From Cyanidioschyzon merolae (lineage: Eukaryota): DNA of 64,000 nucleotides. Positions 1 through 64,000 of this stretch are shown piece by piece (the stretch's first letter is position 1; each line of letters starts with the position of its first letter). Where the stretch lies: NCBI GenBank assembly GCA_000091205.1, contig AP006492.2; one strand, written 5' to 3'. The notes beneath the pieces were generated by a model. That model had not been told where the DNA came from. It saw only the letters and a list, made by a program, of their open reading frames with translations, and ran no database searches. The position numbers and the translations under genes were made by a program.

Positions 1-2279
1 CCGCATCAAAACGCTTCTTCTTCTCACCTTTGCTTGCTTGATCACCTCGCTTACCGGAAGGCCCGCCACCTGGTGGCAGGGACTGGCCGTTGCCCATGGA
101 AAACAAGCGCTGAGCAACGCTGCACCGAGACGCAAGCGCGTGCCGGTTCAGCGCAGCGGACGTACCGGCCCTGCCCAGGCCGAAGCGATGGACGCACAGC
201 GTTGTTGCCGCTGAAGTGTCGAGTGTCACCACACAGCGCTACGATGTCGCGCTTTTTCCGGGCTTATGGGGTACTCACGAGTTTATTTACGGGCGTGAAC
301 TGAGCGACAAGGTTTGCGTGGCGTCTCCAGTCGCTGGTACCGTGTGGAATAGGGTGTAGTTGGGGAAACGCAAGCACTACTCAGCAAGTGGCGCGGCGAG
401 TATGTGTGCGTTCAGCAGCGCGCATCTACCTCGAACTGGATTTCGACGGGCGCTCTGGCACACTGTACCACACGTATGTGGGTTCGGTAGAACGCGGGAG
501 TATCTGGGAGGGAAATCTTGTGTCTTTTGCTCGTTACTGACTGCGTTCAAGTTTTCCAGGGATCCTGTTGTGACGCGGCATTCCGTTGGCTTAAAAAAAA
601 GTCGTTAAGAGCTGAAAACTGTTAAGAAAGAGAAGTGATTTTTTGGTTAAGACGATCTTGAGGAAAAATACGTTCTTGTTCGGCTCGAGGCTGCAATTGT
701 TGAAAGCTTTGGCGAGAGCGCGCCGCTCGAGTGAAGGCCTCGACGCCAGCTTGCCACAACGTCATTTTGGACAAACTCGCAGTACGGGTCGGTAGCAATA
801 GAAAACTAGGTCGCGCTTGGTATGCCTGGCGGAAATGCAATCCATGTTGATCGTGAGTCTTGGTTTTCGACATTCGAGGTGTCCCGATAACTGTACCAAC
901 TGTCGCCGACGCTCCGAGTGGAAACAGGATGTTGACTTATCGGATACCTCTAGGGTTTCTACCTCGTTCTCGTCGCTAGCTGCTTTATAGACGTAATCCG
1001 CGGCTTTGTACGGTTTTCACGAAATACGAGCGTTTTGAAGCTTCCTTCGGGGCTTTGCGGCGACCGCCGCCGATCTACCACAGCAACGCTTTCGCCATGC
1101 GCCCTGACCATACCCGTGCACGCTTTCCAAAAGGACGCTCAAATTCTGTTCAAGGATTAGCAGCAATCGTCTATGGACTTGAACATAGGTTGAGTACGGA
1201 TCTATGCTCCGCAGCTGCCGCGAGCGCGCCCGGTGCAACGCCCGAGCACGTTACCTCGTGGGATGAGCGAGAGAATGCGCTCTCCGAGGCTCACGCTTTC
1301 CAAGCAAGCTGAGCGTTCTCCATACCTGGTAACAGCAAAGTCTTGCTGTAGCATCGATTTCACTAGACCGTGGCGGAGTCATCTGCCACGGACGACGTGC
1401 TCCAGTGGCGGTTTTCTGTCATGCGAAAAGATGGTGCTCGCGTATACCATGTCAGTATTGGTACATGTTCTGATTCGAATCTGAGCGGCAGATGAAGGTT
1501 CCAGCACGCTGCACAAAGAATCGTCTTCTCAGACGCTTGTTCTCACGACAGGTTAATCGCACATATTCTTACGCAAATGGCAATGATATGAAAGCAGCGC
1601 TTGTCTTGGAGTGCTTGGGGGCTCCCCGCACGCACCTCGTATCGGCGATACGAAAGTGATCCGCGTCTATGGCTACAACAAAGCTGTGGACAGCGTCCGG
1701 ACACGTGTCCACGGCGTCATGCGTGCGCAGGTCTGGTCCAAGTAGCATGCACCTGCACCGGACGTGCTTCGCGCCTACGAGGCTACGTCGAACGTCATTC
1801 ATGAAAGCACGATGTCATGTAAACGCCAAGACGCATCGCGACACGTTTGGAACCACGAATGCGATCTCGTGGGGATGTGTCGAGTGTCGGCAATGAAATG
1901 CTGTGCTGGTGTCAATCTATAGATCATCGCTTTATAACAAGTCGCGTCGAGCACCTCGCCCTGGTTAACGGAGTGATAGATGGATGCAAAGGCGTGCTGC
2001 CCCTGGCAACGTGGGTACACATCTTCACTTCTTTGTTCTAGCCCAAAACCACTGATTCGCTCGTATCCAGGTAGATACCTGGACTTCGATGTTCTCGATT
2101 CGGCGCTCATGGTGAGTATCTCTGAATGCAGCGCGCGGATCCAAAACAGCTCAAGGAGGTCGTCGCTGGGGAAAGCGGCTACCTGCAGACTGCGATTTTT
2201 CAGAGTGTTCTACCCGTTCTCCATTGGAGCATCACCGCCATTTCTTGACAAGAAAAAAACGAAGACCCAAGTGCGTCAT

Positions 2280-3212
2280 TTAGAACCGTTTTGCTGCCCT
2301 TCTCGCCACGAGCACTTGATCGAGCAGGCGTAGTGCCTCTGTACCGTCCTTGGGCAACGCATCGATCACAGCGTCGGCGCCTTCGAAGCTCTCAAAACGC
2401 GTGTAAGCACTCTTTGTCACGAGGCAGCATAATCCAGCTGCTTTCGCGGCTTTCACGCCAATGGCAGAGTCCTCAATCACAACGGTGTGGTTTGGATCCA
2501 ATCGCATCTGCTCTATCGCTAACAGGTAAATATCCGGGGCGGGCTTTTTCCGCGGGACCACATCACCCGCGAATACTCGTATTCTCGGAGCAATATCTGG
2601 ACCCAGCAAGTTCACAATTGCCTGTACTGCCTCCTCATTCGAAGTGCTACAGACAGCCACGCGCATGTCGGAACGTTCAAAAGCCCGCTGAATAAGGCTC
2701 GCAACCCCGACGCGCAGCGGTATCTCTCCGGCGTCCACCATTTTCATGAAAATTTCCGTCTTTCGTTTGTGCAATCGCTGTACCAGCTCACGCTGATCAT
2801 CTGGGGTTCGCGCGACGTCCGGCCAACCAACTTCGTTGAAGTGTGCTGTCATGCGCTCCTTCCCGCCACCGACTTCCAACAACTGGCCGTAGAGGTTGAC
2901 GTCCCAGGTGGCCTTCTCTTCATCGATACGAAACTCGCGAAAGGCGCGGTTAAACGCTACTCTATGACCGTCTCTTTCAGTATCAGCTAAGACTCCGTCG
3001 CAGTCAAACAGAATGGCACGCGTAAGCGGCAACACTGCCGTTTGTGACGTTCCAGCGCTGAACGCTGGGTTGCGGCCTGACGACGCTGCACACGCTCGAG
3101 TCCGCTGCAACCAATTCACCGCCTGCGGTCGCCTTGAACAACAAGAACGATGACCTCGATGCCGCACGGGCGTTGATGGCAATGCCAGAAACGCAGTATT
3201 GCTCAATACCAT
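2280..3212 (-). CDS. CbbY-like HAD-superfamily phosphatase, 310 aa, with a long S/T/R/A-rich N-terminal extension (possible transit peptide)
   Basis: HAD motif I FDCDGVLADTE within AILFDCDGVLADTERDGHRVAFNRAF, a close match to the plant CbbY xylulose-1,5-bisphosphate phosphatase N-terminus. Uninterrupted ORF. The start codon is ATG (rc of cat at 3210-3212). Confidence 0.8.
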   Translation of the reverse strand: MVLSNTAFLALPSTPVRHRGHRSCCSRRPQAVNWLQRTRACAASSGRNPAFSAGTSQTAVLPLTRAILFDCDGVLADTERDGHRVAFNRAFREFRIDEEKATWDVNLYGQLLEVGGGKERMTAHFNEVGWPDVARTPDDQRELVQRLHKRKTEIFMKMVDAGEIPLRVGVASLIQRAFERSDMRVAVCSTSNEEAVQAIVNLLGPDIAPRIRVFAGDVVPRKKPAPDIYLLAIEQMRLDPNHTVVIEDSAIGVKAAKAAGLCCLVTKSAYTRFESFEGADAVIDALPKDGTEALRLLDQVLVARRAAKRF

Positions 3213-3787
3213 AGTCGTTTCGCGTTAGTGCAGTACGTTGCGGATGAGTACCGCCCAGGGGGCAATGAGCACGTGGCGCATCTTGTTCGCAAGCGCTTCA
3301 GCGTGCGTTTCCTGGATATTGGATATGATAGACCATAGTATCCAAAAATGGACTGCGGTGCGCTGCACCTACACGTCTTGTATTTTCGTCGGTGCGTACA
3401 CGATAAAATCCTTAATGCGGACGCGGATGCCGCGCTATCTATTCCGGAAACGGTGAAGTACACAGACTTCTGAATACGAGCTAGGTACGCTCGTGTAGCC
3501 TTGGAAGCATCGCTGCAAACGGTATTCGGGGTACGGTGAGGAACGCAGGTACCCGTTCACGATCTACAAACGTTTTCTGCTTTTTCTACGCTCGGAAGCG
3601 AATGCAGGTACTGTGTAATCGTTTCCGACCATTCTGGGAGGCTGAATTTTTTCTGCGCGTCGCGGCTTAACACCAACCTGATCTGTGTCGAAAGTGAAGG
3701 CACTTTATCTAGCGAAGCGCTTGTCTCCAGCGGAAACGCTTGTGTCTCCAGCGCTGTGGTTTGCGGCGAAACCGCTGCGTCGGCGCC

Positions 3788-6700
3788 ATGTCGACTTCCA
3801 ATGCGGGTAACAGCGACATCATGTGCGGAACAGTTGACTGGCAACTGGTTACTGCACGAATCGCCCGTCTCGGTGATCAATTCTTGCTCCAGCTTCCTAA
3901 CGAACCAGAAGCCGTAGCAGATCTCTATGGAGACCGGCCAAACAAGCGACGGGAACGCATTCAGGGCTTCGACTCTTGGAAAGCAGCGGAGCTGGTGCCT
4001 GCCTTACCTACGCCCGACGAAGTCCAGGATGCTGTGAAAGACCATATGGACCTGATCACGAGCCGGAAGGGGGTAGCGGACCCATTGACCGACCTCGATG
4101 CAGACGAGACTTCGCTGCACCGCGAGAAGCGAGCGCGCTACACCACGGATGCGCCTTCGGTTGCCAGTGTCTCTGAGCTGGTACGATACCTGGAACCCAC
4201 GAGCGCAGAGGCTTGGATAGGTGCGGTGGCTCTGCAGGTGGCACTCTGGGCCAACAGGTTGCGCGAGGCGTCCTCGCCCGTCCTTCCAGCAGCGATCGCC
4301 CATGAGGAGGATTTTCAGCGGCGTGCCCAGATGGGCGTCTTTGCAACCGGCGAAGCACCCCTGGTGGCCCCGAATCCCTTGCTGCCGACTTTGGTACGCT
4401 GCGGAACCGAGCTCGGGCACAAATGTGATGTGTTTGCTCTATTCCTTGCCTGTTTGGTGTATCCAGATCGAGCGAAGCAACGAGAGACGATGAAGGAGCC
4501 GGAGGCACTTTCGAGAACCGACGCGTTTTGCCAGCACCTCGCCCGTCAAGTAGCGGAGACAGTTTTCGGACTTTTCAACAGTGCGCTGCGGCACATAACG
4601 ACGGGTGCACCGATCGCGGAACAGTCGCTGATGATCTCTATCACGCCAAACGCTTCAGCGACTGCGAAAACTGCAGGCTTCATGAAGCTACCTCCGGTGC
4701 TGCAGGCACGGCGAGCACTACATTTCCTCGCCGAACTCGCGAATACCCATATTCTCGACTCGGAATGGTTTGTGCGTCGCATTCTGCATGATCTGTTGGT
4801 TGAAGCAGCGCTTTTTGGGGCCGAACAGGATCAAGCACCCCTCAGCCGTTCACAGTTTCTCGTTGAACTCGCTTTGGATGGTCTTATGCATTGCGGGCGC
4901 GAAGCAGAACGTGTAGCGGCGGACTGTGTAGATGCGATTCTTCAAGCAGCGGAGCGCTTCGCCGGAACGATTCGTTCCCCGAGCACCATCATCGAAGAGT
5001 GCGCTCGCATGGAACGTCTGTTCAGCCCGGTGAAAGATGTGGAGCTGAACTCGCCAGCACTCGATGAAGCACACCGTGCGTCCCTGCAGGTTTCACGACG
5101 CTTCCACGAGTTGCTCCTGGTTTGCCGCAAGCTGCGAGCACGCTCCTGGCACTGTAACCTGTTACCCCAGTACCATCTGCTGTTCTGGGAAACGCGTATC
5201 CGAGATAGTGGCTTGAGGATGCAGCTGCCCGTGCCGCCGCTTTCGCGACACAGCATCGACGCACGCTATCCAGTGCCCAGCATCCGCTTACACATCACCA
5301 AAATGGACACTACAGTCGAGGAGCACACCTCCGCGTCCGAGACTCCGACCTCACCGCCAGTCGCAAATGAGCAGAATGACTCCAAAGCACAGAGCTGGTG
5401 GCCGGCGATGAGCTTCACCGACCGCTTTCTCGCTGTAGAGCGACTGAGTGATATGCTTGACGCTTTTCTGGCCGATCGCCGTATCTGTGTCCAAATGCTG
5501 CGTCGACCCCGAGCCGGATTCTCCATGAAAGACCACCAGATGATGCTCGTGGAGACGATTCTCAGTGCGATGCTGCAAATACCGAGATCGCGAAACCCGC
5601 TTTTGTTTTACGCGACTGTGCTTGTTGAGCTGTGTCGAGGTGGTGATCCGCAAACAGCGATTCATTTGCTGCAGGCGGTCGAGACGCTCATCCGGGAAGC
5701 GCAGCGCCTCGACCCCGAGGTTACGGAACGCGTCGCCCAGTGGCTCGCCTTCCATTTGTCTCATTTTCAGTGGGAGTGGAACTGGGACGCCTGGCTGCCG
5801 CTGCAGGGGAACGTCCACTCAGCGGCGCTCATTGCGTCGATGCTGGAATACGCGGTTCGTCTCTCGTACCGCGAACGAATTGCGGAGAAAACACCCTCTG
5901 CTTTGCATAACTTGCTGGTTCCACCTGCGGAGCCCGTCTGGGAAACCGAGTCACCGCTGATCGGGAGCCCGGCTGCATCTCTGCTGGCGAGCATTCCGGA
6001 ACCCGTCAAGGTGGAATTGGCACAGCGTCTGGTAGCGTCAGCGTATGATGCGGTGCCGTATCTCAATGAGCATGTTCCCAAGGAGCTGCGACCTGCCGTC
6101 TTTCTCCAAGCGCTGCTGCGCGGTGGGTATGGAGCGCCGAGTTTCTTCGCCAACTTGGTCGAACGCTGGGGCGGTGTTCTTCGCGAGCTCTGCCGAGACC
6201 CGGGCGCAGCAGCGGCGGGTCTTCAGCTCGTCTCTGTGGTGCTCCAGGTATGGGAGTCGTCCCATCAGCATGCTCTCCTTTCGCTGAACTGTTTGAGTTC
6301 GGCAGGCATACTCGATCCTTCCACCGTTGTGACTGGCGTATATCGACAACTGCTGAACCGGTACCCGACGAGCGATGACCTCAGCTTTGCAGCGCTGAAT
6401 GACTTGCGTTTTCCCTTCGAAACAGTGAGGTTCTTTCTGAATCAGTATAGAGATCGTTTACGCCGAATCCAAACAGATATCGAGATGCTCTTGCTGGCTA
6501 TATCGCGTGCACCAGAACGCGACCTGGATACCATGGAGGCAGCGTTAACGCGGGCGCGACAAATGCTTCAGCAGCATCGACAAGGCCTGAAGCGTTTCCT
6601 CGCTGCCACCCTGGATAGCCTAGCACAAATCCTTCGCCACTATCATGGCAGTAGCGGCGGTGATCGTGGTGATCGTGATCATCATGAGACTGACGATCAT

Positions 6701-6952
6701 GAAGATCATGGTGGCACAGCGTCTGCGACCTCTGCCTCTACGGGAGACACGGCACCAGCAGCGCTCGTTCGGGGCTGGTTACTTGAGCGTTCCCTTGGCC
6801 TTGTCCAGGAACTCCTACGAACCCAGCTCGACCAGACGCCGCGCCTACTCGGCACGCTGAAGGCGTTGCTGGGCAACTTTACGAATGCATCTCTGAAGCG
6901 GATGCTCCACGACTTGGACCAGTTGGCTCGCTGGTCGCTCGCAACGGTTTGA
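3788..6952 (+). CDS. CBP80: Nuclear cap-binding protein subunit 1 (CBP80/NCBP1), about 1054 aa
   Basis: Remembered human NCBP1 aligns over long stretches: VLVELCRGG versus LLIELCKLQ; FHLSHFQWEWNWDAW versus HHLSNFQFRWSWEDW; AVRLSYRERI versus CMRLSYHQRI. An acidic Asp/His-rich C-terminal segment resembles the human D/R/S-rich region. First in-frame ATG at 3788; the track ORF begins at a TTG at 3740. Confidence 0.8.
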   Translation: MSTSNAGNSDIMCGTVDWQLVTARIARLGDQFLLQLPNEPEAVADLYGDRPNKRRERIQGFDSWKAAELVPALPTPDEVQDAVKDHMDLITSRKGVADPLTDLDADETSLHREKRARYTTDAPSVASVSELVRYLEPTSAEAWIGAVALQVALWANRLREASSPVLPAAIAHEEDFQRRAQMGVFATGEAPLVAPNPLLPTLVRCGTELGHKCDVFALFLACLVYPDRAKQRETMKEPEALSRTDAFCQHLARQVAETVFGLFNSALRHITTGAPIAEQSLMISITPNASATAKTAGFMKLPPVLQARRALHFLAELANTHILDSEWFVRRILHDLLVEAALFGAEQDQAPLSRSQFLVELALDGLMHCGREAERVAADCVDAILQAAERFAGTIRSPSTIIEECARMERLFSPVKDVELNSPALDEAHRASLQVSRRFHELLLVCRKLRARSWHCNLLPQYHLLFWETRIRDSGLRMQLPVPPLSRHSIDARYPVPSIRLHITKMDTTVEEHTSASETPTSPPVANEQNDSKAQSWWPAMSFTDRFLAVERLSDMLDAFLADRRICVQMLRRPRAGFSMKDHQMMLVETILSAMLQIPRSRNPLLFYATVLVELCRGGDPQTAIHLLQAVETLIREAQRLDPEVTERVAQWLAFHLSHFQWEWNWDAWLPLQGNVHSAALIASMLEYAVRLSYRERIAEKTPSALHNLLVPPAEPVWETESPLIGSPAASLLASIPEPVKVELAQRLVASAYDAVPYLNEHVPKELRPAVFLQALLRGGYGAPSFFANLVERWGGVLRELCRDPGAAAAGLQLVSVVLQVWESSHQHALLSLNCLSSAGILDPSTVVTGVYRQLLNRYPTSDDLSFAALNDLRFPFETVRFFLNQYRDRLRRIQTDIEMLLLAISRAPERDLDTMEAALTRARQMLQQHRQGLKRFLAATLDSLAQILRHYHGSSGGDRGDRDHHETDDHEDHGGTASATSASTGDTAPAALVRGWLLERSLGLVQELLRTQLDQTPRLLGTLKALLGNFTNASLKRMLHDLDQLARWSLATV

Positions 6953-7472
6953 ACGCTGCCTCTCGTTTGCGACAATGACGTGCACGAACGACGCCATCCA
7001 GGAAATATAGGTCCTAAATCGTGAACCTTGAGTTTCGGGGGAGACGCTGCGCCCGCTTTTTCGAACAGGCAACACACACGGCGCTGCGGCATGCAGCTGC
7101 CATACGAGGACGGGCCCGCGTTGAGTTGTCGGCTCACTGGTCGGAAACGGAAGTTCCATGGAAACGTCGTCGTCCCGCGAGAGCCGGAGCGTCGAAGCGC
7201 TCTCGCTCCCGGGCACGGTTCCAAGGTCAGAAAGAAGACGCGACTGCGGCAACGGTAACGTGCACGGCGCTGACTCAAGACGAATACGCTCCGAGTTCGA
7301 ATAGAGAAGACTTGATGGTAGCGATGACGCAGTGCAAGGCGCTGTTCGACGTGCTTGCAACGTCACCAGGTGATCCCAAGCGCCGAAACCTGCTGCGCCT
7401 GCCGATGAGCGCTTCAGACGCAAGCGCTTCACTCTGGTAGCCGAACGTTCCCCGAAGCCGACCTGAACTGGT

Positions 7473-7676
7473 TCAGTTCACTTTCTTGCGGTGACGGGTG
7501 AGCGTGCTCTCAGCGCCCGGGTCCAAGCCACGTGGTGTCTGCAGCCGAACCAGACACAACATTCCCGGGACCAGGATCGCCAGTAGGAGCAGGGCAGTTA
7601 TGATACCCATCCATAGCGCGGGTGTGAGTGCACCTGATGTCGCCGTCTCGGGAAAGTTCTTGGCTTTCGGGTCCAT
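7473..7676 (-). CDS. Possible small single-pass membrane protein (67 aa) between CBP80 and TrpB
   Basis: ATG-initiated ORF MDPKAKNFPETATSGALTPALWMGIITALLLLAILVPGMLCLV with one strong hydrophobic helix and a basic C-terminus. No family assigned. Confidence 0.2.
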   Translation of the reverse strand: MDPKAKNFPETATSGALTPALWMGIITALLLLAILVPGMLCLVRLQTPRGLDPGAESTLTRHRKKVN

Positions 7677-8281
7677 ACGCAAAGGCAAGACGAGAACAGA
7701 CCTACAAGTCAAGACAGCGCAGGTCTCTGTGCGCTGCCAGCACGTTCTTTCGTTTCGGAACCGGTGCAGCAGGCAGGCGCACTGCAGAAGCCACGGTGTT
7801 GCTGCAGGCACCTTTCCGTAAACTTGGGGAGGTGCACGAAAGCTCCCGGTTTATAGACTGCGTTTAAACAGTAAAGCGGGAGGAGTGCGTTTTCGAAGGT
7901 TCAGAGGGCTTGCGAAGCGTCGTTCGTGTCCGAGTCTCACTGTGCACAGCAAGTTTCCGCTGCTGCTGCTGCACGCAGCAGACGCAACGCGCACTTGGAC
8001 TTGGTTGACATGAAGCCGCTAGGGACTCGTTTGTTTCCATGCACGACCGAGTTCAACGGTAGGTAGAAGCGTTCCCTACGTCCACGAAGCTTCCACGTTA
8101 GAGTCGTGCGCCACACTGACGTGCAGCAGCAGTTGCACCTAGTTTCCAAGTTCAAGGCGCTCGAGTGACTCGCGCTTGTACCGCTGAGCGGCGCAAAGCG
8201 TCTTCGAGCGGAATACACACGCAAGCTTGGCAAGATGCAGATTTGGTGCTTTTTGCACTGCGATAAAAGCAGAAGGGCGCT

Positions 8282-9814
8282 TTAAATATCTAGGCCGCTC
8301 ACCAGCGGGCTGTTTCGCTCTTTCAGTGCCGTGATAACGGTGTTCACATCCTTGTCTCCTCGACCGGAACAATTCACAACAACGATCGGGCGCGCTCCTG
8401 CGGGAATCGTATCGTTGATGCGTTTCAGCGCTGCAAACGCATGGCTCGTCTCGAGCGCGGGTAGGATGCCCTCCAGTCCCGAGACCAACTGAAAAGCATC
8501 CAAAGCCTCTTCGTCTGTCACCGAGAGGTACTCTGCTCGCCCAGTGTCGCGCATAAAGGCATGCTCAGGGCCGACGCCTGGGTAATCGAGACCCGCGCTT
8601 ATGGAGTGCGCCTCTACGATCTGTCCATCGTCGTCCTGGAGCAAGTAGGACATGCTGCCGTGGAGGACGCCGACCGAGCCCTTTGTCAGTGTGGCAGCGT
8701 GTTCGTGTGTATCGAGGCCTCGACCTGCAGCCTCCACCCCAATAAAACGCACACTGGGTTCGTCCACAAAGCGGCGGAAGAGACCGATAGCATTGCTGCC
8801 GCCGCCGACGCAGGCCACCAAGATGTCCGGCAATCGACCAGGGCCGTGCCGCTCTTGCACTTGCTGGTATACTTCCTCACCGATCACGTAGTGGAAATCG
8901 CGCACCATGGCTGGGTACGGGTGAGGTCCGGCTACGCTGCCGACCACATAATGCGTCGTGCTTGGGTTTGTCACCCAGTCGCGGATGGCATCCGACAGCG
9001 CATCCTTCAACGTTGCCGTCCCGGTGTGTACGGGTCGCACTTCGGCGCCTAGCAAACGCATCCGAAACACATTCAGCTTCTGACGTTCCATGTCGCGGGC
9101 ACCCATGTACACAACGCAAGGCAGTCCGAAGCGTGCACACACGGTGGCGGTGGCAACACCATGTTGGCCCGCGCCCGTCTCCGCGATGATGCGGGTCCTG
9201 CCCATGCGTCGCGCTAGCAACACTTGACCGAGTGCGTTATTGATCTTATGGGCACCTGTATGCAGGAGATCTTCTCGTTTCAGGTAGATTTGCATACCAG
9301 ATCCATCCGGACGCGCAAAGTGAGCCGTGAGACGCTCGGCAAAATAGAGCGGCGTCGGTCGACCAGCAAAGTCTCGAAGCTGTTGTGCTAGCTCCTGTTG
9401 AAATGTCGGATCTTTTGAGACCTTTTTGTAAGCTTCTTCCAGCTCTTCAAGACACGATATAAGGGTCTCTGGCACAAACTTACCGCCAAAAGGCCCGAAC
9501 TTGCCACGCGCGTCCGGCACGCTCGACCGGTAGCGTCCAATGCGGCCGCGCAGGTCTGTCACGCGTTCTCCATGCTCGATCTCCTCGGGAACGACGTTTT
9601 CGGTCGCATTGTCCGCAGCCACGGAACGTTCCGGTGTCATGAGCATGCTAGGCAAGAACACGGTACGGGCAGCGGGGTTTTGCGAACGCGCACGTCGTCC
9701 AAGCGTGCGCCTGTTGTCCACGCTACGACCGCTGTTTCGCGTGAAGCGTTCTTTCGCAAGAAAGAAGCTAGTCGTGTTTGATAGTGGTGCGACAAACGCT
9801 GTGCAGTTTAGCAT
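8282..9814 (-). CDS. trpB: Tryptophan synthase beta chain (stand-alone TrpB) with an N-terminal extension of about 100 aa
   Basis: Hallmark TrpB motifs [31 protein letters not shown] and [11 protein letters not shown]. The conserved core starts near [18 protein letters not shown] start at 9812-9814. Confidence 0.9.
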
Positions 9815-9838
9815 TGTTGGATATCCGTTTCGTTCCTA

Positions 9839-12131
9839 CTAGGTACAGTGCAAAAAATCCAGTGTCAGCTGAAAAACAAAGAACGCCCTCAGCGTCGAAC
9901 GTCGCCGGTAGTGTGGAAGAATGGCGGTGAACGCGTCCGAGCCAAATCGTCTCGAACTGACGTGCAGACGCCTCCGCGTCTTTTTGGACCTGCCACCTAC
10001 TACTGCTTCCAACTTCTTCTCATATAATTCAACTTGAAAGCATTGTCCAACTAAATTCCTTCTTGTCCATTCTGGAGGTCTTTTCTCCTGCACTGCACAT
10101 CCCCGTATACTGACGGCGGCATTGAAGTCGCGGTTCACAAACTACATACGTTTCTCGCCATTTTTGGTACTTACCATGAAAGTAGTCCTCGAACGTTGGC
10201 CTTCCTTTCTATTTGCTCTTCCGTCATCGCTCCGTACTTTTTCATATCCGCAGGGCTCGGCTGGCATTTTTCTATCTCGACCCTCTGAAGTGTACACCCC
10301 AACACATGGTGCGTAAACGTTGTTCGGAACTCATCTACAGGTATCGTAACAAAACGCCGTGCGCACTCCTTGTACGTTCTTGTCGTTGGAGCTGGCGCAG
10401 TCCCTTTTTGGGTCTTCCATCGCCCTGCCCCATACGCTACTGAGAGCCTCTGACGTTCATCCTCCTTCAAGGCGCTCAACTGATTGAAAAAGTTGGCAAA
10501 CGCCCGCTGCTTCCCACAATACAAATTCATTCGCAGACGAGCCCACCGAGGCTTTGTATACTCCTCCCACAGTGCACCCCAATGAGCAACGAGAACTTCC
10601 ATGAATTTCCGAAAGGCTTGAAAGTCCGCTCCTCGGCTCGTGATCTCTCTCATAGCTTCCAGGTGATCCCTCAGTCCTGCAGTCCACGTCTCAATTTTTC
10701 TTGCATTCATGATTCCCGATTCTCGATAGTATCTCGCTCTCGAGAACCTCAAAAGACGCATGTCTTTCTGACGTAGCTTGCCGTCAATGCCATTTTCTGC
10801 ACGCTTGGGTACAGCGACGGCTATGATATTTGTGTTTCCGGGGTCCGCGCCAATGACAAAGTCATTATCCTCTACCTCCTGCGTCGCAGGATCCGCGTCC
10901 TTCTTATCTTCATGCTTCACCAAGGACAATATCGAGGACGGGCCAGGACGATCTCTCTTCAACCGCCGATAGAGTACACACATAGCTACTTCATCGGTTT
11001 CGATTATCCCAGTGAACTACGTTTGCTTGTTCATTTTGAGACGTTTGAAATCGAAGATATTCTTCCCGTACGTCTCCCGGTTTTCGCCGGTGAATTCCTC
11101 CCTGCTAACATTGAACTCCGGACTGATCTCCTTCATGATTCTGTAAAGGACAGCGGAGTCGATAGTCACAAAGTGTGACTTGATGTTGCACAACGGAACG
11201 ACGTTGAAGCGCTTCCCCATTAGGACAGCCTTCCATCTCTCCCATTCTTCATTTTTCCTCACTCAGCTTCACCTCTGCCTGGCGTTCGAGCTCTCGGTCC
11301 AGAAATACGAAATACCGCAGAATGAGGCGATAGTATCTTTCCGTATCTTTTTTCAACTCTGATATCTTTGCTGCGGGATTCGCCAGCCCCAAGAATGCAC
11401 GGTGCTCTTGTATAGCCGCGTGGATTACAGAAGCTTCATTCGTGCTCCTGCGTGGCGTCTTCTTGTGGACAAATTCGATCTCATCTTCATACTTTCGATC
11501 GTTGGTGATGCCATTGGTAATCGCCCATACTCCTTTGCGAGACAGGCCCGGGTATAGCGCAAACACGGCGCGTATCATGAAACGCTCCGGGTTCATAGTC
11601 AAATGGTTCCTCAGGTTCGTGAGTTACTCCATTGCCCCATAGTCGTACATACCCCCGTCACCCTTGTATCGAGTAAACTCAAAGGTGTAAATGGGATGTT
11701 TTTCGTGGAGGCCGTGAACCCGCTCATTTTCCCTCCGCGCTTTCTCTGTACCAAGCATCAGGCGGCGAATAAAGGTCATGTCGAAAACCTCATCCGGGAC
11801 CTCGACTGTTTCCATGTGCGCCACGTCTTCGTCTATCTCCCTCGCCAACTGTATCAGTCCTGACGACGCCCTGACAATACTCGTGGAGTACGAGTCGACA
11901 CGTTTTTTGATAGCGTCTCGCAACTTTTCCCTGTAGGGATCCTTGATTTGATTCAGGAGAAAGGCTTTCACCACCATCTCGTCCTACAGTTGTCTCTCTT
12001 GCCGCCTTCGATGTTGGGCCTCCCTCTTCGGTCCTTCTTCTCTTCCTTTTCTTCTGGACTAGGCAATGTTTTTTGTTTTTTCTGGCAGCCGGCGACCATG
12101 GGCCTGCAGGATCGTCGACTTGCTTTTTCAT
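9839..12131 (-). pseudogene. TnpB/Fanzor-like (OMEGA-type) nuclease pseudogene; largest member (copy C) of the composite repeat family; five consecutive minus-strand ORF pieces
   Basis: RuvC-I-like [17 protein letters not shown]. Fanzor-like GAGRWKTQKGTAPAP...VDEFRTT followed by HHVLGC...EKCQ (zinc-ribbon remnant). C-terminal NRDFNAAVSIRGCAV, the RuvC-III D-x-N-A-A-x-x-I motif. The N-terminal piece is basic and NLS-like (KKRKRRR). The reading frame is broken by an in-frame TAA at 11621-11623, an in-frame TAG at 11014-11016, a frameshift near 11249-11262, and a +1 frameshift plus TAG around 10139-10175. AT-richer than the flanking genes. Confidence 0.6.
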
Positions 12132-14919
12132 AGCAAGTCCACGATTTTTTTCGTTTTTTCGAGAAAGAACGCCCTTTGAAGCCTTCTGTTATGTATTGCG
12201 AAAAAACACTTGACAAGACTTGTTCGAAGTTTGAAACACAAATGAACTGAAAACTGTACTTGGATATGAAGTCAACGGAAATACATCTTTTACCTTAGGG
12301 CTACAAGCTAGAGATCAAGATCGCGTTTCCCTTCACCGGCGACATGCGCATAGCGTCAGTTGACTGCCTGATCTCCCAGGTGCGCTCACCGAGCGCGATT
12401 ATTCTTTCAGATGACAAAACGTTGACATTGACCATGGATCCCAGAATTCGGAATGGATAATGGCTTTCGGGAAAGCGTCCATGATGAAGCAACTACATCC
12501 AAGTTCCATTACCCATACTTCATCTCGGATATTCTGGTCGTTTCATACGTTCTGTCGTGTGCCGAGTGCCTACCGTGAGCACCCGCCGTAGCGCGTATAC
12601 CGCTGAAGCAGATGCTGCACGGAGACAGGACGGCGCTGCCGTACCGCTGAGGGCGTCGAACCGAGGCGCTTGTGGTGCATGCTGGTATGCCTGCGGCATG
12701 CTTTTTTCTGCCTCTATGCGTCCAAGGTACCGGCTTGTCCGACACTGCTATCCAGAGGAGCCTTCTCGCAGCTAGCCGTTCGCATATGTAACGTGAACTT
12801 GTTCACGCGTGCACCAGTGTGCTACTGAGACCAGCCAGGTACGCGCAGCTGGGTTCATGACGAACGTGTTTCATTTTCCCACTGAGCTCGGGCAATACGC
12901 AGATCGGCTCATACATGCTCTGGAACGCGCTGCGGAAGCGAACGCCGCCATTCTGTGGCTATCCGGGAGCAACAGCTGATTCGAGTTCATGGACTTTGGT
13001 ACAGCGCTCGGCTCCTTGTCAACGATGCTTGTCGTTGGCACCGAGGCTCGGCCGCTGTGCCTCAGTCGTTTGCAACGCGGCACCGAGAAGCGCGCTGCTG
13101 TACCATGTGTCACGAACGGGATGCGTGCGTTCGCACCAGGCACGACAGTGCACGCAAGCTGTTACGCATCGACTTCGGCGCTGCGGCCTCGGACGACTCG
13201 GCGTGCACGCATACCCACAGATGACGTGTACGTTGTAGCGTGCACCAACGACGACGTCGTTACCCTAGTTGTATATGAGATATACTCACCGGATTCCGAC
13301 TTGTATGTTTCGTACGTTCTTCATCAGGGATGTCAAGAACTGTAGTTTCAATGCCAGAGACACGAATCTGCAAACGTATTCGCGACTTTCCGAAATGTTG
13401 CTCGTGGCACAAGGTTAAACGTGCTCGAGCCGGTGCCTTGAGAGGCAGCGCAACGCCCTCGCATCACAATCTGACGTTTGAAGTGAGGTCGGCGCTCGGT
13501 GTATCTCAGGGCAAAGGCGTTCTTCTTTCGAGGAAAACCCGGCTGCGCTTGTTTGGTCCGCACTGGTGGGGAACGTAAGCTTCCCGACGAGAGCTGAGGC
13601 TCATTTGCTGTCTGCCAACTTTGGTGATGCATCCGAGGAAATCTGGTTCGATGCAGCGGCCTTGTATCAGCATCAAGCGCACGCTAGCGCTGCGGCAGCT
13701 GTTCGCGTTTCACTTGGCTGATTGCCTCAGCCGCCTGTATTCGAATGGATCACGAGCGTTGCTACGGTGATTTCGCTTGTACCGTAAGTCTTGGTCGTAA
13801 ATTGTTATCACGGCGCATGTCTGTGGGTTTGTTAGCGTCTCGATTCACGTAATGACATGGTGGGGATATTCGTTCTTCTTTGCCGTCGCCATTTTGCATG
13901 CCATATCCTGGGGTGGCCTATTCCAGAGCACGTGCCCAGACACAGCGCTTGCTGACGAACGATCGAAGGAATCCAAGCGCTTGTCCAAATCCGCATATGC
14001 AGGTGTGCCCGCAAAAGAGTGTCTCCAACACTCTCTGCGGCCATTTGTACGTTCTGTCGGCCTCAGCTCTGTAGTTACCCGATTGCATCGGAGCTTGATT
14101 GTTCCAGCAACGCTGCTCAATTGCAGTGTGAAACACTTGCATTGCTCTGACGTCGGATGCTGCTGAGATAGCGGGGAAGATCCGTGCCATTCTAGCTGAG
14201 ATAGCGAACGTTATGGTGAACTCCTGTCGAACACTTGTTCGGTATAAGGTGCGTTCCAGTACGACTCGGCGAGCGCTGCGCAGCTTACATCACTTTTCAG
14301 AAAAGAGACGTCGACGAACCCTGCAAGAATGACCGAGGCAGCGCAAAGAAAAAAAGCCAGCTAGCGTCTGGGTGACGAGGTCCAAGGCCTCGCTACCGAT
14401 CCCAACGCAGCTGCCAACTAAGAGATATTGCGAGAACCAGGTGAAAGGTTCAAAACTCGACTGGCAACACTCGTTTCAAATCAGCACACGCCGCAGTTGA
14501 TGTTGCTCTTCAAACGATTGCAAGCGTAACGAATCAGAGGAGCTGGTGGTTTTTACGTTTTCGCGTCGATTCGTCACACCACTTGCCTGTAGACATACGT
14601 AGCAACGGAGGCTGCTCCGTGTGCAATCACAAGAGCCGCGATCAGGGATGGCTATCTTCCAACGACTTGCAAAGCACCGTGACTGCAACACATGCGGCAG
14701 GGTCGACCGATGCCAGCAACAGCAGTTTCGCTTAGGCGGCCGCGGGCATGCAACCTGCGTCAGTTGCACTGCAGCCAGCTGTGCTTCCGCTCTGGCAACA
14801 GCGTAGGTGTGCGTGTGTGCGCTAAAGTTTACCGCACACGTAGCACATCAGGTACTTGAAGGGACTGCTTGGAAACCAAGCGTGGGTAAGAATTGGGACG
14901 GTTGAATTAATTGGTTTTC

Positions 14920-16740
14920 ATGCGACAAGCTTCACGGAAAACGAGCACCGGGACAACGGTACCTCGTTTGGAACGCGATGCTCAACCCGGCATTTCTGCT
15001 AGTTTCCTAGTTCTCATGAATAAACAAGTGCGGAAAAGCCTTACCTTCAACGACGAACACGTTTCTCGGCGAGCCGACGTGTTATGGGGACGCTTGTCAC
15101 TTTTTTTTAGCGGGAGCGGTCAGAAGCCTGCAGCGTCCTGTCGTGTGGTGGCGTTTCAAACCACGCTTTCGGGGATCACGAGCGTCTTTCAAGCACCAAG
15201 GCATACGACGCAAGCGCTGCGAGAACCAAGTTGTAGGCGACAAGGACTGCTTAAGAGGGCACGACCTGCACGCAGGAGCACTTTACCCGGGCGAGAACGA
15301 ACGCTAGCTGCTTCTCGTCGAACGCTATTCGTGCCACTGTACGCAAGTGCAAACGACAACGATCTGCGAGCGCAGCAAGAGTCCTCTTCCCGCGCGACCA
15401 TTCGCAATCGTTCAGCTACAACTCGCAGCGGCAACGACAGTAGTGTGAAAGAGGGAACCGAGCCCCAGCGTCCGCGAAGTGTATCCGAGGTAGCGGTGGA
15501 GCAGTTTGAGGAGCAGCCAGGGCCCTCAACGACGGTGATCGCGGCCACATTCGTCGCAATGTATCTTACAATTGGCACACTATTCTACTCTACAGTGGAA
15601 TCGTGGTCGCCACTCGATGCCCTCTACTTTGTCGTGCAGGCTGGGTTGAATGTGGGCTACGGGGATATCCAGCCGACGAAGGAGATCTCCCGTCTGTTCA
15701 CGGCAGCTTTTGTACTTGCTGGAAACCTGCTGCTTGGTGGAGCACTAGCGCTTTTTGTCCAAGGAGCATTGATGAAGCAAGAACGACTGATACAACAGTT
15801 TGCTGATGAATCCAACAAACTGCGCGTAACGATGGATGACGAAAACAACGACGGTGCCTGGGAGACGAATGCGGGTTCCGGCGTTGCTGGCTGGGCGGTA
15901 TCGCTGTTTAGTGATGCGGTGAGCTTTACCCGGGGCATTCATAAGGTTCTTTCTTCCTATGCAAAACGCGCGGGAAGACGACTCTCCAATGCTGCAGAAA
16001 ATGCGCTGAGCAGTTTCAGCGACGATGCCATGGACGCGCCACGCGGGATAGACCTACTTGTACGCGAGCTCTCTGCGGTTGGTGCCGCGTTCCTGAATAC
16101 CCCGTTGGGAAACGTCATCTCCTCTTATTCCATTTTATGGCTGTGGATTGGTTCAGGTACCGCTTTCGGAATGATTCACGAGCACTTGCCGTTTGCTGAT
16201 GCGTTACTCTTTTCGGTGAGCAGTTTGAGCACTTTGGGGATCAGTCCGCCGCCGTCCAGCGACCCCGTTTCGAGGCTGTTCTGCACTGTCTTTCTGCTCA
16301 GCGGTGTCGCGGTGTATGCGTTAACCCTAGGACGAGTGGCGAATTTCTTCGTCGACCGATACGAACGCGAGCAAGTTCGACGTCTCGTGACCACCCGTCT
16401 ACGTCTGCGGAAGAAACTGCAGCAGATAGCACGACGCTGCGATATTCACGACAACGCGGCAGCGCTGGCATGGAAGGCCCAGATGAGGAAGCAGCACGCA
16501 GAGCTTCTAGAGACGCCGCTTTGGCGGCCGCTTTCGGAAGCTGGCCTGGCATCCGCTACAACACCAGATCCAAGTCAGCGTACCGGTGAAGATGGCGACA
16601 AAGCGGAGCCATTGCCTGACGAGGAGACCTTGACCTGGGCTGAGTTTCTTGAGTGGAAGCTGCTCACCGAAGGTCGCATTTCAGTTGAGCGCCTGAGCGC
16701 TATTCGGCGGGAATTTGAGCAATGTTTCGAGAAGATGTAG
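14920..16740 (+). CDS. Tandem-pore (K2P/TPK-like) potassium channel, about 606 aa, with a long low-complexity N-terminus
   Basis: First pore loop SPLDALYFVVQAGLNVGYGDIQPT carries the GYGD selectivity filter and is flanked by hydrophobic helices. Second pore-like loop FADALLFSVSSLSTLGISPPP has a non-canonical filter. ATG at 14920; the track start at 14911 is TTG. Confidence 0.6.
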   Translation: MRQASRKTSTGTTVPRLERDAQPGISASFLVLMNKQVRKSLTFNDEHVSRRADVLWGRLSLFFSGSGQKPAASCRVVAFQTTLSGITSVFQAPRHTTQALREPSCRRQGLLKRARPARRSTLPGRERTLAASRRTLFVPLYASANDNDLRAQQESSSRATIRNRSATTRSGNDSSVKEGTEPQRPRSVSEVAVEQFEEQPGPSTTVIAATFVAMYLTIGTLFYSTVESWSPLDALYFVVQAGLNVGYGDIQPTKEISRLFTAAFVLAGNLLLGGALALFVQGALMKQERLIQQFADESNKLRVTMDDENNDGAWETNAGSGVAGWAVSLFSDAVSFTRGIHKVLSSYAKRAGRRLSNAAENALSSFSDDAMDAPRGIDLLVRELSAVGAAFLNTPLGNVISSYSILWLWIGSGTAFGMIHEHLPFADALLFSVSSLSTLGISPPPSSDPVSRLFCTVFLLSGVAVYALTLGRVANFFVDRYEREQVRRLVTTRLRLRKKLQQIARRCDIHDNAAALAWKAQMRKQHAELLETPLWRPLSEAGLASATTPDPSQRTGEDGDKAEPLPDEETLTWAEFLEWKLLTEGRISVERLSAIRREFEQCFEKM

Positions 16741-17060
16741 AGCTGGATCCGCAGTCTACCATAGCGACAAGCGAGCGTGCGTGCGCTCCTCGCTTTCGGC
16801 AAGAGCGGACGGCAACGCCCTACGATCCAGCGCACTTGCACCAGCTGTCTGATGAATGCAGCGCCTGAAGTCGAGCGTCGCGACCGCGGCACCGGCAGCA
16901 GCGGCAGCAGCACCCAAGATATCGAGAATTGCATGTGAGAACGGCGTGCAACAGGGTCGGTGCTAAACGCGCCCGTTCACCCATATGACCATCCAGCACC
17001 ATCGGGCGTGGAGCGTGCGGTCAGAATTCGAGGCAGGAGGCACCGCTAGGCATCGTGGCC

Positions 17061-19331
17061 TCAAGCGGCCTGCAGCCATTGATCAAGCAGACCGCAGAGA
17101 CGCTCCGCGTGATCGAGACCCGCTTTCAGCCTGCATACCGCATTGGCAAAGCGGAAAAGGGCGCCGGTCTCGCCGAGTACCAGTTCTCGCCAATGTAAAT
17201 CGATCAGACAAACACTTAAATCCAAGGCACCGTCCAGTGCCGCCGAAGCAGCACCCTCAAGACCGGCATGGACGCGCTCCAAGCGCTCCGAAACGTCCGT
17301 CAGGATGCAGCACACGTCTCGCAGAGGAAGTTGTCGCAGAACGTTTCGCGTATCTGAGCTGCTTGGTCGCGGATAGGCGTAGAGCGAGTTCACCAGCCTC
17401 CCTGTGGCGCCTGGGTGCTTTGCGTTGCTGTCTGCGGACTGCTTGTGTCGCAAATGATGAAGCAGAAGGCCAATCTGCTCCCCTACAGGCATATTGGTGC
17501 AGTGACAACCCAGTGGAATGAAAGGGATCAAATCACTGAGGGCGGGCATGGAGCTGGCCTCGGGAAAGGCCGCGCGCAGGTCTTTGTACTGCACGCGAAG
17601 ACATGCCCGCTGTTCCTGCAAGATACCGTGCGAAGATGCCACCGCCATAGCATTCTCGATGTACTTTTCACGCAGGCGCGCATTCAAGTGGAGCAAGTGC
17701 TCTCTCAACGAAAACGCGGACCCTGAATGGTCTGGTGGTTCCGTAGCGGCATGCGTTGCGGATCGCAATACGATACCCTGAGGGCTGTCGGCAAGTGCGC
17801 CGCTTCCGGTGGCATCCCTGTATGTGGGAAAGTTCTGTAAAGCTTTGACCCAGAGTTCCCACGATCCGATCTGGATCGCTGCGAGCAACGCCTCTTCCTG
17901 TTGGCAAAGCGCTTCGACGGAAGGCGCCTCACTGGACTGGTGCACCCGTTGCGTATCCAGCTTGCCAGCGGCGACTCGGTTGGCCTTAGACTGCGCAGGC
18001 AGACGCGCTTGTCCAGCCTGCAGACTCACCGCGGGGCCAGACGGCAGCGCTCCCGAGTCGTGGTCACGCAGGAGCCGAAGCATATCCGCCATTCGCAGCG
18101 TTGATGGCAGCGTTGCATGGAGCGAAACCAGCCAGCAATGGACGCCAGTAGACGGCACTTCCTCGCCCCAGCCGATCGACAGTTTGGCGGTATCCGCTTC
18201 GTAGCTGACCCACGCGGGGTACTGTTTCGCGAGTACCGGCGAATGTGTAGAGAACGTCCCATGCTGTTCTGATTCGTCTGTTTCAATGCGTAGAAGCTGG
18301 TGTCTCTGCCCAAACTCTACGTCCCAGAGTTGCAGGTGGCGCTTCCAGTGCTTGGCGGTAGCTTCCAGGTCACCAACAGTACACTGATTGCTTCGTAACT
18401 TGCGACGCAGGCCAACTTTCTGCTGTCCAGGAACAATGACCGGAGCAGGCGCTTCTGCTACCACGACGACACAGAATGGTGTGTTGGCGATACCCACCGC
18501 AAACAATCCTATCCAGGATGCAGATTTCCGGTTCTCATGCTCCAAAACTGTATCCGTACCTCCAGTGTTCGCTGCAGGAGCGCAGTCCGATTGTCGTCGT
18601 TTACCAGCGCGGTTCCGCTCGGCTGGACGCTGTGCTCCAGACGGTGTTTGTGATGTGTTCGGTTTTGCGGGCCTGAGCGCAGCATTCCGTTGACGCCGCA
18701 GATAAAGCTTCCTTTTGTCGGAGTGGTACTCAAATTGTAGTAACTGAAGGATTGAATTGTTCCAGAGGATCACGCAAGCTATTCCCCATGTATTCATCAT
18801 ATACTTCCCAGTAAATGTCTCTTCAGACAGTGGAACACTCCAGAGACTCGTGTCTAGGGGTTCGAGAGCACCCAGCTCTGCAGAGTACCCAGATTCTTGA
18901 CTTGAGGGCTCGGGCGTGTCTAATGCTGCCTCTAGCTGTTCGGACGGGTCCTTCACCAGCAAGCAAAGTTTGATGCCTCCTGAGGGATCACGGTTGCTCT
19001 GAAGCGCAATCACATAGCCATTTTTCAGTGTTAGCTGCGTGCTTAAGACAGGCGAACAGGGGGTATGCTGTCCTGCGCTGCAGCGAAACTGCTGGGACGT
19101 GACCGGGGAGCCCCTCTGCGCGACACTTTGACCCGGAATCGGCTCTAGAGCACGACTCGTTCCGGAGCCGTTAGCCAACACAGTGTCATCAATGCTATTG
19201 CTACTGTGGTTGCTGCCGTCCTCTGAGACGACGGCGAAAAACGACGTGTCTTCTCTCCGAACCTCCGCCACAACAACGTCTTCCGTGGAGTGCGGCTGGA
19301 GCAGTCTAGAGCCCACCGCCGCCGGGACCAT
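17061..19331 (-). CDS. Hypothetical protein, about 756 aa, with no domain recognisable by eye
   Basis: Long uninterrupted ORF with an ATG start (rc of cat at 19329-19331). Its GC and codon composition resemble neighbouring genes. The plus-strand ORFs overlapping it look like GC-rich shadow ORFs. Confidence 0.4.
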   Translation of the reverse strand: MVPAAVGSRLLQPHSTEDVVVAEVRREDTSFFAVVSEDGSNHSSNSIDDTVLANGSGTSRALEPIPGQSVAQRGSPVTSQQFRCSAGQHTPCSPVLSTQLTLKNGYVIALQSNRDPSGGIKLCLLVKDPSEQLEAALDTPEPSSQESGYSAELGALEPLDTSLWSVPLSEETFTGKYMMNTWGIACVILWNNSILQLLQFEYHSDKRKLYLRRQRNAALRPAKPNTSQTPSGAQRPAERNRAGKRRQSDCAPAANTGGTDTVLEHENRKSASWIGLFAVGIANTPFCVVVVAEAPAPVIVPGQQKVGLRRKLRSNQCTVGDLEATAKHWKRHLQLWDVEFGQRHQLLRIETDESEQHGTFSTHSPVLAKQYPAWVSYEADTAKLSIGWGEEVPSTGVHCWLVSLHATLPSTLRMADMLRLLRDHDSGALPSGPAVSLQAGQARLPAQSKANRVAAGKLDTQRVHQSSEAPSVEALCQQEEALLAAIQIGSWELWVKALQNFPTYRDATGSGALADSPQGIVLRSATHAATEPPDHSGSAFSLREHLLHLNARLREKYIENAMAVASSHGILQEQRACLRVQYKDLRAAFPEASSMPALSDLIPFIPLGCHCTNMPVGEQIGLLLHHLRHKQSADSNAKHPGATGRLVNSLYAYPRPSSSDTRNVLRQLPLRDVCCILTDVSERLERVHAGLEGAASAALDGALDLSVCLIDLHWRELVLGETGALFRFANAVCRLKAGLDHAERLCGLLDQWLQAA

Positions 19332-19836
19332 CACCCAGGCACGCACTAGAATTCTTGAAAACGCTTCCTAAGCGTGTAGCGGTTGCACTTTGATTGCTGT
19401 TTGGCTGGCCCCAGCGCCAAGGTCGCTTCCACGAAGCACAGGTGCCCAGAGCCAAGTGGCACTCGGCTAGATTTTTCCACCGCGCAGTTTACACCGGAGT
19501 ACCCCTGTTCCGGACGCAAAAAAAAGGTAGATCACGGACCCTGCACGCCACTGATCCTCAAGCTGGCAGTAGCTCCGGTGCGAAATCTTGCTGAACTCGT
19601 TGAACAGAGCCTTGTATCACTGAAACTACTACCGCCAGCGACGGCACAGTGCGCAGTTGCCTCTGGGTCGTACAATGCAGCGTACCGACAATTCGTTCTC
19701 AACTGGATAAACGGCGGTTTTACTGACGTGACCCTAGAAAGTCGTTGCTCGAAACTGTGCTTTTTTTGATCTGCGAATGTGCGCCTGGGGTCTGTTTCAG
19801 ATCTAGTTTGGCACCTTCTGCCCAGTTTCGGGCTCC

Positions 19837-20847
19837 ATGGAGCAAGACACAGCTGCAGCAAGTAATCGCCGGGTACTGCCCTCGCGCTCCACCCGAGGTC
19901 AGCGTCTTCACCAACTAATAGGCGAAGAACTCGAAGCAGATGACCTGTTCTGGAAGCAAGCGGCGTCTATTGATAGCTCAACGGAGGAGGACGATGATTT
20001 CGCGGTGTCAGAGGCCTCGGAACTGTCTTCCGCGGATGACGCGATCAGCTCAACAGAGGAGGCTGCAGAAGTGAACCCACTACCTACAGACTCGAATACT
20101 AAGGGTACGACAGAAGAAATCGATGAGGAACAAGAAGCCATCTTGAAGGAGCGGGAACGCCTTGAACGACTCAAGGTACGCAAGAAGCGCTATCGCTTTG
20201 GGAAGTACGAGGACCCCGCTTTGAAGGAGCGGGAAAGTTCGAAGCGTCCTCGCAGTAGCCGCAGTCGTTCAACTACGCAATCGGATTTGGATGCCCTGTA
20301 CAGCTCTCCAAAAGCTACACCCGATAGCTCTGAATGGTCTGTGTCCCGTGAGAGCCTCCGCCGAACCACCAAGGCGGCATCCGAAGAGACAGCGCGCTTG
20401 CTTGAGGAACGCGCTGCTACGAAGGCACAGCGTCAGCAGGAACGTCAGCGCCGCCGTGCTGAGCAGACGCCGCACTCTGGAGCGTTGAGTCAAGAGGAAC
20501 GCCTCGCAGAGGCGCTGCAAGTCACCGAACCAGCAAATCGACTTGAGCTTGAGCATCTGTTGGCACTGGCGGACGAGAAAGACTCAGCACTCAAGAGGCA
20601 AGCCAGGGCTCAACGTCAGCATCCGGCGTTGAAGACGAGCGTCATGCGCTGGTTCCGCGGCTATCGGCCTCAAAGCACAGGTGGGTATTGTGGAGGCTCC
20701 GCACCCGACAAGGCGTCTTCGGCCGACACGGTTTACGTAGAATGGGTCGCATTTCGTCAGGAGGAAGATATGCCGATGTTTTTGCGGAAATCTCAGCACG
20801 CACCACAGCAAATGTCAATGCCGAGCTCGTCCACAACTGAGCGTTGA
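19837..20847 (+). CDS. Hypothetical highly charged (acidic N-terminus, basic/coiled-coil middle) protein, 336 aa
   Basis: ATG-initiated ORF MEQDTAAASNRR... rich in D/E/S, then K/R/E/Q heptad-like runs. It is reminiscent of chromatin-associated acidic proteins but has no diagnostic motif. Confidence 0.4.
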   Translation: MEQDTAAASNRRVLPSRSTRGQRLHQLIGEELEADDLFWKQAASIDSSTEEDDDFAVSEASELSSADDAISSTEEAAEVNPLPTDSNTKGTTEEIDEEQEAILKERERLERLKVRKKRYRFGKYEDPALKERESSKRPRSSRSRSTTQSDLDALYSSPKATPDSSEWSVSRESLRRTTKAASEETARLLEERAATKAQRQQERQRRRAEQTPHSGALSQEERLAEALQVTEPANRLELEHLLALADEKDSALKRQARAQRQHPALKTSVMRWFRGYRPQSTGGYCGGSAPDKASSADTVYVEWVAFRQEEDMPMFLRKSQHAPQQMSMPSSSTTER

Positions 20848-20878
20848 GAGGTGGCGTCGACGAACCGTGTCAGCTGAG

Positions 20879-20898
20879 GCTGCTGCTGCTGCTGCTGC
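20879..20898. repeat. (GCT)6 microsatellite
   Basis: ctgctgctgctgctgctgc seen directly in sequence. Confidence 0.9.
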
Positions 20899-21899
20899 CT
20901 GCATGGCAGACGCTCGGACGATGGGTTTCATGGGCGCGTTCAGCTCCAAGCAATGGATTCAGAGGAGGAAGCGCACGCCCTTTGTTGTTGCCTGACTCGT
21001 AACCGAGAATGGGATTCTAAAGGTAACCGCATGTAAGCGTATAGATTCTGCGGACTTGATTGCATCACGTATCTGCCATGTTTACTGGGTCTGTTTGGAG
21101 AACAGCAAAAAGGACAAGGTATTCGAAGCATCTGCGGCAGGTGCCACACCAGATATTTATTTTGAGTGCCCTGTGCCGCTCGGGAAATTCCATCACAGGT
21201 GCCTATGATCGATTGTCGATTACACCATACCGAGTCCAGGTAGACAAGATAATATGTAAACCGTCCAGGAGGTGAATTGCCTGTGTATCTCGCTGGCAAG
21301 TATGTATGGCACTGGCCAGAATGTCGTTCTACATTCATTTACCCAGAACGACGGTGTACGCAAGCATGATATGATGATGGGTAGTAAACGATTTCACGGT
21401 TGAGCAACAGAGCTCCTATCGAAATCGTCTTCTTTCAGGTAAGTACTGACCACGAACGCGCCCCGGGTCTTTAGAACCTTTCAACGCTATTCTATTTCAT
21501 CCACGCTGACTGCAGTCAAATGCCTTTTGGCGCAGTGTATTGCATGAGACCAAGAACGATATCGAATGTAATCGATAGATAGAAGACGAATTGCGTGGAG
21601 GGTAAGTATATTCTACTGAAAAGTGTTACGAGGTTTGCATTGCTCCTTTGGGTCAGTCATACCTCAGTACTCTGATGCTTGAGGAACACTGAACGAAAGA
21701 CGTAGATGCACTCCGCTCGAAAAACCGATGGTCTTAAAGACTGCATGCGGACAATGGTAGAAAACACGACCTGCTTATCACCATAAAGAAAGCACAAGCG
21801 ACGATAATAGACGCCACGAGCGTCCCTGCGTCTCAACAGCTTATTCATGTCGTGGTGATAACACAGGGATACAGTCCCAGAAAAGAGTCCAAGTTCACG

Positions 21900-22760
21900 C
21901 AATGCCATATCCGACCGAAATCGCATCTACGAAAGGGTTCCTAGAACGTCGCTATCCGTCTAAAGCAGAAGAAGCTCGGTATGTTTTTTTGGTCGATGAG
22001 ACTTTCCTCGAACGGAATGGTCGGAGCGTACATGTGCATTCGCTGAGGGCACCGGTTGCATATACGATCGAATTCGAAGAGAACTAAGACGTCATCATCT
22101 TTCCTAGCTGCAATGGATTCATGTCGAGGCCTCAGTTTCGCAAGTTGAGATGGCTCATACAATAGCACCCTCTTCGTCGAATCATAGAAGACTTTTCGCT
22201 CAAGTCTGGCAACGTCCGCCTATTGAACAAGGCAGTATTTCACCATTGCCATTGCGTTTGGGCTTTTGCCAACGCAATCGAGATAGAACTGCCGTTCATT
22301 CCTCCGTACTCTCCTGGCTTCGATCCCACGGGAGAACTGTCTTCTATCATGAAACGTAATGATCAATCCACTGAACGAACCGCGGAAGCGTTCCGCACGC
22401 GGTGACACACTGGAGCACATTTCGTTTTCTTCTGCAATACCTCTACGCTCCGGAAATGTTCTCACCTTTGGGTGTAAACAATAACTTTCATTTTGAAAAA
22501 TAAGGAATGACCTGGGCTGTACACTTTTGAAGCTCAAGACGGAAGGCAGGCTGCGGGGCGCTTCGGCGAAAGAAAAGCACAGAGAGCCGAGAGAGCACCA
22601 AATGGCACGGAGAGCACGTGCTCGACGGCTCCTCGCATCGGAGAGTTCCACCAGATACAACAAACGCAAGGAGTTTATATGCGGAGACTACAACGGGGCC
22701 ATCAGTGTCAGACGATGTGCGGTGCTGGAGACAAAACCCGCGGAACTAAGGTGATCCGAC
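21900..22760 (+). mobile_element. Composite repeat copy A: IS630/Tc1-type DDE transposase remnant plus TnpB-type zinc ribbon/RuvC-III tail (degenerate)
   Basis: D1-like ARYVFLVDETFLERNG (ORF 21902..22087). D2-like LNKAVFHH, degraded from FDNxxxH. E-motif IELPFIPPYSPGFDPTGE, compared with IS630/Tc1 LPPYSPDLNPIE. LGC...LKLKTE zinc-ribbon remnant near 22500. Tail GDYNGAISVRRCAVLETKPAEL (ORF 22527..22754). The reading frame is broken. Confidence 0.6.
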
Positions 22761-23377
22761 TTAATGGGGCACCCTCTAAAGCTCTCGAAGTGTACACGGA
22801 TGAATGGAAGCTGGCGGCAGTCACCCGGTCGGAAAAAGGCTGGGAGGCGTCTGCGCGTGGATAGATATATTTACTATCTATCGACGTCAAACGTTTATCA
22901 TTTTACCGATCGTATAGAGCAGTCGCCTAAAGCAAGTGATACCCGCCGATGCGTCCCGCTACTTACTCTTGATCCCACATTCAGTGAGCACGAGTGCCTC
23001 ATGACCCGAGCAGCTCAAATATGCCTCCGAAACGACTGTAAGGAGAAACGAGCGATACACTGACTAACGAGCACAACCCTGCTTCCGTAACGACTGCATC
23101 GGTATACGAGCACACATAAAGCGTGAAACGGAGAAAATACGCTCTTACGGGATCCAAATACCCAGCCGGCTATGCGCCGCTGAAGAGCAAAGAAGCGCAC
23201 GGCACTCCGGAAAGCGACCTAACGGCGTAAGGTTGTCGTCAACACGCTCGCCTTTGCGAAAGTGGCAAGTCAGAGCGCTCCGACTCTTGGACAGGGTATC
23301 GTGGTCTTCTAGGTATCGACGATGTGGTGTGGCTTGCGTTGACTTTTCGGGTGTCTTCTACTGGAACTCGTATCCCG

Positions 23378-24859
23378 ATGCCGTTGGCGGCTTTTTCTGG
23401 TGTGCTTAGGGTTCCCGGTTGTCTCCGCTGCTGTGCGCGCTGGACACGAACCATAGACGAGTGCGTCTTTGTAAGGCGCTGCCGCTCGAGCAGAACTCCT
23501 TTGACACCCCTGCGGCCACTGGGGTGTGTTCGTCAGCAGGAGTCACATCAGCGACTGCAGGCTAGTCAAGACGTTCCAGAGCTGGTGCAGACGAGCGCGG
23601 AGGCGGCTGGAGCGGGACTCGTAGCTGCGGGGGCGTCGCGGTTGGCACCACCGCTGGTGCAGTGGCCGCAAGACACACCCCGAGCGCTGCTTCAGTATGT
23701 GAAACGAGAGGTGCTCGCTGTTGTGCCAGAACCAGACTTGTCGGCTGAGTACCTCTTCATGGAAGCGCTGAGACGGGCACAGTCCAGTGTTCAGATGCAG
23801 CACCAGCTGAAGCAGCTGCGGCAGCTGCGATACCAGCACCAGAGGTATGCAGCGCTCGGACTTGACGCTTCTCAGCGCGACTGGCTGGATGTTCTTCTGA
23901 TTCCGCCGCCATTGACCCTTCCAGCGTTCAGAGCTGCTGTGAATGCTTCGGGGAAGTTTTCGCCTGCGCGCCAGACAGTGCGAGAGGAGCAACATCCAGC
24001 GATGCATTGGGTAGAGACACTACGCGACGCTATTCGGGCCGAGTATCGAGAGCTTTGTATTCGTAGGCTTTCGCGAGAGCCCGTCCAATACATATGTGGT
24101 TCGTGGGCATTCCACTGCATCGAGTTGCTTCTACAGCCTCCTGTTCTGATCCCGCGACCCGAAACCGAGGAGCTCGTGGAGCATGTGCTGCGCAGCGACT
24201 GGGCCCAACGCGCACGAGCAGGTGAATCCCTGCGCCTTTTGGATATTGGGTGCGGCAGTGGAGCGATTGTGCTCGCGTTGTTGGCGAGTCTGCGGAACAC
24301 GAATGTAGCTGCAGTTGCCATTGATCCCAATGAAACTGCGGTTTGGATAACCGCGGAGAATGCACGTCGCCTTGGTGTTGCGCTCTACGCAGAGCGCGGC
24401 GATGCGGAGACGCTGCATCCATTCCTGCGTATCCTTCGGTGCGATATTCAGACATTCAAGTCGGATTTGCTGACGCAAGCTCGAGCGATGCGCGATAGCG
24501 GTGAACACGAGTTCACCTACGACCTCATTGTATCGAATCCACCCTATGTATTGCCTGGTGACATGGCGACGCTTGCGCCAGAGATTCGCGACTTTGAAGA
24601 CCCTGCAGCGTTATCGGGTCTTGATGAAGATGGCATGCGTATCATCCGAGCGATTTTGAAAGCGTGTGCTGAAGCGCCCAGTTTGCTGGCGCCTGGCGGT
24701 GAGCTGTGGATGGAGGTGGACCCCTCGCAACCGCCAAAGATTGCTTCATTGCTCGCAGCGACTGCGAGTGCTGCTTCTTCCGTTACGTTGGAACTAGTCG
24801 ATGTGAAGCGGGATCTTTCGGGGCATGAGCGCTTTGTGCACATCCGACGGCCACGTTGA
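23378..24859 (+). CDS. HemK/PrmC-family protein-(glutamine-N5) methyltransferase with an N-terminal extension, likely organellar (MTQ1-like)
   Basis: SAM-binding LDIGCGSGAIVLAL and catalytic NPPY in IVSNPPYVLPGDMATLAPEIRDFEDPAALSGLDEDGM. First in-frame ATG at 23378; the track ORF starts at GTG 23324. Confidence 0.75.
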   Translation: MPLAAFSGVLRVPGCLRCCARWTRTIDECVFVRRCRSSRTPLTPLRPLGCVRQQESHQRLQASQDVPELVQTSAEAAGAGLVAAGASRLAPPLVQWPQDTPRALLQYVKREVLAVVPEPDLSAEYLFMEALRRAQSSVQMQHQLKQLRQLRYQHQRYAALGLDASQRDWLDVLLIPPPLTLPAFRAAVNASGKFSPARQTVREEQHPAMHWVETLRDAIRAEYRELCIRRLSREPVQYICGSWAFHCIELLLQPPVLIPRPETEELVEHVLRSDWAQRARAGESLRLLDIGCGSGAIVLALLASLRNTNVAAVAIDPNETAVWITAENARRLGVALYAERGDAETLHPFLRILRCDIQTFKSDLLTQARAMRDSGEHEFTYDLIVSNPPYVLPGDMATLAPEIRDFEDPAALSGLDEDGMRIIRAILKACAEAPSLLAPGGELWMEVDPSQPPKIASLLAATASAASSVTLELVDVKRDLSGHERFVHIRRPR

Positions 24860-25300
24860 GTGCCTGGCCTCCATTACGCAGGCTGGTGGGTCGCAGCGCG
24901 CGAACACGGCACTAGCGTGCCCCCTGTGCAGGCAGCTTGCTGTGCGACCCAGCCTGCACGATACCTCGGCAATGAGCTCGCTAACGCACAAGGATTGGCC
25001 CTGTTGGTTGTTCTTTCCTGAGCAGACAAGCATCCCGTAACATCAACGTTGGGGAAATTGCTAGCGCTCGATTCAGAGCCCGAATCAGAGCCCTTGAACA
25101 GTATCATGAAGCATGTGGTCGCCCTGCGCTTGAACACGCCGATGACTCCACAGTTCCTAGACGAGACCTGCTGTTGCGTAGACGCTCTCGAAATCGCCCT
25201 GCAGCTGCCACGCTCAGCAGCATACACCAGAAAGCTCGGCTTCAGCTCCTGATTCGGCATCATCTTTGCATGAAGGTTTTGCAAATACTCGTGGAAAGCC

Positions 25301-25324
25301 GCGGCGGCGGCGGCGGCGGCGGCG
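25301..25324. repeat. (GCG)8 microsatellite
   Basis: gcggcggcggcggcggcggcggcg seen directly. Confidence 0.9.
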
Positions 25325-25544
25325 AGAATGCCTGGACCCAGAGCGCATCTCTGCGTCTGGCGCTGTATTCCCCACGAAGGCCGTTATCTCGCCAGCAAAA
25401 GGTGCTTGGAGCCTGCGTCTCGCTCAGCAATAGCGTATGATTCGCATTCGATATACCCAGAACAAGACGGTTCGAAAGCCGTCGCTGCATGTCGCGGAGG
25501 TTTCGCTCACGCAAGCGGGAGTCTTCGCGCGTGCGCTTCTGCGC

Positions 25545-26459
25545 TCAAGGACAGGACGACCAGTTACTGGCGAGGAAGCCTGCTTCTCGAAGCAAACGCT
25601 GTACGGATGTGACGATGTGATCGACAGGCTGGTCCGCAGATACGCAATACTGGCGATCTGCTGGAAGTCGTTGGCGAAGCGGCAGCGTCTCCTGCACGTA
25701 TACCTTAAAGCGTCGTTTGAGCGTTGGCGTGAGGTCATCGTTGCGATGGCGTTGCTGAGCGCGCCGCAGTGCTACGCTGAAAGGCAGGTCTAACCAAAGG
25801 AGCACGAAGCACGGATACGCGGTGAGGGTCCGCTGAACGCTCGTTTCGAAGGCCTGCCAATTCTCGTGGTTTCTGGGGAACCCATCGACGATAACCGTCC
25901 GCTGGTCTGAGCTTGTCGACGTGCTCCAACAGCGTTCCAAAGCGCTGTTCAGCAGCGTTGCTGTGATCTCGCTGGGAGCGATGCGATCACCGACGAGCAG
26001 CAGATTCTCCAGTTCTCGCGACTGGTCAGCCGTCACCAGTGGACTTGTGCCGGAGGCAGCTTCGCGGAGTAGGTCACCGACGTTTAAGTGTCGCCAATTG
26101 TGCAGCTCAGAGAGCTTCTTCGCAAGGGTGCTCTTCCCTGCCCCTGGCGCTCCGAGCAGGAATAAAAGTCTCAGAGACTGGGCGCAAGTCATGGGGAACG
26201 CGCCAAACGGCAACTCTTGTCCTGGAACTGCAACAGCACCGAGCGCTCTACGAGACTCGCTCTGCGAGAGCCTAGTTGCAGGCCGGCTGAGGTAGTTTGC
26301 TGGGGGCAACGGGTGATCTACTCCAAAGCGCGTGATCGGTAGGTTTTGCTGGCCTCCTGGCACCGGTTTACGCCGAAGCATCCCATGAAATGCTCCGTTC
26401 AACGGCACAAAGGCAATGCGAGCGTGCAGTGGAGCACACTCGCACTGCCTGCTCTGCAT
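25545..26459 (-). CDS. Adenylate kinase / UMP-CMP kinase family protein with an N-terminal extension of about 100 aa
   Basis: P-loop LFLLGAPGAGKSTLAKKL. Adenylate kinase family signature IVDGFPRNHENWQAF. LID/CORE region KRRFKVY. ATG start at 26457-26459. Confidence 0.7.
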   Translation of the reverse strand: MQSRQCECAPLHARIAFVPLNGAFHGMLRRKPVPGGQQNLPITRFGVDHPLPPANYLSRPATRLSQSESRRALGAVAVPGQELPFGAFPMTCAQSLRLLFLLGAPGAGKSTLAKKLSELHNWRHLNVGDLLREAASGTSPLVTADQSRELENLLLVGDRIAPSEITATLLNSALERCWSTSTSSDQRTVIVDGFPRNHENWQAFETSVQRTLTAYPCFVLLWLDLPFSVALRRAQQRHRNDDLTPTLKRRFKVYVQETLPLRQRLPADRQYCVSADQPVDHIVTSVQRLLREAGFLASNWSSCP

Positions 26460-27204
26460 TGCCTGTATCTTAGACGCATGCCTTGGTGGTGGCGATTGGG
26501 ATGCTCAGAGCTATACGGGGTGCTTATTCGACGGACACTGTCGATCCATTTGGAAGAAATCCATTTGTTCGATGTACGCTTAAGAGCATCCGATCGGACG
26601 CTGAGCGTAAATTCGTACGAGGATCGTTTCCATGTTGCACAGGCTTCTCGCTGGAAGCATCATGTATCGCCACAGTGATGTAGCGCTTTTGAAGGAGCAC
26701 AGATTTCCTCTCTGATAATCAGCAGCGCTTGCCCGTCATCGTAGCGACTCGAAATGGATTCTGTGACCTTATCCGATACAAAGAAGCATTGCCACCGAAT
26801 AGCGGTACATGCGTTGTCCGTGCATGACAATCTTGTTCGATGAAATTGGAGCGGATTGAATCAGCGAACACAACAGTATACGCTAGAGTTCGGATCTCTT
26901 CTAATTGCCATGAACGCGAGCCTTTGCATTCTTTTTTCTTTCAGATTGCGAACGATGGATCTGGAGGCAGAGGAAAGACCGGCGTGTTTCGAGCAGGACA
27001 CATGAGAGCGATGAAAAGGAATAAGTCACAAAAAATCCCCCAAAATGCTGATGCTGATCACAGTCGTAGCAGACCTAAACCTCAGTATGTACACCCGAGT
27101 TAGGCAAGTAAACGCTTCTCCAATTAATGCTGAAGTTATTGAAGAAATCCATGATCATCATAGCGCAGGCTGCACGGCAGTCGCTCCGGCATGATCCGTG
27201 CGTT

Positions 27205-27240
<36 letters not shown>
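27205..27240. repeat. (GCAC)9 microsatellite about 230 bp upstream of the SNF2 gene start
   Basis: gcacgcacgcac... seen directly. Confidence 0.9.
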
Positions 27241-27243
<3 letters not shown>

Positions 27244-27474
27244 TTGGTAACGAGCTGTACATTTGGCGGGTTTTCTATCGGTATCGGCAAGCAAGGCTGG
27301 AGCAGCGTTCGAGCGCCTCTAGCGTTGTTGTCAGACTTGCATGCCTGTTTTGGGGGAGGCTCCAAATTCTAGTTTTCCTCGCACTTCGGTACCCAGAGGA
27401 GCTGTTGACAGCGTACATAGCTCTTGTGGACTGCCAGGAAGCGCGAAACGGGGGCACTAGCGTTAGGTTTCACC

Positions 27475-30024
27475 ATGGTTGACGTTGAGAAGACTGCGCG
27501 TACCGGAGACTCCGTCGACAGCGGCAGAGACGAGTCACGCAAGGAAGACGACGTTCTTGTCAAGCGGAGTGAACAAGATCAGGTCTCATTAACGGAAGAC
27601 GGACTGGTGGCGTCATATCCCGTAGGCGAGTGCTCTGAAAGAGACAACGGCGGCGGCGACACGGGAGACTGTTCGGTAACGGACCAGGGCGATCTCGAGG
27701 CCGGCACCAACAGCGCCACGCAAGCCGTAAAACGCCGAAGGTATGAGCATCTGGAGAGGCTGCTAAAAGCTGCCACTCTGTATACCAGTGTACTTTCAGA
27801 ACAGATTCGGCAACAGCAGGAACAGTATCGGCGGCGCGCGCATCAGCAGACCAGCACCCCTCACAACGAGCGCTCGAGCAAGCCCGGAAGCACCGCAGGC
27901 GAGAAGAAACTAAAAACACTCGTTGAAACTGCAGACAGAGAGCAGGTTGACGTGCGTCGGACGGAAGCGCGGGATGCCGGCGCGTTGCAGTTGCAAGAAT
28001 TTACCGGCGGTGTTCTCCGAGATTACCAGCTCGCCGGCCTCGAGTGGTTGGTTTCTCTCTATGAAAATGGCATCAATGGTATCCTAGCAGATGAAATGGG
28101 GTTGGGGAAGACGATTCAGTGTATTGCTTTGATCTGCCATCTCCGTGAAATGGGGGTTCAAGGCCCCTTCCTTATTGTAGGACCCCTGACTGTACTGCCG
28201 AACTGGATTTCCGAATTCCAACGCTTTGCGCCCAGTGTGTACGCCCTGCTTTATCACGGGACGAAGAGCGAACGCCAGTTACTTCGCAAACGGCACCTGA
28301 GTACACGCAACGGTGCATCAAACATGCCCGTCGTCATTACCAGCTACGAAATCGTCATGCGCGATCGAGTCTACCTCAGCAAATATCACTGGGCATACAT
28401 CATTATCGATGAAGGTCATCGTATCAAAAACATGGACTGCCAGCTGCTGCGAGAGCTCCAAAGTTACACTTCAGCGAATCGCTTGTTGATAACCGGCACA
28501 CCGCTGCAGAACAACCTGGATGAACTGTGGTCGCTGCTCCACTTTCTAATGCCTGACATTTTCGACTCAGTTGAGCTCTTCCGAGAATGGTTCGATTTTG
28601 GGAATGATATCGCGGCTGGTGCCCTCGAAAGACAACAAGAGGACGCCATCGTGTCGAAGCTGCATATGATCCTGCGTCCATTCATGCTTCGCAGACTAAA
28701 AAGCGATGTGGAGAAAAAAATGCCGAAGAAACGCGAAATCTACTTGTTCGCTCCGTTAAGCGCCCTGCAGCGAGAGTACTACATGGCTATCATGCAGGAT
28801 AGGATCCATGAGCTTTTGAACGCCCGCTATGGTCGCGAATATACGCGCCCGCTCACCTTGCGCAACAAGTTCATGCAGTTGCGCAAAGTATGCTGCCATC
28901 CGTACCTGATCGCTGAGCCCGAGGAGAACTTCACTGATGGCGCCTACCCGATCACTGATGAGCGACTCGTTCACGCAGCTGGGAAGCTGGCCCTGGCTGA
29001 TCGCCTGCTACCTCGTCTTCGAGCGCGAGGCCACAAAGTGCTACTTTATTCACAGTTCACCTCGATGCTCAATATTCTGGAAGATTATCTGCAACTGCGT
29101 GGCCACAAATACGCTCGCATCGATGGTTCGGTGAAATTTGAGGATCGCATTCGGCAGATGGAGGCGTTCAACTCTCCCGATTCGGAGATCTTCATTTTCT
29201 TAATGAGCACACGAGCCGGTGGACTTGGACTCAACCTCCAAGCCGCCGACACGGTGATCTTCTACGACAGCGACCCGAACCCGCAAATGGACCTGCAGGC
29301 CATGGACCGTTGCCATCGAATTGGCCAACGCAAACCGGTGCACGTGTATCGTCTGGTCACACCCAACTCAGTCGAGGAGCGCATGCTGAACCGAGCTGTA
29401 GAGAAGCGTAAGCTTGAGCGGCTCGTTGTGACCCGCGGTCACTTTTACTGCGATGCAACCCATGCGTCGCTGCAGGCACCGTCCGCGCCGTCAGCGTCGA
29501 ACGCAGGTCCATCGACGACTCCCGATGAGAATCGAAATCCCAGCCAGACGGTATCCAGTTTTGATGAAGCATTGGTGCAGAAACTGAGCGCACTGGAGGA
29601 GAACCTTCTCGACCTGGATACCATCGCGTCCAAGGAACAAGTAGAGCGGATTTTGGAAGAGCTGGTGAACTTTGTCCCGGCCGAGGCTGAGTACGGCAAT
29701 GGAGGTCAGATCACCGACGCAGACCTCGATGCGTTGATGGATCGGGAGGAAATGATCGATCAGGAGGCCGAGTCGCATGCGGATGCCGAATCGCTACCTT
29801 TGCAGGAATCAGCATCCACGCAAGCATCGCAAACGAGTCGCTCGTGTCGTCGGAAACGCGCAGCTATGGACGCGAATGAGGCAGCTCCTCTGAACCTGAG
29901 CGAGACGACCGACGCTGATGGTATCCAGACGAAGACAGATGCAGTTGTGTTTCGGCGTCAGATCGCCCAGGGTCGCGGTTACCAGATTTTCGAGTCCGGT
30001 GGCGAATCGAAACTCTTTCAATGA
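27475..30024 (+). CDS. SNF2-family chromatin-remodelling ATPase of Lsh/HELLS/DDM1 type, about 849 aa
   Basis: DEXH box ILADEMGLGKTIQCIALICHLREMGVQGPFLIVGPLTVLPNW...RFAPS, close to remembered DDM1/HELLS (GLDGPYLVIAPLSTLSNW...RFTPS) rather than ISWI. IIDEGHRIKN. LLITGTPLQNNLDELWSLLHFLMPDIF. Helicase-C block MSTRAGGLGLNLQAADTVIFYDSDPNPQMDLQAMDRCHRIGQ. ATG at 27475; the track start at 27424 is TTG. Confidence 0.85.
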   Translation: MVDVEKTARTGDSVDSGRDESRKEDDVLVKRSEQDQVSLTEDGLVASYPVGECSERDNGGGDTGDCSVTDQGDLEAGTNSATQAVKRRRYEHLERLLKAATLYTSVLSEQIRQQQEQYRRRAHQQTSTPHNERSSKPGSTAGEKKLKTLVETADREQVDVRRTEARDAGALQLQEFTGGVLRDYQLAGLEWLVSLYENGINGILADEMGLGKTIQCIALICHLREMGVQGPFLIVGPLTVLPNWISEFQRFAPSVYALLYHGTKSERQLLRKRHLSTRNGASNMPVVITSYEIVMRDRVYLSKYHWAYIIIDEGHRIKNMDCQLLRELQSYTSANRLLITGTPLQNNLDELWSLLHFLMPDIFDSVELFREWFDFGNDIAAGALERQQEDAIVSKLHMILRPFMLRRLKSDVEKKMPKKREIYLFAPLSALQREYYMAIMQDRIHELLNARYGREYTRPLTLRNKFMQLRKVCCHPYLIAEPEENFTDGAYPITDERLVHAAGKLALADRLLPRLRARGHKVLLYSQFTSMLNILEDYLQLRGHKYARIDGSVKFEDRIRQMEAFNSPDSEIFIFLMSTRAGGLGLNLQAADTVIFYDSDPNPQMDLQAMDRCHRIGQRKPVHVYRLVTPNSVEERMLNRAVEKRKLERLVVTRGHFYCDATHASLQAPSAPSASNAGPSTTPDENRNPSQTVSSFDEALVQKLSALEENLLDLDTIASKEQVERILEELVNFVPAEAEYGNGGQITDADLDALMDREEMIDQEAESHADAESLPLQESASTQASQTSRSCRRKRAAMDANEAAPLNLSETTDADGIQTKTDAVVFRRQIAQGRGYQIFESGGESKLFQ

Positions 30025-30799
30025 CCCCTTTTTGTCTTTCGCTCGCTCTTTCTGTGTATTTGTGTTTGCGGGTAGCAAGTGCAGGAACCGACGACTCAAG
30101 GGCGCGGGATGACCGTCAAAGACCTGCGCTGCGCTCTATGTTGCGTACCCGTTCCAGCGTGTGAGCGTCGTCGTAAAAATCGCATGTCGCTGCAAATATG
30201 TCTGAAACGACTGCGCTGCTCTTCGTTCGTATGGTAGAGGATCGATGCATCCAGTCGGATTTCGCTGGTTACGCCAGCGCTATCCGTATACAGACATGAG
30301 CCAGCTCAGCGCTTCTGAAGATGCTTCTGTGTACCACGTGGTCGAGTTTCGTATGCTCCGGGCGTGCGCTTCTCGGTTTATGGAGCAAACCCCTGGCTCC
30401 GCTGATGATCACGCGTGCGAGGTCGCAGGCGTCACGCCTCTACAGCGACGGTTCATACAAACGGAAGACTGACGTACTTGGAGTATGCTTGGATTTCGGT
30501 CATGTCACACTTGGTTTGGATGAGCGGGCTCGTTATTCAACGTGCATGCATAAGGGGTCAAGGATCCATATATGGTTTTAGAATTGTTCTGGTCGTGTTT
30601 CCGGAGTGGTGGAATTCGACGATTTGCATCAGAATGCGAGACATCACGGTTATCAAAATGGTTTGCGACGTGCTCGAGCCAGGGTTCCTAAAACGATCGA
30701 TATGGTTATGCACTTTATGTATGTGCGGATCTTGATTCTTCGGCTTTTCTCGCGCGTAGCATGCCCAAATGACGCACTTTTGAACGTTTCGATTCTGCT

Positions 30800-31650
30800 T
30801 CGGTTTCAGCGCATCGATGAGGAAAAAATACTCGATGTCGTCCCTTGACAACTTGTTCTCAAGAGCATTCCGAAAGCCCCTGCCCCGCAACATACACCCT
30901 TCAATAATCCGTTTCGTTTAAGAGACCTCTGCCCTGTGTTTGTGTTCATCGGGGACACGGCATTCGCCAGCACCATGATACTTATTGCCGCACATGCACC
31001 CAGAGGCTGCTGTCCTTCTGGTTTCATGAAGATAGGTCGCGGACTTGGGTCATTGCGGAGATCGCTTCCAGCGGAGCGTGCGTCACTGCTTTGCAAGAAG
31101 CGAGCAGACGCGAAGCGAAATTTTCGGACTTGTTCTCGAGCCTGGATTCCCCTGCCGATGCTCGTTTGGTTACGGATGATACCGTGCGCCACAGGTCCTC
31201 GATCGAATGGGACAGCTTACTCACCTGGGAGTCGCCCGAAACAATCCCACCGTTGAAGGGTGCTCCACGAGGCCCGGAACCGGAAAACGGTATCAACGGG
31301 AGGCTTCTGTACCCGTCAGGGGCATGTAGCGAGCGACGAATCAGGCGTAGACGCTCCACAGGGCGACACTCAGAGCAGGACCAGAACGGTGAGGAAATCT
31401 CGCAGGCACACTGGAAAACCTAACCACAGTCAAGTATTGTGGCTGCGAAGGGCGCACCGCACCCGTATGCGAAGAAAATGAACATGCTAAGCGAAACATA
31501 GATCTCGGCTTCTGCATGTGCATCAAACAAGTCGACAACTGCCAGAAGCCACGAAATCGGGACTCTATGCTGCCATGAGAGTCGCTCGAGTGGCGACGAT
31601 GGATCCACATTGGAAATGAGAGTAGGTGTGTTGAAATCCTTAAATATCTG
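30800..31650 (+). mobile_element. Composite repeat copy 1 (DDE remnant plus zinc-ribbon/RuvC-III remnant), degenerate
   Basis: D1-like MFVFIGDTAFASTMI (ORF 30936..31256). D2-like ARLVTDDTVRHRSSIEW (ORF 31091..31423). Downstream C-x-C...CMC...QKPRNRDS (about 31.45-31.60) is homologous at nucleotide level to copy 4. Minus-strand ORFs 30806..31192 and 31024..31359 are antisense shadows. Confidence 0.55.
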
Positions 31651-32646
31651 AGCGGTATTGGACATAATCGTGGAGAAAATCCGACAAGGCTGGCGTTGAT
31701 GATAACGGAAAGAGACTCAAACATATTCGAAAACGTATGTTTTGGTTGTCCGTTTGCAATTGACTCTAACAAGGATGGAAAAGGCTGCAGTGATGAAGGC
31801 TCTACTCGCAGCGGGTACGCGTTCCTGTCTGAAGCCAGTGACACGCAAATGCGTACGTAGAAGCGCGTAGCGCCTTTCGAGGAATCCATCCTCCACCATT
31901 AGAAATGCCTCGATGTGCACTGGAGGTCTGGATAAACCGCGAGATGCCTAGATGTTGCTCCACACAACGCTGTCCGTGATCCGTGGATAAACCTCAGGCG
32001 GACCACTGGCACGAACCTGTGTACCTCTTAGCATCGCTCATTTCGACCTCGAGCTGACACTCAAAAACGTGCTACATAGCCGTTTCGTCTCCTACCGCGT
32101 CCGCAGCATTGATCCAGATGTCAGAGCGGGCGCGCACAACAGGCTCGGCACCTGTAGACTCGTTCGAGCAAACCATCAGCCCGATTTGAAGCCTGGTCCA
32201 GGTTAAGCGGAACTTGAAGGTCTGGAGCAGACTGTAGCGCTGGTCGCCTCTCTATGCGCCAGTGAAAATCGTGTATCCCGGGCATCCCAGAGTCCGGGCA
32301 TCGATCTGATACCATCGAAACGATGCGCCAAGCGGGGCAAGCCATGCGCTCGAGAACTTGCCAGGCCCTGCTTCGTGCGCAGCTGAACGATCCTCAGGCT
32401 TAGGCAGCCTTTTCTACAATGGAGTGGAGCATCGCGCCATACCTGGATCTATATTCGAATCGGATTCGGATAGACTGCGGCGGGCTCCATGTTCATATAG
32501 TCTTTTGCTGCAATAGAATTGAGCATCGCACCATATCTGAATACATATCCGACTTGAATCTGGATACACTACGAGACCAGCACAGTATTCCATCCAGGTT
32601 CCAGACGAGCTGCCGCTGCGCCTCTGTGACTGCAGCGGCATCTGCC

Positions 32647-32676
32647 CTGCTGCTGCTGCTGCTGCTGCTGCTCCTG
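32647..32676. repeat. (CTG)8-9 microsatellite
   Basis: ctgctgctgctgctgctgctgctcctg seen directly. Confidence 0.9.
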
Positions 32677-32945
32677 TTTTCCAGGTCCAGAGGTAGGCGC
32701 TGCCATTGCCAGCTTGAGCCGAGACACTTTGATCTCCCTCAGTGCGATTTCTGGGTACAAACGAATGCAACGAGCATTGCAGCTTCATTATTCTACATGG
32801 CATCTGCCTAGTGAGCACGAAGCGACACGGTGCCTCATCCTGCGATATTGTGCTTGGCTTGCTCGTTGCTGCGCATCGCTGCGCCCTCATACCGTTCGAG
32901 TCATGGTCCGTACAACCCATCCGATTCGGTATGCTACGCCAGTTT

Positions 32946-34184
32946 TTAGTGAGCGTGTTCGGGCCAGGACATGCCGATAATTTGCGGAAGCTCAGGTGCT
33001 ACGGGCGCTTTCCACTCGGTTGCTGCCTTCAAGACATGCAAAGCGTCAGCCAGCGTATCGCTTTCCGATCCCTGGCATGCATTACGTCCAACTCTCGGTA
33101 AATGTGCGGACCCAGGAGGCGTTTCTGTACAGAATTGCCTGAGGACACACGAACAGATATCCCATCGGCGACACTCCGCTGGTAGTCGCTTCCGCTCCAA
33201 TTGTTCCAGCGGTGGCTCGCGCACCTTTTTCACCACACGAAGCAGGGCCAGAAGGCGAATAAGCCAATACGATGGATCGAATTCATACCAGTAAAAGCCC
33301 TGCCGAGCACTGCCCATGAAGCTGTGGTGATTATTGTGCCACCCTTCGCCGAGCGTGATCAGCGCCAGCCACAGATTGTTGCGCGCGTTACAGTCGCCAC
33401 GGAACTCGCATATAAAACGGCGGCTTCCGTATATATGCGATAAGGAGTTGATGGTGAACGTTGCGTGCCAGAGTGCCACTGTGGAAACCAGAAAACCGTA
33501 CACAAAGGCCTGGTATCCGCCGAAGAGCCAATAGCACGCAAGGGCAAGAACCGCACCCGGAACAAGGTGCCATTTCTCCAGCCATACGAGCTCCGGATAC
33601 TGCATCAGGTCGGGTACGAGCGACGCAAGCACCTCGGTGTGCGCATCGCTGAGCAAAAACCAGCCAAAGTGGCTCCACCAGAAACCTAAGTGGACGGGTG
33701 AGTGCGCATCCTCTTCGCTATCCGCGTGCTGATGGTGGTGGCGGTGCCACGACGCCCACCATAAAACGCCTTTCTGGCAGGACGATGCCCCAAGCCAGGC
33801 CAACACAAACTGGAACGGCCGTGAAGTTTTGAATGAGCGATGTGAGAAATAGCGGTGGTACCCGACCGTGATCCCCAGCATGCGCACCAGGTAGGTCGCG
33901 AGACACAGCAGGAGTGCTCGGCTCTGAACACCAAATCCTATCTGAACCACGCCTTTCAGGGCGAAGACGTGCACAAGCGCGAAAGCCCAGAGCGCTGGTG
34001 AGGACGCAAGACGGCCGATGGAGCAGGGGCTTCGATTTCGGACCGCACGCATCCGGTGCTGCGCAAGAGCGTCTGCTGCTGTCGCTGCTCGAGGCGGTTC
34101 GACACGAGCCGACTCGTTTCCATCAGATCGTTGTTCAGCGCCCAGCAGAGAACAGTTGATCGTGCCGTCTCTAGCATCAATCAT
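32946..34184 (-). CDS. Delta-9 fatty-acid desaturase (stearoyl/acyl-lipid desaturase family), 412 aa, with a C-terminal extension
   Basis: Three His boxes in the order typical of delta-9 desaturases: HRYFSH, WHRHHHQH and WHNNHHSF. Several hydrophobic segments between them. ATG at 34182-34184. Confidence 0.85.
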   Translation of the reverse strand: MIDARDGTINCSLLGAEQRSDGNESARVEPPRAATAADALAQHRMRAVRNRSPCSIGRLASSPALWAFALVHVFALKGVVQIGFGVQSRALLLCLATYLVRMLGITVGYHRYFSHRSFKTSRPFQFVLAWLGASSCQKGVLWWASWHRHHHQHADSEEDAHSPVHLGFWWSHFGWFLLSDAHTEVLASLVPDLMQYPELVWLEKWHLVPGAVLALACYWLFGGYQAFVYGFLVSTVALWHATFTINSLSHIYGSRRFICEFRGDCNARNNLWLALITLGEGWHNNHHSFMGSARQGFYWYEFDPSYWLIRLLALLRVVKKVREPPLEQLERKRLPAECRRWDICSCVLRQFCTETPPGSAHLPRVGRNACQGSESDTLADALHVLKAATEWKAPVAPELPQIIGMSWPEHAH

Positions 34185-35203
34185 CTCCAGCGTCTTCTAC
34201 TAAACGACCTACTTGTTCGTGCTCACGCTGAAAAGCGCAGAGCCAGTACCCCACCACGAGCTGGAGGCGTTACTGGCGAAAATCGATTCGAGCGGATCGT
34301 TGCAGCGTCCATCGATTTCGCGCATGGCGATTCACAGGAAATCCTCCGCTGGGGTCAATGCGCCTGGGATGCGGCATTCCGGGATGCCGCGGTGATGCGG
34401 TGATCGGGCGCCGTAGACGGCTTGTGGATACTCAATGGCACGCATCTATGGTAAGTACAGAAAAGGTAATAATAGGTAATTATCGACCTAAACGTACAGT
34501 CGCTCTGTCATCATGGATCGATGCGTGCATGCTTGGTGATCCCGTAGCTCTGAACGCACGCGACAGAGCTACGGGATTTTAGGGCATTGGCGTCTTAGCG
34601 CCGCGCTACGTCTACCTAAACGACCTAACAGTCCACTTCATGTTGAAAACAAATAAATTTGGGGTGCTTGGGAGTTGAGGCGGCTCGTCGACGCAGGCCG
34701 CGCGAACGTCCCAAACACGCTTGTTTGGAACGGGTCTCTATCCGAGTAGAGTTGCGTGCCCCAGGGTACGCCCGAGTTCGCTGAACAGGCGTACCGTAAT
34801 GCGAACACGCTTCTAGTCTGCCAGGGCTGGGATACCAGCGGGCGCTTCAGCTCCGTCCGGCTGGAACAGCGAGCGTCTCGTGACTCGCATCGACGCCGGC
34901 GTTGTCCGCGCCAGCACCCGCGTAGACAGCCACGTCGAAGCTGCAACTGAAAGTGGTGTCTCTGTCCGTTACGCCTATGCGCAGGGCGAAGCCTGAATAT
35001 ACGAAGAACCACCCGAAACTTGACGAGAGTCACAAGAAGCTCAAGACGAGAGCATCATACCCTCTCCGTCGAGCTGCTCCTGGTGGTGAAACCGCGGTCC
35101 ATGCGAACGTCACAAACCAAGCATCAGCTCCAAATGGATGCAGTTTATCTAGTAAACTTCGAGATACTGTTCCCAACTCGTACAAGTCGTAACGAGCCCG
35201 TCA

Positions 35204-37726
35204 CTAGTAGGAGACATCCACGAGGCCGATGTGCCAGTAACCGTCGCGACTGAGGCGCCAGTTCGGAAACCCGCCACCACTTCCCCCGGGAGCACGATCC
35301 AGTATCCAGCCACATTCCATGCGCAAAGCGCCGAGCACACGCAACCCTAGTCCGACACTGATAACGCCGGACGCTGTGCTAGACCGCTGAATGGAGCCGG
35401 CGCTAGCTGGGGCATCAACGCCCGAGCTGGTGCTCTCAGCTGAGGCCGAATCCACAACGGTGCCGAGGCGGTGTCCGTGAGCGCCTCGACGGAACAACTT
35501 TGGAAAACGCACGAGATGCGAAGGTGGCTGAATCTCGGATCCCCAGTCCGTGAACGCCACAAACACGAGGCGCTTGTCGAGCGGGTATCGAAACTCTGCG
35601 CAGGTTCTCGCAAACGAGCCTACCTGTCCGAGTGATCCCTCACGCATCCCGCGAACGGTGGCTAATCCTCCGAAGGGATAACGCTCGGACTCGGGCAACG
35701 ATGCACTCGAAACACGTGCTTCAGCCAACAAAGCAACGCAGGCGCGGGCAGGCTGCTCTTCGTCTTGTTCTTGATTCTGGTGTGATGTTTCGGGTTGCTC
35801 GGTTTGTTTCCGACGACGACGCCGCAGGAGACCGCGAATAGGTGGTATTTTCTTGTACACACTGCCGGTGAAGCCAAAACGCGAATATTCTGGATTACTC
35901 GTTGTCACTGGAACCGCGTAGGCCGCATGCAGTGCAAGACGGTAGCCAGCTTGCGGATGGAGCGGATCCGATCGGGTATCACGGATAGCGCTGCTGTTCA
36001 GAACCAGGTGCGTGAAAGAGCGCTCTCGTGCGGTGGACGCTTCAGTCGTCGATTCATCGCGATTCCGTCTCGCTGACGCACCGTCTGCGGAAGCAGGAAG
36101 CGATGAGGACGCTGTCTGACCCGGATTCATTCCCGATGGAAACATTCGAACTTGCTCGCAGAGTACCCCTGTCTGGATATTCCATAGCTGCAGGGTCCGC
36201 TCCATGACGCTTCGCCAGGCAGCTGGTCGCAGCCAGGTTCGCGACGAGCGCCGAGCCTCATCTGTGGGTGCCGACCACAGCTGGGGCGCCATCAACGTAA
36301 CCTCTACCCCGCGACGACTTCCTACCGCCGTACTTCGTGATTCGAAGAGACGCACCTGGTAGCCGCCGGCCTTGGAACCTAGACGTGGATTCTGTAAGAC
36401 GATATGGGCTGCGTCATCGGATCGATCAGGCTTGGATCGGATATCTGCTTGAAAGCGAATCCCTCGGCCAGCGACATTTGCATCCTCCAAGGTTAGGTCT
36501 CCATAGAGCTTACCGCGGGAAAGCGTTATGCCGGGTTCGAAACGATGGAAAGGTCGTTCTCGCACGCGCAAGGTCAGTTCAACGTCACCTATTTCCGCAC
36601 AGCGTTCTGCTTGTGCGACTTGGCCTTCTGCTGCTGGCGAGTCGTGTGGCGTCACGGCGTCAATGACACGTACATCCGCTGTCACGGACTCGAACAGGCC
36701 CAACTGCTGCAGCCGCTGAAAGTGTTGTTCTGTCCAGCGGAACGGGACTTTGCGTGGACATGCCTTTTGCGCCGAACGCGACTTGCGCGAATGTCTCTGG
36801 TGGTCTGGCATTTCCTTCTCAACACCGAGTCCGTCATAGCCCAGGGCCCGGGCAATGACGCTGGCATGCGTCCGACCTGAGCACGGCTCCTGGTTGGCAT
36901 CCACGTATTCCACGAGGACTCTAGCGACGAGCGGCTCGTACGCCTCGAGGACCAGGATACCATCCTTGATAGGCGTATCGGGTGCTCTTCGTACAAGCGC
37001 AAGCGGGTATCCATGCTCGCCATAAAAAGCGTTCAAACTGTCGATTGAACGGCGAATGGCGGTGTAGTCAATGGACGCGTCAGCATTCTGATTAGCCTGA
37101 AGGATTCGATTCACCGCCTGCTCTAGGCGGTCACGTGGTAGCAGCAGACGATCAACGGGTCCACGGAGCACAACCTGGCGAAGTGGGCCTTTCGTCTGAT
37201 CGTTCGGATGTTCCGCGTAGATTTCGGCGGCTTCTTCTTCTGTAGCTGCAGTTGGGACGCTAAGCGCGAGAGCAGTCGGAGCACGCAGCCACACCTGTAC
37301 GGTGTGCCAGCATAGCGTCAGCCACAGCAGAAAACTTCCCCGATTGGGCAAGTCAGGAAAGCCACCAGCCACACCGTCGACGTAGGAGTTGCCTCCTCGG
37401 CCGCCACCGCCACGGAGAGTGCGGTCACCGATCGAACCGCACCAGGACCGTTTCACTCCAGGCTTGGTGGTGTTTCGGTGTCGCTTTCGACGAGAGCGTG
37501 CCATCGAGTCGAGCATTTGACTTTGCCACGAGCAGGTCAAAGGTTCTCCACGCTTCGATAACCACGTGGTGCTGCGGTGCCAGCGCTGCCCGGTACGATC
37601 CGCAGGAAACTGTTTCCTTGGTGCGTTCCGTCTTCGCTCGCGTGATGCAATAGATCGCGTACAGATTTTGAGAGCGTGAGCCCCTACACGAAGCGGATCA
37701 CCCGCCAGGAACCCCAGAACACACAT
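35204..37726 (-). CDS. Omp85-family outer-membrane beta-barrel protein (Toc75/OEP80/Sam50-like), about 841 aa
   Basis: POTRA-like segment IDYTAIRRSIDSLNAFYGEHGYPLALV...DGILVLEAYEPLVARVLVEY. This is followed by an alternating-hydrophobic barrel onset GDVELTLRVRERPF...GITLSRGKLYGDLTLEDANVAGRGIRFQADIRS. The size fits Toc75. ATG at 37724-37726; the track start at 37747 is GTG. Confidence 0.55.
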   Translation of the reverse strand: MCVLGFLAGDPLRVGAHALKICTRSIASRERRRNAPRKQFPADRTGQRWHRSTTWLSKRGEPLTCSWQSQMLDSMARSRRKRHRNTTKPGVKRSWCGSIGDRTLRGGGGRGGNSYVDGVAGGFPDLPNRGSFLLWLTLCWHTVQVWLRAPTALALSVPTAATEEEAAEIYAEHPNDQTKGPLRQVVLRGPVDRLLLPRDRLEQAVNRILQANQNADASIDYTAIRRSIDSLNAFYGEHGYPLALVRRAPDTPIKDGILVLEAYEPLVARVLVEYVDANQEPCSGRTHASVIARALGYDGLGVEKEMPDHQRHSRKSRSAQKACPRKVPFRWTEQHFQRLQQLGLFESVTADVRVIDAVTPHDSPAAEGQVAQAERCAEIGDVELTLRVRERPFHRFEPGITLSRGKLYGDLTLEDANVAGRGIRFQADIRSKPDRSDDAAHIVLQNPRLGSKAGGYQVRLFESRSTAVGSRRGVEVTLMAPQLWSAPTDEARRSSRTWLRPAAWRSVMERTLQLWNIQTGVLCEQVRMFPSGMNPGQTASSSLPASADGASARRNRDESTTEASTARERSFTHLVLNSSAIRDTRSDPLHPQAGYRLALHAAYAVPVTTSNPEYSRFGFTGSVYKKIPPIRGLLRRRRRKQTEQPETSHQNQEQDEEQPARACVALLAEARVSSASLPESERYPFGGLATVRGMREGSLGQVGSFARTCAEFRYPLDKRLVFVAFTDWGSEIQPPSHLVRFPKLFRRGAHGHRLGTVVDSASAESTSSGVDAPASAGSIQRSSTASGVISVGLGLRVLGALRMECGWILDRAPGGSGGGFPNWRLSRDGYWHIGLVDVSY

Positions 37727-38949
37727 AGCCCTACGACCCAGTCGCACGAGAACAACACATATCCTCAGCGATACAATGCTTCAGGGCGCGTGCGGCGCCT
37801 TGGCTGGCACAGCTGCTCGGTGTACTTGTCCTCTGAGACTGGTGAGACGTGCTGTTCCTCGACGTCGTTGGCGGTACGGGTCTCATGTTTGGGCTTTTCG
37901 TATAGCTTAGGGGAATTTCATGCGTATTGAGGGATTGAATAGTCCATTTTGCATAGAAGAGTGATCGGAAATCATCCCAAAAATGTCCAGGGTCATGTAG
38001 AGTAGCGGATCGTCGTGATCGTTCACCAAGGGTGCAGGAGAAACTTTCAAGCCATTTCTATACGGTGCTTCAGACGTTCTGGATTGATGGATCGTACCAT
38101 ACGATTGCCTTGATCCAGATGGGAATGCGAGACCGCCTCTCTTCTGGTCGCTGATATTGTTTCATCGAAAGTCTTCAGCGTTTCAGGACGAAGCGAATAC
38201 TGAAATTCAACGATTTCCTGGAGCGTTCTCTCGATGCAAAGGCGATGCAAGTTTCCACGGCGCGATACATAACCCGGATGTCGATTGACGCTTTGATTTC
38301 CTGGTTCGGAAAGCGGTTACCCGCATTATGGCTGCTGGGATCATTCCACAAAGTGCTTCTCAATATCGAGTGCCTTTCCATATGACGATCGGTTAGCGTA
38401 CCATGCAATATCGCGTGCTTCCGATGCTGTCTCATGCGCTGCTGCTCTACAAGCTTCAACTCGTACGAGTGCTCGTGATGCTAATATGTTGTCCTGAACG
38501 TATCGAATAACATCGATTCCAGCATTCGTTGTACGCTCTTTTCGAAAGAGCAGCAGTGCAGCTCCTGTCGGCTATAGCACTGTTTGCGCTATAACCTGCT
38601 TCGAAACGAGCCGACCTATCGGTCGTTTCCTTTTCCAACTCATTGAGACAGTTGGTGAAGGCGAGTTTCTTGCCTTTGTATTCCCGAAATTGTTGCTGAC
38701 TGCCCAGCGCGTTCTCATGTACTCTCTGAGAGAAGCATTCAAAGCATCAGACTCTGCTCAATACGGCGCTCAGGGTGTCGAGACGGGCTCTGACGCTGTC
38801 GTTCCACTAGTTGGTGTGCCCCGTGGCCTTTATCATGCTCGAATCCGGACAAAACAGCGCTCTCGAAAAACACAGGTCACATTGCATCCTGTGTCCCGAA
38901 AATCATTTATGTTGTCGCATGGGGTTTTTATCGAAAAGTTCCAGACGTT

Positions 38950-40150
38950 TGTGGACAGCTGATAGACCAGGGTCCGCAAATATTGCGAATCGTTGCATGT
39001 CGAGGTGCATCAAGGTGCGAGAAACCCGGTGAGACTTTCTCGAGTTCGAAGCTCTGCGACCTCTCAAGGCGTGCTAAATCTTTTTGCTGTCACAAATGCG
39101 AACGACTAGCCTATGGACACGGTAGCGTCACACTTGCGTTTGCCAACAGAGATGACGCTTTCGACTGGATTCAGCCAGAGAGAATAACTCGGCAAGAAGA
39201 GCAGCGCAACGCCATTCGCAGTTGCGTGCTCCTCGACCGCTGCCGAGTGATGGACAACGACGTTGTCTAACACCAGGACAGAAGCGTGCAGGATGGAGAC
39301 GCCATAAAGTGCTTCGACGAAGGATGAGGTGTTGAAGGACTCTGTCTGATCGGCGATTTCCAAGCGACCGAACGACTGAATCACTGCTCGGAGTGGTGTG
39401 TTCCGAGCGGTCGTTCGTCTCCTCTTGACGAATCGCCATATACCCACTTTAAGTAATATAATGCAGGTCTACCATTGCTCCAGAATAAAGTCTCATCGAG
39501 CGAGACGAGCACCGCTGTTGTACGCGCTTGCGTTTCAGTACCAAATGAAAAATGTGTTGTTCTATGCGCGAAAGGCTCACACAGAACTCGTCATTTTTCT
39601 CTGTGTATTCCGTGTCTAATCATCCTTGCTGGCGTTGACGGTATGGTAATCTCAAATCTTGTGGCCTCTTTGATGGGATATCTTGCAGAATTCACAGAAT
39701 GGAATCAATCGACGAGAAGAGATTCCCCCCGACAGAGATTCATAAGATTTGTTCTGTTTGTACGACATTAAGGATGAGGACCACAAGAACGGCTGTTTAT
39801 ACACCAGCTAATCATAAAATAACAGACTCGTCCAATTCATTTTCTGAAGCTGGCGATGAAGGCTTCAAGTTCTTTCGCGGGCATGTACCAATCTTCCAGC
39901 TGCGTTCTGTCTGTTGAATACCTGCAAGAACAACGAACAAGAATAAAAACACGATGCTGGAATAAGTATTCTAGAATGCACAGCTCCAAGTTCGACGCCC
40001 AGAAAAACAAAACTTTTGCGTGCAGATAGCTCGGTTTCACACGCTGCACGCTGCGTCCGGGCCCCGGAACAGAGCAGCTTGTCGTGTTGTGCACAGCAGT
40101 TGCGGTATGGGTTGCTGGATGTTGAACTCTGCGGCTGGAGCGCACGACCG
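38950..40150 (-). mobile_element. Composite repeat copy 5: best-preserved IS630/Tc1-type DDE core plus a truncated RuvC-III-like tail
   Basis: ORF 39106..39447 reads ...SILHASVLVLDNVVVHHSAAVEEHATANGVALLFLPSYSLWLNPVESV. This matches the IS630/Tc1 (DDE_3) consensus vlvlDNasiH ... llfLPpYSPdLNPIE almost position for position. A D1-like ENELDESVIL lies near 39.80 kb. Tail remnant RHATIRNICGPW near 38.98 kb, compared with copy B DAAIHTRRCAVLKTGPW. Confidence 0.5.
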
Positions 40151-40699
40151 CGGGACGTTAGCCTCTGCGATGCTGCGTCTAGACCCAGAGCGCGGGCATT
40201 GCTTGACAAGTGCGAGGCGGTGGGACCACGAACTGGAAAAATTCTCGAATACTGCTGTGCGGTAGCGTGTGTGGACGCGCAGGCCAGGAGGTTCTTCTCG
40301 ACCGGCGGCCAGCGCGTCGACGCTTATCGCAGCACCGAGCCCGAATGACGAGATGAATCCCTGTTCTCGTTGACACTCGGAGCTCTCGGTCGGCAAGGTT
40401 GTTTACCGTTGAGCTAGAGCAGCGCAGAAGCGTCTCTCGGGATGACGCCCTGTTTGCAGCACGGCTGCCAGGAACGTAATGGCGGGATACTTTACACCGT
40501 ATCCGGGTGTCACCTAGGTCAACGGATGACGGTATCAGCGGCGATCGTATCGCAAGGCGAAAACTCAGTAGCCTCTACAGCGATATTCTCAGTGAAACAG
40601 AAAATGACCCACGGCCACGGAGTATGAGTATTTATACCCACCTGCAGACGTCTCCCAGTCTTTGTCGACCGGCCGCCTGCCATCGGCTTCAGTTTCTCT

Positions 40700-41650
40700 T
40701 TGTACACTTCGAACATGGGAGGCTATCCCAGGAATTTGAATGGTGTCAGCTCCCAGGGTCCCGTCTTCAGCACCGCACATCGTCTGGTATGGATGGCGGC
40801 ATCCAAGTCTCGATTCACGAAGTCCATGCGTCTACTGACATTGGTGGAGCTCATCAGTGCAAAGAGTCCACGAACTCGGGCCCTCTGTGCCATTTGGTGC
40901 AGTGCCAGCTCTCCGTGTTTTTCTCTTGCCGAAGCGCTCGGCTGCGCTCTCTCCATCTCGACCTTCTGTAATGGACACCCCAGCGCATCCATTAGATTCC
41001 CTACTTTTGAAAATGAATGCACTTGTTTATGCGCTTAGATGAGGAACCTCCCAGAGCGAGACGGCCTCGTACAAGAGAGGCGACATGTGCCTGGGTGTCA
41101 TCATGTGCTGAACGCTTCAGCGATTCGCTCAGTGCAGCGATCACTACTTTTCAGGATACAAAAATACTCCTTCGGCATGCTTGAACCACGAAGAGAAAGG
41201 AGGAATGAAAAGCATCTTTACCCCCATGGCATTTGCAAAGGCTCGAACGCGAGTAGAATGGTGGACTGCCACGTTGTCGAACACAGGAACGTCGCCAAGC
41301 GTCAGGGAAAGGTCTTCGATGATTCGACCGAGTGCTTGGTGCTGTTATATGAGCCTTCTCTACGAGCGAAGCTGAGGGCGCCGAATGAATCCAATGCACT
41401 TAGAACAGATGATGATATCATCGTTCTCTTCGGCTTCGATTTTACATACTACGTGCTCCCTGTTCCCCGAATACCCAAATACGCTCCGACCGTTTCGTCC
41501 GAGGCGATTCTGAATATCTGAAAAAAAGACGGACATGCCTAAGTTTTATAACGATCGCAAAGATCCAGAAATGCTGTAAGAGTTGCGATTTCGGTGGCAG
41601 ATGTATATGCTTGGACTAGGACTTTTTATTGCGACTGAATCGCAGTGTTT
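40700..41650 (-). mobile_element. Composite repeat copy B (inverted paralogue of copy A)
   Basis: D2 DVPVFDNVAVHHSTRVRAFANA (minus strand, about 41.27-41.20). Zinc-ribbon/tail ORF 40723..41022 reads MDALGCPLQKVEMERAQPSAS...ARVRGLFALMSSTNVSRRMDFVNRDLDAAIHTRRCAVLKTGPWEL. Manual alignment against copy C gives roughly three quarters nucleotide identity over about 170 nt. Confidence 0.55.
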
Positions 41651-42593
41651 TCAGCACTTTGCCAATAAGCTGTTGAGTGACAGAGACACACCTAGTTGCT
41701 ACTATCGTAGCTTTTGCTTTCTCTAAAGTGATCAATGGATCGTTTTCTACCATTGCCCGCAAACAAGCTTTGAGAATATCGGTTTCTGGCGCGGAGCGCC
41801 TCTACTCGTTTCTTTCAGTCTTCCTCAATCATCTGAGCATTGTACCATGTCTGGCCTTACTGAGGAATGCAGTCCTCGTTGCGCTGTTCAGTAAAGTATA
41901 TATATCCTCCAGGCAATTCGTCATCTATCTACACGGCACATTGCGTATTTTCTTCGATCTGCAGTTACTCTCCGCATCGGGGGTAAACCGAAAATCGAGA
42001 TGAAACGCAATCAGGGCGTGCATCGGCAGTCCATGGAAGTATTCCTGCAGTGCTCATCATAGAGTGCTGTCAGGAACCGTTTCCAGATCGCCTGGACAAC
42101 TTCAAAGCATCCCATAACTTGAAATGGTCATGCAGGTAGACGCTCTTGTGGTATCGTGCTTCCTTTCAAGTACGATCCCAGCGTAAGGGTCCCCAGACAC
42201 GAGCGCGACATGAAACGCGATCAATTCTGCCCCAAGTTTTGAAACCTAAAACCCGTGCATACCGAGTCCATGCCTCGTGTGTTGTGAAACACGAGTCCCT
42301 GAATGCTGAGCGTCGTTTCTGGACCCGCTGGCATGCCGGCTGGCGAACGACGCAACAAGGTACTCGACGGCGTCTTGGAGCCAGTGAAAAGGACACAGCG
42401 ACTTGCACGCGAAACCGGCATCGATTGAGGCCAGATACAGCTATCTTGGGGGTGGCAGGGTGTCGGTCCTCGTCACGCAACCGGCGTCGAGAGTCCAACA
42501 ATAAACGCTTTAGCGGAGACTGAAACTGTGCCCTCGGGGAGTTGTTTGTACCCAATCGGTTGGAACTCGAAAAACCAGGCGGTTGGTTTGATC

Positions 42594-43511
42594 ATGCAGC
42601 GCGTGCGCCTGCTCTGGCCGCTCGTTCGGCGAGTTCATCAACGAGAGGCCCAGCTCGCCTCGTTACGAGCTCTGCACCGAATGCAGCCTGAGGCCTTACG
42701 TCAGGTGCGGTCCCTAACCTCGCTGGGCCAGCTTGGACACCAAAAGATGAAAGGTTCCGCTCGCAGGGACTCGATAGCGGGACTCTGGAAAGGTCCACTC
42801 CGGAGTGTGCTGCAGCGGCGGACGCTTTTCATTCAAACCGCTGCTACCCCGAACCCAAACTCTGTAAAGTTTTTACCTGGATCCGTTGTGATAGAAAACG
42901 AGGGGACCTATGACTTTCCCACGCCGCAAGCAGCGAGAGCCTCACCCCTTGCGGATAAACTCTTCCAAATTGACGGCGTCGTGGGGGTCATGTTTGGACC
43001 GGACTTTATCACGGTCACGAAGCGTGAGGACATTGAATGGAACGTTCTCAGACCCGAGATCTTCTCGGTCATTATGGATTTCTACATGTCTGGACAGCCG
43101 CTGTTCATGGATGCCTCAACGGGAAGCGCGGACGCGCCGGGTCTCAACGAGGATACACGGATCCTTGACGCGGATCCTGAACATGTAGCCATGATCAAAG
43201 AACTCATCGAGACGAGAATTCGACCTGCAGTCGCTGAAGATGGTGGTAGCGTTTTGTACCGCGGCTTTGAGGAAGCAACGGGTACCGTCCTCCTCGAGCT
43301 ACAGGGAGCATGCTCGAGCTGTGCCAGCAGCAGCGTGACACTGAAAAATGGAGTCGAAAACATGCTTCGGCACTACGTGCCTGAAGTGAAAGCCGTACGA
43401 GAAGTGAAGAATGCGGAACGCGAAATGATGGAGGCCGAAAGCAATCGAATGCTCCACGAACTGGAGCGTCGGTTTGCCCAGCAGCATGATGCGACGCCCG
43501 CCAAACGCTGA
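42594..43511 (+). CDS. NFU1: NFU1-type iron-sulfur cluster scaffold protein (Nfu_N plus NifU C-terminal domain) with a mitochondrial-type presequence
   Basis: LFIQTAATPNPNSVKFLPG, compared with human MFIQTQDTPNPNSLKFIPG. C-terminal GACSSCASSSVTLKNGVENMLRHYVPEV with the CxxC motif. ATG at 42594; the track start at 42528 is GTG. Confidence 0.85.
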   Translation: MQRVRLLWPLVRRVHQREAQLASLRALHRMQPEALRQVRSLTSLGQLGHQKMKGSARRDSIAGLWKGPLRSVLQRRTLFIQTAATPNPNSVKFLPGSVVIENEGTYDFPTPQAARASPLADKLFQIDGVVGVMFGPDFITVTKREDIEWNVLRPEIFSVIMDFYMSGQPLFMDASTGSADAPGLNEDTRILDADPEHVAMIKELIETRIRPAVAEDGGSVLYRGFEEATGTVLLELQGACSSCASSSVTLKNGVENMLRHYVPEVKAVREVKNAEREMMEAESNRMLHELERRFAQQHDATPAKR

Positions 43512-44599
43512 TCGATTTCCGCGCTTTGACTGCACCTGTGCCGCGTCTGTCGAAGCAGTGTGGCGTTTGCGAGGCAAAAACACCGGTTGCATAGCTGTAG
43601 ATGGGGCAGGCTGGAATCGAGCGTACTTGCATGCATCGTGATGATGACGTCTTGGCGTGCGCTCTCTGCTGGCACCAGGACTTGCTCGGATGGATTACCG
43701 CTTCGTCTGCGATGTTGGAGAGCGTTGCGGCCGTCTGTAGGATACCGTTGTATGGGATGCAAACTGCTGCACTGCTCAGGTAGCGGTTTTGGCGAACGCG
43801 GTCTGGAAATTGTTCGCGCCAGGTCACCGCTGAACGCGAGATCGTGTGGCGAGCGCGCTTCTCAACGCATGCTGCTTTGTACCGCATCAAACGTTCCTGT
43901 ACACTTTTTAGCACAGAGATATTCTTTCTCTATTTCCGTCTCAGTCTGTGATGTGTTTTCGTGGATATCATGCGGGCGCCTCGTAACCGCAATGGAACGA
44001 TTCGCGACATCTTTTGGAAGCGAGCGCACCGTTGGACTGCAGTTCTGCAGTGGTGACACGTTTCCTAGCATTGGACAGAGCGCTCGGATACGGATAGCAG
44101 GCCACTGGGAATGGTGCTCGCGGACTGATTTTTTGTCTGGATCCAGAACGTGAACCCAAAGGCGTCACATCTGCGTCCGCGTACCTGTTCGTGCTGGCTT
44201 TGATAGTGACGGCATGCAGAACAGCACGAGCACCTCGGTGTCTTCGAATGGTACGAGGATGTATCGAACCGCGCCCAAGACGACGTGAGTGGTATGCGCC
44301 GACGAGAGCAGCATCGAGTGGACGCCGCTCGACATATCGCGTTCGTGTACTCCCCACGAAGGTGCGCGTGTGGTACGCGTTCATCATGGGAACCAGCACC
44401 TCATCGGGAAGGTCTACGAAGGAATCATTTGGAAAACGAGGGTGCTTTCTCATTTGTGTATTACCTGTAATGGCATTTTGCGATGACGCCCGCCCTGCGG
44501 CGACTCGAGATGCTCGTCTGTGCGCGTCTTCTATGAAAGCCCATTTCAGAATAGAATAGGACGGGTCCACTTATGCAACTGGGGTTTGCATACAAAAAA

Positions 44600-45400
44600 T
44601 CTGGATATCTTGCCAGTGTCATGAATTCCAGTAATTACGGGTTTCATTTGCGGCTGCTCCCTTTTCCTCCCTCTTGTATGAGGCTTTAAAAATGCCGGTC
44701 TGTCCTGTCAATCTAGTCTCGTTATTCGTAATTGAAAGATGTTGATGGCAGCGTGCGAAATCCGATTTGGCTGCTTCCGACGGTTGCCAACGCATATTAC
44801 GCACTGGCAAAAGTTTTGATAGACGTTTCGCCTCCCATTTCCATCCCGTTTGGACACAACCTCGGCGCTTTTTTCACAAATGTCGCTATGGACTTGGCTT
44901 AGACCTTTTCAAATGCCTATAATATCTTCTGGTTCGAGCACCGCGTTGCAGTGTTTGAATGCTTGCTGTACCGTTCGGTGCATGCCCTGAACCTGTGCGG
45001 AATGCTCCAGCCGATGATCTTGTACGTTTCCGTGCCCGGTGCCGTACGCAACGATCGCAACCTTCATCAGGGCGCTCCTACAAGCAAAGTAGTCTTTCAG
45101 ATGCACACAGAAGCACACGCCGCTCCATTCCGTACAGATTTCGGGGAACACGACCTTGTCCATGATGAAACTAGTCCCGGAAAGTTAATGCAGGTTAGAA
45201 ATCATGTCGACAAATTTCTACCCGTCTCGGCTCCGTTCGTACAAAGCGGGGTGTCTCTCTCTCCACGGGAAGCGATTGCTTCAATGACTAAAGACGGAGT
45301 TCAAGACCCTATTCCACGCGTACAGGTGAGACAAGAGCCTCTGAGAGCGCAAAACGTCTGAGATACCGTGCTGCTGTTGAATGCCTCGCCTCCAGTAGCC
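44600..45400 (-). mobile_element. Composite repeat copy 6, degenerate
   Basis: ORF 44909..45163 has MDKVVFPEICTEW, compared with copy 4 LMTDDIAFHKSLIEW. Minus-strand frame near 44.72-44.80 reads FCQCVICVGNRRKQPNRISHAAINIF (C-x-C...AAINI). The alternate frame QPSEAAKSDFARCHQ matches alternate frames of copies 2 and 4. Confidence 0.45.
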
Positions 45401-46191
45401 TCAAAGCTATTAGGATCTGTCTTTCGAACGAGACCCATTATTTGACCCAACAATAGCAGTTTACTTTAAAAAAAAGCTTGGGAAGAGGTCGTCAAAGGTC
45501 GATGACGTGCAACTTTCATCGTCCGTCGATTGGTGCGAATTGCCACGCCTACGACTCACCGTGAAACAGAAATATTGAAAACCTGAAGATTTCGTTATCG
45601 AGTCGTGATATGCCTAGGGAAAGGAGAAAATTGATGGCCATACCTACGACTTGGATAATGATTTCGATTATTTTACGCACACCCTTGCCCAAGATCGTAG
45701 ACGATCATCTTGATCCCGCTGACGTATCGAGTACCAGCGGAAAGCGTCAAAGGAGCTTCCCAGACCATGCTATCGAGGAACCTGAATCCAGGAATGTATC
45801 CGTAAGACCATCTTATCGCATTATTTCAAATTTCAAGGCAGTGCATATGAAAAAAAGCTGGGCAAAAATCGAAAGGCAGCAACAGACCGAGCAGTCCAAA
45901 AGATTCATCGGGATCTCGTAACGATGCGTCGTGATCCGACGAACGCTACCGCACACGTCGACTGCGGGATCGATGCCCCGCAGATCATCGAATGCCTGGA
46001 AAAGAACATGTCTGTACATTTCTGTACCTCAGGCGCTTTGATGAGGGCACGCATCGTACAGCGCACGGCGATGCGTGCTGCACTGGATCGCAGCGACGTC
46101 TGCGTGCCGAGCGGCGTCCATACATACCTGTCCAGCGCTGGGTACTCCACGCCCGTGCCTGTGCGGGACGTCGGCGAGTCGTGATCTGGCT

Positions 46192-47970
46192 ATGCCCATG
46201 AACGATGACTCGAGAGGCTTTTATGAAGACTATGGGTACAAAGAATACGCAGCAGAGACGGGCGCAAACTCAGAGCGGGGGAAACGTGCAAGCCGATTCA
46301 ACGTAACAGAGTCGTTGTTTCAATCAGAGTCAACGCTGGAACGCGTCGTCTTTGGAGGCAGACGCCAGCGCCGAGGCGCTCCTCTCAGCAACCATTTGAG
46401 TTCAAAGGACCAGTATGTGCAGGAATCGGAACTGGAGACCGCTCCGTCATCAGAAGGTAGCAACTCCCGCGAGCACGAGCTTGACCACTGGTCCGGGTCC
46501 GCCGCCACGCCTGCGCCGTCCTCTATCCGAGCGCGCCCGGAGTCAGCGACCGACTCCGAGTCCGAATACGTTTCACTTGAGGAAAGGGATCGTCGACGGA
46601 AACTGCGACATTTCGTGGACGAGAATGTCGTAAGTCGACGAACCTTTGAACAGCGGCTCCGAGAGCAGTTCGTCGCCTTGCATGGCATACCGCGCTGGGC
46701 GGCGCGACACGACAACACCGCGCGAGCTGACAACGGCACTGCCGCTGTGTCGCTGGTCTCGGATACCGGGAACGATGCCCTGGACCCGGAAGGCCCGGTT
46801 GCTGCGTCTGCAGCGTCGTCGCGAGGGGCGTCTGCAACCCGGCCACCGCTACACTGGAAAGCGTTGCCGATTCGACGGCTTACCGATGCGAACGCAGCTG
46901 CACCGGCGGCCAGCGTCCTAACAAGCGTCAGGTTTCACCCGGCGTCCGCACATCTATGCTTCACTGCGGGTTTTGATAAGCGGCTCCGTCTATTCCACTT
47001 GACAGAGGAGCCTGCTGATAACCTGCGATGGAAATGCGTTCGTGAAAACGAGTGTTTGCATACAGTCTGCTTCGCAGACATGCCCATTTATACCGCGGAA
47101 TTCGTCCGAGGTTCGCACGGAGCAATTACAAATTCCGTATTGCTTACGGGCCGACGTCGCTTCTTCTACGAATACGACCTAGCAGCTCAGAAAGGAATCA
47201 AAATCCGAACGCTCGAGAGCTTGCGGAAGGAGCGCAGCTTTGAGCGATTCACAGTCTCGCCTGATGGGAAACTGCTCGCCTTCACTGGGGACGATAGTCA
47301 AGTTATTCTGGTCGATGCCGTCACCAAGCAATATCTCGGATGCGTGCGAATCGCTTGTGGACCCCAGAGCGGCGCAGCGTTGCCACGAGTCGTCACGTTT
47401 GCACCAGACGGCCTGATGATCGCAGTCGCTGGTGAGACAAGCGGATACGTTTCGCTCTATGACCTGCGAATGTGTTTCACCGATTCTGGTATGAATGCAT
47501 CGCAGCCGTTGGCGCGCTTTCTTGATGAAGGCACCGTTCGCTGTACAGCTCTGAAATGGTCACCGACCGGACAGTACCTTGCGACTGGCTCAGACGCCGG
47601 CATCGTGAATATCTACGACGGGCGTGCGATCCGCGGGCAGGCGTCTACGAAAGCGAGCGGCGAAAGCGTGACGCCCCGGGAACGCAACATGCATCCGTTG
47701 GCTTCCGTGTCGAATCTGGTAACACAGATCGATACGTTCGCCTTTCTCCCGGACGATCAAGCGCTCTTTTACGCTTCTCAAGCGAAACGAAACGCCGCCC
47801 GCGTCTACCATCTCGCGTCACGCAAAACGTTTCCGAACTGGCCAACCAGTCAGACGCCGTTACATCGGGTGTGGAGCGCTTCCTTCTCTCCGGGCGGCGG
47901 TTTTCTCGCGCTTGGTAACGACCGAGGTCGAGCGCTTCTCTATCGACTGCGATGTTATGCGCCGACGTGA
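46192..47970 (+). CDS. WD40-repeat protein, probably U3 snoRNP protein UTP18-like
   Basis: Acidic N-terminus with ESTLERVVFGG. WD-repeat-like blocks follow. It ends with LATGSDAGIVNIYD, the GIVNIY motif I recall from UTP18. ATG at 46192; the track start at 46075 is GTG. Confidence 0.5.
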   Translation: MPMNDDSRGFYEDYGYKEYAAETGANSERGKRASRFNVTESLFQSESTLERVVFGGRRQRRGAPLSNHLSSKDQYVQESELETAPSSEGSNSREHELDHWSGSAATPAPSSIRARPESATDSESEYVSLEERDRRRKLRHFVDENVVSRRTFEQRLREQFVALHGIPRWAARHDNTARADNGTAAVSLVSDTGNDALDPEGPVAASAASSRGASATRPPLHWKALPIRRLTDANAAAPAASVLTSVRFHPASAHLCFTAGFDKRLRLFHLTEEPADNLRWKCVRENECLHTVCFADMPIYTAEFVRGSHGAITNSVLLTGRRRFFYEYDLAAQKGIKIRTLESLRKERSFERFTVSPDGKLLAFTGDDSQVILVDAVTKQYLGCVRIACGPQSGAALPRVVTFAPDGLMIAVAGETSGYVSLYDLRMCFTDSGMNASQPLARFLDEGTVRCTALKWSPTGQYLATGSDAGIVNIYDGRAIRGQASTKASGESVTPRERNMHPLASVSNLVTQIDTFAFLPDDQALFYASQAKRNAARVYHLASRKTFPNWPTSQTPLHRVWSASFSPGGGFLALGNDRGRALLYRLRCYAPT

Positions 47971-48159
47971 GCGACCCGTGGGCATGGCGATGCGTAGTAG
48001 GTCGGGATTTCCAGGCGGTCACAGACCAGCCCGCGTCGGCTATTCGTAAACATCGATATGGTGGCTTTCGTTCGCACGTTGTGACTGGAGAGCGCGCTTC
48101 TGCGCGGTGCGCCAATGCTCGCCCTGGACCACGGGTCGGTCAAGATTCCGGGAACCCGT

Positions 48160-49473
48160 TTACGGCGACTTGGTTTCAGGCTGGAGTTTCTGGATCTCGC
48201 TGATCACGAGCTGCAAATCCTCGCGGAAGGCCTCGCTCGCGAATGCCGGATTACCAGTTGGAGCCTCGCTTCCGAGCGCGTTCAAGTAACGAATAAGCTT
48301 GTCGCGATTCCGAAAAAGAATTCGCTTCACATCGACGGGTTTGCTCGGGTTCGCTACAATCAGCTTGAAGACATGGAAGGCCTCCAGCTGAATCGACTTT
48401 CCAGGATCCAGCATCAGCGTCATGACCAGCTTCAGGTTTTCGACCATGCCAACGTACCGGATCATGATGTAGAAGTTGGAACGATCGAGAAGCAATTCGC
48501 TCAAGAGCTTGAGACCCTGTCGCTTGCTGACGTAATTGTCACATCGGAGAAGGTTGTTGTATTCGGTGAGGAAGAAACGATCGAAATGTTGCAGCATGAA
48601 TTCTGCGGCAAGCTTCTTATGGCGAGTGAGCGCTACTCGCAGTGTCGTGAAAGCATCGCTAGCGACGTCGAAGTTGCTCATCTGCAACAGGCTGAAGAAG
48701 ATCCAAAAAGTATCTAAGGAGAAAAGCATGCGAACGCAGTCCTCGTGCCGCAACGCTTCACGAAGCATCATACCGCACGACAATGCGACCTCGGGTCGAC
48801 CGTAGTCGACCAGAAGGCTTTCCAGGACACTAGTGGGCACCTGCATTCGTTGGTTCTCCGCTTGTCGTCGTAAAATATTGTGGAACACAGCCACAGCGTC
48901 TTTGCGTGACTCGAACTCCATCAGCGGTAGCGAGGAAGCGAGCAGCTCCAAAAGCTCTGTATCGTACACCACTGACTGCAGCGCCTCCGTCGACAGCCGT
49001 TCGCTCGCATCTTGCCCTCCTTTCGCTTGGTTTGCAGGCGTTGTCGTTGTAGCTGCCAGATCGTTGCGTTTCTCTCGGTTGCACGTATCCGCTATAACTG
49101 CCGACCGGGTCGCGGAGCGATCGAGCCAGTCTTCGCCATAGAGAAGCGAGCGCAAGGCAGCTAACGTGAACGCTACCCGTTCTTGGGCTTCGACGACACG
49201 CGAAAGACTAGAACCCGGTTGTGTTGAATCCACTGGTTGTTCGGTGCGGTCGTCGGGAGCACCAGCAGCCCCAGGCACATACTGGTCGCTGCCCGCCGCA
49301 GGTACCGGCAGTTTCGTCGCTGAGCCTGAACCTGTGGTTGTAGCTGTTGTTGTTGGTGGTGTTGTCGTCGTCGCCACCGCTTCGGAAATCCGCCGCAACG
49401 CTAACAGAGCATCGACGACCGCTCTCGATAACTCTGCGGGCCCTTCAGGAAGCGAAAACGTTTCCGTACCCAT
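48160..49473 (-). CDS. MO25/CAB39-family scaffold protein with a low-complexity N-terminal extension
   Basis: CDNYVSKRQGLKLLSELLLDRSNFYIMIRYVGMVENLKLVMTLMLDPGKSIQLEAFHVFKLIVANPSKP aligns closely with remembered human CAB39 ([22 protein letters not shown]...IQFEAFHVFKVFVANPNK). ATG at 49471-49473. Confidence 0.8.
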   Translation of the reverse strand: MGTETFSLPEGPAELSRAVVDALLALRRISEAVATTTTPPTTTATTTGSGSATKLPVPAAGSDQYVPGAAGAPDDRTEQPVDSTQPGSSLSRVVEAQERVAFTLAALRSLLYGEDWLDRSATRSAVIADTCNREKRNDLAATTTTPANQAKGGQDASERLSTEALQSVVYDTELLELLASSLPLMEFESRKDAVAVFHNILRRQAENQRMQVPTSVLESLLVDYGRPEVALSCGMMLREALRHEDCVRMLFSLDTFWIFFSLLQMSNFDVASDAFTTLRVALTRHKKLAAEFMLQHFDRFFLTEYNNLLRCDNYVSKRQGLKLLSELLLDRSNFYIMIRYVGMVENLKLVMTLMLDPGKSIQLEAFHVFKLIVANPSKPVDVKRILFRNRDKLIRYLNALGSEAPTGNPAFASEAFREDLQLVISEIQKLQPETKSP

Positions 49474-49879
49474 CAACGAGTTTGTGTGTCAGCAAGTGTG
49501 GCCTTCGCATGCGCAGAATGCCAGCACTGCGAAACGCGTAGACGGTTGGCGGTAGCGCGGCCCTGTCGACGCGTCCATATTGAGCGGCACGGATGGCAAA
49601 CGCGTCTCTGGCGCCCGATACGTTCCTAGGAGGGCGGAAAACCCCCGATCATGCACGACGACTAGGTTACGCAAGAGCTCGAGTTACCTGCTCCATCAGT
49701 ATCAGCATAAAAGGAAATAGTTGCTCTAAATCGGGTGCGGGATCTAAAGTTATGGTTTCGTTTCAAGATCATCAACAATTGCGTTGCGGGCTTGCTCTGC
49801 AACTGCTTCCTTTGCTTCGCGCTCGTATTTGCGGCCTTACGGGTAGCGATCGATCGTTTCGCTCGAGCTTGGTAGTCAG

Positions 49880-50600
49880 CAGCGCAAGGGATTCGATGAC
49901 AGGGTTAAAGTCCCGATTGCTGTGCATCCAGCTGTTGTCGAAGCGTTTCAAGCACAGGCGGTAGTTACAATCGATGCATCGTCTCCTTTTTACATGGTGT
50001 TTGCATAGAGCCTTGATGTGCGCTTCGCAGCGATGACATTAGGCCATAGTCGGACGTTCCATTATGTTCATGAAAGGCATGCCTCCGAGTGAGGCCTTGT
50101 CGCACTCGAGGACTCGCTTCAGTGCCTGGTGCATGCCGTTGCCAGTTATGGAACGCTGCTCTTGATGCCCTCCACCGTTTCCGCGCGTGCTCGCTGCGGT
50201 ACCCTGCGAACACGGGCCTCTTCTGGGTGATTGTCTCCGCATGAGCACTTTGATCGCTGCAAGTACGGGTGCTTGCTGTTTCACTCGATAGCGGATTTAT
50301 GGAACGGAATGTTGTCCATAATGAGACACGTTCTGGAAGTATAATCCAGACTGCGGAACAAGTGCAGAGATTTCGAAGCGTCGACGTCCGCATCATGCAG
50401 AGCTTTGACGCACTCGCCACTAGAAGCGATCGCTGGGAGGACTGGAGCTCGAGCCCAAGACCCTTTTCCGTGCACACAGAGGATACGGAGGCCTCTGAGA
50501 GCGAATCCCGCAAGAGGTATCATGCTGGTATCGAAGTCCCTTAGGTCGATCGCCATTGAAGCGGATTTGCTTCACGGATGGAACAGATTATTTGATGTGA
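49880..50600 (-). mobile_element. Composite repeat copy 3, degenerate
   Basis: D1-like AIDLRDFDTSMIPLAGFALRG and D2 TCLIMDNIPFHKSAIE (ORF 50281..50556). The zinc-ribbon region tgtcatcgctgcgaagcgcacatc aligns to copy 4 tgtcattgctgcgaagcgcgcacc. Tail SNRDFNPVIESLALLTTKLE, compared with copy 2 RNRDLNAALNILRLLKTQLE. Confidence 0.55.
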
Positions 50601-53195
50601 CAAGGTCAGTGAAGTTTCAGCATGAACGTGTGTGAAGCATTCATCGGTGGATGGCGCCTTGTATTGCGTGATAAAGCCAGCGGGGCGTATTCCTGCACCC
50701 ACGAGTTGCCTCGAAACAGAAAGCTTGAAAACCTGAAGTATGCGTGACTTGAGCATGGTGCGTGCAGAACGAAAAGGAAGCGCCAAGGCTAGTACTTGGG
50801 CATTGGATAGCGATATCGGTTATTTCAGCAAACTTTGTTTCAAGGCGAAGAGTATCATCAACATGAGGGTTACGTTCCGAATGCGAGCGGCAAGCGTCGA
50901 CGGAGCCATTCGCAAATGAAGATCGAGAATCCTCAACTGGCGTACGAATCCGTAAGCCTATATTGCAGCGCTTCGAAAGCCGAGGGCGTCCATCGAAAAA
51001 CTTTGGTAAACAATCGCAAGGCAGGAACGGAGCGAGCAGCTCACGAATCCATTTGAATTGGACACGGGCGTGGGGAGCTGCCTTGCAGTGTGCCGCCTTT
51101 GCCTCTTCACGTGTGCCGTCGATGTACCTCAAGATAAATGTCCGCGTCCGGAGGCATCCATCAACATCGAGAACAAACGTTTCTCCGCAGCAAACGACAC
51201 GAAAACGAGGCAATAGGTGGATCTTCTCGTACGCTTTTGTACGACGACGCTGGCGACGCCACATACATATCACCTCGTCCGCGCACATGTCCACGATACA
51301 CCAGGAGGGAAGCGTCAATCGTTTTCTTCTGTGTAGTGGCATCCGGACATGGGACCTTGGCAACAGGCATGCAAAGCTTGGGTAGTGTCAGCATCCAGGC
51401 AGGCGCACCTCGTGTTTGTTCGCTGCTATTCGGGAAGCGACAGGGACGCTTGGGATATGTGCGGCTGTAGAGACGCCGAGACCACAGCTCCTGCGCAGTT
51501 GGCGGATAAGCGACAAGGCGATGCATACGCGCTTACGGAAAGCTGATTTTTTCATGGTACACGATCCAAGAATTACTTTGAATATTCCTGGATGTACGGT
51601 TGATTTAGGCAACTCGAGGAGAGACCCATGATTGCATGCTTGGAGTGAACGATGTATGATCCAAGCATCGAATTGGAATATCCCTGGATGTGTGATTGCG
51701 ATACGCTATGTAGGATGCGGAAAACGTTCCTCTCCTGACGACGCTGCGATCAAGTGCCGAAAGAATAGACTTCCCATCGAAGGGTGTCGGATCGAAGATC
51801 CCCTGCTCATGTGTATGGGTGTCAAGCGTCTGGACGCCGCACACACTCGAAGATTCCATAGACGGGCTTCGAGCTAGCGCTTGCCGGAACGGCGATGTAG
51901 TGCCCATGACTTGGTGAAGTAGTTCCAACCTGGAAGCAGTTGCAATTTCTGTTTGCATAGTTGACGGCATAGAGCCGAAATCACACGAAAATGCTGGGTC
52001 CGCTTTCCGGCCGTCTTGCACAATGCCTAGCTTGGAGACTTTGCCCTGCCATGGATTCCCCTGAGTGCACCAATGTCGTCGTAGTCGTCGTCAGGAAGCG
52101 GCGCCCTTTGATACCCAGAATCGTCCCGCAAGCAGCACGAAGAACTGGGCACCGCGCTCTATATTCGGCAGACGCTGACGTTCGGTATACATTGTTTGAG
52201 GCGGCTTGTCCAGGTGTCGCATCCCGTTTCATGTCGTAGACAATTAGAATGGAGGCTGCGTTGCATGTCATGGACGAATACGCATCAACAGTTTCTTGCA
52301 TACCACCTTGGTTGACGTTCTCGGCACGACATGATACTGGACGTCATCTGGGCCGCTCGATGTTGGTTTAGGGCGCCGGCCAGGGAACCGGTAGCGTCTG
52401 CGAAGGGCCGAACGATGATGGAGGCATGTTGCTGGTCTCCATGCCTGCCTGTATAGCCTTCCGCGTCTGATGACCAACAAGGCTCTTGCAGTCGGACTGT
52501 ATCGCACGCAAGTCGTCCGAGTCGTAAGCGGACAGTGCGGAACACGCCCGAAAAATCTCTGTTGCGACATCTTTTCTCGGAATGCTCCGGGGCTTCAGCA
52601 GAGAGCTGGTACGCATCTTACTGGGTCGCTTTGCAGCAGCCGGTCGCAAGGAACCATATAGGCAGAATAGAGTCACAACTGGTGGCCCTAGTCGATTCGT
52701 CGTCGCTAAATCGTCAAACGAGATTCCCGAAGCATTTACGAATCCTACATCATTTGGAGTCTATAGCGAGGAGCCGCTGTACCACAGCCAAGAGCCAATT
52801 CTCGATAACGATAACGACTGATGCGCGTGATTGCCCTGAAGTAAACGCTGGTCTGTGCAGGGTCGCTATCGCCCGGTGAAGCAACGGAAAACGACACGCT
52901 TTTGCTTGCCCCACGAACTCGGATATCATTCTTTGGTCGGTATGATGCACCCGTCGCAGCTGCATATACCGCGTCCCGTTTTTCGTCGCCAGTTTGAACT
53001 GCACCTGCGCTGCGCACTTTGACTGCTGCGGGTCATGGGTAAGCGTTCGGCTTCGCAACCGCTACGACGCTACGGGGCATCCAGGTACATCCGTTCAGGT
53101 CATCGACGGACGACCGACTGTGCCAGAAAACAATGGCACTCTTGGAATGAACGGAAAATCTGCTGGTGCCGCAGCTCGTACTGCCGGACACGGAC

Positions 53196-53978
53196 CTAGT
53201 CCTTGGTATCGACCTCCCGAGCCTCGACGTTGATCACTGCACTCCGTGCGTCCTCACTCAAAACAAAATTGCCGTTTTTCTCCACAAGAATACGTTGCGT
53301 ACAGGACGGACAACGGAACTCCTTACCCACAAGGCCAGTCACAGGGAAACGGCAGTTCGGACAAGTCCCTTCACGCACGTTCGCCGCTATCCACCAGCGC
53401 AGTACGAGCGCCCCGACAACAGGAGCGATGCTCAGCAGCGCAAATAGAATGAGAAACGAATCGAAGATTACCCCGATGCGACCGCTGAACACCAGCCACA
53501 CAAGGATCGCCCAGACAACAAGCTGTCCCTGTGCAGAGGAAAGCCAACGTGAAGCGCGAATCAGTGCACTATCCCAATCGAACAGCGGACCACGGCGCTT
53601 CTGCTGGCCCACCAGACTACGTACTCCAGCGTTGCCGCTTTTGCGGAGGTGTGCCCGGCCAGAGCCGGCGGCAAGCGCTGCTTCCCGCTGTTGCCTCCAG
53701 GTGCACGGGTTGATGCGAACCGCACGGCACCAAGCACCTACGCGACGATCTGCTAGTCGATGCCGGTCCTCGGTTCTCGAGTAGCTCCCTCTCGCCTCAA
53801 AACTTGTGGAGTGAAGCGAGCACTCTACCGGAACCAACCAACAAGAAGAAGGTTTGCGACGCATATCCGAGCCTCGTGCAACTGGTACACGTTTCCACCG
53901 AGCGTCGTGCGGCGAGCAACGGGATCGACCCTGAGCGCGCCTCGCCGCCTCCACGATGCTGCTGGATACTTGTTGCAT
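53196..53978 (-). CDS. Hypothetical protein with two adjacent TM helices followed by a CPNC-x16-CPSC zinc-ribbon-like motif (possibly PGRL1-like); the true start may be the internal Met near 53864
   Basis: LVVWAILVWLVFSGRIGVIFDSFLILFALLSIAPVVGALVLRWWI, then GTCPNCRFPVTGLVGKEFRCPSCTQR. The N-terminal third of about 100 aa looks non-coding-like. Confidence 0.3.
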   Translation of the reverse strand: MQQVSSSIVEAARRAQGRSRCSPHDARWKRVPVARGSDMRRKPSSCWLVPVECSLHSTSFEARGSYSRTEDRHRLADRRVGAWCRAVRINPCTWRQQREAALAAGSGRAHLRKSGNAGVRSLVGQQKRRGPLFDWDSALIRASRWLSSAQGQLVVWAILVWLVFSGRIGVIFDSFLILFALLSIAPVVGALVLRWWIAANVREGTCPNCRFPVTGLVGKEFRCPSCTQRILVEKNGNFVLSEDARSAVINVEAREVDTKD

Positions 53979-54315
53979 GTTGTGACTCGCAGTAGGATGC
54001 TTATTCGTTTAAATGTTTGCATCCCGGGAGCTAGATGCCTGTTGCATGTTGTGACTCGCAGTAGGATGCTTATTCGTTTAAATGTTTGCATCCCGGGAGC
54101 TAGATGCCTGTTGCATGTTGTGACTCGCAGTAGGATGCTTATTCGTTTAACGGTTTGCATCCCGGGAGCTAGATGCCTGTTGCATGTTGTGACTCGCAGT
54201 AGGATGCTTATTCGTTTAACGGTTTGCATCCCGGGAGCTAGATGCCTGTTGCATGTTGTGACTCGCAGTAGGATGCTTATTCGTTTAACGGTTTGCATCC
54301 CGGGAGACAAATGGA
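53971..54315. repeat. 69-bp minisatellite, 5 tandem copies (two aaatg-variant units then three aacgg-variant units)
   Basis: The unit tgttgcatgttgtgactcgcagtaggatgcttattcgtttaa[at/cg]gtttgcatcccgggagctagatgcc recurs at 53971, 54040, 54109, 54178 and 54247. A unit of 69 nt equals 23 codons, which explains the long open frames on both strands across it (53760..54455 + and 53825..54340 -). Confidence 0.9.
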
Positions 54316-55098
54316 CGTTCCGATGTTTAAGCAGTAGCACGCTGTGGTATTCGAATTCACGGACTCAGACGATCGAGTGGTACGAAACGCCGTGCGTGAG
54401 GAATTTGGGTTGCGTCTCTGGCTGTCCACAGCGTTGCAGCGCTTCGTGTATGTGATGCGAACGACCGCGAAGCGCGCAAGCTCTGAAGCTGGGTACTAGT
54501 GTCGTCAGGGAGAGGCGATGAAAAAAGGTTAAGTATGTAGGAGCGCTCGCGAGCTGCCCTACGTCATCACGAATATGCACCAGGCGACATGGAGCGCTCG
54601 CTGCAATCGCAAGGCGCCTCTTGAACGCTGGAGGCGGCCGTTGACCACGAGGGCACGATGTTTCGCTGGCAACTCGAAACATAGGAACACTTCACGCGCA
54701 AACCATGGAAAGCGAGAACTCATTGCGTGCCAGAGCGATCGCCTCCAGCAGCGAAAGGAGCAGCGAGAACCCTAGCCGACTGTTCCCAGACGCGACACTC
54801 GTCTGGTGCCTTTGCTGCTCAGTAAACGAGCGTGCCACCTGGTCGACAGCGCTCAGGCGAAAGCGCTCTGTACACTGGTTAGGAGAGCATCTAAAACTCG
54901 CATAACTCTGAATCTATCGAATCCTTCGCATCTAAGTAGAAACGTACCCATAAACGTCTTCGCTTTTGCAGCACAAACCCGTGAACGAACACCCTCCATG
55001 TCGTCGACATAGGTTGTCGACTATGGCTGTGCGCAGCGCATTCACCGGTCTAGTGGTGGAACTTGCTGCGCAAGAAGTTGCGAGCTCTCTGGAGCGGC

Positions 55099-56187
55099 AT
55101 GTTCCACGTCGTCGGTCCGGGGACGTCGAACATGGGACATGTGCAACGAGCGTGGGACCACTTTCGGGCCGTGGGCTCGCCACGGTTTCTCTGCGCTCCC
55201 ATGGTCGACGCGTCTGAGCTGGCGTTCAGGCTTCTCGTTCGCCGTTATGGCGTTCAGCTAGCGTACACGCCGATGCTCCATTCACTTAACTTTTTACAAT
55301 CTCCAAAGTATAGAGACGAGCACTTTACCACCTGCGCGTTGGATCGACCAGTCGTCGCACAGTTCTGCGGGAACGACCCGACGACGCTGGTTGCTGCTGC
55401 CAAGCTCGTCGAGTCGCAAGTCGACGCCGTTGACCTCAACCTGGGCTGTCCGCAAAACATTGCCCGACGAGGACGTTACGGTGCGTTCCTGCAAGACGAC
55501 TGGGACCTCGTCCAGCGCTTGGTCTCCGCGCTGAGCACCCACTGTAGTGTCCCGGTGTGGTGTAAAATTCGCGTTTTTCCGGATGAGCATAAAACGCTAG
55601 CGTATGCCAAACTCATCCAGGATGCCGGCTGTTCGGTGCTTGCTGTGCACGGGCGAACACGCGATCAGAAAGGAAACGATCCTGGTCCAGCAAACTGGAC
55701 CATGATTCGACGCATCAAAGAGCATCTAGAGATCCCGGTGCTTATGAACGGAAACATTCAGAGCTGGGCCGATGTACAGCGGGGCCTTGCGGAAACGCGC
55801 TGTGACGGTGTACTGGCTGCGGATCGTTTACTTGCATATCCCGCTCTATTTTCAGGTCGAGAAGACAATTGTATTTATGCACTGGCCCGGGAGTATCTGG
55901 GGATTGTGGAGCAATACGATCCCCAGACGCCAGCACGCATGATTCGAGGCCACCTTTTTCGGATGCTGAACGCAGATATTCGTCGCGACGAGGACCTTCG
56001 AGAGCGCTTGTTAGGAGCGCATTCTGTGCAGGGTTTTGCCGAGGCCGTGCTCATCGCTCAGCGACGAGCAGCAGAGATGCCTGTGGTCGCGGCGCCACTC
56101 GAGCGGGTACACGGACTCGGCGGGTCATCGCGTGTGGATGTCTCGCGTGGAGCATCGCAACCGCAGACGTATGCACGGCCTGTATGA
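55099..56187 (+). CDS. tRNA-dihydrouridine synthase (Dus family)
   Basis: LCAPMVDASELAFRLLVRRYGVQLAYTPML. DLNLGCPQNIARRGRYGAFL. VPVWCKIRV. This is the order typical of Dus TIM-barrel enzymes. ATG at 55099; the track start at 55063 is TTG. Confidence 0.8.
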   Translation: MFHVVGPGTSNMGHVQRAWDHFRAVGSPRFLCAPMVDASELAFRLLVRRYGVQLAYTPMLHSLNFLQSPKYRDEHFTTCALDRPVVAQFCGNDPTTLVAAAKLVESQVDAVDLNLGCPQNIARRGRYGAFLQDDWDLVQRLVSALSTHCSVPVWCKIRVFPDEHKTLAYAKLIQDAGCSVLAVHGRTRDQKGNDPGPANWTMIRRIKEHLEIPVLMNGNIQSWADVQRGLAETRCDGVLAADRLLAYPALFSGREDNCIYALAREYLGIVEQYDPQTPARMIRGHLFRMLNADIRRDEDLRERLLGAHSVQGFAEAVLIAQRRAAEMPVVAAPLERVHGLGGSSRVDVSRGASQPQTYARPV

Positions 56188-56817
56188 GATCTAACGTCTG
56201 TTTTGGGAGCAAACTGTGCATCCCGGGTGCATTTGGAGAACGGCTGACATGATTTCTAGTGCCTTTTTCGGGAGTGTATGGCACAACGCTGATGGAATTG
56301 CGCAGCGGCGACGGCGAGCCGTTTCCTGAGGTATCGGCATCGCCGATGCCGCTTACCGTGGACGTCTGACCTTTGAATGTATTTGTGGTGATGGTCTGCT
56401 TGATCGGGGATGTCCCATGAATGCGTCCACAAAGGCTGTGTATCGACGAGGTAGATGATATGGCGACAAGCTCAGTATGGCCCGCATACAATGCGGAAAA
56501 GGCCCCGCCTCGGCTGTGCATGTAGCTTGATGCGCGCGCTCGCCTGCATTGTTGAAGAGCACGCGACCTGTCCACGGGAAGCTGGACCTAGGGCCAGAAT
56601 CGGATCCGAACTACATCATTGTATCAGCGCTTGAGCGCAACAAGCGACGCTCTGCAAGGCTCGTAAACAAGAGCTCGCATGCTTGAGACGTATCGTTGGC
56701 GCTAGCTTTGTCAAAAAGCCCCCGTATCGGTTCCCTAGGCCCGTTGTTGACCCATAACGAGTAGATCGAGCCTCCTCAGGTTCCATATTGCGCTGTGAAA
56801 GGATGCATGCACTTGTA

Positions 56818-56835
56818 GTCGTCGTCGTCGTCGTC
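56818..56835. repeat. (GTC)6 microsatellite
   Basis: gtcgtcgtcgtcgtcgtc seen directly. Confidence 0.9.
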
Positions 56836-57761
56836 GTTGGCTAAAGGCTCACAGCAATCACCGCTACGGAAACAACTCCCTGGTGCGTCGTAAACGCGTT
56901 GTGTTCCGAGTCCCCGGATCCATGGTCGTTTCCCAGGTCGATCCATCAGACGAGGCTACCAGTACGCACATCCACATATGATGCATAGGTGCGTTCTATC
57001 GCTGCGGCCTGCAGCGGCATATTCAGGGACTCCACCGCCCAACGTCAGAGATTGTCGAACGCTGTGCATGCTCCAAGCGCTGGCGAAACATACGTCTCTC
57101 GGAGCGACCGCCATTCAGAGGCGCTCGCGTTGGATGCGCTTTTGGTTGCATCCGAAAAGTGGCTTCGTTCTTCAGGGATGCATCTTGGAGAATACGCCTG
57201 GAAGACTGGACTGTTGGGGTCGTCAATCCGTATCGCAGCGCGAGAGCACGTACTGTACATATACTTGTCAAGGAACATTATCTTTCTTCTAAATTGTAAG
57301 TGCTTCTGATCTACGCCGAATGTCTAGCATCTGCAGTCTATAACGTTGTCAACGTGTCGGTTTCAAAGCAAAACCATGCCGACATCATACTCGACGTATC
57401 TTCCGCAAACAAGGAGGAGTGAGCGCCGTGCGCATCCGCCAGCATGCCTGGATGACATGAAAGTATCCGGTGCGGCACGTTTGCTGGTCACGCACGCACC
57501 GCGAAAACAAACCGCTTGACCACAGTGACATTTACTGGACGCTGACGCCTTCCACCAGCAAGTCCAGAGGCAACCGGCCTCGTCTGCCGGCTCTGGCAGC
57601 GCACTTCCCGGTGCTGTAGAGGCTTTGCTCCCGCAACGACAGCGGCATGACTTGGGGAATGCGTTCCGCACCACCCACGGATGACTAGTCGAACGCGCCG
57701 CCTGAACGCAGAACACCGCGCTTCCATCGGCAATCGGTCCACGTGTCTCGTCACCGTATCT

Positions 57762-59228
57762 TTATCGGTCAACTTCACCAAACACAAGATCCAGCGTACC
57801 AACCAGAGTCACAACGTCCGCAATCATATGGCCTCGAGCAAGCATATTCAGACCACTCAGATGCGCAAACCCGGGAGCGCGAATATGGACGCGATACGGC
57901 CGATTCGTTCCGTCGGAAATCATGTAGATGCCCTCCTCTCCTTTGGGTGCCTCTACCGCGACGTAGGTCTCACCAGCAGGAACAACGAAACCCTCTGAAT
58001 ACAGCTTGAAATGGTGGATAAGGGATTCCATGGAGGACTTCATGTCGTGTCGACTCGGTGGCGATACCTTGCGATCATCGACTCGAATCTCGCCTGAGGG
58101 CATCTGATTCAAACATTGCTGTATGATGTCCAATGACTGGCGCATTTCCTCGACACGTACGAGGTATCGGTCATACGAGTCTCCGTACACACCGACGGGG
58201 ATCTTGAAATCCACGTAGGCGTATGCGTCGTATGGTTGGACTTTGCGAATATCCCACGGAACGCCGCTCGCCCGCAACATCGGACCGGTAAAGCCCCAGT
58301 TCAGTGCGTCTTCGGCGCTCAGCACGCCGATACCAACGAGACGTTGTTTCCAGATTCGATTGTTGGTGAGCATCTCCTCGATCTCGTCTACACGCGAAGC
58401 GAACTGTCGGCACCAGGCGTAGATATCATCGCAGAGGCCCAGCGGAAGATCCTGGTGCACACCACCGGGTCTGAAGTAGTTGGCGTGCATGCGAGCGCCA
58501 CTGACACGCTCGAAAAACTCGAAGGTTTTCTCTCGCTCTTCGAATGCCCAGAGGAAGGGCGTCAGCGCGCCTACATCCATCGCATGGGTCGTGACAGCGA
58601 GCAGATGGTTCGAAATGCGCGTGATTTCCGCGAACATCGTTCGGATGTACTTAGCCCGCAGCGGCACCTCGATTTTGAGCAGTTTCTCCACGGCTAGGCA
58701 GAAAACTTGTTCATTACACAACATGGAGCAGTAGTCTAGTCGATCCATGTACGGCAGCGCTTGCAGATACGTTTTATATTCCATCAGCTTTTCCGTGCCG
58801 CGGTGGAGCAAACCGACGTGCGGGTCCGTCGACTCGACTACTTCGCCGTCGAGCTGGAGTACTAAACGTAACACACCGTGAGCAGCGGGGTGCTGCGGCC
58901 CAAAGTTGAGCGTGAAGTTGCGGATCTCTTTTGCGTTCTCCAGGTTTGCACGCATGCGCTCCTTTTCGTGCGGCTCGAGCTGCTGAACATCCACTTCCCC
59001 AGAGAAAGCGTTGTAGCTCTCAAGATCAACATAGTCCTTAGGTTGGAGCGCTCCGGGCTCAGGTCGCGTTCGTGTCGCATCAACGCAGAGTGCTCGCACG
59101 CCGGTACCCAGCAACCGACGCACCAGAAAACCGTTGTGAGGCGCAGGGTCGGCGTAGCGCCGCCCCAACTGGTGTAGGAGTAGGTTTCTGGCGAGCCCCA
59201 GACCCGAGCAAAAGCCTCGACACCACAT
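57762..59228 (-). CDS. NDUFS2: NADH:ubiquinone oxidoreductase 49 kDa subunit (NDUFS2/NuoD/Nad7), nuclear-encoded, with a presequence of about 80 aa
   Basis: [24 protein letters not shown], the classic NuoD N-terminal motif. The protein is conserved throughout to ...[25 protein letters not shown] at 59226-59228. Confidence 0.9.
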
Positions 59229-59298
59229 ATTTAGGTCGCTTTACAAGTCTGCAAGCACCGTCGCCAACAGCACACAAAACAGCAGTTAACAGAAAGAA

Positions 59299-59318
59299 AG
59301 AATGAATGAATGAATGAA
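59299..59318. repeat. (AATG)4-5 microsatellite
   Basis: gaatgaatgaatgaatgaa seen directly. Confidence 0.85.
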
Positions 59319-60299
59319 CGATGCGATGCCAAGCGCGCCTGCGTTGTACTCAGTGTCTAGGGCGCAGCGGATGCGACGCACAGGTCGCTAGCGGCGCGCG
59401 TCTGGGCATCGAGTAGCGAGCCGACGCCCGCTGGGACATGGGAAAGCCGTACTTTCTCCGTTCTATGAGTGCACCAGCGCTCTAGTCGCTATCGCGGACG
59501 ATTAGGACAGGTACTCTACACATGGTAGAACGTGTAAAGCGACCAGAATATTCGAGGAGACGTATGGGTGATGGGATTTGGAAGACGGGCGTAGATCGAT
59601 GGATGCTTTACCACGCGCTCATATCGAGCGCGCAGTCGGGTAAAGCTGGCCGATATAACCATTCTTTCAAATAAAAACTCTGGAACTCCAGCGCGACAGC
59701 GGGCGCCGCAAGCACCGATACTGCGCTTACGACATAAGAGTTGCCGTGGCGCGGGAACTCAAGCATCTTTCCGCCTAGGTTTGTATTCGGGGTATTCACT
59801 AGTTCGTTAGAGAGTAGTGGACCACAACTGGCGCTCGTCTAGTGGAGTCGTGTCAAATGAGAATGGAATTCTGAACTGCTTGCTCTGTTCCTGCCTTTCA
59901 GTTTTTTAGAGCTTCTTTCGGACGTACAAATTTGACCTTACAAGTGCATCAAAAAGAACTTACTGGTTCATGTTTAAGTCTAGAATGTTCGGTGGTGTTT
60001 CCGCGGGGTGGTGCATTCGACGCTTTGCCGCTGGCATCCGTGACTTTATGGTCATCAAGATGATTCACAACGCCATCGAACAACATTTCGTAAACTAACT
60101 GACTGCGTTATCCAATGCAAACAAGCAAGTCGCCACGCTTCGCCTCTCCTTACGTGTAGCATGCTCGAATCACAGATTCTCCAAGTTTTCGATTATTCTG
60201 TTCCCAAGTCGCTCGTTGGCGCGGCGATGCGCGCCGCTGTATAGACGATGAAATAGTCTCAAAGGTGTCACTGGCAGACTTATTCACAAGACACGTGGC

Positions 60300-61170
60300 A
60301 AAGGTTCATTTTACCGCCAATGTTCAATATTCGATGCGGTTCGAGGAAGAAATTCTCTAATCTACTTAGTAGTCGACGAAACGGTATCCCACACCAGCAT
60401 GATAGCTCTGACAGGATATGCTCCAGGAGACTCCTTGTTTCTTCTATTTGCATGCGAGAGGGCGTTGAAAGCGGACTTTCGTCATCGCAGCGATCGCTTC
60501 TAGTGGAGCGTGGGTCACCGCTTTCCACAAACGGGGCGTAGACGCATCGGGTGCGCTCGAATGCCTCGCCGACCTGAATTGCCCTTCCGATACGTTTTCC
60601 AGCAACGAAAACATCGCGTACCCCGAAGCCTCTATCGAGTAGAACAGCGCGCACTTAGAGTTGCACCAAACAGAATACTCTCCGGGGTATCGCTCAGACC
60701 AAGACCGCCATCGTGGCGTATGGTGGTTGACGCGGAAACCGGGGCAGCAAGGGTATCCCCCTGGACAAGTAAAAGGCATGTATCGAGCGATGGGGCAAGC
60801 GTTCACGACCCACAGGACGACGCTCGGAGTAGGAGGCGGAAGAGGTTCGCTTGAAATATGGTAAAACCGGAGCACGGCCAGGCGTCACCGCTGTGAAGGG
60901 CACGCCAACGCTGTATACGTACAAGATGAATCTGGCAGGTGAAGCATCGATCGCAACTATTTTCTCTGCATGAAACGCGTGGACAACATCCGAAACCCGC
61001 GAAACCGAGACTTGAACGCTGCCCTCAATATCCTTCGACTGCTGAAAACGCAGCTGGAGGCTGGGAAAGGCCATCATACGAAAAGCCGGAGATAAGAAAG
61101 GACAAACCTGGAAACGCGCAGAGGGAGCTCACAGAAGCCGGCTTTGACGACAATTGGAAGTGACTCAAAC
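60300..61170 (+). mobile_element. Composite repeat copy 2, degenerate; carries the most canonical RuvC-III motif
   Basis: Plus-strand frame at about 60.99-61.08 reads FLCMKRVDNIRNPRNRDLNAALNILRLLKTQLEAGK, compared with the TnpB/Fanzor terminal motif rDxNAAxNIlr. The conserved internal core gcgatcgcttctagtggagcgtgggtcac sits near 60.49. Minus-strand ORF 60444..60875 is an antisense shadow. Confidence 0.5.
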
Positions 61171-61972
61171 ATTAGTATGGACGCCAGACTAAGGGGACCC
61201 GTTCCACTTTATTCTGACATGGGAGTCGCGCGAGCATACGCCGACCTATGGATGTGAGCGCCGAGTCACTGGCGGTCGTCCGTTCAGCAGACAGCGGCAT
61301 ATAGACAAGCTGCGCACGAGCGTTTTTCGCTCAGCGACAACGCGTCGCGCCGGCGCGCAAACAACAAAGACGCAAACGCTTCGGTCCTGCTCTGGGGTAC
61401 GCAACACTTCTTAGAGTTCGAGTTGAAATGTCTGCCCTTATGCAAGGCTTTACCGGAATGAGCGGCACGAATGACCACACTCAGCGGACAGAGGTCGAGG
61501 TGAAACCTCGAACGACGTACGTTACAGTGCAGCAGTTTCAGACGCAGCTCAGTCGTGACTGGATCGCGGCAGTCACTCTGGACCCTTCTTTTCTTACCTA
61601 CCAAAGTCTATCAAAGGGAGAAAAGAGCATTTATCGAGAGCGATGCGTTCTTGTAGAGCGCTTCGCGGAGCTCTCGCGACAACAAGACCAGTCCGACACC
61701 CCATAACCGGGTATGCGGAGCGTCGTTCGGAGCCATGGTGACAGACGCGGTAGGCACGACGTCCGTATCCCGGCACAAGAGCGTGCAGCGTAGACCTGAG
61801 CATCGCATCCGGGACCACACTGGCGTTGCTACGAAGGACGCTAGAGTCGCCGATCGTGTGATGAGGAGCACGCGAGCCACTCCATTACACTACTGACGGA
61901 ACCAACGCCCTGCAGCACTTTTGCGTCCACCAGGCGCTGCTCTACGGCACGCTACGCCACCGTATTTACGGT

Positions 61973-62305
61973 TTACTCGCTCGTCGCTTTCTTGAGGAAA
62001 GCGATCAAGTCTGCTCGTTCCTGCGGCTTTTTTAAACCTGCGAAAACCATCTTCGTGCCAGGAATATACTTCTTTGGGTTCTCTAAATATTCGAATAGTG
62101 TTTCATCTTTCCATACAACACCAGAGTTCTTGTTTGCAGCCGTATACGCAAAACCAGGTACAGAGCCTGCCGGACGTCCGAAGAGTCCGTGCAAGTTCGG
62201 CCCTTGCTTCGTTGGACCTCCTTTCTCGTACGTGTGACACTGAGAGCACTTGGTTTTGAAGATCTTCTCTCCTCTAGATGCGTCTCCTTCGGGAATGTCG
62301 CCCAT
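61973..62305 (-). CDS. CYC: Cytochrome c, 110 aa
   Basis: [14 protein letters not shown] heme-binding Cxx[42 protein letters not shown] at 62303-62305; the track start at 62308 is GTG. Confidence 0.9.
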
Positions 62306-62839
62306 CACGCTCGCAACCTCGCAGACCCTCGAACCAGACGATGTTCACGCCCAAACGAATGCACAAAGCGTTCGTATCGATCGGCTCTGGATCCTTGCAC
62401 GCCCCGTTCAGGAGCGCCCGCGCCCGGGCGGCGGCAGCGACGGCGCGTTCATGAAGCCGCTCACCGTCGGATGCGCAGCGGCGGCGGCGCTTGCGCTGCG
62501 CCCCTGTCTGCCAGCATCCACAGCGGTATGGAATGGGGTACGGAACGACTGGATCCGTTCCTGCGCTTCGGGTTTCTTTTCGAGAGTTTTTGCAGTTGTG
62601 CAGTCTCGAGTTTCGACGTGTAGCGAGAGGGGCTTGGGGATTCACCTGAAGTCTTAGGAAACTCGGTCGACGTTTTGGAGTGGCTTGTTTAACGCTTTGC
62701 CGCTGGTGTTCCTTGCGTCACCGTAAACGAGATAATTCGCAAGAGTCCGTAAACAATGAATTGATAGTATTATGCATTGTTTAGGCATATACCACCATTC
62801 TCTTCAAATGATGCATAGCTTGCCTGCATCACGCAATCT

Positions 62840-63850
62840 TCAGGCTCTGGATCTTCCTCTTTGTAGGCATCTGGTGCGCCTAGCGACATTCGCCGATGGA
62901 TCATCGACGACAAATGGACGACGACGTTCCTTGAGAAGTGCTGTATGAGCTCGCGCCGAACGTTTCTTGAAGTTCTCATTCCAAATTAGCGAATCGGTTC
63001 GAAAGTCAAATCCTGATCTCTTTGTGGCCATGAACGAAACGGCATTCGACAGCAGCACGATACCTCTCGCATGAGGCATGCAGCCCCGAGCTTCCGCCTC
63101 TACTGTTTGCAAGAGAAAGAGTTTTGAAGTTGGAATCCAGCCATCGAATCGTTGGCTTCCAGGACAGCGTGCGTCACTGCTTTGCACGAAGCGAGCGTAG
63201 AAGCATCGACATTGTTCGAAGTTATCTCCAGTAGAGAGTGTGCCCCCGGTACTTGTTTGATGACGGACGACATTGCGTTTCATAAATCGCTTATCGAATG
63301 GAAATGCACGCTATTTCTCGTACAGCAAATAGCTTCATCACGTAGTGAATCGCCTAGAAACAGCCCGTGATTATCGGGTACGGGACCGGGCGCGGAAACG
63401 GAGGCGGGCATGAAGCAGAGCGCTCTATACCAGTTGAGTACATGAAACGATCGACAAAACAAGCGTTCACACGCTATAGGGTACACATTTTACGAAGAGG
63501 AAAAGGAGCAGGTGTGCTGCACATATGGAAACAACTCATCATAGCCATATGTCATTGCTGCGAAGCGCGCACCGAAGCTGTATACGAAAAACATGAACAA
63601 GGTAAGCGAAGCCCGGATCTCAACTGCTGGATGTGCATGAAAAGCATCGACAACAGCCTGAAGCAGCAAAGTCGGAACTCGAACGCTGCCATCAAATTCC
63701 GTCTACTGCCGACATCGGAGCTAGTGGTACCGGTGTATTTCAAGCGAAATATAAGGGAGAGGAAAAGGGAGCATTCGCAGATAACGCACGCAACGGCCGG
63801 TGCCGGGGACACTGCGAAGCGGCTTAAACTTTAGTGCGCATGTGAGGGTT
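62840..63850 (+). mobile_element. Composite repeat copy 4, degenerate; shares more than 600 bp of nucleotide-level homology with copy 1
   Basis: D1-like FVAMNETAFDSS (about 63.03). D2 GTCLMTDDIAFHKSLIEW (ORF 63152..63370). Zinc ribbon plus tail AICHCCEARTEAVYEKHEQGKRSPDLNCWMCMKSIDNSLKQQSRNSNAAIKFRLLPTSEL (ORF 63367..63834). Confidence 0.55.
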
Positions 63851-64000
63851 AGCGAATTAGAGCCGTTCCTTTTGCCTCCTGACGTGAATCCAGACAAAAG
63901 GGCTCATCGGTGTGCTCATGCTCACTCCAGGGGAGTTTTCCGCAGCATCCGCGGGCACCCGCCAAGCATCGCCCGGTCACCTGGATCGCTGTTCGGGCAA

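Follow-up and report, generated by a model that had tools for sequence, protein, structure and literature searches.

Intergenic repeats of Cyanidioschyzon merolae as probable internal-deletion derivatives of two-gene Tc1/IS630-Fanzor1 transposons

Eight of the nine repeat copies found in the analyzed window, a 64,000-nt stretch of the Cyanidioschyzon merolae contig AP006492.2, are very likely non-autonomous, internally deleted derivatives of Tc1/IS630-type (DD34E) transposons of the cut-and-paste kind; copy C, the ninth, is a different element. Of the two explanations proposed in the first-pass annotation, the second one, in which a Tc1/mariner transposon carrying a Fanzor gene gave rise to proliferated deletion derivatives, is supported by the layout of two intact relatives (L076 and L077) and by the lineage-specific position of the junctions, both described below.

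The repeats are real: all nine intervals contain transposon-derived sequence, and self-BLAST pairs copies A and B (68.6% identity over 1.3 kb) and connects copies 1, 2, 3, 4 and 6 (63-77%). Each of the nine is disrupted by stops or frameshifts, as had been noticed originally. The intervals given initially are too narrow, and the single nine-copy family initially suggested is replaced by four lineages that cannot be aligned with each other at the DNA level, that is, group I (A, B), group II (1, 2, 3, 4, 6), copy 5 and copy C.

Group I elements are about 1.43 kb long. In copy A (21474..22911, plus strand) an almost whole Tc1/IS630 transposase remnant (~21595-22447) is joined to Fanzor codons from ~640 to the end (22497-22817), and in copy B (40587..42010, minus strand) the transposase remnant at 41906-41162 and the Fanzor tail at 40986-40693 are joined in the same way. 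The shared junction had been noted before, but it does not directly follow the E motif, being located ~45-55 codons further, at the natural end of the transposase. Copy 5, the only one of its lineage (minus strand, from ~38271 to at least 39665, with the 5' boundary undefined), consists of a transposase remnant and, after it, the RuvC half of a divergent Fanzor. Copies B and 5 are arranged head to tail, such elements accumulating side by side.

Group II is represented in the window by five copies of ~1.35 kb each, with the boundaries derived from a 22-copy alignment and column mapping: copy 1 (30440..31779, plus strand), a non-autonomous element, copy 6 (44536..45929, minus), copy 3 (49692..51073, minus), copy 2 (59842..61227, plus), which retains NRDLNAALNILR, and copy 4 (62512..63892, plus). 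Taken together with 0.63 Mb of related contigs, the window provides 22 dispersed copies of group II and 8 of group I, and within each of these repeated families a single fixed junction and a uniform length are observed over many dispersed copies. Scans of the window for tRNAs and Rfam families yielded no match.

Single reading-frame pieces gave almost nothing in Pfam (one sub-threshold DDE_3 match for copies C and A, and one weak match for the stop-masked frames of individual group II copies), and hence consensus sequences were required. The group I consensus matches DDE_3 (PF13358, cut-off 28.6 bits) with 53 bits at profile positions 4-136 of 146. The group II consensus scores 39.4 bits, covering profile positions 3-102 only and ending before the catalytic E; helix-turn-helix profiles remain sub-threshold on it (HTH_Tnp_Tc3_2, 18.5 bits; HTH_33, 16.1 bits; HTH_32, 15.5 bits). 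Among individual copies, DDE_3 is detected in copy 5 (50.8 bits), copy A (E 5.5e-6) and copy B (E 1.7e-4). The distance from the second D to E, counted directly, is 34 residues in copy 5, in the group I consensus and in the intact P0056, which is Tc1-like; the motifs of copy 5 are at 39512-39483 (D1), 39279-39247 (D2) and 39180-39160 (E). A protein search with the transposase remnant of copy 5 as a query retrieved only the query itself. The recurrence of IS630/Tc1 catalytic motifs, which the first-pass annotation had described across the copies, is seen with Pfam in copies 5, A and B and in both consensuses, but not in copy C, where there is no DDE_3 part.

Like the first half, the second had been recognized correctly, as the zinc ribbon and RuvC-III motif of a TnpB/Fanzor protein. 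With PF07282 (TNB, or OrfB_Zn_ribbon, the zinc ribbon of TnpB/Cas12f; cut-off 26.3 bits) the consensus of the group II tails reaches 33.4 bits and the C-terminus of P0001, an intact CMe-1A-type Fanzor1, only 14.9 bits, and the Fanzor family HMM detects the tails of A, B and copy 5. The zinc ribbon and RuvC-III are all that is retained in the tails of groups I and II, with RuvC-I absent. The tail of copy 5 has all three RuvC motifs in a decayed form, from RuvC-I (FAIFADPG) at 38989 to RuvC-III at 38274 (tblastn with residues 479-733 of P0001, and HMM), and this Fanzor half falls outside the interval initially assigned to the copy.

The group II consensus is bounded by an inverted repeat of ~29 nt with 26 of 29 positions matching (5' ACACCCGTATCAGATTAAAATGGAAC, 3' GTTCCATTTTATTCTGACATGGGTGT), which encloses the transposase part and the Fanzor tail together, while no convincing terminal inverted repeats are seen in the group I consensus or around copy 5. 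In several group II copies TA stands next to the terminal CAC/GTG, and a similar reading is possible in L076, most ends being too decayed to show it.

The intact relatives come from other metagenomes. L076 has a 34-nt terminal inverted repeat (59-92 and 3101-3134), a gene for a 306-aa DDE_3 transposase (81-1001) and, after a 32-bp spacer, a gene for a 657-aa Fanzor1 (1033-3006; hhalign probability 100, E 1e-155); in L077 the gene order is identical and the spacer is 47 bp. In both elements the two genes are separate, with a stop codon and the spacer between them. As the transposase is only 26-35% identical and the Fanzor parts 21-38%, L076 and L077 represent the architecture of the wider lineage but not the direct parents, and a full-length parent was not found in the examined sequence of this genome or in 71 related loci. 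The first-pass annotation had stated beforehand that an intact element with transposase and full-length Fanzor as two separate genes, on which the copies map as internal deletions, would refute a fusion, and L076 and L077, although not from this genome, have this layout. Being compact and complete, the 3.1-kb Tc1-Fanzor1 element L076 is usable as a reference architecture.

When mapped on L076, group I consists of transposase residues 105-295 and Fanzor residues 561-647, group II of residues 33-257 and 530-628, and copy 5 of residues 110-288 and 408-625, respectively, a 5' portion of the first gene and a 3' portion of the second being retained every time. Thus, the junction is specific for each lineage, with entry into the L076 Fanzor protein at ~408, 530 or 561 and exit from the transposase at 257 or ~290. 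The sizes agree as well, since 3.08 kb minus ~1.7 kb is approximately the observed 1.35-1.43 kb. As all three composite lineages map to L076 as simple internal deletions, no new fusion protein is needed. The left breakpoint of both group I and copy 5 is just past the transposase end, a mild coincidence under random deletion.

According to this explanation, the parent form would have carried two tandem genes on one strand, the first encoding a transposase of ~300 aa and the second, 30-50 bp downstream, a full-length Fanzor1 (an RNA-guided nuclease) of ~650 aa, both enclosed by inverted terminal repeats of ~30 nt. Three parent lineages would each have lost ~1.3-1.8 kb of the middle, possibly by interrupted gap repair after excision, leaving a 5' end that holds the transposase gene, in part or entire, and a 3' end that holds the final 100-250 Fanzor codons. 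The shortened units of group I and group II, likely mobilized by a transposase supplied in trans and with TA as the probable target-site duplication, would then have multiplied into the intergenic spaces of the compact genome and decayed neutrally.

The guide (omega) RNA of TnpB/Fanzor systems is specified by the 3' terminus of the nuclease gene together with the transposon end next to it. A further idea, which we consider unlikely, is that the Fanzor 3' end has been kept not by chance, the short elements being "guide-only" hitch-hikers that use a transposase in trans and are re-homed by a Fanzor in trans; if true, they would be a eukaryotic equivalent of the non-autonomous IS200/605 derivatives that bear guides.

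Copy C (9880..12669, minus strand; ends set against 70 related loci) is a complete but inactivated Fanzor1 element of the CMe-1A type. Its Fanzor1 frame (~12061-9953) is near full-length, has three stops or frameshifts and matches the Fanzor family HMM over positions 31-745. Its D1-like motif, FVIGADPG, is RuvC-I of Fanzor; the RuvC motifs of this copy are DPG, VDEFRTT and NRDFNAA, and in the 46-sequence alignment of its full-length Fanzor family D484 and E656 of the RuvC D-E-D triad do not vary, and D725 hardly does. The protein shares 80% identity with the published C. merolae CMe-1 over 577 aa. The 5' terminal module, segment X (12371..12669, minus strand), corresponds to the beginning of the CMe-1A / TE-N2_CMe sequence as published (nhmmer E 1.3e-90), with 87% identity to the CMe-1A consensus start over the first ~257 nt, and a solo segment X similar to TE-N2_CMe (59417..59678, plus strand; nhmmer E 3e-45) is found just upstream of copy 2, outside the group II unit. 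CMe-1A copies are ~80% identical among themselves, and some remain intact (Bao & Jurka 2013, PMC3627910). Copy C is a copy of this already published, Fanzor1-only element, from which it differs in that its 5' module has the opposite orientation to that of the published consensus and in that a short inverted repeat is formed by the start of the 5' module and the 3' end of the element, while no terminal inverted repeats have been reported for CMe-1A (Bao & Jurka 2013, PMC3627910).

The full-length family of copy C can be linked to characterized structures. Neither phmmer nor a 6-sequence profile produced a match among PDB sequences, while the 46-sequence profile matches PpFz, SpuFz and GtFz with E from 1e-21 to 6e-9. 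Moreover, the top seven Foldseek matches of the AlphaFold model of this family (pLDDT 80) are Fanzor1 structures (E 2e-15, TM 0.58/0.70). Hence both the profile and the predicted fold resemble SpuFz (8GKH), PpFz (9CF0) and GtFz (9CER), though the sequence identity is only 12-14% and the window copy is a pseudogene. The 3' untranslated stems of CMe-1A-type elements, examined for a guide-RNA-like structure, are conserved but hardly covary, the covariation term being only -0.22. No Fanzor was found in prokaryote genome contigs, as expected for a eukaryotic source.

Among other explanations, one that is unlikely in our opinion is that the composites were produced by template switching or recombination between a transposase-only Tc1 element and a Fanzor-only element with common ends, rather than by internal deletion of a two-gene parent. 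Consistent with it, chimeric Fanzor elements are reported to be common (Bao & Jurka, PMC3627910), and the group I tail has its nearest match (~50% aa identity) in the CMe-1A-type Fanzor, whose backbone in this genome is a different one, transposase-less and with ends unlike those of group I. However, simple deletion suffices, as there are intact two-gene elements in which order, strand and short spacer are as required, and no transposase-only element of these lineages is present among the related loci. With either origin, deletion or recombination, the outcome is the same, a non-coding, non-autonomous element.

The headline of the first-pass annotation, a native chimeric protein with a Tc1/IS630 transposase and a TnpB/Fanzor zinc ribbon and RuvC-III tail in one polypeptide, the copies being decayed genes, is very improbable, despite the fact that the two halves are co-oriented and follow in the same order in three lineages. 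Besides the different junction in each lineage and the two separate genes of the intact relatives, it is contradicted by incomplete catalytic sets, as DDE_3 ends before the E in group II and RuvC-I is missing in both groups. The halves of group II are out of frame: the spacing between the MDN and GYG codons has a mode of 113 nt and equals 2 mod 3 in 12 of the 22 copies. In group I, the 8-copy consensus can be read through the junction without a change of frame, interrupted by a single stop, but this was dropped as support for a fusion, since the junction spacing varies from copy to copy (197-214 nt, with 214 the most frequent) and the single frame is not reliable. Mismatch rates do not differ by codon position in either half of either family (p 0.34-0.73), while in the full-length Fanzor family, used as a positive control, they are 0.149, 0.127 and 0.215 by codon position (p 4e-278), the CMe-1A Fanzor1 family being still under purifying selection. 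The composite copies have thus decayed neutrally, with no coding constraint. Finally, none of the 37 matches among 5.8 billion proteins has both domains, none being longer than 317 aa and none containing PF07282.

Nested insertion of a plain Tc1 element into a Fanzor gene, with the tail being flanking Fanzor sequence outside the mobile unit, has little chance of being correct: the pile-up of copies B and 5 would agree with it, but the group II inverted repeats take in both parts, the whole unit including the tail occurs with identical junctions at more than 20 unrelated loci (which refutes nesting for groups I and II, though not for copy 5), and no Fanzor N-terminal sequence is seen among HMM matches upstream of any composite copy.

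With internal deletion of two-gene transposons as the preferred explanation, the apparent new domain fusion is removed, DDE_3 beside a TnpB tail likely being what such a deletion leaves over. Tc1/IS630-Fanzor1 transposons of at least three lineages would have formerly been present in Cyanidioschyzon, with the abundant 1.35-1.43 kb intergenic elements as their relics. A plant MITE survey (PMC3964958) reports MITEs in all species examined except C. merolae.

The association of Fanzor1 with Mariner/Tc1 has already been published. Fanzor1 is found in autonomous Mariner/Tc1 elements encoding a transposase (PMC3627910; PMC10530073), such as PGv-1, PUl-1 and PUl-2 (Bao & Jurka 2013, PMC3627910) and Fanzor1c-Mariner/Tc1 (Jiang et al. 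2023, PMC10530073), and a gene-loss derivative, PUl-4, is also known (Bao & Jurka 2013, PMC3627910). In common are a gene for a DDE transposase and a separate one for Fanzor1 between short inverted repeats, and the known elements have TA target sites, which are putative for those described here. Unlike these elements, only shortened, decayed derivatives of three lineages, each keeping a piece of each gene, are observed here, and the host is the red alga Cyanidioschyzon, for which no Mariner/Tc1-Fanzor element is described in the literature examined. The units also resemble MITE-like internal-deletion derivatives of Tc1/mariner elements, being short and uniform, with the ends kept, the middle lost, one junction per family and many dispersed copies without an intact reading frame. 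However, at 1.35-1.43 kb they exceed the typical MITE size, and they span two former genes, which is why they look like a domain fusion.

Self-comparison of the window showed old but real repeats among the nine intervals flagged there (copies A, B, C and 1-6). Copies A (21576-22869) and B (41931-40629) share 68.6% identity along 1.3 kb, copies 1, 2, 3, 4 and 6 are mutually 63-77% identical, and the tail of copy C is matched by the tails of A and B. Instead of the single family proposed in the first-pass annotation, they comprise group II (copies 1, 2, 3, 4 and 6), group I (A and B), the singleton copy 5, and copy C. Matches of single stop-masked copies to DDE_3, the Tc1/IS630 transposase catalytic domain (Pfam PF13358), are weak (A, E 5.5e-6; B, E 1.7e-4; copy 3, E 0.016), except for copy 5 (50.8 bits). 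The family consensus sequences, built after fetching 71 related metagenome loci, score higher: 53 bits for group I (n=8 copies, profile positions 4-136 of 146) and 39.4 bits for group II (n=22 copies, positions 3-102 only), the latter with weak Tc3/IS630-type helix-turn-helix matches upstream of DDE_3. For PF07282, the TnpB/Cas12f zinc-ribbon domain, the tail of group II reaches 33.4 bits (cut-off 26.3). By these scores both previously noticed motif sets, DDE_3 and the TnpB/Fanzor-type tail, are genuine.

The group II copies 1 (30440-31779, plus strand), 2 (59842-61227, plus), 4 (62512-63892, plus), 6 (45929-44536, minus) and 3 (51073-49692, minus) are colinear units of ~1.35 kb, and at least 17 further copies, identical in extent, are present in 0.63 Mb of related contigs. 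The consensus termini from the 22-copy alignment form a ~29-nt inverted repeat (5' end ACACCCGTATCAGATTAAAATGGAAC, 3' end GTTCCATTTTATTCTGACATGGGTGT; 26 of 29 positions pair), and several copies show TA next to the terminal CAC/GTG. Group I, with full extents of 21474-22911 (A, plus) and 42010-40587 (B, minus), is also found in the metagenome loci L013, L033, L040, L016, L059/L061 and L060, each unit being ~1.3-1.4 kb long, with one junction common to all. In copy 5 (minus strand), the motifs of the transposase remnant are D1 (39512), D2 (39279) and E (39180). Behind it comes a divergent Fanzor represented by its RuvC half, which extends from FAIFADPG (38989) to the RuvC-III motif (38274) and lies outside the interval initially assigned to this copy. 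Neither group I nor copy 5 yielded a terminal inverted repeat comparable to that of group II. Copies B and 5 are arranged head to tail on one strand (40587-40300), with a gap of at most a few hundred bases, no clear 5' boundary being seen for copy 5.

The origin of these units is indicated by intact relatives, recognized from the genes adjoining the most similar intact transposases. In locus L076, 32 bp separate a 306-aa transposase gene (81-1001) from a downstream 657-aa reading frame (1033-3006). The latter matches the profile of Fanzor1, an RNA-guided nuclease family (probability 100, E 1e-155), and 34-nt inverted repeats (59-92 and 3101-3134) flank both genes, giving an element of ~3.08 kb. 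Locus L077 has the same gene order with a 47-bp spacer. These short spacers explain why the junction lies just past the transposase C-terminus in group I and copy 5. Downstream of the L076 element (3480-3610), a tandem array of a ~23-nt unit (CCGTCAAAGTACCATCGTTA...), unrelated to these elements, extends to the contig end. Mapped on L076, group I corresponds to transposase residues 105-295 plus Fanzor residues 561-647, group II to 33-257 plus 530-628, and copy 5 to 110-288 plus 408-625. Thus each lineage has its own junction, and each joins a 5' part of the transposase gene to a 3' part of the Fanzor gene; 3.08 kb minus the mapped deletions gives the observed 1.35-1.43 kb. With separate genes in L076 and L077, this supports the earlier suggestion of deletion derivatives of a Tc1/mariner transposon carrying a Fanzor gene. 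Direct parents of the short units were not found in this genome.

The other suggestion, a native DDE_3-TnpB fusion protein, does not agree with these lineage-specific junctions, nor with the reading frames, motifs and substitutions. Between the MDN codon (DDE) and the GYG codon (Fanzor), 10 of the 22 group II copies have 113 nt and 12 have a spacing that is 2 mod 3, so that the halves are out of frame. The 8-copy consensus of group I has one frame across the junction, but the spacing in single copies varies (197-214 nt, 214 commonest), which makes this single frame unreliable. The catalytic sets are incomplete, as group II lacks the DDE glutamate and RuvC-I, and group I lacks RuvC-I and has a decayed VDEFRT motif. 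In groups I and II, mismatches to the consensus are spread evenly over the three codon positions, in the transposase part as well as in the tail (p 0.34-0.73), compared to 0.149/0.127/0.215 in full-length Fanzor copies (p 4e-278). A search of 5.8 billion proteins with a profile that combined the three transposase remnants yielded only free-standing ~300-aa DDE_3 transposases and fragments of these repeats, no match exceeding 317 aa or containing PF07282. What looks like a domain fusion is an artefact left by deletion. For group II a nested insertion is excluded, since the inverted repeat encloses the transposase part and the tail together.

The parents of the deletion derivatives were most likely cut-and-paste Tc1/IS630 (DD34E) transposons in which Fanzor1 was the second gene. 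From them, internal deletion produced short units with both ends kept, probably, on the analogy of other DNA transposons, when repair of the gap left by excision was interrupted. Presumably mobilised in trans, these units filled the intergenic spaces and then decayed. The short units are now 25-35% diverged from their consensus.

Copy C had been listed as a DDE/Fanzor composite, but contains no transposase part at all, being a near full-length Fanzor-like pseudogene (motifs DPG, VDEFRTT, NRDFNAA). It is 62% identical to an intact 752-aa protein (P0001); the same metagenomes contain dozens of other relatives, and the full HMMER scan found 1232. Across the family alignment (n=46), D484 and E656 never vary and D725 hardly does, and the 46-sequence profile matches the solved Fanzor1 proteins PpFz (E 1e-21), SpuFz (E 4e-13) and GtFz (E 6e-9). 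When the AlphaFold model (pLDDT 80, pTM 0.77) was compared by Foldseek, the seven best matches were all Fanzor1 structures (E 2e-15, TM 0.58/0.70). Before RuvC-I, the family linker carries a 75-nt (25-aa) acidic tandem repeat, ..QEVQDNDxVVDAxKHEE.. (L004 8001-10259, P0001 residues ~374-470, and other loci), in 1 to ~5 copies (one in copy C), disordered in the model (pLDDT <50).

The window is ~55% G+C, and its host reading frames are long and uninterrupted, with short spacers. Only ~65 bp (9815-9880) separate the end of copy C from the start codon (9814) of the tryptophan synthase beta chain gene, and copy C therefore lies in the expected promoter of this gene, which has an N-terminal extension and adjoins a cap-binding-protein gene. 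This gene pair points to a compact and probably photosynthetic eukaryote as host. Exact matches were seen in JGI metagenomes only. Between copy C and the host gene that comes next, 13125-13415 (plus) matches the transposase profile very weakly (E 0.032) and could be another decayed remnant or chance. A 69-nt tandem repeat (53961-54382, ~6 copies, 93-97% identical except the last) encodes an in-frame 23-aa repeat in host reading frame 53760-54455 (plus).

The 3' untranslated region of copy C (9866-10150, minus) and matching 3' ends in L005-L060 have conserved stems (CUGGAG...CUCCAG; AGUAGUGGGUGGCC paired with GCCGCCACUACU), which could be part of a putative guide (omega) RNA scaffold. Their covariation is negligible and group I does not retain them, so it seems rather improbable that the kept Fanzor 3' ends once supplied guide RNAs.

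Among known elements, CMe-1A of C. merolae has ~150 copies, which share ~80% identity with a 3.2 kb consensus and of which some are still intact, and its 5' 635 bp are a second repeat, TE-N2_CMe (Bao & Jurka 2013, PMC3627910). Copy C and the published CMe-1 share 80% identity at protein level, and 12410-12666 matches the beginning of the CMe-1A consensus at 87% identity; by this sequence identity, copy C is recognized as a CMe-1A copy, and the host as Cyanidioschyzon or a near relative. Its conserved ~280-nt 5' module (module X; 12371-12669, minus), corresponding to the start of CMe-1A/TE-N2_CMe, also occurs solo at 59417-59678 (plus), weakly at 32075-32303 (plus), and at many other loci, solo or beside Fanzor elements in either orientation. 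Terminal inverted repeats were not reported in the original paper, whereas here the first ~20 nt of module X (CTCGAGCCGACGCC...) form a short inverted repeat with the CMe-1A-type 3' end (...CGTCGTTCGACTTTCGAA). Fanzor1 has been described within Mariner/Tc1 elements, both with transposase and in transposase-less derivatives with TA duplications (Bao & Jurka 2013, PMC3627910); this association was confirmed, and Fanzors were also recorded in rhodophytes (Jiang et al. 2023, PMC10530073). The units described here are new families within this already known kind of Fanzor1-carrying Mariner/Tc1 element.

Follow-up and report, generated by a model that had tools for sequence, protein, structure and literature searches.

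A decayed Fanzor-type nuclease gene, attributed to the CMe-1A element, in the nuclear genome of Cyanidioschyzon merolae

Layout of the locus

The window analyzed here, a 64,000-nt stretch of contig AP006492.2 (assembly GCA_000091205.1), is part of the nuclear genome of Cyanidioschyzon merolae 10D, and six of its ORFs match C. merolae 10D proteins exactly (BAM80310, 80312, 80315, 80317, 80319, and 80327). Its minus strand, on which all features of the locus described below lie unless stated otherwise, carries a decayed CMe-1A-type Fanzor1 unit at 9885..12399 (referred to as copy C), which corresponds by blastn to positions 648 to ~3169 of the CMe-1A consensus (Additional file 2 of Bao & Jurka 2013, PMC3627910), with its ends refined from multi-copy alignments. 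The unit begins with a conserved 5' leader of ~265 nt (12132..12399), which is conserved across six copies as far as a sharp boundary and includes a left-end hairpin, GCGCTC-GGT-GAGCGC (12396-12382; dG -9.8 kcal/mol), that none of 100 shuffles equaled in folding. The leader is followed by the ancestral Fanzor1 ORF (9938..12131; 734 codons in the consensus), whose start codon ATG (12131-12129) is conserved in six independent copies, and by a 3' tail extending about 55-65 nt past the ancestral stop (9885..9937). In other copies this tail contains two small hairpins, one of them with three compensatory pairs between subfamilies; both are degraded in copy C. Positions 9839..9884 are unique flank outside the element, and are read through because the ancestral stop codon TAG has become TCG (9940-9938). 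Positions 9937-9839 are therefore read-through beyond the ancestral coding sequence, which the first-pass annotation had taken to run down to 9839. The minus-strand ORF pieces that it had joined at 9839-12131 do form a single protein of ~730-750 aa, from six pieces rather than five.

On the plus strand, 13 nt from the Fanzor unit, a fragment of TE-N2_CMe (12410..12666) matches consensus positions 2-256 with 86.8% identity over 257 nt, in the orientation opposite to that of the published consensus. Multi-copy comparison revealed no target-site duplication or consistent flanking motif at the left or right ends, and no empty pre-insertion site that would define a duplication was found, the insertion being present in 12 of 12 long orthologous contigs. 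The intact ancestor would have been a ~2.5-kb unit consisting of the ~265-nt leader, one intronless 734-codon ORF, and a ~60-nt tail. The mobile Fanzor unit proper may comprise only consensus 648-3169 and be separable from TE-N2_CMe, which may adjoin it in either orientation, and the unit may end in short hairpins instead of terminal inverted repeats (TIRs).

Relationship to CMe-1A

Positions 648-3126 of the CMe-1A consensus align with window positions 12397-9922 at 84.6% identity over 2,489 nt (blastn), and the frame-corrected copy C protein is 78% identical over 731 aa to the 734-aa CMe-1 Fanzor1 protein. CMe-1A was described as present in ~150 copies per genome, each ~80% identical to the consensus and without TIRs, and was the only Fanzor family of C. 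merolae in that census (Bao & Jurka 2013, PMC3627910). The published copy-to-consensus identity agrees with the 78-82% pairwise identity among the CMe-1A copies compared here. With similarity to most of the consensus and C. merolae as its host, the locus at 9885-12399 is almost certainly a fossil copy of CMe-1A, the multicopy Fanzor1-encoding element of this red alga. Besides the inversion of the TE-N2_CMe part, copy C differs from the published element of the same species in being dead and in missing consensus positions 257-647. Publication of the family in 2013 already covered its copy number, consensus DNA, and reconstructed 734-aa protein, which makes the earlier suggestion that the element was worth recording moot. 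As to family size, there are 258 related loci in hot-spring metagenomes and 2,346 protein clusters at 50% identity.

Catalytic motifs and the zinc-ribbon region

The RuvC-I motif lies at 10822..10860, and its catalytic Asp (codon 10845-10843), in a column invariant among 64 family members, aligns with D383 of SpuFz1, the proven omega-RNA-guided DNA endonuclease of Spizellomyces punctatus (PDB 8GKH, 9CEU-9CEZ; PMC10432273). Further along, VAYGAGRWK (10414..10440) has an invariant Gly (10431-10429) at the canonical RuvC-II Glu position, as does SpuFz1. In the rearranged RuvC-II of Fanzors, a Gly or Pro occupies that position and an alternative conserved Glu lies downstream (Jiang 2023, PMC10530073), an arrangement given as 'G500/E536' by Bao & Jurka 2013 (PMC3627910). 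VDEFRTT (10318..10338) supplies this relocated Glu (codon 10332-10330; invariant column), which stands 33 residues past the Gly and aligns with SpuFz1 E541; the Gly of VAYGAGRWK marks the Fanzor-type rearranged site. The RuvC-III motif NRDFNAAVSIRGCAV (10091..10135) has invariant R, D, N, and N columns, and its Arg-Asp codons are intact in copy C (10132-10127), the catalytic Asp (10129-10127) aligning with SpuFz1 D606. The catalytic D/E/D codons thus survive in copy C and align residue for residue with D383/E541/D606, the catalytic residues named in Saito 2023 (PMC10432273); in CMe-1 the three fall in DPG, DEFRTS, and NRD respectively. All motifs quoted in the first-pass annotation, including RuvC-I, VDEFRTT, HHVLGC...EKCQ, and RuvC-III, are present at the mapped coordinates.

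HHVLGC (10311-10294) and EKCQ (10272-10261) together span 10261..10311, the site of the usual CCCC zinc ribbon in Fanzor1 and TnpB, and were previously taken for a zinc-ribbon remnant. Only HH...C...C is present in this region of copy C, and a CxxC after the TS dipeptide was found in none of the 64 clade representatives, nor in copy C or the CMe-1 consensus. The CCCC zinc finger of SpuFz1 (CPRC ... CTNPNC) is missing from CMe-1, which lacks all four cysteines, and C942/C945/C980/C985 of SpuFz1 align with non-Cys residues. The region is not a decayed ribbon: neither the intact consensus nor any of the clade has the canonical CxxC...CxxC. A C4 zinc finger (OrfB_Zn_ribbon) between a [TS][TS] dipeptide and RD was part of the 2013 motif, but Bao & Jurka 2013 (PMC3627910) themselves filed CMe-1 as Fanzor1; the finger is thus typical of Fanzor1, not universal. 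Its absence appears to mark an atypical Fanzor1 sub-clade and does not overturn the homology, and the whole CMe-1 clade may form a Fanzor1 branch that lacks the canonical CCCC finger.

At the other end of the protein, the consensus N-terminus is basic (GKKRKT, KKQKREARRQR), as are those of homologues, and an N-terminal nuclear localisation signal (NLS) occurs in ~60% of Fanzors (Jiang 2023, PMC10530073). The basic N-terminus proposed earlier holds for the consensus, but the 'KKRKRRR' string cited for it is out of frame, an artefact of reading in the frame created by the deletion at 12082, where the ancestral sequence is SPEEKEEKK.

Profile and structural evidence for Fanzor1 membership

A profile built from an alignment of 64 family sequences (representatives at 50% identity) matched only three proteins among 177,635 PDB sequences, namely Parasitella parasitica Fz1 (PpFz1, 9CF0; E 1.1e-21), SpuFz1 (E 9.2e-15), and Guillardia theta Fz1 (GtFz1, 9CER; E 1.2e-10). 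These alignments extend from REC to the C-terminus, beyond the RuvC motifs, and those with PpFz1 and GtFz1 cover REC through RuvC-III. Copy C itself scored E 2e-166 against the profile. The evidence on fold comes from P0001, a close intact homologue, rather than from the broken copy C. Its AF2 model, based on the same alignment (pLDDT 82.4, pTM 0.80), had only Fanzor1 structures as its top seven Foldseek matches in the PDB (E 1e-16 to 9e-14), including SpuFz1 (E 1e-16; TM 0.72, normalised by target length), PpFz1 (E 2e-15), and GtFz1 (E 9e-14), and its best Cas12 match was at E 6e-3.

An AlphaFold model from only 13 aligned sequences was unusable (pLDDT 33.6), a shallow 14-sequence profile and the frame-corrected copy C protein (phmmer) had no match among PDB sequences, and Pfam on individual ORF pieces returned nothing at E <= 1 apart from chance-level matches. 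Precomputed matches to DUF8286 on homologues were weak, and a further protein search with the deep alignment recovered essentially the same close clade, with no named proteins.

[quoted passage not shown] The lack of a significant Fanzor match, named in the first-pass annotation as refuting, was not borne out, as there is such a match. Together the profile, fold, catalytic alignment, and 84.6% identity to CMe-1A support its central reading, that copy C, lying in the nuclear genome of an alga, is a nuclease gene of TnpB/Fanzor type in decay, with a basic N-terminus.

Lesions and decay

Alignment to the published consensus shows that copy C carries four premature stops and four frameshifts without compensation, besides having lost its stop codon, and the gene is dead. 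Two 1-nt deletions (~12082 and ~12032) flank an AG-rich tract at 12032..12082, and are followed by a premature stop at consensus codon 50 (TAC>TAG, 11984..11986), a second at codon 170 (TAC>TAA, 11624..11626), a frameshifting 2-nt deletion (~11257, within 11255..11258), a third stop at codon 373 (GTA>TAG, 11017..11019), and, within 10142..10177, a 1-nt deletion (~10177) with the fourth stop (GAG>TAG, 10144-10142). Just downstream of the codon 373 stop, the conserved TDGV motif reads TDEV (10998-10987), and a compensating +1/-1 pair lies at 10042/10036. The first-pass annotation had counted four interruptions, overlooking the three N-terminal lesions (the deletions at ~12082 and ~12032 and the TAG at 11984-11986); its TAA (11621-23) and TAG (11014-16) were each placed 3 nt off.

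We compared 13 orthologous haplotypes, i.e., this genome and 12 independently assembled metagenome haplotypes. Three of the four premature stops, that at codon 50 among them, and the lost stop codon are common to all 13, and the codon 170 stop occurs in this genome only, the 12 metagenome haplotypes having TAC. Variable sites per kb number 25.8 in the element, 2.0 in the TrpB coding sequence (CDS), and 14.7 in other intergenic DNA. Copy C cannot make the protein, given the stops, frameshifts, lost stop codon, Gly>Glu change in TDGV, and degraded terminal hairpins, and neutral changes have been building up in it from a time before the sampled populations of C. merolae split.

Alternative explanations

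One rival reading, favored by the presence elsewhere in the window of DDE_3 transposase relics, each beside a Fanzor-like fragment, is that copy C is a plain Tc1/mariner (IS630-type) DDE transposase pseudogene instead of a nuclease gene. The chance of this is vanishingly small: the window's own DDE relics, used as tblastn queries, have no match in 9800-12700, no piece of copy C contains a Pfam DDE domain, and the full length aligns to Fanzor1 proteins and structures. The profile, structure, and tblastn results refute this reading, and the search for plain Tc1/IS630 similarity suggested at the outset found none in copy C. It is likewise highly improbable that copy C is still alive as a gene, its apparent stops and frameshifts being spliced out with introns, bypassed by programmed frameshifting, or due to sequencing error. 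Introns are known in some Fanzor genes of other eukaryotes (PMC10530073), and a GTAAGT...TAG stretch occurs at ~10175-10143; however, this candidate intron is only 33 nt long, and its removal leaves the frame unchanged and then meets a TGA, so we rejected it. The premature stops stand in place of conserved sense codons of the consensus (Y, Y, V, and E) and not in inserted stretches, the 12 independently assembled haplotypes carry the same lesions, polymorphism in the element is ~13-fold that of the neighboring CDS, and no protein is annotated between BAM80312 and the next genes.

A dead Fanzor1 copy could still have been co-opted as regulatory DNA, for instance by supplying or shaping the promoter or 5' UTR of TrpB (BAM80312), whose ATG (9814) lies on the same strand ~70 nt downstream of the element's 3' end (~9885). 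Each of the 13 haplotypes carries the insertion, and at three other loci (L002, L003, and L005) a same-strand host gene begins within ~200-550 nt of the end of the called Fanzor ORF. We consider co-option unlikely, as the element is at least as polymorphic as other intergenic DNA, which speaks against constraint along most of the element, and proximity to TrpB is expected by chance in the compact C. merolae genome.

Proposed mechanism and the omega-RNA question

The product of the intact ORF would be a Fanzor1, a eukaryotic homologue of TnpB and Cas12, with a basic NLS-like N-terminus, helical REC/WED regions, and a split RuvC whose predicted catalytic triad consists of Asp (GADPG), the relocated Glu (VDEFRTS), and Asp (NRD). 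Judged from its homologues SpuFz1, PpFz1, and GtFz1, it would bind an omega-RNA transcribed from its element's 3' end and then cut guide-matching DNA beside a short target-adjacent motif. The omega-RNA has been demonstrated for SpuFz1, whereas the RNA and the RNA-guided step are inferred for CMe-1 from this homology. In TnpB-type systems such RNA-guided cutting helps the element persist.

A conserved omega-RNA-like region of 200-300 bp downstream of the ORF, as anticipated in the first-pass annotation, is absent, conservation of the element ending ~65 nt past the stop codon. RNAalifold on the 3' ends of 60 copies gave no consensus structure, Rfam had no match, and the fold of the 3' 237 nt of the consensus is marginal (z = -2.0; 11 of 200 shuffles at least as good). 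The right-end hairpin, with its compensatory changes between subfamilies, would be consistent with a single-strand mechanism like that of IS200/605 or Helitron2, or alternatively with the 3' stem of an omega-RNA.

Comparison with other RNA-guided nucleases

Sequence identity between SpuFz1 and CMe-1 is about 14%, and the 30-nt inverted repeats of SpuFz1 elements (PMC10432273) have no counterpart in CMe-1A. PpFz1 and GtFz1 differ from CMe-1 in their insertions and lengths, and have kept the zinc-finger cysteines. Bacterial TnpB (IS200/IS605, IS607) and Cas12f have the RuvC-based architecture in common with CMe-1; through the RuvC-III motif NRDxNAAxNI, 16 of the 64 clade members matched PF07282 (Cas12f1-like TNB) weakly, and Cas12f and other Cas12 proteins were weak structural matches (E 6e-3 to 0.3). 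Compared with bacterial TnpB and Cas12f, CMe-1 has a relocated catalytic Glu, a much larger REC, and a basic N-terminus, resides in a eukaryotic host, and is without an adjacent TnpA.

The biochemistry of Fanzor1 has been on firm ground since 2023, and copy C adds little as a discovery. The main use of the locus is to show neutral Fanzor decay in a clean and dated case, with three of its four stops and the lost stop codon common across populations and one stop strain-specific. CMe-1 comes from a thermoacidophile and is without the usual zinc finger, and its intact consensus could reveal whether the finger is dispensable for RNA-guided cleavage; the consensus protein is also a candidate heat-tolerant compact editor.

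Relation to copies A and B

The first-pass annotation had assigned copy C to the same family as two other regions of the window, copies A and B, on the basis of high nucleotide identity over its C-terminal 170 nt. Blastn of copy C with the remainder of the window gave no match to either region, and nucleotide identity in a MAFFT alignment is 58-63%. Copies A and B are instead DDE_3 (mariner-like) transposon relics carrying a Fanzor fragment, and belong to a different family. Relics of this kind, combining DDE_3 and Fanzor sequence, lie in the window at 21576-22869, 38274-39408, and 40629-41931. Four points would add to the 2013 description, i.e., the bounds of the unit, its hairpin ends, the clade without a zinc finger, and the DDE_3-fused lineages; taken jointly, they are possible, though somewhat doubtful as a set. 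As to the last, each DDE_3 transposase relic in the window adjoins a Fanzor-like fragment, and C. merolae may also hold relics of one or two more Fanzor1 lineages fused to DDE_3 transposons.

Assignment of copy C to the Fanzor1 family

The element at issue, copy C, occupies window positions 9885-12399 on the minus strand, with an ancestral ORF from 12131 to 9938. The first-pass annotation had joined five ORF pieces at 9839-12131 into one protein; the pieces are indeed consecutive and on the minus strand, but there are six of them, spread over three frames. All the motifs it had quoted were found in the window sequence, on the minus strand, including RuvC-I (10860-10822), VAYGAGRWK (10440-10414), VDEFRTT (10338-10318), HHVLGC and EKCQ (10311-10261), and RuvC-III, NRDFNAAVSIRGCAV (10135-10091). 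No annotated protein covers 9839-12131 in the C. merolae 10D record. Six other window ORFs exactly match annotated proteins of strain 10D, among them the tryptophan synthase beta chain (TrpB, BAM80312), which is encoded on the same strand as copy C at 8282-9814 (PALP, E = 8.5e-42).

A word-indexed protein search with the frame-corrected translation of copy C returned 35 clusters, all from hot-spring metagenomes and with identity up to 62-75%; the only Pfam label on these homologs was a weak DUF8286. Scanning exhaustively with HMMER and a small profile yielded 2,346 clusters (at 50% identity), of which 371 had E ≤ 1e-30; these relatives are usually 600-650 aa long. Among 64 aligned full-length sequences chosen to represent the diversity of the family, no columns are invariant apart from the D in DPG, the G in AYG, the E in DEFRTS, and the R-D-x-N-x-x-x-N in NRDxNAAxNI. 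The profile of these 64 sequences matched only three of 177,635 PDB sequences, all of them Fanzor1, from Parasitella parasitica (E = 1.1e-21), Spizellomyces punctatus (SpuFz1, E = 9.2e-15), and Guillardia theta (E = 1.2e-10), and the alignments span the REC region through the C-terminus. The family DPG, DEF, and NRD positions lie opposite D383, E541, and D606 of SpuFz1 (residues counted in the printed alignment, with an MBP fusion offset of 394), which are its metal-coordinating catalytic residues (Saito et al., PMC10432273). A Gly occupies the canonical RuvC-II position, with a Glu 33 residues further downstream, an arrangement described as the “rearranged catalytic site” of Fanzor (Jiang et al., PMC10530073) and as the Fanzor1 hallmark “G500/E536” (Bao and Jurka, 2013, PMC3627910).

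For structural comparison, a largely intact metagenome homolog of 752 aa (P0001) was modeled by AlphaFold in place of the broken copy C. With the 64-sequence alignment the model reached a pLDDT of 82.4 and a pTM of 0.80 (pLDDT 33.6 with a shallow alignment). The best seven Foldseek matches in the PDB were Fanzor1 structures only (E = 1e-16 to 9e-14; TM to SpuFz of 0.72, normalized by target length), followed by Cas12 proteins at E ≥ 6e-3, and 16 of the 64 clade members touched Pfam PF07282 (Cas12f1-like TNB). By sequence and fold homology and the conserved catalytic triad, the protein family of copy C is therefore Fanzor1, which bears out the first-pass reading of a TnpB/Fanzor-type nuclease. 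That reading also survives comparison with a plain Tc1/IS630 transposase, as copy C has no DDE similarity to the DDE relics of the same window. By analogy with SpuFz1, PpFz1, GtFz1, and TnpB, an intact protein would be an omega-RNA-guided dsDNA endonuclease, whose activity would help its element persist. The initial observation was thus largely right and its interpretation right.

A cysteine-containing stretch had been taken for a decayed Zn-ribbon. SpuFz1 has the finger CPRC...CTNPNC, a conserved CCCC motif common with ISDra2 TnpB (Saito et al., PMC10432273), whereas neither copy C, nor the consensus of the published C. merolae protein CMe-1, nor any of the 64 clade representatives has the canonical CCCC finger (CxxC...CxxC). 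Since the whole clade lacks it, its absence from copy C is a lineage trait and not decay. The only widely conserved cysteines in the clade are those of “LLWC”, between DEFRTS and NRD (45/64 representatives; lost in CMe-1), and of “NIRRC”, after RuvC-III (56/64; retained in copy C). Directly before RuvC-I is an acidic unit of 25 aa (75 nt; window ~10860-10935, CMe-1A consensus ~2110-2190), of which copy C and the consensus each have one. Some other copies carry it in tandem (one to four or more; P0001 and two further homologs, P0007 and P0008, loci L001 and L002), and the repeats are disordered in the AlphaFold model.

Relationship to the published CMe-1A element

Only one Fanzor1 family, CMe-1A, has been listed for C. 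merolae. Its roughly 150 copies each show ~80% identity to a 3,169-bp consensus, which encodes a 734-aa protein (CMe-1), has no TIRs, and corresponds in its 5' 635 bp to another repeat, TE-N2_CMe (Bao and Jurka, 2013, PMC3627910). Window positions 12397-9922 are 84.6% identical to positions 648-3126 of this consensus (taken from Additional file 2 of that paper) over 2,489 nt, and the protein, once frame-corrected, shares 78% identity with CMe-1 across 731 residues. Copy C thus belongs to a multicopy mobile element and is a known, ordinary transposon fossil of a family published in 2013, and the ancestral reconstruction proposed for it has in effect already been done at the sequence level.

The published consensus itself appears composite. 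Among 59 copies, 30 begin at ~648 with no adjacent TE-N2, 15 have TE-N2 contiguous with the Fanzor unit, and in 14, including copy C, a piece of TE-N2 lies inverted no more than 600 nt away; therefore the Fanzor unit proper seems to be consensus 648-3169. At copy C, a TE-N2_CMe fragment (consensus 2-256) lies on the plus strand at 12410-12666, 13 nt from the Fanzor unit and inverted relative to the published consensus; a second (also consensus 2-256) lies on the minus strand at 59417-59640.

Decay of copy C

Relative to the CMe-1A consensus, the lesions of copy C (all minus strand) comprise 1-nt deletions at ~12082, ~12032, and ~10177, a 2-nt deletion at ~11257, premature stops at 11984-11986 (TAC>TAG), 11624-11626 (TAC>TAA), 11017-11019 (GTA>TAG), and 10142-10144 (GAG>TAG), a compensating +1/-1 pair at 10042/10036, and a lost stop codon at 9940-9938 (TAG>TCG); in addition, it reads TDEV where the family has a nearly invariant TDGV. 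The first-pass list of four interruptions overlooked the three N-terminal lesions (~12082, ~12032, and 11984-11986), and two of its stops (TAA 11621-23 and TAG 11014-16) are present, although placed 3 nt off. Its “KKRKRRR” N-terminus lies in a frame made by the 12082 deletion, the ancestral sequence being SPEEKEEKK; the genuine N-terminus is nonetheless basic (GKKRKT and KKQKREARRQR in the consensus). Nor does coding sequence extend to 9839, as bases 9937-9839 are read-through into ~55 nt of element tail and then unique flank. A candidate 33-nt intron, GTAAGT...TAG at ~10175-10143, was rejected, its removal keeping the frame and meeting a TGA.

The orthologous TrpB locus was found on twelve metagenome contigs at 99.2-99.35% identity; all twelve carry the insertion, and none shows an empty, pre-insertion site. 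Three of the premature stops, along with the loss of the stop codon, are common to all 13 haplotypes, and the TAA at 11624-11626 is TAC in every other haplotype. Because these lesions are common to all and one stop is unique here, the gene was dead before the sampled populations diverged and its decay is ongoing; copy C is inactivated and drifting neutrally. Over the same 13 haplotypes, the TrpB CDS has 2.0 variable sites per kb, and the element (9885-12399, compared with loci L087-L102) is more variable than the remainder of the intergenic region it lies in (25.8 vs. 14.7 per kb), an excess possibly due to gene conversion among the ~150 paralogs or to metagenome assembly cross-talk.

Element ends and terminal hairpins

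From 258 related loci, 80 were fetched, and multi-copy alignments gave sharp boundaries at both ends, the left beginning CGCGCTCGGTGAGCGC at 12397 and the right ~65 nt past the stop codon at ~9885. The conserved block of 200-300 bp sought past the ORF (below 9839) is not there; that interval holds unique sequence and TrpB. CMe-1A units end in short hairpins, not inverted repeats. The 6-bp left-end hairpin, GCGCTC-GGT-GAGCGC, is intact in copy C (12382-12396, minus strand; dG -9.8 kcal/mol) and has dG ≤ -4 in 14 of 22 unique left ends. Two small hairpins lie in the 3' tail of other copies, and both are degraded in copy C. The terminal right-end hairpin (e.g., at loci L021, L023, L059, L051, and L072) occurs in two versions, CGTTCGA-CTT-TCGAACG and AACGTTTTTC-TTTT-GAAAGACGTT, which differ by three compensatory base pairs, and a hairpin with dG ≤ -4 is retained in 31 of 42 copies.

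CMe-1A carries no transposase gene and lacks TIRs. The end hairpins could be a structure recognized by a transposase, would fit single-strand transposition of the IS200/605 or Helitron2 kind, or could represent an omega-RNA 3' stem. No omega-RNA was identified for CMe-1A by any of three approaches: RNAalifold on 60 copies gave no consensus structure, the fold of the consensus 3' 237 nt had z = -2.0 (11 of 200 shuffles folded equally well or better), and an Rfam search returned nothing.

The TrpB start codon lies ~70 nt downstream of the end of the dead element, on the same strand (9814-9885), and at loci L002, L003, and L005 a same-strand host gene begins within ~200-550 nt of the end of the called Fanzor ORF. 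The nuclear genome of the red alga C. merolae is compact and has almost no introns, and this closeness may simply reflect that compactness.

DDE_3-linked Fanzor relics in the same window

Two composite relics lie at 21576-22869 (plus) and 40629-41931 (minus). In each, a degenerate DDE_3 transposase of Tc1/mariner-like type (PF13358; E = 2.7e-6 and 8.8e-6) runs straight into the final ~115 codons of a Fanzor1 gene, and the two relics share 68.6% identity over 1.3 kb (21576-22869 vs. 41931-40629). They are probably the two regions (copies A and B) that had been placed in the family of copy C on high nucleotide identity. Their C-terminal Fanzor fragments (22507-22731, plus; 40640-40988, minus), both starting at consensus position 2737, are just 58-63% identical to copy C at the nucleotide level and were not recovered by blastn from it; in this and in their DDE_3 linkage they differ from copy C, and they are not CMe-1A. 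In a third relic, at 38274-39408 (minus), the DDE_3 remnant is clearer (E = 2.8e-15; C-terminus ...VLVLDNVVVHHS...LPSYSLWLNPVES) and is directly followed by a longer, more divergent, and decayed Fanzor1 remnant from RuvC-I (FAIFADPG) onward, with ~28% amino-acid identity to CMe-1. Mariner-type Fanzor carriers are known in other species (Bao and Jurka, 2013, PMC3627910), and the three relics are such carriers rather than CMe-1A. That survey lists a single Fanzor family for C. merolae.
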